Assembly (NCBI GenBank): GCA_965603825.1
Contig: CBFDEM010000061.1
Span: 186,001-250,000, forward strand
Length of the DNA stretch: 64,000 nucleotides
Source of the DNA: Blepharisma stoltei ATCC 30299
Taxonomy: Eukaryota > Protista > Ciliophora
Reading direction: 5' to 3'
The notes below the pieces were generated by a model. It was not told the origin of the DNA, searched no databases, and saw only the letters and a program-made list of their open reading frames with translations. Positions 1-64,000 of the stretch are shown here, piece after piece (position 1 is the first letter of the stretch; every line of letters starts with the position of its first letter). Both the position numbers and the translations under genes were made by a program.

Positions 1-3000
1 CAGTAAAATAATAACCTCTATTAATAGTTGCTATAGGATCAGCTGCATCATAATTAGGATAAAAACTATTATCTTTGCCTGTAAGTACTGGTATATTTGA
101 CTTTAAATCGGTAACGACATCTTTTATTTGATGCGGCATCAAATTGAATACAAAAAAATTGGTATAAGCAGGATAAGCATTACAATTGCTACCATTTATA
201 AAATATCCAGTAGGGCAAAATGACATACACAAAGATTGAATCAGATAATACCCTGATATACAAGTAAGGCAGCCATTAAATTTAAGTGTAGAGCAAGATG
301 CACAAATTGAATGGCAAAGCTCACAGCTTTGGAAGTTGGGAACTCACAATGCATTTGCAAGACACATACAATGACCAGCTGATTTATAAGCATTTGTAAT
401 ACAGCTTGTGCATTCTCCTGAAAAAGTAGTGCATGATTCGCATTCTTTATCTCTGCAAAGGTTGCATGATAAGTCATTAACACATCCTTGGATGCAGCTA
501 GAGCAAGCTATACAGCTATCAGGGTATTTATCGAAATCGCATTCACTTAAGCACAAATGATTTGATGGACAAGCAGAGCAACCAGTCACACATGAAGAAG
601 TCGCATAATCATCAGCTTGGTAGCTATACGAGTTATATATTATTAATCTTGCTAAAAAACCGTGAAGTCCTGAAGTTCCAAAAGTTTCATCATTTCCTAT
701 ATAAAGGTAGCCTAAAATGGTATCTTTAAAATAGGTCAAAGAAGTAGTTGTAATAGAGCTAGTAGATACTGCATTGATGTAGAAATTAATAATGGTTTTT
801 CCATTAGACTGGACTTGGCCTGTAAAGCTTAAGAAATTCCAACTGCTTAAAATACTTGTAGAAGCTGTTAAAGTTTTAGAAGTTGAATCGGAAAATTTTA
901 TTGAGAGGACTGGAAACCCAGATGAGTCTACAGTTATCTTAAAAATATCGCTCGAGATGTACTTTGTTACCAATATTCCACCTGAAAGTGGTTTAGTTCA
1001 TATAGAAACTGCAAATGATGGCGCTATCATTACAGTCGATGATAAATATTTGCTGAATTTAAAATAGTAGCCTCTTTTATAAGCTGGAATTGGATCATTA
1101 GCATCAAAATTTGGATAAGTATAAGCATTATTAATACCTACATTGAACCCAGAAACCGTATCAAGACGAATCTGGTCTGTTAAATCCAGGCTTATTCCTA
1201 TATTTGATACATAATCACATGCATTTGTGATTGAATTTTTAATATACCCCGATGGACACTCACTTAAGCATTGTCCAGTTGAGGCAAACAAGAAAAACCC
1301 TGATATGCATGCAGTGCATTTATTATAAATCGAAATAGTACATAGAGAGCACTCGCTTGGACATAACGCACATGAGAGTCCATCTATAGAAGCCCCATAG
1401 CCAGGATTGCAAAAGCATGAACCAGAAACCAAATGAGCGCTAGAAATGCATTGAGTGCATTTTCCTGCTCCAAACCCTATACAAACTAAGCATAATATAT
1501 CATAACAAATATTGCAGGAATTTCCTCTAACACATCCTTTAGTGCATGAGCTGCAAGATAGGCAAGAAGCACCATTTTGATATGCTGAGAATAAACAAGT
1601 TGATAAGCAAGAAGATTTTAATCCAGCCCCACAAAATGAGAAGCCATTAAGGATACTTAAAAAATCACTAATTCTTACATTCCACAGCTGAAAAGAATAT
1701 AAAAACCCAACAAATCCAGAGCTGTTGCTTTTTCCCAATTTCAAATTAGTAGATGATTGGTCTCGAAAAATCAAATTAGGGTTGCTTAATGAGTTCACTA
1801 AATTTCCATTGACATAAATTTCAAAAATAGTCGTACTTGATGCGTAAGCTACTACGACTGATACGTAATTTCAAGCTGCGAGCAAAATACTTTGTGCTAA
1901 TGAAATTCATGACTCTACTTGCATATTATTTTCCAGTTTTACTCTCATAGATCCATCTGATACTATTTGTAGCTTATTTTTCCTTATAACAGTGTCATCA
2001 GTTATATCTCAGACTCATGTACCCGTAGAAAAGCTGTGAGAAAGTGAAACAGGCAATGAAGACTCTAAATACATGTTCCCATCAAAATAAAGACCTCTTT
2101 TATATGCAGGTATAGGATCAACTGCCTCAGGGGATACAAAATGCTGATAAGTGCTTGAAGAAGTTCCAGAAGTAAAAAAGCCATAAGAACCTTGAAAATC
2201 ACTATCAAAGAATAAATCAATAACTTTAGTTGAAACTTCTGTGCATGAAGCTCCATATCCATAAGGGCAGTCATTTAAGCATATATCATTTACCATCTGG
2301 CTTCCCGTTGTACAGCTGCTACATTCAAAATAGCTGGTTTGTTTGCAGACAGAACAAAGCATATCACAAACTTCACAATTACCTGGCTTCCAAAACGTGT
2401 TTGCCTTACATTTACATCCTCCTGATCCATCATTTTCTGCATTTGTGATACAGCTTGAGCAAGACCCAGAAAATGAATCACATGTTTTACATTGTAGAGT
2501 CTTACAAAGGGTGCATGTACCGCTAGAACTGCTATATCTACACCCATTCGTGCACGATCCTGCACAACTTTCACAAGCTGATCCATTATAAAACTCCAAA
2601 AATGGGCAAGTTTTAGGACAGTTATAGTCACTAGGACACTGAGTGCATGGAGAAGTGCAGCTTGACGTTTTATAGTCGTTGATATAATAACTTGCTGAAT
2701 TAAAAATTTTTAAATTGTATAAAAAACCTTCAAAACTGCTTGTGCCTGCATTTCCGATGTAAAGAGTACCAGTGTTTTGGTCCTGAAAATAAGTTTGTGT
2801 TGAAGATGTACTTGACCCTGTAGATATTGAGTTAAAATATGAGCTTATGGTCACTGTGTTGCTGCTTGAGTTAATATTTCCTGTAAATGAAACAAAGCTC
2901 CAGCTACTTGTCAAGATATCTTGAGATGATAAAACAGAAAGTGACGAAGAATCACTGAGAGTAAGCGAAAGTTTGGGAAATCCGCCATTGAGTTCTAGAC

Positions 3001-5445
3001 AAAAGATTTGTAACCCTGAAACTATTTTCGTTACAATTGGACCTGAAGATATTGGAAATACTCATATAGATATAGCAAAATATGGACCTATCACAGTATT
3101 CGTTTGCATGTAGCTTGATGATTTAAAATAATACCCTTGTAGATACTGAGGGTATGGATCGCCTGCCTCATAGGTTGGATAAACATTACTGGTAGGCCCA
3201 ACTTGCACCCCTGAGACTGAATCAAGCTTTATTTGGTCGTAAAGGGATAAGCTTAGCCCAATTCTTGATGAAAAAGTGCAAGTTTTTGTTGAGGAATCCT
3301 CTATAAATCCTGTTGGGCAGTTTATTAGACATACCTTATTAATTAGTAAAAAATAGCCAGAATTGCATGAAGTGCATAAAGTATCTAAAGGACCTACACA
3401 AGAAGCACATTTAGTATTGCAAGGAGAGCAAAGAGCTTGGCTTGCAGGCTGATAAAACCCAGAATTGCATTGGCAAGGAGATCCAGAAGCATTAGAAATG
3501 CACAGCGTACAGCTGTTTGATAAAAAAGATGAGCACTGGGCGCATAAAAAATCATCACAAATGTAGCAAGATGTCCCTCTAGTGCATCCCATTGTACAAG
3601 AGCCTGAGGCTAAGCATGGTTGGCAATTGCTTCCATCATAATAATAAGAATACTCACATGGCCATAAGGTTGATACCACTCCACCTGTAAAGCCATAAAG
3701 ATTATAGGGTGTAGAAAAGTCTGTAATGGTTTCTCCTCATAGCTGAAAATAGCTTATAAAGCCATTGAATTTTGGAGAGCCTTTGCCTATATACAGCTGC
3801 CCACCAGCTGGAAGCCTAAATACGTAATTTGCAACTGTAACTGCTGTCCCAGCTATCATATTTAGATATGGAGTTATTGTCGTAGATTTATTAATAAATC
3901 CAACTGAACAAGAAATATAGCTTCATGTTTTTAAAGTTATAGGATTCGATACAGTGTAGCTTGCTGTTGTACCGTCTCAAGTTTCTAAGTCAAAATAAAT
4001 AGTTCCTGCAGCACTAAAAATAAGTGTATTTGTGCTATCACTAATTAGAACCCCAGAAATAGCATAAGCCCAAATTCCTATGCTTCAAGTATTAGATAAA
4101 TTTATAGACCCACTCAAAAACTTATTCGAATCAAAATAAAGGCCTCTATTTTTAGCTGGTAATGGATCAGTCGTTTCTGCGCTATTCCAATAATTATAGC
4201 TTGTAGAGCTACTACCAGTAATCAATTCTGAAGCATATACCCCAGCAAATGGAGTATTAAAATCAGCTGTTAAAACTGGAAAACAATAGTGCCCTCCACA
4301 TTCCCATGCTCCATACGGAGTCCCATATAAGCAAACTCCTGCATTAGGTAATCCAAAATTGCATAATGTGCTTGTCCAAGTTTGGGTGCATTCTATTGCT
4401 AGATGGTCACAGCATAATGGAGGGATTCCTGTAGTGCATGCAGAGCAAGATGCAAAAGAATACCCAGTGCAAGAGCTACAATCTGTCGAAAAGCAAATTG
4501 AACAGTCGCTTCTAATGCATCAAGGCCAATTTGGGCATGAATTATTACAGTCATTGCAATTAGTTCCGTCTCAGTACTGCTTATCAGCACAATCAACTGT
4601 TGGAGTCGACGTTGGGCTATTTACTTCATTATCAACCCTTGTTTGAAGCCAATAAATAAACCCTTTAAACGAATCAACTGTACTTGTAGATCCAAGATTT
4701 CAAATATAAGTCCCACTAGGAAAACTCATCTCAGAATCAGCCCATGATGTGCTATAATCTGTACCTCCATCAGCATCAATGCTGAATGAGGCTGTATTAC
4801 AATTATCCTGGCTAAAATAAATTGACACATAATGCCAAGATGATGAATATGAATTGGCACTTATCTCTGAAACAGAATTTTGTGATCCGTCTGAGCCATT
4901 AATTAAAGCATCAAATTGATATTTCCCAAGGACTGAAGATATTCTTATATAAGAAATTGAGCCAATTAGGACGTTTAAAATTTCTCCACCTTCAAGAGCT
5001 TTTATTCATAATTTAAAATAAAATAAAGACCTGGGATAAAACTTGTGTTGCTGGACATCCCAGATGTAGGGGCAAAATAAAACCCACGGTCTAAGGTAGG
5101 TAAAGGGGAATTTTGTGATTGATCATTAAATGGGATTCCTCCTGGGTTTAAAAATTCTGTGCCGCTGGGATCCTGTATTTTGTCAAACGTAAAATCTTGA
5201 AAACCAGAAAATTCTAAAGTGAATAAAATTGTATTTGAAGGATCAGGCCCAGCGCAATATTTATAGCAGCTAGGACAAGTATTTTCATCTGAAAAGCGAG
5301 TTGGACACTCCTCTGTGCATATAAGGTTGTCAGTCATGTATTTTGGCTTATTGCAGCTAAGTCTTCCACCAGCAGTTAAACTATCATTTGGGCAAGCTGA
5401 AAGAACTAAAACAGCATGAGCGATTAAAATAAAGATCCTTAGCAT
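1..5445 (-). pseudogene. Paralogue 1: giant LamG/furin-repeat surface receptor. The 3' end runs off the window and there is a 1-bp frameshift near 5009-5011 (pseudogene or assembly error).
   Basis: ATG at 5445 gives a signal-like start, MLRIFILIAHAVLVLSACP. The first frame ends at TAA 5002-5004 (LNYE*). All downstream fragments (3062, 2015, 998, 344) share one other frame and are separated by TGA. The gene is collinear with paralogue 2 at offset 9410, rising to 9413 after a 3-nt indel near 4510 and to 9414 after the 1-nt deletion. Modules A-B-C1-D-E and part of F are visible. Confidence 0.75.
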
Positions 5446-5650
5446 TTTTATTATAAACTCATTCAATAACTTAAAAAATAAACAAAAACGATTAAAATTT
5501 AAAAATAAGCTTTTTAAGCAATAAGACTACAAATAGTGATTATTTTTAGAAATTAGGAAAGTCTATAGGCTTTTAGAGATGACTGGCGAAGAAAATAGAT
5601 AAACTAATATCTCTTATGAAATGGTATTTTACCATGTTTTTAGGATATAA
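5446..5650 (-). promoter_or_regulatory. Putative promoter/5'UTR of paralogue 1, conserved with 14860-15063 upstream of paralogue 2
   Basis: A shared non-coding block lies directly upstream of both ATGs. The conservation may only reflect how recent the duplication is. Confidence 0.35.
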
Positions 5651-5850
5651 TTGCTTTCCTCATTTCCAAATATACTTGAATTTTAAGCTTTTTAAAGACT
5701 TTTTATTAAGCCATCATTAAATGTTGAAAAATATTATCTGATATCTAGTGATTATATACAAATCAAATCGATGCTCTTCTCATATGCCTAAGTTAAATTA
5801 ATTTTATTAAAATTAAATGTCATAGATAATATAAAGGTTTCTAAATTAAA

Positions 5851-6990
5851 TTATAAAATAATTTTTTGATCAACTTGGCTGTGAGTTGGAAGTATTTTTG
5901 CTTTTTCAATATTTCCAGTGCTGAACTTAGCTCTAAAAAACTCATATACAGTCCTAACAAAAATAGTTATAGAAGCAAGTAACTGAACCCCTATTATTAT
6001 GACAATAATAATCACAATGCAATTTTCAATTTTAGACATCGCATTTGACTCGAGATTAAATAAATAAGCAACTGTGGAGCCCATTATTATACATATGAGT
6101 ATTTCAGAAACTAAGTTGCTTAATTGCGATATTTGGTCTTTAAAAGGACAATAAATTAATAGGTGCATGATAGTCATTAAGGAAAGCACAATATTAATAG
6201 TTACTTCTGTTTCTGGGTAATTTCTTAAATAGACTAAGTTTGCTATATAAATAAGCCTCCTTACAAAAAACACAAAATAATATTGGGTCGTTAGAAATTC
6301 TCGGTCAGTTCTAAACTCATAAAATAATGAGCCAAAAGAGGCAAAAAATGTTTTTTGATGTAATAAGATCCTTTTTTTATTTTTATAGGAAAATGCAAAA
6401 AATAATCCTGGAGTAATAATGAGTAATATGCCGACTGATGCACAGATAATAAAATTGATTATTTGTGTTGCGTTAGTAAACTTTAATTCGATAATTCCTA
6501 TACAAACTGCAGCTCCTAATTCAAGATAGCATTGAATCCAAAATCTCAAATAAAATGCAAATTGATATGACCTTAATGTTTTTCTAAGCTTATTACCAAC
6601 CCATCTATGAGAACATTTCGAAAAATAAAAAACTAATGGTAGAGCTACAATAGAAGTCAATATCAATGTAAAATCATTTCCTTGATTTATCAAAATTAGA
6701 TCTGTCTCAAATCCAAAATCCTGAGCTTGAGAATATGGAGTATTTCCTTCTTGTTCATCTATTAAATAAGAAAACATATTTGGAAATAAGTTAAAACTGT
6801 TCAGATTATTCAAAAACGCTCTTAGTTGGCTAGAAAAAGGAATTCCAGATAAAGTCAAGTAGCTAAGAATTTGCAATGTATTCATAATGCTTCATAAAGA
6901 GCTTGGATTTGGGCTTATAAATGATGACGCAAGAGCTGCAGCAACTGTAGTTTGCGCTACTGCTGTTGCTTGTGATGTAGTTGCTGCAAC
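5851..6990 (-). other. C-terminal membrane domain of about 8 TM helices (TRP/FLC/Pkd2-type, PF06011-like), present in paralogues 2-7
   Basis: Hydrophobic segments carry the motifs LWSxMNxLQILSY, YLRFWIQCYLE, FxxLFYEFR...YYFVFFxRRLIY and PF/YEDxxxQxxNLxxEI. These resemble the PF06011-type domain found behind large ectodomains in ciliates. The assignment is by eye. Confidence 0.6.
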
Positions 6991-9900
6991 ATCTGAGGAA
7001 TATGGATCAGGATTATAAGAATTCAAAATTACAGTAAAATCTGATGAATTTAAGATGCCATTAGACACTGATTTTACTTCTTTTAGATCTAAAAACGTCA
7101 ATTTAGCTAATGTGCCTTTAGAAATTTTCTCTTTTATGTTTAAAGATATATAATAAAAGGTGCTATTTACTTGCTCAATTTTACATGTAATTTCTCCTTG
7201 TTTTTCAATTAGTACTATAAAATCATAGACTCTAAGATCTTTTGCTAGGCTTTCTGAAAAGGTAAGCAAGAGGGAATTATCAAAGAAAACTGTAAGTTTT
7301 GCTGAAAAAGGAACCAATGTACAAGCTTTGATACCATTGTAGCCTAGATTGCAATAGCAGAGATCGGCTTTGAGGCTAGCGTTTTCTACACAAGCTGTAC
7401 ATTTTGTAGCAGATTCACAAAGAGTGCAGAGACTTGGACAGGGATAAAAGACTCCATCAGGACCTCTAAATCCGCCTTGTGCTATAGGAATGCAAGTGGT
7501 ATTATTTGGAGTTCCTAGCGCATGATTATCATCGCAGATGCATGAGTCAGGGTTTATAGCATTTTCTTTGCAAGTCACGCATTCTGCTGATGAATATCCA
7601 ATACAGTCTTCACATAATAAATTACTGCAGAGTGAGCAGGTGTCTCGTCAGTCCCTGCAAGACTTTTCGCATTTTATATTGCAATTATTGCACTTATTAT
7701 CAGCAGGCCCGCTCCAATATTCATTTATTTTGCAGTTTGGGATGCAGATTTGGTTTGTTGGACAAACATTGCAGTTTTCATTACACAATTTAGTCGACAG
7801 GCTTGATATTGGTTTTATTATGCTAAACATCTGAATACTATAAATAAAGCCTTGATAATAATTATAAAGTCCTTGTGAGCTAAGTTGGGCTCCTATAGTA
7901 ATTGTAGTATCAGAAACTGTATCAAAAAAAGCTCCATACCCTGAAGTTGCAGAGGAATCAGATAGGCCATTTATATAGCTTGACATTATATTATAGCCGC
8001 TATTTGGTTCTAGTGTAAATACAATATGACTTCATTCATAATTATTAAGCAAGGCTTGAGACTGGTATATGAAAGGAGATGAACTTATAATCAATGAAAT
8101 TGCTGGCTTACTGCCTATTAACAGGATTGAGTAAAGCACTGAAAAATTGTTAGTAATATCATGTTTCGATAACAGAGCAGAGGAAGAAATTTCTGTATTA
8201 ATTCATATAGAAATTGTGAAGGCAGTCCCAATTAGAAGATTTGGAGATGTATAGGTCGAATACTCAGGCAGCCTTAAAACTGAAGATTGCCCATTAAAAT
8301 AAAACCCTCTTAAATAAGCAGGGATAGGATCATCAGCTTCATAATCTGGATAAAATTGTTCAGATGACCCAGTTATGACTGGGATTGAGTTTGCTTTATC
8401 ATAAATGACTCCATTCAGAGTATTAAGGTCTAAGTCAAAAAATTTTTCTTTGGCTAGCATACATCCATTTGGAGAAGAATAATATCCTGCAGGACAGACA
8501 GCTTTGCAAACTCCTAAAGAACTAAAATATCCATCTGCACAAGATAAGCAGCCCAAAGAGCTAGAAGATATGCAGGTTTCGCAAGAAATATCACATAATT
8601 CGCAGACTTCATTAATAGTATTTCAATAATACCCAGAATTGCATTGGCAGCTGGTGCCTACTAAATTTGCGTTTGTTTTGCAAGTAATGCATGTATTTGT
8701 ATAGTCGTCACATACTTTGCAGATAACGTCTTTACATAAATTGCAGCTTTTATCACTTCTTACGCAGCCATTATTAGAGCAGCCAAACAAACAAGCTACA
8801 CAGATGCTGCCATCTAAGTATTTGTCTAAACCACAATTATCAATACAAGCATTGCTATTATCAATAGGGCAGAGGGAGCATGAATTGCAAGGACTTGAAA
8901 CTAAACTACTGACTGCTATTGGTGTATTATAGATTTTTAGATCCCATAAAAATCCATTAAAAGATGACACTAAAGATGTAGGGCTTGAATAGCATGCCCC
9001 AATTGCTATTAAAAACGAATTTTCTAAATCATTCAATCAGCTTGGTGCTAAATCGCTTGAAAGATCGCTTGCTCCATTTAGAGATAAAGTTACAATTTGC
9101 TGAGGGGTAGAACTTATGCCGGAAATTGCTGATATAAAATTTCATTGAGAAAGGGTAGCCTCTAATAAGGGATTAGAGCTTGTATAAGTAATTGTGGATG
9201 AGTCTTTTAGAGTCAATGTAAGAGATGGATATTTGTTTGTTAGTTCAAGGCTGATCGATTTTTTAAATAATCCGCTGTTAGCTTGCTTAGAAAAAATAAC
9301 CCCAGTGCCTACTATTGGTTTTATTCAAACTGCTATAGTAAATTTTGGTGCAAAAGTTAGTAGTGGTGTCGTAGTACCTGCATAAGGAGGCAGCTGCATA
9401 TAAGATGAGCCAGTAAAATAATAACCTCTATTAATAGTTGCTATAGGATCAGTTGCATCGTAATTAGGATAAAAGCTATTATCTTTGCCTGTAAGTACTG
9501 GTATATTTGACTTTAAATCGGTAACGACATCTTTTATTTGATGCGGCATCAAATTGAATACAAAAAAATTGGTATAAGCAGGATTAGCATTACAATTACT
9601 ACCATTTACAGTATATCCAGTAGGGCAAAATGACATACACAAAGATTGAACCAGATAGTACCCTGATATACAAGTAAGGCAGCCATTAAATTTTAGTGTA
9701 GAGCAAGATGCACAAATTGAATGGCACAGCTCGCAGCTTTGGAAGTTGGGAACTCATAATGCATTTGCAAGACACACACAATGACCAGCTGATTTATAAG
9801 CATTTGTAATACAGCTTGTGCATTCTCCTGAAAAAGTAGTGCATGATTCGCATTCTTTATCTCTACAGAGATTGCATGATAAGTCATTAACACATCCTTG

Positions 9901-12900
9901 GATGCAGCCAGTGCAAGTTATGCAGCTATCAGGGTATTTATCGAAATCGCATTCACTTAAGCACAAATGATTTGATGGACAAGTAGAGCAGCCAGAAACG
10001 CATGAAGAAGTAGCATAATCATCAGCTTGATTGCTATACGAATTATATATTATTAATCGTGCTAAAAAACCGTGAAGCCCTGAAGTTCCAAAAGTTTCAT
10101 CGTTTCCTATATAAAGGTATCCTAAAGTAGTATCTTTAAAGTAGGTCAAAGAAGCAGTTGTAATAGAGCTAGTAGATACTGCATTGATGTAGAGATTAAT
10201 AATGGTTTTTCCATCAGACTGGACTTGGCCTGTAAAGCTTAAGAAATGCCAACTGTTTAAAATACTTGTAGAAGCTGTTAAAGTTGTAGAAGTTGAATCA
10301 GAAAATATTACTGAGAGTACTGGAAACCCAGATGGGTCTACAGTTATCTTAAAAATATCGCTAGATATGTACTTTGTTACTAATATTCCATCTGAAAGTG
10401 GTTTAGTTCATATAGAAACTGTAAATGATGGCGCTATCATTACAGTCGATGATAAATATTTGCTGAATTTAAAATAGTAGCCTCTTTTATAAGCTGGAAT
10501 TGGATCATTAGCATCAAAATTTGGATAAGTATAAGCATTATTAATACCTACATTAAACCCAGAAACCGTATCAAGACGAATCTGGCCTGTTAAATCCAGG
10601 CTTATTCCTATATTTGATGCATAATCACATGCATTTGTGATTGAATTTTTAATATACCCCGATGGACACTCACTTAAGCATTGTCCAGTTGAGGCAAACA
10701 AGAAAAACCCTGAAATGCACGCAGTGCATTTATTATAAATCGAAATAGTACATAGAGAACACCCGCTTGGACATAACGCACACGAGAGTCCATCTATAGA
10801 AATCCCATAGCCAGGATTGCAAAAGCATGAGCCAGAAACCAAATGAGCACTAGAAATGCATTGAGTGCATTTTCCGGCTCCAAACCCTGTACAAACTAAG
10901 CATAATATATCATAACAAATATTGCAGGAATTTCCTCTAACGCATCCTTTAGTGCATGAGTTGCAAGATGGGCAAGAAGCACCATCTTGATATGAATAGA
11001 ATGAGCAAGCTGATAAGCAAGAAGATGTTAATCCAACCCCACAAAATGAAAAGCCATTAAGGATACTTGCAAAATTACTAATTCTTACATTTCACAGCTG
11101 AAAAGAATATAAAAACCCAACAAATCCAAAGCTGCCGACTCTTCCTAATTTCAAATTAGTTGATGATTGGTCTCGAAAAATCAAATTAGGATTACTTAAT
11201 GAGTTTTTTAAAACTCCATTGACATAAATTTCGAAAATAGTTGTACTTGATGCATAAGCTACTACGATTGATATAAAATTTCAACCTCCCAGCTGGTTAC
11301 TTTGTGTTAATGAAATTTCTGATTCTACTTGCATATTGTCTTCCAGTTTTACTATCATAGATCCAGGTGATGATATTTGTAGCCGATCTTTACTTATAAT
11401 AAAGTCATCACTTATATCCCAAACTCATGTCGCCATAGAAAAGGTGTGAGAAAGTGGAACAGGCAATGAAGACTGCAAATGCATGTTCCCATAAAAATAA
11501 AGACCTCTTTTATATGCAGGTATAGGATCAACTGCTTCAGGGGTTACAAAAGGCTGATAAGTGCTTGAAGAAGTCCCAGAAGTAAAAATGCCATAAGAGC
11601 CTTGAAAATCAGTATCAAATAATAAATCAATAACTGGAGTTGAGACTACTGTGCAAGAAGCTCCATATCCATAAGGGCAGTCATTTAAGCATATATCATT
11701 TACCATCTGGCTTCCCGTTGCACAGCTGCTACATTCAAAATAGCTGGTTTGTTTGCAGACAGAACAAAGAATATCACACACTTCACAATTACCTGGCTTC
11801 CAAAACGTGTTTGCCTTACATTTGCATCCTCCTGATCCATCATTCTCTGCATTTGTGATGCAGCTTGAGCAAGACCCAGAAAATGAATCACATGTTTTAC
11901 ATTGTAGAGTCTTACAAAGGGTGCATGTTCCGCTAGAACTGCTATATCTACATCCATTCGTGCACGATCCTGCACAACTTTCACAAACTGATCCATTATA
12001 AAACTCAAAAAATGGGCAAGTTTTAGGACAGTTATAGTCACTAGGACACTGAGTGCATGGAGAAGTGCAGCTTGAGGTTTTATAGTCGTTGATATAATAA
12101 CTTGCTGAATTAAAAATTTTTAAATTGTATAAAAAACCTTCAAAACTGCTTGTGCCTGCATTTCCGATGTAAAGAGTACCAGTGTTTTGGTCCTGAAAAT
12201 AAGTTTGTGTTGAAGATGTACTTGACCCTGTAGATATTGAGTTAAAATATGAATTTATGGTCACTGAGTTGCTGCTTGAGTCAATATTTCCTGCAAATGA
12301 AACAAAACTCCAGCTGCTTGTCAGGGTATTCTGAGATGATAAAACAGAAAGTGACGAAGAATCACTGAGAGAAAGTATAAGCTTGGGAAATCCGCCATTG
12401 AGTTCTAGACAAAAAATTTGTACCCCAGAAATTATTTTAGTTACAATTGGGCCTGAAGATACTGGAAATACTCATATAGATATAGCAAAATATGGAGATA
12501 TCACAGTATTTGTTAGCATATAGCTTGATGATTTAAAATAATACCCTTGGAGATACTGAGGGTATGGATCGCCTGTTTCATAAGTTGGATAAACATTATT
12601 GGTAGACCCAACTTGCACCCCTGATACTGAATCAAGCTTTATTTGGTCATAAAGGGATAAACTTAGCCCAATTCTTGATGAAAAAGTGCAAGTTTTTGTT
12701 GAGGAATCCTCTATAAATCCTGTTGGACAGTTTATTAGACATACCTTATTAATATATAAAAAATAGCCAGAATTGCATGAAGTGCATAAAGTATCTAAAG
12801 GACCTACACAAGAAGCACATTTTGTATGGCAAGGAGAACAAAGAGCTTGATTTGTAGGCTGATAAAACCCAGAATTGCATTGGCAAGGAGATCCAGAAGC

Positions 12901-14859
12901 ATTAGGAATACATAGCGTGCAGCTGTTTGGTAAAAAAGATGAGCACTGGGCGCATAAAAAATCGTCACAAATGTAGCAAGATGTACCTCTAATACAGCCC
13001 TTTGTGCAAGATCCTGAGGCTAAGCATGGTTGGCAATTGCTTCCATCATAATAATAAGAATACTCACATGGCCATAAGGTTGATACCACTCCACCTGTAA
13101 AGCCATAAAGATTATAGGGTGTAGAAAAGTCTGTAATGGTTTCTCCTCATAGTTGAAAATAGCTTATAAAGCCATTAAATTGTGGAGAACCTTTGCCTAT
13201 ATACAACTGTCCATCATCTGGAAGCCTAAATACGTAATTTGCAACTGTAACTGCTGTCCCAGGTATCGTATTTATATATGGAGTTATTGTCGTAGATTTA
13301 TTAGCAAACCCAACTGAACAAGAAATATAGCTTCATGTTTTTAAAGTTATAGGATTCGATACAGTGTAGCTTGCTGTTGTACTGTCTCAAGTTTCTAAGC
13401 CAAAATAAATAGTTCCTACAGCACTAAAAATAAGTGTATTTGTGCTATCACTAATTATAACCCCAGAAATAACATAAGCCCAAATTCCTATGCTCCAAGT
13501 ATTGGATAAATTTATAGACCCACTCAAAAACTTATTCGAATCAAAGTAAAGGCCTCTGTTTTTAGCTGGTAATGGATCAGTCGTTTCTGCGTTATTCCAA
13601 TAATTATAGCTCATAGAGCTACTACCAGTAATCAATTCTGAAGCATATACCCCAGCAAATGGGGTATTAAAATCAGCTGTTAAAACTGGAAAACAATAGT
13701 GCCTTCCACATTCCCATGCTCCATACGGAGTCCCATATAAGCAAACTCCTGCATTAGGTAATCCAAAAATGCATAATGTGCTTGTCCAAGTTTGGGTGCA
13801 TTCTATTGCTAGATGGTCACAGCATAATGGAGGGATTCCTGTAGTGCATGCAGAGCAAGATGCAAAAGAATACCCAGTACAAGAGCTACATTCTGGCGAA
13901 AAGCAAGTTGAACAGTCGCTCCCTCTAATGCATCAAGGCCAGTTTGGGCATGAATCATCACATTCATTGCAATTAGTTCCATCCCAGTACTGCTTATCAG
14001 CACAATCAACTGTTGGAGCTGACATTGGACTATTTACTTCATTATCGACTCTTGCTTGAAGCCAATAAATGAATCCTTTAAACGAATCATTTGGACTTGA
14101 ATATCCAAGATTTCAATTATAAATCCCACTAGGAAAACTCATCTCAGAATCAGCCCATGATGTGCTATAATCTGTACCTCCATCAACATCAATGCTGAAT
14201 GAGGCTGTATTGCAATTCTCCTGGCTAAAATAAATTGACACATAATGCCAGGATGAAGAATATGAATTGGCACTTATCTCTGAAACAGGATATTGTGATC
14301 CGTCTGAGCTATTAATCAAAGCATCAAATTGATATTTCCCAAGGACTGAAGATATTCTTATATAAGAAATTGGGTCAATTAGGACGTTTAAAATTTCTCC
14401 ACTATCAAGAGCTTTTATTCATAAATTTAATATAAAATAAAGACCTGGGATAAAGTTTGTGTTGCTGGACATCCCAGACGTAGGGGCAAAATAAAAGCCA
14501 CGATCTAAGGTAGGTAATGGGGAATTTTGTGATTGATCATTAAATGGGATTCCTCCTGGGTTTAAAAATGGTGTGCCGCTGGGATCCTGTATTCTGTCAA
14601 ACGTAAAATCTTGAAAACCAGAAAATTCTAAAGTGAATAAAATTGTATTTAAAGGATCAGGCCCAGCGCAATATTTATAGCAGTTAGGACAAGTATTTTC
14701 ATCTGGAAAGCGAGTTGGGCACTCCTCGGTGCATAAAAGGGAGTCAGTCATATATTTTGGCTTATTACAGCTAAATCTTCCACCAACAGTTAAACTATCA
14801 TTTGGGCAAGCTGAAAGAACTAAAATAGCATGAGCGATTGCAATACAGATCCCTAGCAT
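5851..14859 (-). CDS. Paralogue 2: about 3002-aa protein with signal peptide, 7 LamG-like/furin-like Cys-rich modules (A,B,C1,D,E,F,G) and a multi-pass TRP/FLC-like membrane domain
   Basis: All 13 track fragments from 14419 to 5851 lie in one frame. The junction stops I checked (6892, 7648, 8203, 11092) are TGA at Trp positions such as PSSL-W-SIMNTLQ and FTISI-W-IN. ATG at 14859, TAA at 5851-5853, length 9009 nt. Seven DPxPxxxRG[YLF]YF-type motifs fall near 14500, 13555, 12545, 11505, 10480, 9425 and 8305. Confidence 0.9.
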
Positions 14860-15063
14860 TTTTATTATAATCTCATTCCATAACTTAAAAATAAATAAAA
14901 ACGATAATTTTTAAGAATGAACTTTTTCAGCAATAAAACTGCAAATAGTGATTATTTTTAGAAATTAGGAAAGTCTATAGACTTTTAGAGAGGACTGGAG
15001 AAGAAAATAGATAAACTAATAACTCTTGACGAAATATGGTATTTTAACATATTTTTAGGATAA
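9411..15063. repeat. Recent duplication unit: 9411-15063 is highly similar to 1-5650, including about 200 bp of 5' non-coding DNA
   Basis: Sequences are near-identical line by line at offset 9410-9414. Similarity continues past the ATGs (caaatagtgattattttt(t)agaaattaggaaagtctatag...gaagaaaatagataaactaata) and ends near 'tttttaggata' (about 5648 and 15062). Confidence 0.9.
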
Positions 15064-15686
15064 ATAGATCTGATGACAACTATTTTGCAAGGCAATAAAA
15101 ATTCATTCAATTTTGCAATTAGCTTCATTGCTTTCTATTCGGCTCTTAACAAAATATGTGGATTAAGAGATTTTAAGTAGTGATGCTAATTATATATTTT
15201 CGTAAGTGGGTCATTAATATTGCATATTAGATATTTATTAGATCTTGCTATTAATCTATTTCAAATATTAATTATAGGGCTTAGTTTCAGTTGATATTTT
15301 TACTTGGCACTGAGTAAAAATTCCAGACCTCTTATAGGTAATGGTGAGTAGATTTGGAGTTGTGTAAAATCATCTTAGACTTCAAATTTTCTACTATAGA
15401 GCATTATCTCAATCTGATTCTAGTAATTTCTATTTTAATGTTTTTCTTTTCTTTGCGTTGAGCTTGATCTCTAAATAAGATCAATTTCATCTTCTCACAA
15501 GAGGGCAAGCATCGCTGCTCTTTGAATTATTACTGAGAAATCATTTATTAAGTTCTTGAATTATTAAATTATGAAAAAACATTCATATTAGAATTAAATG
15601 CTGATATAGAGAATAATTAAAATAATTTCTTAAAAATTCCTATTAGCCTTAATAAATGCTAAATTAAATAAATAAGCTGTCATAGG

Positions 15687-18600
15687 CTATCTTTCTATTT
15701 TTGTAAGTTGACTATTTCTTGCTTGAATGGTATTTCTCATAATGCCTGCTCTAGTCAGCTTACGATGAATCACTTCAAATAAAGTTCTAGCAAAAATAAA
15801 TACAGAAGAAAATGTTTGAATTGCCATAACTGTAAGGACAATTCCCACAATCGCACTCTCTACTCCTGATACAATTTCTTGCTCGAGATCAAATAAATAG
15901 ACTGACGTAGAGATCATTACTAAACAAATCATTATTTCAGTAACTAAATTTGTTATTTGCAAAATTGGATCTTCATAAGGCCTAAAAAATCCTAAGTGCA
16001 TAATTGTGATTAATGAAAGAACAATATTAATAGTAACTTCTGTTTGTGGGTATTCTCTTAAAAACACCAAATTTATTATATAGATAAGCCTTCTTGCAAA
16101 AAATACAAAATAATATTGCATTGCAAGAAATCCTTTATCATTTCTAAATTCATAAAAAAAAGTATCAAATAAAGAAGTAAAGCCCTTTTCTCTTGACTGA
16201 ATACGATTTCTATTTTTATAGGAAAACCAGAAATACGCAGGAGGAGTGGCAAATAGAATTATATAAACAGCTAAACAAATAGTTAGATTGGTAATTTGTG
16301 TCACATTTCCAAACTCAGCAGTAATAAATCCGACACTAGCAGCAGCTCCCAGTTCAAGATAGCATTGAATTCAAAATCGCAAGTAAAATGCAAATTGATA
16401 GCCTTTGAGAGTTTTTGTAAATTTTTTGCCAAGCCATCTATATGAGCATCGTGATAAAAAGAAAACCCCAGGAAAAACTGCTAAAGAAGCTAAAATTAGT
16501 GTAAAATCATTGCCCTGGTTTATCAAGATAAGATCAGAGTCAAATCCAAATTCTTTTGCTTGAGAGTATGGAGTATTTCCTTCATTTTTGTCAATAATAT
16601 AGGTAAATGCATTTGGGAATAAATTGAAAGAATTTAAATTATTCAAAAATGAGCTCATTTTGCTAGATAAGGGTATTCCTGATAAAGTTAAATAACTAAG
16701 AATTTGTAAGGTGTTCATCATACTTCACAAAGAGCTCGGATTTGGATTTACAATTGATAAAGCAACAGCTCCAGAAATAGCAGCCTGAGAACCAGCTGAT
16801 GCTTGTGATGTAACTGACTCAATTGTTGCAGAGTATGGAGCTGGATCATACGAATTTAAAGGCACAGAAATTTCTGACGAGTTTAATACTCCATTAGAAA
16901 CAGATCTCATTTCTTCCAAATTTATAAACTCGATTGTAGCCAAGGTACCTTTTGAAATTGCCTTCTCAATTTTCAAAGAAATATAATAGCACGTTCCATT
17001 TATCTGCTCAATTTTACATGAAACTTCTCCTTGCTGTTCAATCGTTACCGTAAAATTTGATGCAGAAAGAGCATTCACAAGGTTATCAGAAAACGTAAGA
17101 TACAAAGAATTATCTGATAATGCTGAAAGTTTAGCTGAAAAATAAACAGATGTGCAATTTGTGGACCCATTAAAGCCTAAATTACAATAGCAGAGATCAT
17201 TTTTAAGACCAGCATTTGCGACACAAGATGTACACTTAATCGAAGATTCACATATGCTGCATAATTTTGGACAAGAATAAAAGATCCCATCCATACCTCT
17301 AAATCCACCTGGCTTAAGAACAATACAAGTACTATTATTCGAAGTGTCAAGAACATATTTTACGTCACAGATGCAGGAATCAGGATTTATAGCATTTTCT
17401 TTACAAGCTACGCAGCCAAAAGAAGAATAATCTATACAGTTTTTGCATAGTAAATTATTACATAGAGAGCAACTAGATCGTCAATCCCTGCAGCTTTTTG
17501 TGCATTTTATATTGCAGCGATAGCAGACGTTATAGCCTGGTCCACTCCAATATTCATTTATTTTGCAGTTAGGAATACATATTTGATTTGTTGGGCAAAC
17601 ACTACAATTTTCAGTGCAAAAAACTGTTGATAGACTATTTACAGGCTTCAAAATATTGTATATCTGTATGGTATAAATGAAGCCTTGATAATAATTATAA
17701 ACTGTCTGAGAACTAAGCTGGGCTCCTATAGACATTGCAGTATGAGGTACTTTATCTTGAAAAATTCCAGACCCAGCTATCTCCGATGAATCGAATAATC
17801 CATTTATATAGCAAGAGAGCGCGTTATCCCCGCTTTGGGTGGTCTCAAATGTAAATTCTATATGGCTTCATTCATAATTATTAACAGATTTTTGACACAT
17901 AAAAAATAAAGGAGATGAGTTTATTGTCAGAGAGATTGATGGCTTACTGCTTATTAGTGAGATTGAGAATAATGATGAATAATTATCAGAAATATCATGC
18001 TTTGATAATAAAGCTCCATACAAGCTTTCAGTATTTAACCATAGAGAAATTGTGAAAGTAGATGTAAGGACAAGCCTTGGAGATGTATAATTTGAATACT
18101 CTGGCAGTCTCAAAACTGAAGTTTGGCCGTTAAAATAAAACCCTCTTAAATAGGCAGGAATCGGATCATTAACTTCATAGTCTGGATAAAATTGCTTAGA
18201 TGAGCCAGTTATAACTGGAATAGAGTTTGCTTTATCATAAATGACTCGATTGAGAGTATTAAGATCCAAATCAAATATCTTTTCATTAACTAGTACACAA
18301 TTACTACCAGAAGGAGAAGTACAATTAGAGCAGCCATTATAGCATGCTACACATGAAAATCCATCTGAAGAAGTCATATAATTAGTATTGCAAGCACAAG
18401 GAGCTCCGCTTGCATTGGAAACGCATTGAATGCATTTCCCTGAGCCAAATCCTGTACAAACAGAGCATAATAAATCATAACAAATATTGCATGTTCCTGC
18501 TCTGACACATCCTTTACTGCATGAATTGCAAGCTGAATAAGAACTCCCACTCCAGTAATTAGATAAATCGCAAGATCATAAGCAAGAATGGCCTAACCCT

Positions 18601-21600
18601 GTGCCGCATATAATGTTATTAACATAGCTTGAAAAATCACTAATTGGGACATTCCATAGCTGAAAAGTATTAATAAACCCGATAAAGCCAGAAGCACTAC
18701 TTTTCCCGAGAATTAATTTAGTGCCAGGGACATCTCTTATTATATAATTAGTGATAGCTGAGGTGGCAACTAAAGCTCCATTAATATAAATAACTATATT
18801 TGTAGTATCTAAATTATAACTGAAAGTATATGACAAATAAATTCAGCTGTTTAGAGAGCTGCTCGAGGATAAAGATTGAAGAGTTAAGGTCTGTGAAGGA
18901 TTTTCCATATTAGCTGTTATGGTTCCTGTTGAGGATAGAACAGTTATTTGGGTCTGCTTTTCTAGCCAATCTCCGTGGGTTATTATATAAATCCAAGATC
19001 CTATTGAAAAGCTATGAGAAAGCAAGACGCTAGTTGATGATAATAAATACATGGTTCCATCAAAAAATAAGCCGCGCTTATATGTAGGTATGGGGTCATA
19101 TGATTCAGGGGTATTGAAAAACTGAAAAGATGTGGAGGTAGTTCCTGTTGTAAAAATTCCATATGAGCCTTGAAAATCTGTATTGAAAGATTGATCAATC
19201 ACTGCAGTTGATACTGACGAACAAGAAGCATCAAATCCATATGGGCATCCCTTTAAACAAACATGCCCAACTAATTGATAGCTTCCTGAGCAAGCTGAGC
19301 ACTCAAAATAAGTTGTTTTTATGCATGTTGAACAAAGATCATCGCAAAATTCGCAAGTTTGAGATGAAGAGATCCAAAAAGCATTTGCAGCACAAGTGCA
19401 ACCACCAGACCCGTCACTAACTGCATTAGTTATACAGGTCAAGCATGAATTTCCTCCTGTAAACTCTCTACATGTCGCACATTCTTTTGTCTTACATAGC
19501 CTACAAGTATCAGAATTTCTGCATCCCTTATCACATGTCGCTATACAATTAGTGCAAGCAGAACCACTATTGTATTGAGATATTGAGCAACTATCTAGAC
19601 AAGTAGAATCGCTTGGACACTTTGTGCAGCTATTTAAGCATCCAGTTGTTTTGAAGTCGTTTAAAGCATTATTATTTTGACTGTAAATTTTAACATTCCA
19701 TAAAAAGCCAGTGAATCCTGAGCTATAATGCCCTATATAGAGATCTCCTGATTGACTGTCTAGAAGGTAAAGAGGAGTGGATGTGGTAAAGGTAGCTGGA
19801 GAAGTTCCATCAATATAAGATGCTATTGTTGTTTTCCCATCAGAATTAATTGTGCAGTCAAAAGAAATGTAAAATCATCCCCCAGCAAGTATATTAGAAG
19901 CACCCGTGACTGATATGGTTGTTGATGAATCTGATAAGAGAAGAGAGATTTGTGGATAGCCTGATGATATTTTTACTTGTACAATAGTTGTAGTAGAAAT
20001 ATATTTGGATATCACAAAACCAGCTGCTAGAGGTCTTATCCATAATGAAATAGAAAAGGAAGGGGAAAACATAAAACTTATCTTTAAATAGCTGTTGTAA
20101 TTGTAATAGTATCCTCTTAAATAAGATGGATAAGGGTCATTGGTATCATAATTTGGATATGAATTAGTGTTTGATAAGCCTACATTTACTCCAGAAATGG
20201 TATCTAAAAGAATTATATTTGAAAACATAAGTGAATATGCAGTCGACGAAAGATCGCAGCTATGAGTTGCTGAGTTTTGATTATACCCTCATGGACACTC
20301 AGTTAGGCATTGTATATTAAGAAAGTAGTATCCTGCTTGGCAGCTTGTGCACTGATAATATCCGCTTCCATTGCAAATACTGCATCCTATTGGGCACGAG
20401 ATGCATGAAAACCCATCAGTAGAAGCCACAAATCCAGGGTTGCAGGCACAATTCGTCGGATTTTTTGATGCATTAGTCACACAGGTTGTGCATTTTCCAG
20501 TCTCAAATCCTGTACAAACGGAGCATAACGAATCATCACAAATATTACAAGAAATAGCTCTTCTACATCCTTTAGAGCAAGAATTACAAGCTACACAAGA
20601 ACTTCCACTTTTATAAGTTGTCATATCACATGACCATAAGCATGCAGCCTTATTTCCAGACCCACAAAATGTAAATCCATTAATAATTGTGGTAAAATCT
20701 GTAACTGCTGCATTCCAAAGCTGAAAATAAAAAATAAACCCAACAAAGCCTGAACTGCTACTTTTTCCCAGCTGCAAATTTGTAGATGCATCATCTCGAT
20801 ATATTTTTTCAGCAATTGTGGTAGACCCGGCTGAGACTCCATTGATATAAAGAGAAAGCACAGATGCATTTGAGGTATAATAGATTGTAATTGATAAGTA
20901 AGTTCAATATGTAAATGAAGAAGTAGGAGATAAGGTCACAGTAGATGATGTTTGGGCTCTGTCGTCCATTATAGCAGTTATTGCACCTGTTGATGACAAT
21001 TTAAGTCTGGTTTGTTTTTGTAAAAAGTCTCCATTGGTGATTTCATATATCCAAACTCCTATAGTAAAACTGTGCGAGATGTAAATAGACTGAGATGATA
21101 ATAAGTACTTGTTGCCATCAAAATAAAGGCCTCTTAAATAAGTCGGGATTGGGTCAACCGTTTCAGGGGATGCAAAGTGTTGGTACTTCGAAGAGTCTGC
21201 TCCTGTAGTAAAAGTCCCATATCCTCCTTGAAAATCTGTATAAAAGCATAGGTCAATTACAACAGTTGAGACTGGAGAACAGGAAGACCCATAGCCAAAT
21301 GGGCAATCATTAAGACATAGCACTCCTACTAGCTGTTTGCCTGAAACACAAGAATTACATTCAAAATAAGTCGTTTGCTTGCAAACAGCACAAAGTGAAT
21401 CGCATAGTTCGCAGCTTTCTAAATTAGCTGACCAAAATGCATTATTTTTGCATTTGCATCCATTTGATCCGTCTGATTCTGCATTTGTTATGCAGCTTGT
21501 GCAAGACCCTGAGAATGAAGTACAACTATTACATTCCTTAGTTTTGCAAAGTCTACAAGTGTCGGTAGATCTGCAGCCTTTGGTGCAAGATGCTTTACAA

Positions 21601-24089
21601 TTTACACAGGATGAGCCATTATTGTATTGTGATAATGAGCAAGAATCTGGACAATTGTAGTCACTAGGGCATATTGAGCAAGGTGAGGTGCAGCTAGATG
21701 TTGAAGAATCATTGTTTTGCAGATTGTTTGTATTATAAGTCGTGCCAGTAAAATAGTATCCTCTAAGATAGGCTGGATATGGGTCATTCGAATCATATGT
21801 TGGGTAAGTGTTCGTATTGGTAGACCCTACTGATACTCCTGAAATTGAATCAAGTACTATTTTGTCATAAAAAATGATACTTAACCCAGTGAAGGAATTG
21901 AAAACACAAGTTTTTGAGGATGAGTTTTCAGTATATCCAGTCGCACAATTTGAAACACAAAAGTTGCTATTATATAAAAAATAGTTGGAGCTGCAAGCAG
22001 TGCATAAATAATAAGATGGTCCTGTACAATGAGCGCATCCTGTATAGCACGCTGAGCATAGAGCTTGATTTGTAGGCTGATAGTAGCCAGAATTGCATTG
22101 GCATGGAGATCCAGATGCATTAGAAATGCATGAAGTGCAGGCGCCTGACCAAAAAGAGGAGCATTTAGAGCATAAAAAGTCGTCACAGATATAACAAGAG
22201 GTTCCTCTAGTACAGCCAATTGTGCAAGACCCTAAGCATGACTGGCATGCAGATCCATCATAATAATGATAATAATCGCATGGTCATAAAACTGATACAG
22301 AGCCTCCTGTCAATGTATTGATACTGTAAAACCCAGAAAAATCACTGATTGTGGTTTGCCATAGCATAAAATTTGCGATAAATCCATTAAAGTTTGTTGA
22401 ACCTTTGCCAATATATAATGTCCCTCCCGAAGGTAACCTAAACACATAATTAGTTGTAGTGGTTGATGTCCCAGCAACTTTATTAAAGTAAGGAGTAGCT
22501 GTAGTGATTTTATTCGCAAACCTAACAGAGTATGAAATATAGTTTCATACGTTTAAAGTGATAGATTGTGAAGCGGAATTAGTTGCAGATGCTCCATCCC
22601 ATTTTTCTAAAGAAAAACTAATTCCACTGGAATCAATAGTGAGTTTGCCTGAGCTATGGCTAATAATAGTTCCACTAATAGCATAAACTCACAAGCCTAT
22701 ACTTCAGGTGTTAGATAGATTTACAGATCCAGATAAAAATTGATTTGAGTTGAAAAATAGTCCTCTGCTTTTGACAGGAAATGGATCTGAGTTTTCTGGA
22801 GAATTCCAAAAATTGTAACTTGAAGAGCTTGTAGCTGTAATCAGTGCTGTGCTGTAGCTTCCAGAAAATGAACCTGTAAAATCAGCTGTTATAACAGCTG
22901 TAGAAACAGCTGCACAATTTCCAAACCCATATGGGCAAGCATGCAAGCAAATTCCTCCAATCAGAACTTTTCCACTATTGCATGCTGTATTGGATCAAGT
23001 TTGCGTGCAAGTTGTAGCAAGATAATCGCAGCATCCAGGAACTATACCTGTGGTGCATGACGTGCACATTGAAACAGAATATCCATAGCAGCTAATACAG
23101 TCTAGTGTATAGCAAATGCTGCAACTACCTCCTCTAATGCACCAAGGCCAAGTTGGACAGCTCGAATCACAATTTTGGCAAGCAGACCCATCTCAATATT
23201 GGTTATCAACACAATTAATCTGGCTTGCCATAGCCGAAAAGCTTGAAGTCATAGTATCAGCTCTTGCCTGGAGTCAATAAATAAACCCTCTAAATGAGTT
23301 TGTTGGACTAATATTCCCAAGAGTCCATGTATAGGCTACTCCACCCACAAATCTTGCTTCAGAGCTGCTTATTGTAGATGACCCAGCCCCAATTTCATTT
23401 ATATAAAATGATATCGTAGTTTCAGTGCATGAAATTTGTTCAAGAACTATAGAAACTTTATGCCATGATGACGTATAGCTTATTGTGCTTGCTCCTGATA
23501 TTGGATTAGCATTATTGCTTGAATCATAAATTGTCCCACTAAATTTATATACACCTGAGGAATCAGCCCATATCCTTATATATTTAGTTGAACTAAAAAT
23601 GGTATTTAAAATTTCTCCACTTGCAAGAGGCTTTATTCATAAATTTAAAGTAAAATAGAGGGCGGGGGTATAGTGTTGATCGCTTGTCATACTTGATGTT
23701 GAAGCAAAATAAAAGCCACGATCGACTGTTGGTAACGGAGAATTATGAGTGGCAGAGTTGTATGAGATGGAACCTGGATTGAGAAATTTTTCATTAGAGT
23801 TAGCAGAATTTGTGATGTAGGTAGCTGTCAAGTCTTGCATTTCTGTAAATTTCAATTCAAATATAATTGCATCACTCCCATTGGGTGCACCACATGAATT
23901 AGCAACTCACGTATTTGAATCGAAATTTGAAGGGCATGAATTTACACAAACTTTATCGTCAGCCAGATAATATGAATTTGTGCATTTGCAAAATACATTC
24001 ATAAAAGTTGAACTGCCTGATGGGCAGCAGCTTTCCCCACCAAATGAATAGGTCAACAAGATCCTGGTGAAGTAAATTAAAATATTCAT
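15687..24089 (-). CDS. Paralogue 3: about 2800-aa receptor with module order A,B,C1(LamG deleted),D,C2,D',G and the TM domain
   Basis: All fragments from 23907 to 15687 are in one frame. I translated 22704-21323 by hand and found only TGA interruptions. ATG at 24089 (MNILIYFTRILLTYSF), TAG at 15687-15689, length 8403 nt. Confidence 0.88.
17550..19950. repeat. Near-identical block shared by paralogues 3 and 4 (copy at about 27840-30235)
   Basis: Offset is about 10288. The ORFs 17868..18377 and 28156..28665 differ at only 2 of 169 aa. Confidence 0.85.
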
Positions 24090-25432
24090 TTTCTATTATA
24101 AGAAAATAGAAAAATTCTCCAACCTAAATTTTCTGAATTATTTCAACTGTTTTAGAAAATTTTCGAATTTTATGAGGTTTTTAACAATTATTAACTTTAT
24201 AAAATCCCTTAAAAATTTGTGAAAATTAGAATCTTTTTTAATCAGAAATCAAGTATATTTAATTTTCTAAGAAACAATTTTAATAGATCTTCTTGTTGAT
24301 ATTTTTGAAATATTTAAGTGATGGAAGAAATAGATATAATTAAGCTTACAGCAAATCTTATGAAATAAATTATTTATTTACTTTTCTGTATTCATAACGG
24401 CCAAAGCTGAGATTTAAAAAAACTCTCTTCTGATGAAGGATTAGACTCATTCCTTTTTCTGTCCTTAGAATAATTTTTTCTTACGCATTCAATATAGATC
24501 AAAGGCACCACAAACTATAAAATTATATCCAAATCTTTTCAATTTTACTTTCGCCCAGAATCCTATAATTTTTATCCCTAATTATTATTTTATTATCCAT
24601 GTTTAAGCAATAATAATGTACTTCTTGAATTCACCAATTATATCAATTTGATATAAGCATTCTATAATTATAAGTCCAAAATTGAACTATAGAAATAATG
24701 AGTTTCTTCAACATATAATGATAGAGTTTTTCTTCCTTCAGGAATAAAATCTCCAAGTTCTATATCTTCTTTTTTTGATATGCTTTAAGGGCGAGTCACC
24801 AGCAGCGCTAAATAAAAATACAATCTAATTAGGATTTCGCTTTAGTTCTGGTTTTGAATAACATCTCTTCAGCTTTCTTAATTTCATTGACCTTTGACAT
24901 AACTTCTGAATTAGGTTGTCTTGACTAATTATATCCCATTAAGAGTAATTTTTAGAGAAATTTGAGTTAAATTATTTACCTGATTGTCTTCTTCTTTATA
25001 ACTTAAGTTTTAGTACTAAAATGACTCTTAGAAATTCATGAGCCGAGAATTTAACACATTTTAGCATATAAAGTTTATTCTTAACATATAGTAAAAGTAT
25101 AAAAGCATTCCAATTATAGAATTTTAAGATTGCTCTTGCACTATGAAAGGTCTTATATTAATTTTATCTCTTATTAGCTTTGTAATCAATTTAGCCTCGT
25201 CTATTATTTATATAATATGAATTTATACAATTTATGCTCTCTCTGGTTGCACTTAGAATAGGCATTTTAAGATTTTTAAGAATTATTATTAAAAGTTAAA
25301 ACTCTAAATAACTCATAATTCTCTAAAGATTTTTAAGTAAAAGTTAATTTAAGCTAAATTTGATTCAAATCATATTTTTATTTTACTAAGAAACCTAAAA
25401 AGATGAAGCGCCTTAGGTCAATAGCATGTAAT

Positions 25433-25455
25433 TTATTATTATTATTATTATTATT
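25433..25455. repeat. (TTA)n microsatellite
   Basis: ttattattattattattattatt in the spacer between paralogues 3 and 4. Confidence 0.7.
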
Positions 25456-25977
25456 TTATTTAAACTCTGATTTTAGATTGAAATAGCTAATTATTTCTCT
25501 AGTTCGCATAACAATTTTCTTATTTAGAATCTCTAGAGAATAATTGAGTTAATTCAGCAAAATTTATAGCTAAATATGACTAGAAGATTTAGAAAAAGAG
25601 TATAAAATGAGTTGATTCTGCTCGGGGAGTTGCATTGCTAATAAAAACATCAAAATGCATCAATTTATTAATACTTCATTCTGGGCATAGAGAAAAAAAC
25701 CGATAGCTAATGAAAAAATTCGAAAATGTAAATTGATTCATAAAATTCATGGTTAGTTAATTTAATGCACGAATAATAGATAGATAAAATATCATAAATT
25801 TTAAAATAAATAGCATGAATTTTCTATTAAAACGCAATAATTACAATCTTCAATATATAAAATAATTAAAATCATAAAAATCATAAAAATGTTTAGGATA
25901 ATATTTTAATAAATCTAGTACTAAATTTATCCAATTTGTTCTTATAAATGCTTATTTAAATAAATACTTGTCATAGT

Positions 25978-28900
25978 CTATTTTTCAATTTTTCTTATAT
26001 GGTTATTCTTTGGTTGACTGCCATTTCCTATGATGCCTTCTTTAGTAAGCTTACTATACATTAGTTCATATAGAGTTCTTGCAAAAATAACTAAAGATGA
26101 AATTATTTGGACTGCAATAGCTGTCAGCACAATTGCCACAATAACACTCTCAACTACTGTAACTATTTCTTGCTCAAGATTAAATAAATAGGCTGATGTG
26201 CAAATCATGACTAAACAAATTAATATTTCTGCAATTAAATTGGCGATTTGTAAAATTGGGTCCTCAAAAGGTCAGTAAACTGCTAGATGAATAATTGTGA
26301 TTAAGGAAAGCACAATATTAACAGTTACTTCTGTTTCTGGGTAATCTCTTAAAAATACCAAGTTTACCATATAAATAAGCCTTCTTGCGAAAAATACAAA
26401 ATAATATTGTGTTGTAATAAATCCTTTATTTTTTCTAAATTCATAGTAAAAAGTATTGAATAAAGAAAAAAATCTCTTTTCATTTGACTGAATGCGATTT
26501 TTATATTTATAAGAAAATAATAAATATCCGGGCGGGGTGATGACAATTAAAGCATAAACAAATGAACAGATAATAAGATTGGTTATTTGAGTGATGTTTT
26601 TATGACCAGCTGTAATAAATCCGATACTAGCAGCAGCTCCTAATTCAAGATAGCATTGGATCCAAAATCTCAAGTAAAATGCATATTGATAATTTTTGAG
26701 AGTTTTTGTGAATTTTTTACTAATTCATCTGTGTGAGCATCGCGAGAAAAATAAAACTATAGGAAAAGCTAATAAAGAAGCCAAAATTAGTGTAAAATCA
26801 TTACCTTGAATTATCAAGATTAAATCAGAGTCATATCCAAACTCTTCTGCTTGAGAATATGGAGTGCTACCTTCATTTTCATCTATAAAATAGGTAAAAA
26901 TATTCGGAAATATGCTAAAAGAATTCAAGTTATTCAAAAAGGAGTTCATTTTGCTGGATAGTGGTATTCCTGATAAGGTTAAATAGCTAAGAATTTGCAA
27001 GGTATTCATTATACTTCATAAGCCGCTTGGACTTGGATTTATAAATGATAAAGCAACAGCTCCAGAAACTATAGTCTTAGATCCAGTTTCTGCTTGAGAT
27101 GATATTGATTCAATTGTTGCTGAGTATGGAGCAGGATCATAAGCGTTCAAAGCTGCCGAAATTTCTGATGAGTTCAATATTCCATTAGAAACTGATTTGG
27201 TTTCTTTTAGATTTAAAAATTCAAGAGCAACCAATGTACCTTTAGTTATTACCTCCTTAATCTTTAAAGAAATATAATAGCATGTCCCATTTATCTGTTC
27301 AATTTTATATGAAACTTCTTGATTTCCAATTTTTATAGTCAAATTTGATGCAGTAAGATTATTTGTAAGAGTATCAGAAAACGTAAGGTATATTGAATTA
27401 TCAGATAAAACTGAAATCTTGGCTGAAAAGAGAATATATGTGCAAGCTGTGGTTCCATTGTAGCCAAGATTGCAATAGCAGAGGTCGCTGATAAGGCTAG
27501 CATTTAAAACACAAGCTGTGCATTTAGTAAGAGATTCGCATGTACTGCATAATTTTGGACAAGGATAAAAAATTCCATCCTGGCCTCGATATCCGCCTGG
27601 CCCAATAGGAACACAAGTGCTATTATTTGAAGGATCAAGAACATAATTTACATCACAGAGGCAGGAATCTGGATTTATGGCATTATCTTTACAAGTAATG
27701 CAACCTGTATTAGAATAATCTGTACAATCTCTGCATAATAAATTATTACAGAGAGAGCATGTATCTCGCCAGTCCCTGCAGCTTTTTGTACATTTTATAT
27801 TGCAATGATAGCAAACATTATAACCTGGCCCGCTTCAATATTCATTTATTTTGCAATTAGGAATACATATTTGATTTGTTGGGCAAACACTACAATTTTC
27901 TGTGCAAAAAACTGTTGATAGACTATTTACTGGCTTAATAATACTGAAGATCTGTATGGTATAAATAAAGCCTTGGTAATAATTATAAACCATCTGTGAG
28001 TTAAGCTGGGCTCCTATAGACATTGCAGTATGAGGTACTTTATCTTGAAAAGCTCCAGACCCAGCTATCTCTGATGAATCGGATAAGCCATTTATATAGC
28101 AAGAGAGCGCGTTATCCCCGCTTTGGGTGGTCTCAAATGTAAATTCTATATGGCTTCATTCATAATTATTAACAGATTTTTGACACATAAAAAATAAAGG
28201 AGATGAGTTTATTGTCAGAGAGATTGATGGCTTACTGCTTATTAGTGAGATTGAGAATAATGATGAATAATTATCAGAAATATCATGCTTTGATAATAAA
28301 GCTCCATACAAGCTTTCAGTATTTAACCATAGAGAAATTGTGAAAGTAGATGTAAGGACAAGCCTTGGAGATGTATAATTTGAATACTCTGGCAGTCTCA
28401 AAACTGAAGTTTGGCCGTTAAAATAAAACCCTCTTAAATAGGCAGGAATCGGATCATTAACTTCATAGTCTGGATAAAATTGCTTAGATGAGCCAGTTAT
28501 AACTGGAATAGAGTTTGCTTTATCATAAATGACTCCATTGAGAGTATTAAGATCCAAATCAAATATCTTTTCATTAACTAGTACACAATTACTACCAGAA
28601 GGAGAAGTACAATGAGAGCAGCCATTATAGCATGCTACACATGAAAATCCATCTGAAGAAGTCATATAATTAGTATTGCAAGCACAAGGAGCTCCGCTTG
28701 CATTGGAAACGCATTGAGTGCATTTCCCTGAGCCAAATCCTGTACAAACAGAGCATAATAAATCATAACAAATATTGCATGTTCCTGCTCTGACACATCC
28801 TTTACTGCATGAATTGCAAGCTGAATAAGAACTCCCACTCCAGTAATTAGATAAATCGCAAGATCATAAGCAAGAATGGCCTAACCCTGTGCCGCATATA

Positions 28901-31900
28901 ATGTTATTAACATAGCTTGAAAAATCACTAATTGGGACATTCCATAGCTGAAAAGTATTAATAAACCCGATAAAGCCAGAAGCACTACTTTTCCCGAGAA
29001 TTAATCTAGTGCCAGGGACATCTCTTATTATATAATTAGAAATAGCTGAGGTTGCAATTGAAGCTCCATTAATATAAATAACTATATTTGTAGTATCTAA
29101 ATTATAACTGAAAGTATATGACAAATAAATTCAGCTGTTTAGAGAGCTGCTCGAGGATAAAGATTGAAGAGTTAAGGTCTGTGAAGGATTTTCCATATTA
29201 GCTGTTATGCTTCCTGTTGAGGATAAAATAGCTATTTGGGTCTGCTTTTCTAGCCAATCTCCGTGGGTTATTATATAAATTCAAGATCCCATTGAAAAGC
29301 TATGAGAAAGTAAGACGCTAGCTGATGATAATAAATACATGGTTCCATCAAAAAATAAGCCGCGCTTATATGCAGGTATGGGGTCATATGATTCAGGGGT
29401 ATTGAAAAACTGAAAAGATGTGGAGGTAGTTCCTGTTGTAAAAATTCCATATGAGCCTTGAAAATCTGTATTGAAAGATTGATCGATTACAGCAGTTGAT
29501 ACCAATGAGCAAGAAGCATCAAATCCATATGGGCATCCCTTTAAACAGACATGCCCAACTAATTGATAACTTCCTAAACAAGTTGAGCATTCAAAATAAG
29601 TAGTTTTTAAGCATGTTGAGCAAAGAGCATCGCAAAATTCGCAAGTTTGAGAAGAGATCCAAAAAGCATTTGCAGTACAAGTGCAGCCACCAGATCCGTC
29701 ACTAACTGCATTAGTTATGCAAGTCAAGCATGAATTTCCTCCTGCAAACTCTGTGCATGTCTCACATTCTTTAGTCTTACACAGCCTACAAGTATCAGAA
29801 TTTCTGCATCCCTTATCACATGTCGCTATACAATTAGTGCAAGCAGAGCCACTATTGTATTGAGATATTGGGCAACTATCTAGACAAGTAGAATCGCTTG
29901 GACACTTTGTGCAGCTACTTAAGCACCCAGTTGTTTTAAAGTCGTTTAAAGCATTATTATTTTGACTGTAAATTTTAACATTCCATAAAAAGCCAGTGAA
30001 TCCTGAGCTGTAATGCCCGATATAGAGATTTCCTGATTGACTGTCTAGAAGGTAAAGAGGAGTGGATGTGGTAAAGGTAGCTGGAGAAGTTCCATCAATA
30101 TAAGATGTTATAGTCGTTTTCCCATTAGAATTAATTTTGCAGTCAAAAGAAATGTAAAATCATCCCCCTGAAAGTATACTAGAAGCGCCTGTGACTGATA
30201 TAGTTGTTGATGAATCTGATAAAAGAAGAGAGATTTTTGGATAGCCTGATGATATTTTTACTTGCATCATAGTTGAGGTCGATATAAATTTGGATATAAC
30301 AAATCCATCTGCTGAAGGTTTTATTCATAAAGAAATAGAAAAAGATGGTGAAAACATAAAACTTGTCCTTAAATAACTGTTGTAATTGTAATAGTATCCT
30401 CTTAAATATGATGGATAAGGATCGTTGGCATCGTAGTTTGGGTATGAATTAGTATTTGATAAGCCTACATTTATTCCAGAAATAGTATCTAAGAGAATAA
30501 CATTGGAAAATAAAACTGAATAAATTGTGTAAGAAAGATCACAAATATTAGTTGATGTATTTTGAGTGTATCCTGATGGGCATTCTGTTAAGCATATTCC
30601 ATTAAGAAGGTAGTGCCCTGCTTGGCAGCTTGAGCATTGATATCACCAACCTCCAGTGCAGGTTGGGCACACTGCTAGACATGGGACACATGAAAAACCA
30701 TCATCAGAAACTCCAAATCCTGGATTACAAGCACAATTTGTCGGATTTTTTGATGCATTAGTCACACAGGTTGTGCATTTTCCAGACTCAAATCCTGTAC
30801 AAACAGCGCATAATGGATCATCACAAATATTACAAGAAATAGCTCTTCTACATCCTTTAGCGCAAGAATTACAAGCTACACAAGAGCTTCCACTTTTATA
30901 AGTTGTCATATCACATGATCATAAGCATATAGCCTTATTTCCAGACCCACAAAATGTAAACCCATTAATAATTGTGGTAAAGTCTGTAATCGCTACATTC
31001 CAAAGCTGAAAATAAAAGATAAATCCAACAAAGCCTGAACTGTCACTTTTTCCAAGCTGCAAATATGTTGATGCGTCATCTCGATAAACTCTTTCGACTG
31101 CTGTTGTGGATCCAGCAGATACTCCATTGATGTAAATAGTGAGACCTGAGGAATTTGATACATAATATATGACAATTGATAAGTAAGTTCAGCCTATAAA
31201 TGAAGATGTAGGAGATAAAGTTTGGGTGGAAGCTGCTTGTACAGTGTCATCCATTATAGCAGTTATTGTACCTGTTGACGACAATTTAAGCCTGGTTTGC
31301 TTTTGCAAAAAGTCTGCATCGGTGATTACATATATCCAAACTCCTATAGAAAAACTGTGCGAGATGTAAATAGACTGAGATGATAATAAGTACATGCTAC
31401 CATCAAAATAAAGGCCTCTCAAGTAAGTAGGGATTGGGTCAACCGTTTCAGGCGACACAAAGGGTTGATACTTCGAAGAGTCTGCTCCTGTCGTAAAAGT
31501 CCCATATCCTCCTTGAAAATTAGTATAAAAGCATAGGTCAATTACGACAGCTGAGACTGGAGAACAGGAAGATCCATAGCCAAATGGACAACCATTAAGG
31601 CATAGCACTCCGACCAATTGTTTACCTGAAACACAAGAATTACATTCAAAATAAGTCGTTTGTTTGCAAACAGTACAAAGTACGTCACAAAGACTGCACC
31701 TTTCTAAGCCTGGTGACCAAAAAGCGTTGTCTTTACATTTACATCCACCTGATCCATCAGGTTCTGCATTTATTATGCATTCTGTACAAGATCCTGAGAA
31801 TGAAGTGCAACTATTACATTCCTTGGTTTTGCAAAGTCTACAAGTGTCTATAGATCTACAACCTTTGGTGCAAGTTGACTTACAATTTACACAGGATGAA

Positions 31901-33723
31901 CCATCATTATATTGCGATAATGGGCAAGAATCTGGACAGCTGTGGTCACTCGGGCATTTTGAGCAAGGTAAAGTACAGCTAGATGTTGAATAATCACTAA
32001 GCTGCAGAGTGTCTGTATTATAAATAATAATATCATATAAAAATCCTCTAAAGCCATTACTTAAGCTAGATTTTGTTCCGATATAGAAAGAGCCTGAGCT
32101 GCTATCCTGGAAATAAGCGAAATTATTAGATGAGCCAGAGTCCTTAGTTTGGGAATTTAAATAGGAATTTATAGTGGTTTTAGAGTTTGTGTCAATATTC
32201 CCTGTAAACGCGATAAAACTTCACTTATTTAATGTATTTGCAGTTAAAGTGACAGAAAAGGTCGAAGAATCACTTAAAATAAGAGAAAATTTGGGAAAGC
32301 CGGAATTTGAAATTTCAAGACAAAGTATTTCATTACCAGAAAGTGTTTTAGAGACTATTGTCCCTAGACCAGTTGGATAGATTCAAGTGGAAATAGTAAA
32401 ATATGGCCCAGTCACAACCTGGAATGAGAGATAAGTTGTTCCAGTAAAATAATATCCCCTTAAATAGGCTGGGTATGGGTCATTAGGGTCATAGCTTGGG
32501 TAAGCTAATACATTAGATGACCCTACTGATATCCCTGAAATTGAATCAAGCACAATTTTATCGTTAAAACCGATACCTAATCCAGTATTTGTAGTAAAAT
32601 CACAGGTTTTAGTAGACGAATTTTCTGTATAACCAGTGGGACAATTCGAAAGACAGATGTTGCTGTTATATAAAAAATTGCCAGGGTTGCAAGATGTGCA
32701 CATTGTAGCAGAGTATCCATAACAACTAGAACAGCTAAGTGCGTAACAATAACTGCAACTACTACCCCTAATACACCAGGGCCAAATAGGGCAGCCAGAA
32801 CAATCTTGGCAAGCAGATCCATCTCAATATTGATTATCAACACAATCAATCGTGCTTGCCATTACCGAAAAGCTTGAAGTTGTAGTATCAGCTCTTGCCT
32901 GAAGTCAATAAATAAACCCTCTAAATGAGTTTGCTGGACTAATGTTCCCAAGAGTCCATGTATATGCTGCTCCACCCACAAATCTTGCTTCAGAGCTGCT
33001 TATTGTAGATAATCCAGCCCCTGATCCATTTATATAAAAAGAGATCGTAGTATCAGTGCATGATACTTGATTAAGAACTATAGAAGCTTTATGCCATGAT
33101 GAAGTATAGCTTATTGTACTTGCTCCTGAAATTGGATTAGCATTATTATTTGTATCATAAATAATTCCGTTAAATTTATATACACCTGAGAAATCTGCTC
33201 ATATTCTTGTATATTGGGTCGAGCTTAGCATGACATTTAAAATTTCTCCACTTGCAAGAGGCTTTATTCATAAATTTAAAGTAAAATAAAGGGCTGGGTT
33301 ATAGTTATGATCGCTGGTCATACTGGAAGTTGCTGCAAAATAAAAGCCCCGATCTATTGTGGGTAATGGGGAATTTTGGGTTGGAGAGTTAAATGAAATG
33401 GAGTTTGGGTTTAAAAATTTTTCGATAGAATTAGCTGAATTTTCAATGTAAGTAGCTGTTAAGTCTTGAATACTTGAGAATTTCAATTCAAATAAAATTG
33501 CATCATTTCCATAGGGTGCATCACATGTATTTCCACTAGAAGAAGGAATTCCTGGATAAGCAACAAAAAGAGAAGGGCAAGAATTTACACAAACTTTATT
33601 ATCAGCCAAATAGTATGAGCTTGAACAATCGCAGTAATTCCCATTAAGATTACTCCCAGATGGGCAGCAACTGGGCACTCCGAACACCAATGAAATCTGG
33701 ATGAAGCGGAGCAAAAAATTCAT
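25978..33723 (-). CDS. Paralogue 4: about 2581-aa receptor with six modules A,C1,D,C2,D',G and the TM domain
   Basis: All fragments from 33268 to 25978 are in one frame. ATG at 33723 (MNFLLRFIQISLVFGVP; the track's upstream TTG start is unlikely), TAG at 25978-25980, length 7746 nt. Confidence 0.88.
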
Positions 33724-34598
33724 CTTTATAATAGAAAAAAGAGAAGTCTCCAATATCAATTTGCTGAATTTATGCCTTAAAATATTAAAGATCTATGATG
33801 TTTAAAGTGATTATAACTATGTATTCTTCGTAAATTTTTATTTATTATTGTAAAAATCAATATTCTTTCTAATAGATGAATCAGATTTTTGCTTAGTTTA
33901 CTGAAAAATGAATAAATTTAGAATTCAAAGAATTTTTATTACGATACTCAGCATAATAAAAGTATATCAATCATACTTTTAATTCTATTTTTAATTCGGG
34001 AAATTATTCGCGATTTCAATTTCATAAACTAATAGAATTTTCATCTATACAATTTTTGTTAGCATTATCTACACTTGAATTGACATTTTTTAATTCTCAT
34101 TCAAAAGCATCAATCAAGCATAGCTTTATTGCGTTCGTATGAATGTTCAAATTAAATTATATAAGAGTTTTAATAAACAATAATTTTAAAAATTTATAAT
34201 CAAAATGTATTTTTTTATTTTAATATTTTACTTGTATATTGAATGAAATGATTAATTTTAAAGGATTAAAAATTTCGAATTTTTATTTTTCTCTAATTTT
34301 ATTATTATGATATAAATTTATAATACTCGACATTTATATAAACAATATTCTTTATTTTTTTATTGAAAAATTAAGATAGAGTAAAAATTAATATTTATTT
34401 TAATGATATGGATATTTAATTAGGATAATAAATCGTTTCAGTTCAATCCAATTAAAACTATGTAAAAAATGCAATTTTTGCTATTAATAGTTTCTAATCA
34501 TGACTTTAAGCATCTGATTACAGAAAGAGATCAACACGCATTTAATTAAAATATAAAAATTAATACTATAGTAAATCATCATATTAAATTTGTAAATT

Positions 34599-37500
34599 TT
34601 ATAAATTACTTTTTTGAGCATTTTTAATCTGATTATTCAATGGCTTGATGCTATTTTTAACAATCCCCGCTTTAGCGAGCTTATGATATATTATTCCATA
34701 TAGAGTCCTAGCAAAGATAGCAATTGAAGCAAATGCTTGGATTACCATAACTCCAATAACAATCCCCACAATGACATTTTCAATAGTGGAAACAATTTCC
34801 TCCTCTAAATTAAATAAATAAGCTGCAGTTAAGACCATTACTAGCCAAATCATAATTTCAGTCAATAAATTACTTATTTGCAAAATTGGATCTTCAAAAG
34901 GCCAGCAAAAAATCAAGTGCATAATAGTCATTAAAGAAAGAACAATATTTATAGTTACTTCTGTCTGTGGATAGTCCCTCAAAAATACTAAGTTTACTAT
35001 ATAAATAAGTCTTCTTATAAAAAATACAAAATAATACTGTGTAGCAAGGAGGCCTCTATCAATTCGGAATTCGTAAAATAGAGAGCTAAATAGAGCCGTA
35101 AAAGTTTTTTCTCGAGACTGGATGCGATTTTTATTTTTATAAGAAAACCAGAAATGCAGTGGTGGAGTGGCGATTAATAACATACAGATAGATATGCATA
35201 TAATAAAATTAGTAATTTGTGTGATATTATTCAATCCAAGTGTAGCAAGGCCAATGCTAGCAGCAGCTCCTAATTCAAGATAGCATTGGATTCAAAATCT
35301 TAAATAAAATGCAAATTGATAAGCTTTAATAGTTTTCATAAACTTTTTACCCAGTCATCTATAAGAGCATTGTGAAAAGAACCAAATTATAGGCAGAATT
35401 AATAATGAAGCCATTATCAATGTAAAATCATTTCCTGTAGTTATCAAAATCAAATCAGAGTCATATCCGAATTCTTTTGCTTGAGAATATGGAGTATTTC
35501 CTTCATTTTTATCAATTATATAACTAAAAGCATTTGGAAACAAATTAAAGGAATTCAAATTTATCAAAAACGTGCTCATTTTGCTAGAAAAAGGAATTCC
35601 GGATAAAGTCAAATAACTCAAAATTTGTAAACTGTTCATCATACTTCATAAAGAGCTTGGACTTGGATTAGCAACTGACATAACAACAGCTCCGGAAATA
35701 GCAGTTTGCACAGCAGCAGTAGCTTGAGATGAGATTGCTGCAATAGCAGGTGAATAAGGCTGTGGATCATATGAATTTAGAGATACCGACATTACTGAAG
35801 AGTTTAAGATGCCATTTGAGACTGATCTTACTTCTGTTAAATTCAAAAATTTTAGAATTGCTAAAGTGCCCTTAGAAACTGCCTCTACAATATTTAGAGA
35901 AATATAATAGCAAGTATTATTCACATTCTCCATTTTAAATGATGCTTCTCCTTGCTTTTCGATTGTGATAGTAAAATCATTGACGGTGAGAGAATTAGCA
36001 AGACTTTCTGAAAAAATTAGATATAAAGAATTATCTGACAAAACTGTAAGACTTGCTGAAAATGTAACTAAAGTGCAATTTTTTGTCCCATTGTAGCTTA
36101 AATCACAATAGCATAACTCATTCTTTAAGCTAGCATTTTCTACACAAGAATTGCATTTTGTAAGAGATTCACAATGGGTGCATAGATTAGGGCATGAGTA
36201 CAATTTTCCATCAGAGCCTCTAAATCCTCCATCCTTAACGGGAATACAAGTGTTATTATTTGATGGGTCTAGCACATAGTTTATATCACAAATACATGAA
36301 TCATGATTAATTGCATTTTCTTTGCATGATACACATCCAATTGATGAATAATCAATACAATTATCACACAATAAGTCACCGCATAGAGAACAAGCAGACC
36401 TTCAATCCCTGCAGCTGCTCTTGCATTTTATATTGCATTTATAGCACGCATTATAGCTTGGGCCGCTTCAATATTCATTTATTTTACAATTCGGAATACA
36501 GATTTGAGTCGTTGGACATACACTGCAACTTTCGGTGCAAGAAGTTGTAGATAAACTTGATATAGGCTTTATTATATTATATACCTGTATTTGATAAAGG
36601 AAGCCTTGGTAGAAATTATAAATTGCTGATGCAGTAAGCTTAGCCCCAATAGAAAATGTGGTATGCGGCCCCTGATCTTGAAAAGTCCCATATATCGTGA
36701 TTCCTGGAGAATCTAGAAATCCATTTATATAGCACGACAATTTAGTATAACCGTTTTGAGTTAATTCTAATGTAAATACTACATGACTCCATTCGTAATT
36801 ATTGAGCAGTCTGTCGGCCATATAAAAAGTTTGGAATGAGCTTAAGGTAAATGAAATCGATACTTTGCTGCCCATCAATGAGATGGAGTAAAGCGTTGAA
36901 TAATTATCAGAAATGTTATGCTTTGAAAATAAAGTGCCATATGAAGTCTCAGTATTTAATCATATAGAAATCGTAAAGGTAGAGGTAATTACCAGTCTTG
37001 GTGATGTATAATTTGAATATTCTGGCATCCTCAAAATAGAAGACTTACCGTTAAAATAAAATCCTCTTAAGTAAGCAGGTATAGGGTCATCGGGCTCATA
37101 ATTTGGATAAAATTGCTTACTTGACCCAGTTATAACTGGAATTAAACTCGCTTTATCATAAATGACCCCATTAAGAGTATTCAGATCCAAATCAAATATT
37201 TTTTCTTGAACCATCATACAAACACCTCCAGATGGAGAAAATCCAGCTGGACAGTTAGCTAAGCAAGCTCCTGACATCTTATAAAGTCCATCAGAGCATT
37301 CTAAACAGTCTAAATAAGTAGTCGAAGTACAAGTTTTACAAGAAGCATCACACAAGCCACAGTTTTCATTGGCGCTATCCCAAAAGTATCCTAAATCGCA
37401 TTGGCAGCTTACTCCTACTAAGCTTGCATGCGTTTTACAGGTAATGCAGGTGCTTGTATAGTCATCACATATTTCACATATAATATCTTGGCAAAGGTTA

Positions 37501-40500
37501 CAATTTTTATCAGTTCTTACGCAACCTTTGCTTGAACATCCTGATAAGCATGATACGCAGCTATTTCCGTTTCAGTATTTATCTATATCACAATTATCCA
37601 AACAAGAATTGGCATTATTGATTGGACATAGAGAGCATCCACTACAAGTGCTTGAGGTCAGGCTACTGACTGTTATTAATGTATTATAAATTTTGAGATC
37701 CCATAGAAACCCATTGAAAAATGATGTATATGTTGTTGAGTCAAAGTGGCAAGCTCCGATTGTGATAAAAGAAGAGTTTTCTAAATCATTCAGCCAGCTT
37801 GCATCTAAACCACTTGATGTGTCGCTCACTAAATTTTTAGATAAAGCAACTATTTGTTGAGGTGTAGAATTAATACTTGAACTTGCCGATATGAAATTTC
37901 ACTGAGAAAGAGTAGCTTCTAATGAGGGGTTAGCACTTGTATATGTTATCGTAGTAGAGTCTTTTAAAGTTAAAGTAAGTGATATTGCTTTATTTATCAA
38001 TTCAAGACTAACATATTTTTTAAATGATCCAGAGCTAGCCTGCTTAGAAAAAATAACCCCTGTGCCTAATTTTGGCTTTATCCATGATGATATTACAAAT
38101 TTTGGTGAAAAAGTAAGTAATGGAGATGATATGCTTCCATAAGGAGGTAGCTGCATAAAAGATGAGCCTGTATAATAGTAGCCCCTATATATAGCGGCTA
38201 TAGGATCAGTTGAATCATAATTAGGGTAGAATTTGCTATCTTGACCTGTGAGGACTGGGATATTTGATTCTAAGTCATAAACGACGTCTTTTATTTGGTG
38301 TGGCATTAAATTAAATACAAAAAAATTGGTATAAGTTGAGTCGCCATCACAATTATCACCATTTATAATATAGCCAGTAGGGCAAAATGACATACATAAA
38401 GATTGGATGAGATAATATCCTGATGCACATGTAAGACAGCCGTTGAATTTAAGATTAGAGCAAGACGCACAAATTGAATCGCAAAGTTCACAACTTTGAG
38501 AACTGGAGACTCACAGAGCATTTGTAAGACATGTGCAATGGCCATTTACTTTATGTGAATTTGTAATGCAACTTGTGCATTCTCCAGAAAAAGTAGTGCA
38601 TGAGTAGCATTCTTTATCCCTGCAAAGCTGACATGTTAAATCACTAACACATCCTTTATTACAGCCTGTCAAACAAGCACCGCAGCTATCAGGGTATTTA
38701 TCGAAATCGCATTCACTTAAGCACAAATGATTTGAAGGGCAAGCAGAGCAGCCAGTCGCACATGAAGAAGTTGCATAGTCACTGGACTGATAATTATAAG
38801 AGTTATATATCATTACCCTAGCCAAAAATCCATATAGTCCGTTATTTCCTATAGACGGGTCATATCCAATAGCCAGTTTTCCTGCACTTCCTGTATTACT
38901 ATCTTTAAAGTAAGTCAAAGTAGTTGTAGTGATAGTGCTTTTTACTACGTTATTTAGATAAAGGTTGAATGAAGTTTTTCCATCAGATTGAACTTGTCCT
39001 GTAAAGCTTAAAAAATGCCAACTATTGCAAATGCTTGTGGGAGTGGTTAAGGTTTTAGTTGATCAGTCGGCTAATACAGCCGAACATATTGGAAATCCTG
39101 ATGTGTCCATGCCAATTAGAAGAATAACAGTGCTAGTTCATTTCGCCATCAAAATTCCACCACTTAGTGGTTTAGTTCATAGTGAAATTGTGAATGATGG
39201 GGCTAGCATGACTTTAGAGTATAAAGAATCATTGTTAGCAAAATAATATCCTCTTTGTTTCGAAGGTACTGGGTCGCTATTATCAGACCAATCTGGATAG
39301 GTATTAGTATTAAGACTCCCCACATCAAAGTTAGAAACAGTATCAAGCCTAATCTGATCTGTTAAATCAAGACTAATCCCAATATATGACAAATAATCAC
39401 AAGTTTTTGTACCTGAATTTGCAGTATATCCAGATGGGCACTCAGTTAAGCATTGTCCTGTATTAGAATAAAAATAAAACCCAGTATTGCATGCTGTACA
39501 TTTGTTGTAAGTTATATCTGTACATTGAGAACACCCATTAAAGCAAGCTATACATGATTGCCCATCGGCTGATTTCCCATAATTAGCATTGCAAAAGCAT
39601 GACCCAGAAATTAGAACAGCACTAGCTACACATTGAGTGCATTTATTTGTGCCAAATCCTGTACAGACTAGGCACAAGGTGTCATCACAGATATTACAAG
39701 AGGCGCCACGTCTGCATCCATATGAGCAGGAACTGCAACCTAAATAAGATGATCCATCATTATAGGAAGAAATATCACACGTTCACAAGCAAGAGGCTCC
39801 CTGGCCTGATCCACAAAATGAAAAGTTATTAATTATTGATGTAAATCCTGCAATTGCTGTATTTCAAAGCTGGAAATAATAAAGAAAGCCAATGAATCCG
39901 GAGCTGTTACTTTTTCCTAGCATTAGATAAGTTGGCGCTTGGTCTCTAAAAATCTTTTTTGTAGCTGTGACTGCTGAGCTTGAAATTCCATTTATATAGA
40001 TTGTTAGAGTTGTGCTGCCCAATGAATACTGAAAAGTGATTGATAGATAAGCCCATCCTGTGAATGATGAGCTAGCTACTAATATCTGAGTAGATGTTGC
40101 TTGTGAAGGATTTACTATTGTTGCTGATATAGACCCAGCAGAGGATAGTGTTAAAAGAGTATGTTTTTGTAGTAAGTCACCATTAGTGATTACATAAAGC
40201 CAAGTTCCGACTGAAAAACTATAAGAAATGTATATGGGTACTGATGATAATAACCGCATAGTCCCATCAAAATATAAGCCTCTCTTATATGCAGGAATAG
40301 GGTCAACTGTTTCTGGGCTATTAAAAAATTGAAAAGTCGCTGCACTTGTCCCTGTTGTAAAAATTCCATAAGATCCTTGAAAATCTGCATTAAAAGATTG
40401 ATCAATCACAGCAGTCGTCACTGCTGAGCAAGAAGTGCTGTAAGGGCACTCATCTAAACACACAGTTCCTGCTAATTGATAGCCTCCTAGACAAGCTGAG

Positions 40501-43500
40501 CATTCAAAATATGCTGTTTTTAAGCAAGTTGAGCACAATGTATCACAGACTTCACAAGTTTGAGTTGACGACACTCAGAAAGCATTTGGAGCACACGTGC
40601 AGCCTCCATTTCCATCGCTAACAGCATTTGTGATACAGGTTAAACATGAACTTGATCCTGTGAATTCAATGCATGTAGCACACTCTTTAGTTTTACATAG
40701 CCGGCATGTATCAGAATTTCTGCATCCTTTATTGCAAGTATTTATGCAGTTTTGGCAGACAGAGCCATCATAATATTGAGATAGCAGGCAGTTGTCTGGG
40801 CAGCTTAAATCAGCTGGACACTTTGTGCAGATGCCTGAACATCCAACAGTTTGCCAATCGTCTAATGCATGATTGTTCTGACTATAAAAATTCAGCTTCC
40901 ACAAGAATCCAGTAAATCCCATACCAATATACATGTTTCCTGTTGCATTATCTAATAAAAAAAGGGGAGTTGCGGTTGTTGAAGTTATCTGAGACGCAGT
41001 ATCAATGTAAGAATTTATTGTTGTTGTCCCATCAGAATTAATTTTGCCGTCAAATGATACAAAAAATCAACTATCAATCACACTATAGGACCCTGTAACT
41101 GAAATTGTGCTTGAGGAATCCATTAAGAGAATAGAAAGCTTTGGATTCCCTAAAGCAGATATTTGCAGTGATCATTGAACTGTTGTTACATATTTTGTTA
41201 TAACACTGCCGCTTACAATCGTCTTTATTCATAAAGATATTGAAAAATTTGGAGCTAGCATAAGCATTGGTTTTAATCAAGTGCCAGGACCAAAGTAATA
41301 TCCTCTTAGATATGCAGGATAGGGTTCAGCGCCATCATAAGTAGGATAGCTGTTTGCAGACGAGGATCCTACCTGAACACCCGAAATTTGATCAAGAAGT
41401 ATTTTATTGTTAAAAGAAAAACTAAGCGGTAATAGTGAAGATAAATCGCAGCTAGCTGTTGCTGTATTTTTTGTATATCCTGTAGGACAGTCTGGAAGAC
41501 ATAGCTTGCTATTGTATAAAAAATAGCTGGAAATACAGGAGGTACATAAATGATAATAAGAGCCTGTACAATGAGTGCATCCTGAATAGCAAGCAGAACA
41601 TAAAGCTTGGTTTGTAGGCTGATAAAATCCAGAATTGCATGAGCATGGAGTCCCAGAAGCATTAGGAATGCATAAAGTGCAAGCTCACGCCCAAAATGAA
41701 GAGCATCGAGCACACAAAAAATCGTCACAAATGTAGCAAGATGTTCCTCGAGTACAGCCATTTGTACAAGATGAATCTAAACAAGATTGGCATGCAGATC
41801 CATCATAATAATGAGAATAATCACATGGCCATAAAGTTGGTACTAAACCTCCAGTCAACGAATTGATATTGTAATAAAAAGTAAAATCACTAATTGTAAC
41901 TTGCCATAGTATAAAATAAGCAATAAATCCTTTAAAGTTTGTGGGACCTTTGCCAATGTATAGTTTACCTCCAGAGGGTAACCTAAAAACATAATTTGTT
42001 ACAGTTTTAGGAGTTCCCGCGACCTTATTCAGAAATGGAGTTACTGTAGTTATTTTATTAGCGAATCCAACTGAATAGGAAACATAGTTTCATGCATTTG
42101 TAGTAGTAGATTGAGTAGCAGAATAACTTGCAGCTGATCCGTCTCATTTTTCTAAATAAAAACTAATAATCCCGCTTGAATCAATGTTAAGCATATCTGT
42201 ACTGTGGCCGATTAATGTTCCAGAAATCGGGTAAACCCACATACTCATAGTTCAAGTGTTAGACAAATTTATATTTCCACTCAAAAATTGATTCGAATTA
42301 AAATAAAGACCTCTATTTTTAGCTGGAAATGGGTCAGAAGATTCAGGAGAATTTCAATAGTTATAGCTTGCAGAGCTTGTAGCTGTCACCAAGATTGATC
42401 CATACGTTCCAACAAATCCTCCAGTGAAATCAGCATTTATAACTGCTGAAGAAACAGCAGCACAGTTTCCAAATCCATATGGACATGCATAAAGGCAAAC
42501 TCCTCCAATAAGAATCATTCCACTATTACAAGCTGTATTGGTCCAAGTTTGTGTACAAGCACTTCCATAAACGTCACAACAGCTTGTAGGCATACCAGTA
42601 GCACATCCAGTGCACATTGACTGTGCATATCCAATACAATAAGCACAATCCTGAAGATAACAAATGCTACAATCAGAACTTCTAATGCACCAAGGCCAAG
42701 TCTGACAATTTGAGTTACAATTTTGGCAAGTTGATCCATTTCAAAATTGGTTATCAATACAGTTAACAGTAACAGTAATGGTTGCAGAGCTCTGAATATA
42801 GTCAGCTCTTGCCTGAAGCCAATAAATAAACCCTCTAAAAGAATTGCCTCCACTTAAATTCCCAATAGTTCATGCATAATTTCCATCTGGAAATCTTGTT
42901 TCTCTATTCATCAAAGCTGTATTTCCAACGCTTGCATAATCCACATAATAAAAGATATTTGCTTGATTACAAGTGGCTTGATAAATAATCATTGATGCTG
43001 GATGCCATGAACTATTAATGCTATAAACAGTTGCTACTGTTTGTGTTATTGGGGTATTATTTGAATCGTAAATCAAGGCACTGAATTTAAAAAAGCCGGA
43101 ATCTATTCATATCCTTATATAAGAATTTGAGCTCAGAATAACATTTAAAATTTCCCCAGTCTCAAGAGGCTTAATCCATATATTTAGCGTAAAATAAAGG
43201 CCTGGGATGTGGCTTTTGTTACTAGTAATGCTTGAAGTTTTAGCAAAATAAAATCCTCTATCAATAGTGGGGAGTGGGGAATTTTGAGTTGGGGAATTAT
43301 ATGGTATTGAGCTTGGATTAAGAAAATATTCTGAAGGATCAGTTGAGCTTGCAATATAGGTAGCTGTCACATCTTTAATAGTCGAAAATTCTAGTTCAAA
43401 TATAACTGCATTAGCATAAGTAGGAGCATTGCAACAGTCATAGCCATTACTGATTGCTGGAGTAAAAAGTGAAGGGCATACATCAGCACATACTTTGGTA

Positions 43501-43610
43501 TCAATAAAATATTTTGAGTTTGCACATCCTATAGTGACACTATTGTATGGGCAAGTTGCTGCAACGAAAGTCAACACAATTTTGGAGAAATAAAATAAAG
43601 CCAAAATCAT
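34599..43610 (-). CDS. Paralogue 5: about 3003-aa receptor with modules A,B,C2,D,E,F,G and the TM domain
   Basis: All fragments from 43107 to 34599 are in one frame. ATG at 43610 (MILALFYFSKIVLTFVAA), TAA at 34599-34601, length 9012 nt. The gap stretches I translated (42354 to about 41650, and near 41280) contain only TGA interruptions. Confidence 0.9.
34915..35660. repeat. Near-identical TM-domain block shared by paralogues 5 and 6 (copy at about 44425-45170)
   Basis: Offset is 9508. ORF 35355..35642 and the matching part of 44800..45150 differ at 1 of 95 aa, while the flanking stalk regions diverge. Confidence 0.85.
36755..37110. repeat. Near-identical module-G block shared by paralogues 5 and 7 (copy at about 56303-56660)
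   Basis: Offset is 19548. Both have the peptide FYMADRLLNNYEWSHVVFTLELTQN, which differs in the other copies. A second shared block lies at about 40270-40550 vs 59815-60095. Confidence 0.8.
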
Positions 43611-44115
43611 ATTTATATCTATTTATAATATGGAAAATTAATAGTTTGGCTTATAAGGTCTTAAGGGCATTTATTTAGATTAATTTTATAATTTGAAAGT
43701 ATTTCATAATAGCTATAGTTAATTATTTAGTGGTATTTGTGGTGAAGTAGTTAATCTATAGCTTTGAAATTAAAATAAACTTTCAAGTTTAGGATGAAGG
43801 TCATAAAGCCAGGAACAATTTGCCAGCAAGAATTGATAAGTTTATGCAGCTAATTTTATCAGTTAATTTATTAATTTCTACGGTCATATCTAAAGATAAA
43901 ATAAGATAGATAGTCAGAACTTATAACAAAGGTATTTTATTTACATCGAATTTCTTTAAATTCTTTTTTATTTTAATTAAGTTTTGATTCGTCTCTTTCA
44001 AGAAGAAATAACTAAAATAAGAAAGCAAACGTGTGAAGAAAATAATAAAAAATAGTCATTCATATAATAAAAATTTAATTTAGAATTAAATAAAAATCGA
44101 TAAATTATTTAATTT

Positions 44116-47100
44116 TTATCTTTCAACTTTTTTGGGATGATCATTAAAGGGCTGGATATGATTTCTCATGATACCTGCCTTGGTAAGTTTGTGATGAATA
44201 ATCTGATAAAGAGTCCTTGCAAAAATAGCTATTGAAGAAAAAGTTTGAATAATCATAACTCCAATCACAATAGCAACAATTGCATTTTCGATTGTTGATA
44301 TAGTTTCTTGATCTAAATTAAATAAATAAGCTGATGAAGAGATCATTACTAAGCCAATCATAATTTCAGTCAATAAATTATTTATTTGCAACACTGGGTC
44401 TTCAAACGGCCAGAAGAATATCAAATGCATAATAGTCATTAAAGAAAGAACAATATTTATAGTTACTTCTGTCTGCGGATAGTCCCTCAAAAATACTAAG
44501 TTTACTATATATATAAATCTCCTAATAAAAAATACAAAATAATACTGTGTAGCAAGGAGGCCTCTATCAACTCGAAATTCATAAAATAGAGGACTAAATA
44601 GAGCGTTGAATGTTTTTTCTCGAGACTGGATGCGATTTTTATTTTTATAAGAAAATCAGAAATGCAGAGGTGGAGTGGCGATTAACAGCACACAAATAGA
44701 TATACATATAATAAAATTAGTAATTTGTGTGATATTATTCAATCCAAGTGTAGCAAGACCAATGCTAGCAGCAGCTCCTAATTCAAGATAGCATTGGATT
44801 CAAAATCTTAAATAAAATGCAAATTGATAAGCTTTAATAGTTTTCATAAATTTTTTGGCCAGCCATCTATAAGAACATTGCGAAAAGAACCAAATTATAG
44901 GCAGAACTAATAATGAAGCCATTATCAATGTAAAATCATTTCCTGTAGTAATCAAAATCAAATCTGAGTCATATCCGAATTCTTTTGCTTGAGAATATGG
45001 AGTATTTCCTTCATTTTTATCAATAATATAACTAAAAGCATTTGGAAACAAATTAAAAGAATTCAAATTTATCAAAAACGTGCTCATTTTGCTAGAAAAA
45101 GGAATTCCGGATAAAGTCAAATAGCTTAAAATTTGTAAACTGTTCATCATACTTCATAAAGAGCTTGGGCTTGGATTTATGACTGATAAAGCAACAGCTC
45201 CCGAAACCGCACCCTGAACACCTGCAGCTGCTTGTGATGTCACTGCAGCAATAGCTGGAGAATATGGTGCTGGATCATAAGAATTCAGTGATGCAGAGAT
45301 TTCTGAAGAATTTAATACTCCATTTGAAGCAGATCTCACTTCTGTAAGATTTAAAAACTCAAGGGTTGCTAAAGTTCCGCCAGAAATTGCTTCAGAAATA
45401 GTCAAAGAAATGTAATAGTAGGTATTATTAATCTGTTCAAGTTTAAAAGAAACTTCTTTGTTTTCAACTGTAATCGTGAATTCATCTATTGTAAGAGAAC
45501 TAGCTAGGCTTTCAGAAAATATCAAGTATAGAGAATTGTCTGAAAGAACAGTGATTTTTACTGAAAAAGGAACTAGTGTGCAGTTTTTGGTCCCGTTATA
45601 GCCTAAATTGCAGTAGCATAGATCATTTTTCAAGCTTGCGTTTTCAACGCAAGCATTACATTTGGTAAGAGATTCACAATTAGTGCAGTAGTTTGGACAT
45701 GAATATAAAATTCCATCAGAACCTCTAAATCCTCCTGCTTCAACTGTTATACAAGTGCTATTATTAGAAGTATCCAGCACATAATTTACATCACATATAC
45801 ATGAATCAGTGTTGGTAGCATTTTCTTTGCAGGCCACACATCCTGCTGCTGAATAATCAGTGCAATCTTCACATAATAAATTATCACATAGAGAACAAGC
45901 AGATCTTCAGTCCCTACAGCTGTTCTTACACTTCGCGTTGCATTGATAGCACTTATTATAAGCTGGCCCAGCCCAATATTCTTTAATTTTACAGTTTGGA
46001 ATGCATTTTTGGTCTGTTGGGCACACACTGCAGCTTTCTGTGCATGAAGTTGTGGACAAGCTTGATATAGCTTTTATTACATTAAATATCTGAATTTTAT
46101 AGATGAAGCCTTGATAGAAATTATAAACTGCTGATGAGCTTAGTTGAGCGCCTATAGTCATTGTGGTATATAGTCCTTGATCTTGCAAAGCTTTAGATCC
46201 TGCCGCTTCAGACGAGTCAAATATTCCATTTATATAGCAAGACAGCATATTAGAACTGCTTTGGATGTTTTCTAAAGTAAATACTAGATGGCTTCATTCA
46301 TAATTATTTAGTAAGCCTTGGCACATAAAAACAATTGGCGAAGAATCTATAGTAATTAGAATTGCTGGTTTACTGCTTATTATATAAATTGCGTAAAATG
46401 TTGAGTAATTATCAGAGATATTATGTTTTGAGAGTATTGCAGAATAGGTAGTTTCGGCGTTTAACCATATAGAAATAGTAAAATTAGAAGCGATTACAAG
46501 CTGCGGTGAAGTGTAGTTTGAGTACTCAGGCAACCTTAAAACTGAAGATTTCCCGTTAAAATAGAAACCTCTTAAATAAGCAGGAATAGGATCATCAGCC
46601 TCATAATCTGGATAAAACTGCTTGGTAGACCCAGTTACAACTGGAATTGAGCTGGCTTTATCATAAATTACTCCATTCAGAACACTCAGAGTATTCAAAT
46701 CTAAATCAAAAATCATTTCCTCAACAAGTGTACATGCTGTTGCAGACTTTGAATATCCCAAAGGACAGCTAAGTGTGCAAATTCCTGATACTATGTAACG
46801 TCCATCAGCACATGTTAAGCAATCCAAGTAAGTTGACCCTTTGCAAGTTTTGCATGTGGATTCACATACCTCACAGCTCTCATTATTAGTATTTCAATAG
46901 TATCCTGAGTTGCATTGGCAGCTTGTCCCTAATAAACTTGCGTTTGTTTTGCAAGTAATGCATGTGCTTGTATAGTCGTCACAGATCTCACATATGACAT
47001 CTTGGCAAAGGTTGCAATTTTTATCAGCTCTTACGCAGCCCTTACTTGAGCATTCAGATAAGCATGATGCACAGCTGCTACCACTTCAGTATTTGTCTAT

Positions 47101-50100
47101 ATTGCAACTGTACAAGCAAGCATTAGAGTTATCAATTGGGCATAAGGAACATCCTATGCAAGTAGTTAATGTTAAAGAAGTTACAGACAAAGTATTATAG
47201 ACTTTTAGATCTCATAAAAACCCATTAAAGAAAGATTGTAGATTTGAAGAGTCTAAGTAACTTGCTCCAATTGTTATTAAAAATGAGTTTTCTAAATCAA
47301 CAAACCAGCTTGGATGCAAGTCTCCTGAGCTATCAATATTTGTATTTGTGGTCAGACTAATTGACTGCTTAGGAGTTGTGCTGACATCTGAAACTGCTGA
47401 AATAAAATTTCACTGAGAAAGTGAAGCCCTTAGTGAAAGATTTGAACTTGTAAAAGTAATAATAGTGGTATCTCGCAGAGTTAAAGTAAGTGATGGAAAT
47501 TTGTTTTTTAGCTCAAATGTTATATATGCGCCGAAAGATCCATTGTCTTGTTTTGAAAAAATAACACCTGTATCAGAAATTGGCATAATTCATGCTGAAA
47601 TTACAAATTTTGGAGAAAACGTTAGCAATGGTGGTGGAGTACTTGAATAAGGAGGTAGCTGCATATAAGATGATCCAGTAAAATAATAGCCTCTATGTAT
47701 AGCTGCTATGGGATCAGTCGAATCATAAGTAGGATAAAATGTATTATCTTTTCCAGTAAGCACTGGAATATTTGACTCCAAATCATTAACTATGTCTTTA
47801 ATTTGGTGTGGCATTAAATTAAAAACAAAATAATTAGTATAAGCTGAATCACTGTCACATATATCTCCATTTTCTGTATAGCCGATAGGGCAAAATGGCA
47901 TGCACAAAGACTGAATCAAATAATACCCTGATGCACATATAAGACAGCTATCAAATTCAGGGCTTGAACAAGTAGAACAAATTGAATCACAAAGTTCACA
48001 GCTCTGAGGACTAGAAACTCATACTGCATTTGTTGAGCATTGACAATGACCATTTACTTTATAAGCATTTGTAATGCAGCTTGTGCATTCTCCATCAAAT
48101 GTGGTGCATGAGTAGCATTCTTTATCCCTGCAAAGCACACATGCTAAATCGCTAACACATCCATGTACGCAGCTTGTCAGGCATTGTTTGCAGCTGTCTG
48201 GATACTCATTTAATGCACAGTTACTTAAACATTGAAGACTTGAAGGGCAAGAAGCACAGCCAGTGTTGCATGAAGAGGTTGCATAGTCATCTGTCTGATA
48301 AGTATAAGAGTTATATATCATTACTCTAGCTATAAACCCATAGTGTCCTGATGCTACATGATTTTCATCATTTCCTATATAAAGAGTCCCTGAAATGGTA
48401 TCTTTAAAATAAATTAAAGCAGAAGTGGTAATATAATTAATCAAGGTTGCGTTTATATAGAGGTTTAAAGTAGTTTTGCCGTCAGTTTGAACTTGTCCTG
48501 TAAAGCTTAAAAAATTCCAATTATTAATAATACTTGAGGAGGCTGATAAAGTAGTTAATGACGAGTCTGAAAAATATATAGAAAGCTGAGGGTATCCTGA
48601 TGAGTCTATAATTACTTTTAAAATTTCTGATGAAGTATATTTAGTCATAAGAATCCCAGCTCCCAATGGCTTAGCCCATATAGAAATTGAGAAAGATGGT
48701 GATATCATGACTGTAGAATGGATATAGTCGTTTAGGTGAAAATAATAGCCTCGCTTATAAGAAGGAATCGGGTCATTTGTATCAGATCAATTAGGATAAA
48801 CATTTGCGCTCACAGAGCCTATGCTAAAACTAGAAACAGTGTCAAGATGGACCTGATCTGTTAAATCAAGACTGATAGCTAAATTTGTTGAAAAATCGCA
48901 AGCATTTGTACCTGAGTTTGCAGTATACCCAGTTGGGCACTCACTTAAGCATTGTCCAGTTAAAGAAAAGAAATAAAATCCAGAAAAGCATGAGGTGCAT
49001 TTTTGATAGGTTATATCAGTGCAATCTGAACATCCACTTGAGCATGCCAAGCATGAGAATCCATCTGATGAAACTATATATCCAGAATTGCAGACACATG
49101 CATTAGGAGCTCCACTTGCATTAGTTACACATTGAGTGCATTTGCCTGAGCCAAATCCTGTGCAAATCGAGCATAAAACATCATCACAAAGATTACATGT
49201 TCCTGATCTGACGCATCCTTTGCTGCAGGAATTGCAAGATAAGTAAGAAGATCCATCATAATAATTTGACAAATCACAATTTCATAAGCAAGTGTCACAA
49301 AATGTAATCATATAACTGTAAAAATTATTAATAGGCACATTCCACAGCTGAAAATTATTAATAAACCCAACAAAGCCAGAAGAGCTGCTTTTCCCAATCA
49401 TTAAGTTTGTTGAAGTGACGTCTCTATAAATATAATTTGAAATACTTAAGCTTTGATCCATTGAGCTAAAATAGAAGTCTGTTATAGTTGTGGCATCAGA
49501 GGTGTATTCAAAAGTTATTGACAAATAGCTTCAGCCCCCTGAAGCCAATGTAGATGGTGCTGATAAAGCTTGAGTTGATAATGCTTGCGTAGGGTCTTCC
49601 ATAACAGCTGTTATACTTCCAGTTGAAGATAAAATAAGCCTTGCTTCTTTTTCTAGTATATCACCATCAGTTATTACATATATTCATAGCCCAATAGAAA
49701 AACTATGAGAAAGATAAACAGATATTGAGGATAATAAGTAGGTGGCCCCATTAAAATATAGACCTCTATCATATGCAGGAATAGGATCGACAGATTCAGG
49801 ATTTGCAAAGGGCTGGTATGTGCTTGATGACGTTCCAGTGGTAAAAATTCCATAAGAACCTTGGAAATCAGTATTCAGAGACTGATCAATCACTGGAGTT
49901 GAGACTAAAGTACAGGAAGCCCCATAGCCATATGGGCAGTCATTCAAACATATGCTCCCTACCAATTGTTTCCCTGAAATGCAAGTACTACACTCAAAAT
50001 AAGTCGTTTGTGTGCATACAGAACAAAGTGCATCACATAAATCACAATTAGCTGTATTAGAGTTTCAAATAGCGCTTGTCATGCATTGGCAGCCTCCTGT

Positions 50101-53100
50101 TCCATCAGCTTCTGCATTAGTGATGCAGCTTGAGCAAGACCCAGAAAAAGAGGTGCACTCATAGCACTGCTCTGTTTTACATAATCTACAAGTGTTGCTA
50201 TGTCTGCATCCCTTTGTACAAGTTCCCATACAATCTACACAGGCTGAACCATCGTAATATTGTGATAAAGGGCAGGTATCTGGACAATTATAATCACTAG
50301 GGCAACTCAAGCATGGAGAGGTACAACTTGATGTCGAATAGTCACTAAGTTTCAAAGTTTCTGAATTATAAATATTTATATCATATAAAAAACCTGTGAA
50401 ACCACTGTTTAAACTTGATTTTGTTCCAATATAAAGAGTTCCTAAACTGAGATCCTGAAAATAAACTTGGCTTACTGATGAGCCTGTATCTATTGGTATC
50501 GAATTAAAATATGAGCTTATTGTTGTTACATAGCCTGTATCGATTATTCCTGTAAATGCAATAAAGTTTCAGCCATTCAATACACTTGATGATAAAGCTA
50601 CAGATAGTGCTGAGGAGTCGCTTAAAGTAATTGAAAGTTGAGGGTACTCAGAACTTAAAATTTCAAAGCAAAATATTTCGCCCCCAGAAACAGTTTTAGA
50701 GACTATTGTGCCTGCAGAAGTTGGATAAATTCAAACAGAAATAGAAAAATATGGTCCAATCACTGTGTTGGTTGTGAGATAAGTAGTGCCAGTAAAATAG
50801 TATCCTCTTAAATAGGCTGGGTATGGATCGTTAGTATCATAATTCGGATAAGTGTTTGTATTAGAAGATCCAACTGAAATTCCTGAAATTGAATCAAGCA
50901 CTATTTTGTCATAAAAAATTATACTTAATCCAATATTTGAAGAAAAAACACAAGTTTTTGTATATGAGTTTTCGGTGTAACCTGTAGGACAGCTTGAAAG
51001 GCAAAAATTGCTATTATAAAAATAAGAGCTAGAGGTGCAGGAAGTGCATAAATAGTAAGATGAGCCAGTACAATGAGCGCATCCCGCATAACAAGCTGAG
51101 CATAAAGCTTGATTTGCATCAGGCTGGTAAAATCCAGAATTACATGAGCATGGAGACCCAGAAGCATTAGAAATACACGAAGTGCAAGCTCCTGACCAAA
51201 ATGAGGAGCATTGAGCGCATAAAAAATCGTCACAAATATAGCAAGAGGTTCCTCTAGTACAGCCAATTGTGCAAGAGCCTAAGCATGGCTGACATACAGA
51301 TCCATCATAATAGTGAGAATAGTCACACGGCCATAAAGTTGATAATGAACCTCCTGTCAGTGTATTTATGCTATAAGAAGAAGAAAAATCGCTAATTTCA
51401 ACTTGTCAAAGTATAAAATAAGCAATAAACCCGCTAAAATTTGTTGAACCTTTGCCAATATATAATACTCCTCCTGATGGCAATCTGAAAACATAATCTG
51501 TAACAGTTACTGCTGTTCCAGCTATATTATTAAGGTAAGGAATTACTGTAGTCACTTTATTGGAAAACCCGATTGAATAAGAAATGTAGCTTCATACATT
51601 TGAAGTTATAGATTGTGAAGCTGAGTAGCTTGTAGACGTTCCATCCCACTTTTCTAAGTAAAAATTAATTCCGGTAGAACCAATATTAAGTTTATTTGAG
51701 CTATGACCTATAATTGTCCCAGAGTTAACTAGCACCCATAGGCTCATACTTCAAGTGTTAGAAAGATTTATAGACCCACTTAAATATTGGTTGGAATTGA
51801 AATAAAAACCTCTGCATTTTGCAGGGAATGGATCAGATGATTCTGGAGAATTCCAATAATTATAGCTTGAAGAACCTGTGGCAGTAGTCAAAGCTGTTCC
51901 ATAGCTTCCTGCAAATGAGCCTGTAAAATCAGCAGTCAAAACGGCTGTAGAAACAGCTGTACAACTTCCGAATCCATATGGGCATGCATATAGGCAAATT
52001 CCTCCAATTAAAACTTTTCCACTAATACATGCAGTATTTGTCCAGGTTTGGGTGCAAGTTGCACCAAAATAATCACAGCATCCTGGAACTATTCCTGTAG
52101 TGCATGCTGTACACATTGATAAAGAGTATCCATAACAAGAACTGCAATCAGGAGAATAACAAATATCACAACTTGAGCCTCTAACGCACCAAGGCCAAGT
52201 GGGACATCCCGAGCCACAGTTTTGGCAAGCAGACCCATCTCAATATTGATTATCAACACAATCAATAGTACTACTCATTGTCCCATAATTTCGATTTGTA
52301 TCAGATCTTGCCTGAAGTCAATAAATGAACCCTCTAAAAGAGTTTCCTCCGCTCAAATTCCCAAAAGTCCACGTATACGTTGCTGTACCTGAAAATTTTG
52401 CTTCAGTGCTGCTTGAGGTTGTTGTTCCAACATTAGACCCATTTATATAAAAATTTATGGTTGCTTCAGAGCATGAAGATTGATTTAGAATTATTGATGC
52501 TTGATGTCATGACGAGATATAGCTTGAAGTGCTAGCTCCAGATATAGAAATTGAGCCACTGCTTGTATTATAGACAATTGCACTAAACATATAAACACCA
52601 GAGGAATCTGTCCATATCCTTATATATGAGCTCGAGCTCAAAAGGACGTTTAAAATTTCTCCACTGTCTAAAGGCTTAATCCATAAATTTAATGTGAAAT
52701 ACAAAGCAGGAACATGACTTTGATTACTAGTGATACTTGAAGTCGTAGCGAAATAAAAGCCACGATCGACTGTTGGGAGAGGAGAATTTTGAGTTGCTGA
52801 ATTATATGAAATTGATCCTGGATTTTCGAAGTGCTCAGAAGCAGATGTGGAACTTGCAATATATGTGGCAGTCAAATCTTGAATGTTTAAAAATTCTAGT
52901 GTGAATAAAATTGCATTGTTACTATTGGGCATGCTGCATGAATAGCCAAATCCATAATTTGCATTTGAGCCAAATAGTGAAGGGCATGAATTCACACATA
53001 CTTTACTATCAGCTAGGTAGTATGAGTTTGAGCATTTGCATGTAAAATATAAATCGCTACTGTTAGATGGGCAGCAACAGTAGGTCAACAATATTTTGGT

Positions 53101-53127
53101 GAAAGAAACTAAAGCAAATATCATCAT
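44116..53127 (-). CDS. Paralogue 6: about 3003-aa receptor with modules A,B,C1,D,E,F,G and the TM domain
   Basis: All fragments from 52507 to 44116 are in one frame. ATG at 53127 (MMIFALVSFTKILLTYCC), TAA at 44116-44118, length 9012 nt. Confidence 0.9.
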
Positions 53128-54155
53128 GTTTTAATGTATAAATGGAAATTCTCCCTCTAAAATTTTCAATTAATTTGAATCATAATCCATAGCAAGACTT
53201 AGAATTGTTAATTTTTAAAGGCCAAAATAATCTCCTCTTTTGTTAATCCATTATTAATACTAATGAACAAAATTTTATATTACAATGTGTAAGTTTGATT
53301 TGATTTAAGTTAAGAAAAAACTTCACGTTTCGATTTTATTCTAAAATAGCTAGGCTTTATTTGACTGGAATAAAATAATCATTGAATCTTTTTAACTGAT
53401 ATAAGCTAAGTTTTATTTGAGGTGTAGTAATATTTTGTGATAAAATGACTTTCATCTTTGATTTTATAATTCTCTTAAACATTTTAAAATTAGAATATTA
53501 TCTATGCAATTTAATCTATTTTCCCTTTAATTGTTTTTCCATTCCTTTGATTAGTGGGTGGAACATTAAGATATTTGCATTTTGTCTCTTGATATTATTA
53601 ACCTAGATATTCCTGATCGTGGGAAAAAGGAGTGCCATTTTATAATATTTCGAAGCATTTATGATTGAATTTAAGAAAGATGCTTTAGCTCAAATTTCTA
53701 ATGAATTATAAAAATTATTTTACTTTGGTGTGTTTAAGACTACATCGATACCTGAAACATTGCGGATGTTTTGAACTTAAGGTCTGATTTAGATTATTTG
53801 ATTTCTTCTATGGTAATTAGGCCTTTTGAGAACTAGAGAGCTCAAAGGCACCATAAATTTGAAATTTATGCTAATTACCATCTAACCTGAATCAAACAAA
53901 ATCTCTCATCCTCCCCTCTTTAAATTAAACTTCCTATAACAATCAACATTTACGTGACCTATTAAATATGCAAAGGTGTGTTCCTAAACTAGAATAATTT
54001 GGTTTGGAGCTATATAAAACAAAAGCAACGTACTTTATTATTTACATCATCGAATTTAATTCATCTTTAATATTTAACTAAATTTCTTTAGCAATAAATT
54101 ATGTATCTTCTTATAATTATGCTGTAATCGAATTACTCAATACAGAATAATTCAA

Positions 54156-57100
54156 TTATTTTTCGATTTTTTTATGGCTATCATTCAAAGGTTGAATACT
54201 ATTTCTCATAATCCCTGCTTTGGTCAGCTTATGATGGATAACACCATACAGAGTTCTTGCAAAAATCGCGATTGAAGAAAAAGATTGAATGATCATAACT
54301 CCTATCACAATAGCTACAATGGCGTTTTCAAATGTCGAGGTAATTTCTTGCTCTAAATTAAATAAATAAATTGATGTCGAGCTCATAACTAAGCAAATCA
54401 TAATTTCAGTCAATAAATTGTTTATTTGCAAAACTGGGTCCTCAAAAGGCCAGAAAAAGATCAGATGCAAAATAGTCATTAAGGAAAGAACAATATTTAT
54501 GGTGACTTCAGTTTGCGGATATTCCCTCAAAAATACCAAATTTATTATATAGATGAATCTCCTTATAAAGAACACGAAGTAATACTGTGTTGCAAGGAGG
54601 CCTCTATCAACTCTGAACTCATAAAAGAAGGAACTAAATAACTCTGTGAAGCTCTTTTCTCTTGACTGGATCCGATTTTTATTTTTATAAGAGAACCAGA
54701 AATATCCTGGTGGAGTTATAACTAGTAGTATATAAATTGCTAAGCATATAATAAAATTGATAATTTGTGTGAAATTGTTAAACCCAAAAGTAATTAGGCC
54801 AATACTAGCTGCAGCTCCTAGTTCAAGGTAGCACTGGATTCAAAATCTCAGATAAAATCCAAACTGATAAACTTTTACTGTTTTCATAAACTTTTTACCA
54901 ATTCACCTAAATGAGCATCGTGAAAAAAAGAAAACTACAGGCAGAGCAGTTAATGATGCAACTATTATTGTAAAATCATTGCCTTGCGTTATTAAAATCA
55001 AATCAGTATCAAACCCAAAATCTTGTGCTTGAGAATATGGAGCATTTCCTTCATTTTTATCAATTATATATATAAAAATATTTGGAAATAAATTGAAGGA
55101 ATTCAAATTATTCAAAAACGAGCTCATTTTGGATGACAGTGGAATTCCTGATAAAGTCAAGTAACTCAGAATTTGTAAGCTGTTTATCATACTTCATAAA
55201 GAACTAGGGCTTGGATTTACAATTGATAAGGCAACAGCTCCAGAAATAGCAACTTGAACCCCAGCTGCTGCTTTAGAAGTAATTGCCTCAACTGCCGGAG
55301 AGTATGGAGCTGGATCATAAGAATTAAGTGATATAGAAATATCTGAAGAATTTAAAACGCCGTTTGATATTGATTTTATGTCTGTTAAGTTTGAGAATTC
55401 TAAAGTAGTTAATGTGCCTTTAGATATTTCTTTAGATATAACTAGAGAAATATAATAGCAAGTGCTATTCATCTCCTCAATTTTAAATGAAGCTTCTCCT
55501 TGTTTTTGAATTTTGATAGTAAAGTCATTTGCAGAGAGACTGTTAGCAAGGATATCTGAAAAAATAAGGTAAAGTGAATTATCTGAAAAAGCAGTCAACT
55601 TCGCTGAAAAGGGAACTAATATGCAGTTTTCAGCCCCATTGTAACCTAAATCACAATAGCATAGATCATTTTTAAGGCTGGCATTTTCTACACAAGAATT
55701 GCACTTTGTAGAGGATTCACAATAAGTGCAGAAGCTTGGACATGGATACAATTTCCCATCAGGACCTCTAAATCCGCCTGCTTCCACAGGAATACAAGAA
55801 TTGCTATTAGAAGTGTCAAGCACATAGTTTATATCACAAATACAAGAACTAGGATTGATAGCGTTTTCTATACATTTAGAGCAGCCAGTAGATGAATAAT
55901 CATTGCAAGAATCGCATAATAAATTATCGCAAAGAGAACAAGTAGACCTTCAGTCTCTGCAGGTTTCTTTGCATTTTACGTTGCACTGATAGCATTTATT
56001 ATAGGCTGGTCCAGCTCAATATTCATTTATTTTGCAATTCGGAATGCATTTTTGGTCTGTTGGGCACACACTGCAGCTTTCAGTACAAGAGGTCGTGGAA
56101 AGGCTTGACATAGACTTTAGTGAATTAAATATCTGTATACTATAAAGAAAGCCTTGATAAAAATTATAAGTTGATGATGAACTAAGCTGAGCGCCTATAG
56201 ACATTATTGTGTGAGGACCTTTATCCTGGAAAATCCCATATATTGAGTTTCCGAGCGCGTCAGATAATCCATTTATATAACAAGACAGTTTACTGTAACT
56301 GTTTTGAGTCAATTCTAATGTAAATACTACATGACTCCATTCGTAATTATTGAGAAGTCTATCAGCCATATAAAAAATTTGGAATGAGCTTAAGGTAAAT
56401 GAAATCGAAATTTTGCTGCCCATCAATGAGATGGAGTAAAGCGTTGAATAACTATCAGAAATGTTATGCTTTGATAATAGAGTGCCATATGAAGTCTCAG
56501 TATTTAATCATATAGAAATCGTAAAGGTAGAGGGAATTATAAGTCTTGGTGATGCATAATTTGAATATTCTGGCATCCTTAAAATAGAAGATTTGCCGTT
56601 AAAATAAAATCCTCTTAAGTAAGCAGGTATAGGGTCATCAGGTTCATAATTTGGATAAAATTGGTTAGTTGATCCAGTTATAACAGGAATTGAGTTTACC
56701 TTATCATAAATTACTCCATTCAGAGTATTCAGATCCAAGTCAAAAATTTTTTCTTGAACTAATACACAACTACTTCCAGAAGGTGAATATCCTAACGGGC
56801 AGCTATTTACACAAATTCCTGATACATTATAAAATCCATTAGAGCACGTCAGACAGTCTAACGAAGTTGATGATGCACAAGTTTTACAAGAAACATCACA
56901 AGAGCCACAGTTTTCATTGGTGCTATCCCAAAAGTATCCAGAATTGCATTGGCAACTTGCTCCGCTTAAGCTTGCATGCGTTTTGCAGGTAATGCATACA
57001 CTTGTATAGTCATCACATACTTCACATAGCATATCTTGGCAGAGATTACAACTTTTATCAACTCTTGCACAGCCTTTAGCTAAGCATCCAGATGAGCATG

Positions 57101-60100
57101 TGACACAGCTGTTGCCATTTCAGTATTTATCTATATCACAACTATCCAAGCAAGTATTGGAATTATCTATTGGACATAGAGAGCACCCACTACAAGTGCT
57201 TGATGCTAAACTACTAACTGCTATTAGCGCATTATAAATTTTGAGATCTCAGAGAAATCCACTGAAAAATGACGTTAAGATTGAAGAGCTAATATAGCCT
57301 GCTCCAATAGTCATCAAAAACGAAGCACCTAAATCACTTAGCCAGCTTGGGTCTAGATCGCTGGATGTATCGATCATTCCATTTCTAGATAAACTAATAA
57401 TTTGTTGTGGATTAGTACTTATGCCTGAGCTTGCTGATATGAAATTTCATTGAGAAAGGGCAGCTTCTAATGATGGATTAGTACTTGTAAAAGTTTTTGT
57501 ATTAGAATTTTTTAAAGTTAAAGTAAGTGAAGGGGCTTTGTTTATCAATTCCAAACTAATATGTTTTTTAAAAAGACCACTATCGGCTTGCTTGGAAAAG
57601 ATTACTCCTGTATTTGAAATTGGCTTTATTCATGCTGACATAACAAATTTTGGCGAAAATGTGAGCAATGATGAAGTGGTGCCTGCATAAGGAGGCAGCC
57701 TCATATAAGATGAACCAGAGAAATAATAACCTCTATAAATGGCTGCTATAGGATCAGTTGAATCATAATCAGGATAAAATTTGTTATCTTTGCCTGTTAA
57801 TACCTGAATATTTGACTTCAAATCAGTGATGATGTCTTTTATTTGATGAGGCATCAAGTTAAATACAAAAGAATTTGAATAATTCGGGTCTCTATCGCAG
57901 TTACCACCATTTATAATATACCCAGTAGGACAAAATGGCATGCAGAATGATTGTATTAGATAGTGGCTGGAAATGCATGTGAGGCAGCCATTATAGTTTG
58001 GAGTTGAGCATGCAGAGCACATTGCATCGCAAAGTTCACAGCTCTCAGTATCTGAATCTCATACAGCATTTGCAACACATACACAATGATTACTTACTTT
58101 ATGAGCGTTTGCAATACAACTTGTACATTCTCCTGTAAAAGTCGTGCATGATTGGCATTCTTTATCTCTGCAAAGTCTGCACGTTAAGTCACTAACGCAT
58201 CCTTCGCTGCAGCCAGTCTTGCAAGTATTGCAGCTGTCTGGATACTCATTTACTGCACAGTCGCTTAAACACTGGTGGTTTGAAGGGCAAGTAGAACAGC
58301 CAGATGTGCAAGAAGATGTTGCGTAGTCGTCAGATTTATAACTATGAGAGTTATATATCATTAATCTTCCTAAAAATCCATATAGTCCTGAAGTCCCAAA
58401 AGTTTCATCATTTCCAACATACAGCATTCCTGCATTAGTATCTTTAAAATAAGTGAAAGCTGTTGAAATGATAGAACTTGGAGATGCTCCATTATCAATA
58501 TAAAGTTTTAAAATTGATTTTCCATCATCTTGGATATTGCACGTAAAACTTAAAAAATGCCAGCTTAATGTAATACTTGTGGAGGTAGTTAGAGTTTGGG
58601 TTGATGAGTCAGCAAACACAATTGAAAGCGCTGGAAATCCTGACGAGTTGATCTCAATTTTGAGAATCTCAGTAGTAGTAATATATTTAGTCATCAAAGT
58701 TCCATGATTTAGAGGTTTAGTTCATAGAGAAATAGTGAATGATGGAGCTATCATGACTGTAGAGGATAAATAATCACTCATGTAAAAATAATACCCTCTT
58801 TTATAAGAAGGTATAGGATCATTCAAATCAGTTGATGTTAACCCACTATAAGTATTTGTATTAGAATTCCCTACATTAAAGCCAGAAACGGTATCCAGCC
58901 TAACCTGGTCTGTTAAATCAAGACTAATCCCAAATTTTGACACAAAATCGCAAGTTTTTCCCCCTGTATTTTGTGTATATCCAGATGGGCACTCATCTAA
59001 GCACTGTCCAGTATTAGCAAAGAAATATCCAGAACTGCATGCTGTACATTTATTATAGGTCACAGCCAAGCATAAAGAACACCCACTGAAGCAAGAAGCA
59101 CATGATAAACCATCAGTGGATCTTCCAAACCCAGCATTGCATAGGCAAAGCCCTGACGATAAAGTTACACTGGGATCACATTGAGTGCATTTACTTGAAT
59201 CAAATCCTGTGCAAGTTATGCATAATGAATCGTCACAAATATTACAAGTACTAGCTCGCCTGCATCCATAGGTACAGGAATTGCAAGCAGAGATAGCTCC
59301 ATTTATATATGAAGAAATATCGCAGGCTCATAAACAAGATGCTCCCTGCCCTGATTCACAAAATGTAAAACTGCTGATAATTGCTGGAAATCCTGTAATT
59401 GCAGTATTTCATAGCTGAAAATAATAAATAAAGCCCACAAATCCAGGATTGTTGCTTTTGCCGAGTATTAGAGAGGTCAGTGCCTGGTCTCTGTAAATCA
59501 TTTTTGTTAAACTGCTTGCTGAACTTGAAACTCCATTTATATAAATTGATAGGGCTGTGTTCCCTAGTGAATATTCAAAAGTGACTGATAGATAAGCCCA
59601 CCCAGTAAATGACGAGCTAAGTGTTAATGCCTGAGAAGATGTTGCCTGAGCTGGATCTGTCATTGTAACAGCTATAGAGCCTGTAGAAGTCAGCGTTAAA
59701 AAAGTTTGTTTTTGCAATAAATCACCATTTGTAATTACATATAACCATACTCCGATTGAAAAACTATGAGAAAGATAAACAGTTGTTGAGGATAATAAAT
59801 ACATATTTCCATCAAAATATAAGCCTCGCTTATATGCAGGAATTGGGTCAACACTTTCAGGGCTGTTGGAAAACTGAAAAGTCGCTGCACTTGTCCCTGT
59901 TGTAAAAATTCCATAAGACCCTTGAAAATCTTCATCAAAAGACTGATCAATCACTGTAGTCGTTACTACTGAGCAAGAAGTACTGTAAGGACACTCATCT
60001 AGACACACAGTTCCTGCTAGTTGATAGCCTCCTAGACAAGCTGAGCATTCAAAATATGCTGTTTTTAAGCAAGTCGAGCAAAGAGCATCACAAAGCTCAC

Positions 60101-63100
60101 ATGTTTCACTTGAAGACACTCAGAAAGCATTAGAAGCACAAGTGCAGCCTCCATTCCCATCGCTAACAGCATTTGTAATGCAAGTTAGGCATGAATTAGC
60201 ACCTGTAAACTCAGTGCATGTAGCGCATTCTTTAGTCTTGCAAAGGTTACAAGAATCAGCGTTTCTGCATCCTTTATTGCATGCACTTATGCAACTCGCA
60301 CAAGGAGAGCCATCATAATATTGAGATAATGGGCAATTATCTGGGCAAGTTAAATCTATAGGACATTTTGTGCAGCTGCCTGAGCATCCAACAGTTTGTC
60401 AGTCATCCAATGCATGATTACTCTGGCAGTAAATCTTTAGTTCCCACAAAAACCCAATAAACCCACCACTGTAAAGCCCGATATAAAAGTTTCCTGTCTT
60501 GCTGTCTAACAAATAAAGTGGACTTAAAGATGTAGAAGTAGCTTGAGAAGCAGAATCAATATAAGAACTTATTGTTGTTGTCCCGCCAGAATTAACTTTA
60601 CAGTCAAATGATACAAAAACTCAGCTATTAAGCACATTTGAGGGTCCTATTACTGAAACGGTGCTTGAAGCATCCATTAAGAGAAGTGACAGTTTTGGAT
60701 ACCCTGATGATAAAATTTGAACAAATCACTGGGTTGTTGATACATATTTTGTTATAACCATACCACTTGCTGTAGCCTTTATTCATAGAGATATTGAAAA
60801 ATTTGGAGCAAGCATAAACATTGTAGTTAGATAACTATTGGAATTAAAATAGTAGCCTCTGAGATATGCTGGAACTGGATCATTCGAATCATAAGTAGGA
60901 TAAGCATTAGAAAATGAAGATCCTACTTGCTTTCCTGACAGTTGATCAAGTAGTATTTGATTGCTAAAAGATAAGCTAAGTGCCGTTACTGATGACAAAT
61001 CACAGTTACCTGTGCCTGTATTTTTTGTATATCCTATAGGGCAATCTGGAAGACACATTTTACTGTTATAAAAAAAGGAACTAGAGCTACAGGAGGTGCA
61101 TAAATAATAATATGAGCCTGTGCAATGAGCACATCCTGAATAGCAAGCTGAGCATAAAGCTTGGTTTGCGTCAGGTTGGTAAAATCCAGAATTGCAAGAG
61201 CATGGGGATCCAGAAGCATTAGGAATGCATAAAGTGCAAGCCCCCGACCAAAATGATGAGCATTCAGCACATAAAAAATCATCACAAATATAGCAAGATG
61301 TTCCTCGAGTACAACCATTTGTGCAGGATGAATCTAAGCATGTTTTGCAGACTGATCCATCATAATAATACAAATAATCACATGACCAAAAAGCTGATAC
61401 TGAGCCTCCTGTCAATGTATTGATACTATAATAAGCAGAAAAATCACTGACTGTCACCTGCCAAAGGATAAAGTAAGCTATAAATCCATTGAAATTTGGT
61501 GAGCCTTTGCCGACGTATAGCGTTCCACCGGAAGGTAGTCGGAATATATAATCTGTTACAGTTGTTGGAGTTCCAGCAATCTTGTTAAGACACGGAGTCA
61601 TAGTTGAGGCTTTATTTGCAAACCCAAATGAATAGGAAATATATGTCCATGTATAAGAAGTTAAAGCCTGCGAAACTGAGTAGCTTGTAAGGGAAGATGA
61701 ACCATCCCATTTTTCTAAGTAAAAAGTTGCAGCTCCACTAGAATCAATAATAAGCTTATTTGTACTATGACTAATTATTGTCCCAGATATTGCATAAACC
61801 CAGATCGCCATACTCCAAGTGTTAGACAAATTTATGGATCCGCTCAAAAATTGATTAGAGTCAAAATAAAGCCCTCTATTTTTAGCTGGCTTTGGATCAG
61901 AAGACTCTGGAGAATTCCAATAGTTATAACTCGAAGAACTTGTAGCCGTAATCAAAGCTGTTCCATAACTTCCTGCAAAGGCCCCTGTAAAATCAGCAGT
62001 TAAAACAGCTGTACTAACAGCTGCACAATTTCCAAAACCATACGGGCATGCATATAAGCAAGCATCCCCAACCAAAAAATTTCCAGTACTACACCCTGTA
62101 TTTGTCCAAGTTTGTGAGCAAGCTGTCCCTAAATAGTCACAGCAATTAGGAACTACACCTGTATTACAATTAATGCATGTTAATGGAGGATATCCCTTGC
62201 AAGTAATACAATCAAGGACATTGCAAGTGATACAGTCGGTTCCTCTAATACACCAAGGCCAAGTTTGACAACTTGGGCTGCAGTTTTGGCAAGAAGAGCC
62301 ATCTCAATATTCGTTATCAACACAATTAATAGTAGCAGTCAAAGCAGCAGTGCTCTGAACACAATCTGCTCTTGCTTGAAGCCAATAAATAAACCCTCTG
62401 AAAGAATTTCCACTACCTGTATTTCCAATATTCCATGTATAGGTTAGCTTTGGAACCCTTACTTCAGTATTGCTGAAGTCTGTACTCCCGACATTGCTTC
62501 CATTAATGTAAAAAGAAATATTAACTGTATCGCAGTCGAGCTGATTAATAATCATGGAAGCAGTATGCCATGAAGATGTAAAGCTAGAAGTGGAAACTGC
62601 AGTTCTTGAGGCTTGACTGTTATTTGAATCGTAAACATATATTGTGAATTTATACACACCTGAGGCATCAGCCCATATCCTTATATACGAATCTGGACTA
62701 AAAATAACATTTAAAATTTCCCCATTAGCAAGAGGCTTAATTCATAAATTTAAAGTAAAATAGCACCCAGGAATAAAACCTTTACTATTCGCGATACTTG
62801 AAGTAGTAGCAAAGTAAAAGCCACGGTCAATAGTTGGAAGTGGGGAATTTTGTGTGGGAGAACTATATGAAATGGAGCCTGGGTTTTGGAAAATAGTAGT
62901 TGAATCAGTTGAACTCACTATCTGAGCAGCAGTTAAATCCTTGATGCTTGAAAACTGTAAATCGAAAATAATCGCGCTTGTTCCACTTGGCGGGTAACAT
63001 CAGGCAACAATACCACTTCTCTTAGCATAAGTGAATTGCGAAGGACATACATCAATACCTGTGCATACTTTGCCATCCTGTATCTTTGAATGAAGACAGT

Positions 63101-63185
63101 AAGGAAGCCCAATTATATTTCCACCATCATAAGGACAAGCGAGAGTCAACAAAAATTTGGCGATAAAAATAAGAACAGTTTTCAT
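54156..63185 (-). CDS. Paralogue 7: about 3009-aa receptor with modules A,B,C2,D,E,F,G and the TM domain
   Basis: All fragments from 63000 to 54156 are in one frame. ATG at 63185 (MKTVLIFIAKFLLTLACP), TAA at 54156-54158, length 9030 nt. The 430-aa fragment 60783-62075 has TGG where other copies have TGA (NLSNTW, LEKWDG, YTWTYI). Confidence 0.9.
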
Positions 63186-64000
63186 TATGTTTATAGATTA
63201 TGTTAATTTGAAACATTTCAATTTATAAGGAAAGTTTAATTTATTTGCTTGCAAACAATCAATAAAAGCTTCTACTAGTTTACTATAAATCCCACTTAAG
63301 AGTATTTGCTAGTTGCCGGCAGAGATTTAGCATATGAAAGCTAAAATACACTATTGCCATATTCTGCCGGGTGTTGGAAAGCATCCAATTATGTGCAAAA
63401 TTTAATATAAAAAATCATTGTAATTTATATTTAGTCTAATTGAAGCTTAATTTTTAATCTATTTGACTTACGAGCTAAGCTAATATGGCATCAATATGTT
63501 GGGTTAGTTAGTTAGCTTAATCAGAGTACCAAATGTAATCAACTTGACTTTTCAAATTATTTTATCAGTAGCAATAGTCGCACTTGATATTCTTGCTAAT
63601 CAAATAAGTTGGCAACTAAATTCAACTTACATTATAAAATGGATAATAAAGAAAATTTTAAATACTTAAGTAGTTATAGATAATTGCAGCTTTAAATCAA
63701 AATTTGCTTTAACTTTATCCAGAAAATAGACTTTAAACGTCCTCTAATAATTACTTTAGAATTAAATTCTTCTTCTTTTCCAGCTTTATTTAATTTCTCA
63801 AAATTTTAGAAATCTTGAGGATTTAGATGAATGTACAATAATATAATTTAAATAAAAATCGTGAAATCAATTGATAATTCCACATATCATCATACTCAAA
63901 TTATTTCAATTAATTATGTGGAAATGGGTAAAATAGCAGTGTTTTAATACAAAAAGAGTGCTATTTTAGGTAATATTAATCAAGCTAAATTTACAAAATT

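Follow-up and report, generated by a model that had tools for sequence, protein, structure and literature searches.

Giant tandem LamG-module proteins on a predicted FLC/Pkd2-like membrane bundle in Blepharisma stoltei: candidate contact-sensing adhesins

A 64-kb stretch of contig C61 of Blepharisma stoltei (the window) is occupied by a tandem array of giant lectin-like membrane proteins, which may bear on how heterotrich ciliates recognise prey, substrate and mates and on which channel converts contact into a Ca2+ signal. Singh et al. 2023 (PMC9942806, SI) list a clustered orthogroup, OG0000019, whose members have Laminin_G_3 domains in a central series and a multi-pass C-terminus, with malectin in some; the window family almost certainly belongs to it, being matched by architecture and clustering rather than by cross-checked gene identifiers. 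An earlier note on this DNA had held that the architecture lacked a functional description, which stands in that this source gives no function, but the architecture and clustering themselves were already listed there. The orthogroup is credited with seven helices by TMHMM, and a fold assignment for the base and an analysis of module shuffling are likewise absent from the source; new relative to it are a Pkd2-like base, interchangeable ectodomains and a parallel with bodonins and DGF-1.

Once TGA is treated as sense, the window contains seven open reading frames, each on the minus strand and between 1708 and 3019 codons long, and with TGA as tryptophan these give seven genes, six of them complete at 2581-3009 aa (Table 1). 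At aligned positions opposite TGA columns, 108 of 203 residues were tryptophan, with TAA and TAG serving as stops. Three other decodings were rejected: table 1, under which the longest frame was at most 506 codons; table 6, which gave no long frames; and TGA as cysteine, found at just 2 of the 203 residues. The translations of G4 to G7 match their database entries exactly, G3 corresponds to P0175 when counted from the second ATG, and the paralogues carry B. stoltei annotation in the database. Search queries were TGA-free pieces of genes or database protein entries. In paralogues outside the window, read-through of in-frame TAG was also rejected, because matches were mostly about five codons longer per TAG and metagenomic homologue loci hold 15-nt GT..AG introns at these points. 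The window harbours neither tRNA genes nor relevant tandem repeats, and no coding remnants were found in the intergenic gaps of its array.

Table 1. Genes, modules and sequence lesions in the window (positions in bp of the window; aa, amino acids)
Feature	Position	Strand	Details
G1, 5' part of seven-module paralogue (A-E and start of F)	1..5445	-	signal-like start at 5445; remainder at C61:182489-186187
G1, one-base frameshift in T-run of module A	5005..5012	-	near 5009-5010
G1, module D patch divergent from G2	1889..2068	-	68-72% identity (40-codon windows); pN 0.17-0.18, pS 0.10-0.16; patch too small for inferring selection
G2, ABCDEFG with Ig hat and membrane bundle	5851..14859	-	3002 aa
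G3, A B C(gutted) D C' D G	15687..24089	-	2800 aa
G3, junction of 411-bp in-frame deletion	21730..21745	-	core of third LamG module gone; paralogue G4 has TTAT at both ends
G4, A C D C' D G	25978..33723	-	2581 aa; = P0178
G5, ABCDEFG	34599..43610	-	3003 aa; = P0167
G6, ABCDEFG	44116..53127	-	3003 aa; = P0169
G7, ABCDEFG	54156..63185	-	3009 aa; = P0170; protein taken for structure prediction
G7 module G, predicted LamG/ConA beta-sandwich with conserved N-terminal cap	56007..56771	-	pLDDT 93.5 including Cys spacer
G7 predicted Ig-like hat (aa ~2525-2623)	55317..55613	-	Z 10.6 vs SbsC Ig domain
G7 predicted nine-helix membrane bundle (aa ~2630-2989)	54219..55298	-	PF06011-like

Each gene begins with a signal-like start, as had been proposed, these calls being made by eye and hydropathy alone, and the DPxPxxxRGxYF anchor with its beta-domain signature recurs six to seven times per gene. 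The count of six to seven repeats is accurate for G2, G5, G6 and G7 (seven) and for G4 (six), but G3 has six plus one gutted copy. The proposed LamG/ConA fold is upheld by Pfam, an AlphaFold model and structure comparison. Laminin_G_3 (PF13385) matches six stretches in each of G7 and G4, with 158.7 and 159.7 bits respectively against a cut-off of 27.6, and the predicted G7 module is a jelly-roll beta-sandwich with a VIA Z of 19.2 against 5hon (rmsd 3.0 over 192 residues). Its structural neighbours include AbnA domain 4 (Z 19.2), CBM40 (Z 16.6), which was also the top match in a profile search of the PDB, and pentraxin (Z 15). These and neurexin LNS domains share the sandwich with the window modules at Z 13-19, but at an identity of just 12-19%. 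Clostridial neurotoxins are also matched, in their lectin-like subdomain, but through the generic fold only, no other toxin-like feature being present in the window proteins. Between the modules lie Cys-rich spacers, each complete protein holding 42-53 CxxC motifs at a Cys content of 6-6.4%, some Cys being invariant; the CxxC arrays described earlier as furin-like are present, but the Pfam match is weak (Furin-like_2, E 4e-4 to 0.04, below cut-off).

The membrane-proximal part was more extensively revised. What had been termed a stalk is, in the model, a folded Ig-like domain, or 'hat', which a structure search likens to S-layer/CopC-type Ig domains, and the approximately eight transmembrane helices number nine in a model of pLDDT 91, with alternating loop charges fitting an N-out/C-in topology. 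Charged and polar residues within the helices are 94-100% conserved (W2664, N2668, R2780, R2876 and E2927 in G7), the buried Arg, Glu and Asn being invariant. The cytosolic tail is only about 20-30 aa long and lacks an enzyme domain.

The suggestion of a TRP/FLC-like membrane domain is supported: the predicted bundle resembles the fungal FLC/Pkd2 type (PF06011), a canonical TRP match being absent. Against a fungal ML+TRP (PF06011) protein the TM-score is 0.68 over 397 residues, both structures being predicted. Pfam detects PF06011 in 15 of 79 homologues, the best at 4.6e-8; the relatives P0030, to which G7 is 26% identical (E 7e-64), and P0075 exceed the Pfam cut-off, the best value among contig paralogues is 0.0029, and G2, G4 and G7 gave no Pfam match to it. 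None of the 79 members matches the TRP_N/ML domain (PF14558), and solved TRP channels were absent from the top 50 in either structure search. The PDB yielded no solved structural relative of the bundle: sequence searches started from the membrane domain gave nothing or chance matches, and Foldseek matched the Ig hat alone. From the base alignment, a word-based search led to two Blepharisma proteins and no others. Overall, the modelled bundle resembles FLC/Pkd2 proteins rather than a true TRP channel or a GPCR.

Pkd2 likewise has an Ig domain and nine helices (10.1101/2022.08.11.503631), the Ig fold sitting directly on the bundle in fungal FLC and S. pombe Pkd2, with which relatives of the window proteins share remote Pfam matches. 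The Blepharisma hat is a Cys-free S-layer/Big_5-like Ig domain, whereas the fungal proteins have an ML domain; the ciliate proteins additionally possess a LamG/Cys ectodomain of 2000-2500 aa, have a very short tail and form a large multigene family. When reconstituted, S. pombe Pkd2, which is located at the plasma membrane, passes Ca2+ upon stretch (PMC9727806), channel activity of PF06011 proteins having been reported in few studies.

Taken together, computation describes an architecture of six or seven position-specific LamG/ConA beta-sandwiches with Cys-rich spacers, a predicted Ig-like hat and a predicted FLC/Pkd2-type nine-helix bundle. The reading we tentatively favour, at slightly under even confidence, is that these are proteins of the secretory pathway, most likely at the cell surface, acting as adhesins that sense contact and are linked to a cation path, because the LamG modules are structurally closest to carbohydrate-binding modules and the base is kin to Pkd2, which passes Ca2+ on stretch. 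Relatives with the same membrane base also bear other sugar-binding domains, such as malectin (E 6e-30) and PA14, and one relative, P0164, combines that base with REJ and a GPS motif. LamG modules would bind glycans or glycoproteins of prey, substrate or other cells, many weak sites providing avidity; binding or load would travel by way of the hat into the bundle and might there open a path for cations (Ca2+), as Pkd2 is reported to do when reconstituted; and differing strings of modules would confer differing reach and specificity. Against this reading, LamG folds also bind proteins or play a structural role, the window proteins do not themselves match PF06011, studies of channel activity in PF06011 proteins are few, no domain has dN/dS above 1 and expression evidence is sparse. 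For the recognition and channel questions the family supplies candidates by name, in a species that can be cultured and for which an RNA time course is public.

A comparable design is found in kinetoplastids, where the bodonins of Bodo saltans and DGF-1 of Trypanosoma cruzi are giant, multicopy proteins with tandem position-specific modules. In DGF-1, a signal peptide, seven such modules, an Ig hat and seven to nine helices have been described (10.64898/2026.07.27.741050), its seven ribs being beta-helices whose order is fixed, whereas the Blepharisma modules are beta-sandwiches of variable number. By atlas features, the base is linked with clusters of DGF-1_C at 0.86-0.90; no HMM match to PF11040 (DGF-1_C) was found in the Blepharisma proteins, the control search for this family being uninformative. 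This shared design, the short Blepharisma tail and the numerous but weakly expressed bodonins (PMC4728078) favour an adhesive surface coat without signalling, in which the bundle would be a conserved anchor or trafficking unit, in keeping with speculation that bodonins attach to prey or substrate and with ideas on DGF-1. We consider this a minority possibility, albeit the most serious rival: the invariant buried Arg, Glu and Asn and the kinship to Pkd2 suggest an active membrane domain, polar residues conserved within helices argue against a plain anchor, which has no need of them, and a single helix or GPI anchor would presumably suffice for attachment. Were the base merely an anchor, the array would represent another large protist surface-protein family, already in the genome paper.

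About as likely as this rival is a broader proposal, that hat and bundle constitute a single signalling base spread across eukaryotes, occurring in fungal FLC/Pkd2, in kinetoplastid bodonin/DGF-1 and in a plant Big_12 family as well as in these ciliate proteins. It would accept interchangeable ectodomains (LamG arrays, malectin, PA14/TIG or REJ-GPS) and in Blepharisma would form a repertoire of Ca2+ channels that recombines and is gated by ligand or tether. If correct, this repertoire would do with channels what adhesion GPCRs do elsewhere, and it would be a candidate sensor of touch or prey in heterotrichs; the likeness also suggests that fungal FLC/Pkd2 and a number of orphan surface families of protists have a membrane module in common, one lacking a solved structure. 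The parallel drawn earlier with polycystin-1 and adhesion GPCRs holds as an analogy of working principle, in that an extended adhesive ectodomain built of modules stands on a base of several membrane passes, but their base belongs to another family. REJ or GPS occurs in the relatives P0029/P0164, P0195 and P0205, P0164 carrying REJ and a GPS motif atop the same base, and heterotrich relatives combine the same LamG arrays with both; the window proteins do not, as Pfam detected neither REJ nor GPS in G4 and G7, motif comparison detected neither in G3-G7, and none matches PLAT or 7tm_2 in Pfam.

A function inside the cell, in secretion or feeding, through glycan handling in food vacuoles, extrusomes or the cyst wall, or FLC-like transport into the ER lumen, appears improbable. 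Some paralogues carry malectin, which in animals is an ER lectin, and fungal Flc1 is described as a regulator of calcium homeostasis and flavin transport (PMC9600462), but Pkd2 is at the plasma membrane, and a repertoire of 80 copies with variable module numbers suits recognition of the outside better than a housekeeping task. GPCR-type switching of the bundle via a cytosolic partner is less probable still: its PDB matches include rhodopsins and class A/C GPCRs and some members of an atlas neighbour contain TIR_2, but the Z values of 6.5-8.6 do not rise above the background that the tool gives for helical bundles, a 7tm Pfam match is absent and the window proteins lack GPS. The earlier speculation that the repertoire includes the receptor of gamone 1, a glycoprotein mating pheromone, now seems very unlikely; this receptor is still termed putative and gamone 1 binds Con-A, but the idea is weakened because some activity remains after deglycosylation, specificity being ascribed to the gamone 1 sequence (PMC10892320), and 30-80 receptors are needless for one ligand.

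That the array consists of largely neutral, decaying duplications is least credible of all and largely refuted by dN/dS, which is 0.11-0.72 across all domains (mostly 0.15-0.45) alongside six intact frames of 7.7-9.0 kb, despite the G1 frameshift, two further broken copies and one fragment on the contig, and the mention of eroding pseudogenes in such clusters by the genome paper (PMC9942806). G1 is 91% identical to G2, its last modules and membrane domain falling beyond the window edge; the extra base at its frameshift occurs in one public contig, whose attribution to an RNA run is a guess, and may be an assembly slip, a strain allele or a paralogue. Expression is supported by sparse, low-depth contigs from one study.

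The notion of variable ectodomains on a conserved core translates into a gradient, with distal modules at 46-58% identity, proximal modules at 64-68% and the membrane domain at 66%, but not into domain-level positive selection, dN/dS above 1 being found in no domain. Instead, diversity stems from module shuffling, through gain, loss and exchange, and from recombination, under purifying selection. For instance, G5 is a mosaic in which modules C-D and G resemble G7 and the membrane domain resembles G6, and the number of modules varies from about 3 to 13 across the family, a natural three-module paralogue being about 1790 aa long. A diversified repertoire, as first suggested, is borne out by some 30-33 copies on the one contig, those beyond the window being counted from coordinates, 4-kb loci and database proteins, and roughly 80 genome-wide. 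Homologues exist in Stentor, and the contig copies form a Blepharisma-only clade; on this computational evidence, the tandem expansion of the family took place in Blepharisma.

The feature proposed in the earlier note is real and mostly as claimed there. An ORF scan of the window (34% GC) under the standard code finds no long ORF; reading TGA as sense gives seven, of 1708-3019 codons and all on the minus strand (genes G1 to G7). When the seven genes are aligned, TGA lies opposite Trp in 108 of 203 cases and opposite Cys twice, and the stop codons used are TAA and TAG. The genome comprises 41,464,486 bases in 64 contigs, and database annotation assigns paralogues to Blepharisma stoltei; the published macronuclear assembly is 41 Mb in 64 sequences, with UGA encoding Trp and introns of 15-16 nt (PMC9942806). 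Database proteins are identical to G4, G5, G6 and G7, and to G3 from its second ATG; all sequences queried were TGA-free pieces or database identifiers. The family is a PF06011-like membrane base carrying a LamG array, an architecture of which the earlier note knew no functional description and which has been listed once, as orthogroup OG0000019 among large clustered transmembrane families, with a C-terminal seven-helix domain, a Laminin_G_3 series and, in some members, malectin (PMC9942806 SI). Neither that listing nor UniRef, which names members only after a TNFR-Cys or Laminin G domain, gives a function.

By eye and by hydropathy, the start of every gene encodes a short hydrophobic segment. 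Next come repeats of about 340 aa, each consisting of a ~230-aa beta module, including a nearly invariant DPxPxxxRGxYF cap, and a Cys-rich spacer. The LamG/ConA fold predicted for these repeats is borne out: whole proteins score about 159 bits against Laminin_G_3, and the AlphaFold model of module G plus spacer from G7 (pLDDT 93.5) is a ConA-like sandwich matching the solved structures of AbnA domain 4 (Z 19.2), CBM40 (16.6), pentraxin (15) and neurexin (13). Clostridial neurotoxin chains match the module only over a generic lectin-like subdomain. When the modules are clustered, they group with those at the same position in other genes (types A-G) and not with their neighbours in the same gene. 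The segment absent from G3 (junction at window 21730-21745) is bounded in its paralogue G4 by TTAT repeats, and the simple reading is a microhomology deletion. Ciliate IESs, too, are marked by direct repeats with TA at their boundaries, so IES-like somatic excision of the whole LamG core may be an alternative.

The last 495 aa of G7 are predicted (pLDDT 91) to form an Ig-like domain, or hat, then a helical bundle, together constituting the base. About eight transmembrane helices had been claimed; hydropathy and Lys/Arg distribution across the family fit nine, the first two weakly hydrophobic, with a short tail inside. Within the helices, W2664, N2668, R2780, R2876 and E2927 are 94-100% conserved. 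The hat resembles S-layer Ig domains (Z 10.6), and structure searches gave no clear solved relative of the bundle, rhodopsin and GPCR matches at Z 8.6 or less being background. Of the suggested TRP/FLC-like character, likeness to the fungal PF06011 family stands: model against model, the bundle reaches a TM-score of 0.68 with a fungal ML+TRP (PF06011) protein and of 0.73 with a plant Big_12 family. PF06011 matches 15 of 79 homologues; two relatives pass its cut-off, and one of these two aligns with G7 at E 7e-64. PF06011 has no direct match to the window proteins, and no TRP channel is among the structure matches listed for the base. Language-model features link the base to DGF-1_C clusters (0.86 and 0.90), a link we treat as a lead only.

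The base profile has at least 87 matches in the genome, split pieces among them, and the tandem repertoire proposed is borne out: the part of the contig (C61) from 12 to 293 kb contains 30 full-length matches, along with two broken copies and a fragment. In a FastTree tree, sampled C61 copies form one clade (support 99) within a Blepharisma-only clade (98). Most other paralogues and two metagenomic homologues have two 15-nt introns in the base, and the C61 clade lacks both; these in-frame introns cut short automatic gene calls (e.g. proteins P0055, P0119 and P0129). Among the best 150 of 1608 matches, homologues occur in Stentor coeruleus and metagenomic heterotrich-like contigs, single-copy at the three loci examined; any range beyond heterotrichs rests on atlas protein clusters. 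Other module strings include CDG, ACDG, ABEFG, AACDCDG and ABCDCDEFG, strings on other contigs reach 13 modules, and the same base elsewhere carries malectin+LamG, TIG+PA14+LamG or LamG+REJ+GPS. The proteins P0195 and P0205 also bear the same LamG strings on a different, REJ-GPS base; P0205, from another B. stoltei contig, joins a C61-type ABCDCD string to a polycystin-1-like REJ-GPS base, which amounts to two receptor bases swapping an ectodomain. The metagenomic P0164 (L034:265-6135) has two LamG modules, REJ and a GPS motif before the same hat and nine-helix base, and is possibly a self-cleaving member.

Window genes and related features (C61, the window's contig; G000, the B. stoltei genome; L, other loci)
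Feature	Position	Detail
G1	near 5009-5010	one-base frameshift; gene extends past window edge
G1 extra stop	L002:1519-2529	TAA shortly upstream of the family's usual C-terminus
G2, G5, G6, G7		module string ABCDEFG
G3		module string A-B-C-D-C'-D-G (C', C-type variant); first C without core, 411-bp in-frame deletion
G4		module string A-C-D-C'-D-G
Longest spacer	24090-25977	1.9 kb, 23% GC; short 9/25-bp tandem repeat at 25836-25890
Two copies split between frames	C61:85096-86536, 136276-137732	
Fragment copy	C61:167480-167755	
Loci with two 15-nt introns	G000:C6, C12, C29, C40, C48, C63; L031, L033	

From the computed architecture, folds and family history we infer location, ligand and gating, and tentatively favour contact-sensing adhesins coupled to a cation-admitting Pkd2-like bundle: multivalent LamG strings would attach to surfaces, the hat would relay load or binding to the bundle, and the bundle would then let cations in. 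Schizosaccharomyces pombe Pkd2 has the same predicted Ig plus nine-helix layout (10.1101/2022.08.11.503631) and in vesicles lets Ca2+ through under stretch (PMC9727806). Outside this family, the nearest parallel in design is Trypanosoma cruzi DGF-1 (10.64898/2026.07.27.741050), in which seven modules, each specific to its position, are combined with an Ig hat and 7-9 helices; bodonins are alike in design, and prey and substrate attachment has been speculated for them (PMC4728078). An adhesive coat, in which the LamG strings would attach without signalling, is unlikely though a serious contender; an intracellular or feeding-pathway role is improbable, and a receptor whose base is not a channel somewhat more so. 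It is very doubtful that the gamone 1 receptor is among them, as deglycosylated gamone keeps some activity (PMC10892320).

Neutral decay is the least probable account; dN/dS is below 1 in all domains and all pairs (pooled LamG 0.23-0.45, membrane domain 0.12-0.27). Mean identity among contig paralogues is 0.49 for A, 0.46 for C, 0.56 for D and 0.58 for B among the distal modules, the C and D means taking in within-gene duplicates, 0.64-0.68 for the proximal modules and 0.66 for the bundle. G5 is a mosaic of G7-like and G6-like parts: informative sites are 504 G7-like to 156 G6-like in codons 700-1400 and 18 to 92 in codons 2690-2860, the longest run being equalled in 3 of 2000 shuffles. Given the low dN/dS, the rise in identity from distal to proximal modules and the mosaic, diversity arises chiefly as modules are gained, lost and exchanged, not through detectable positive selection.

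Four runs of one study, presumed to be RNA, yield short contigs at depth 2-12 that lie on coding sequence of G1 and G2, whereas the spacer separating the two genes has no such contig; many of the contigs bear substitutions, and one has an extra base at the G1 break. This suggests no more than low-level expression of G1, G2 or close paralogues. The upstream flanks of G1 (5447-5647) and G2 (14861-15062) align over 204 nt at 89% identity, which means that the 5' region was duplicated along with the gene; no sharing was detectable among the other window spacers, and no coding remnant was found in the longest. Further, more distant clusters of PF06011-like membrane domains lie at G000:C43:489630-542024 and on C39, C35 and C30, and one of them passes the Pfam cut-off.
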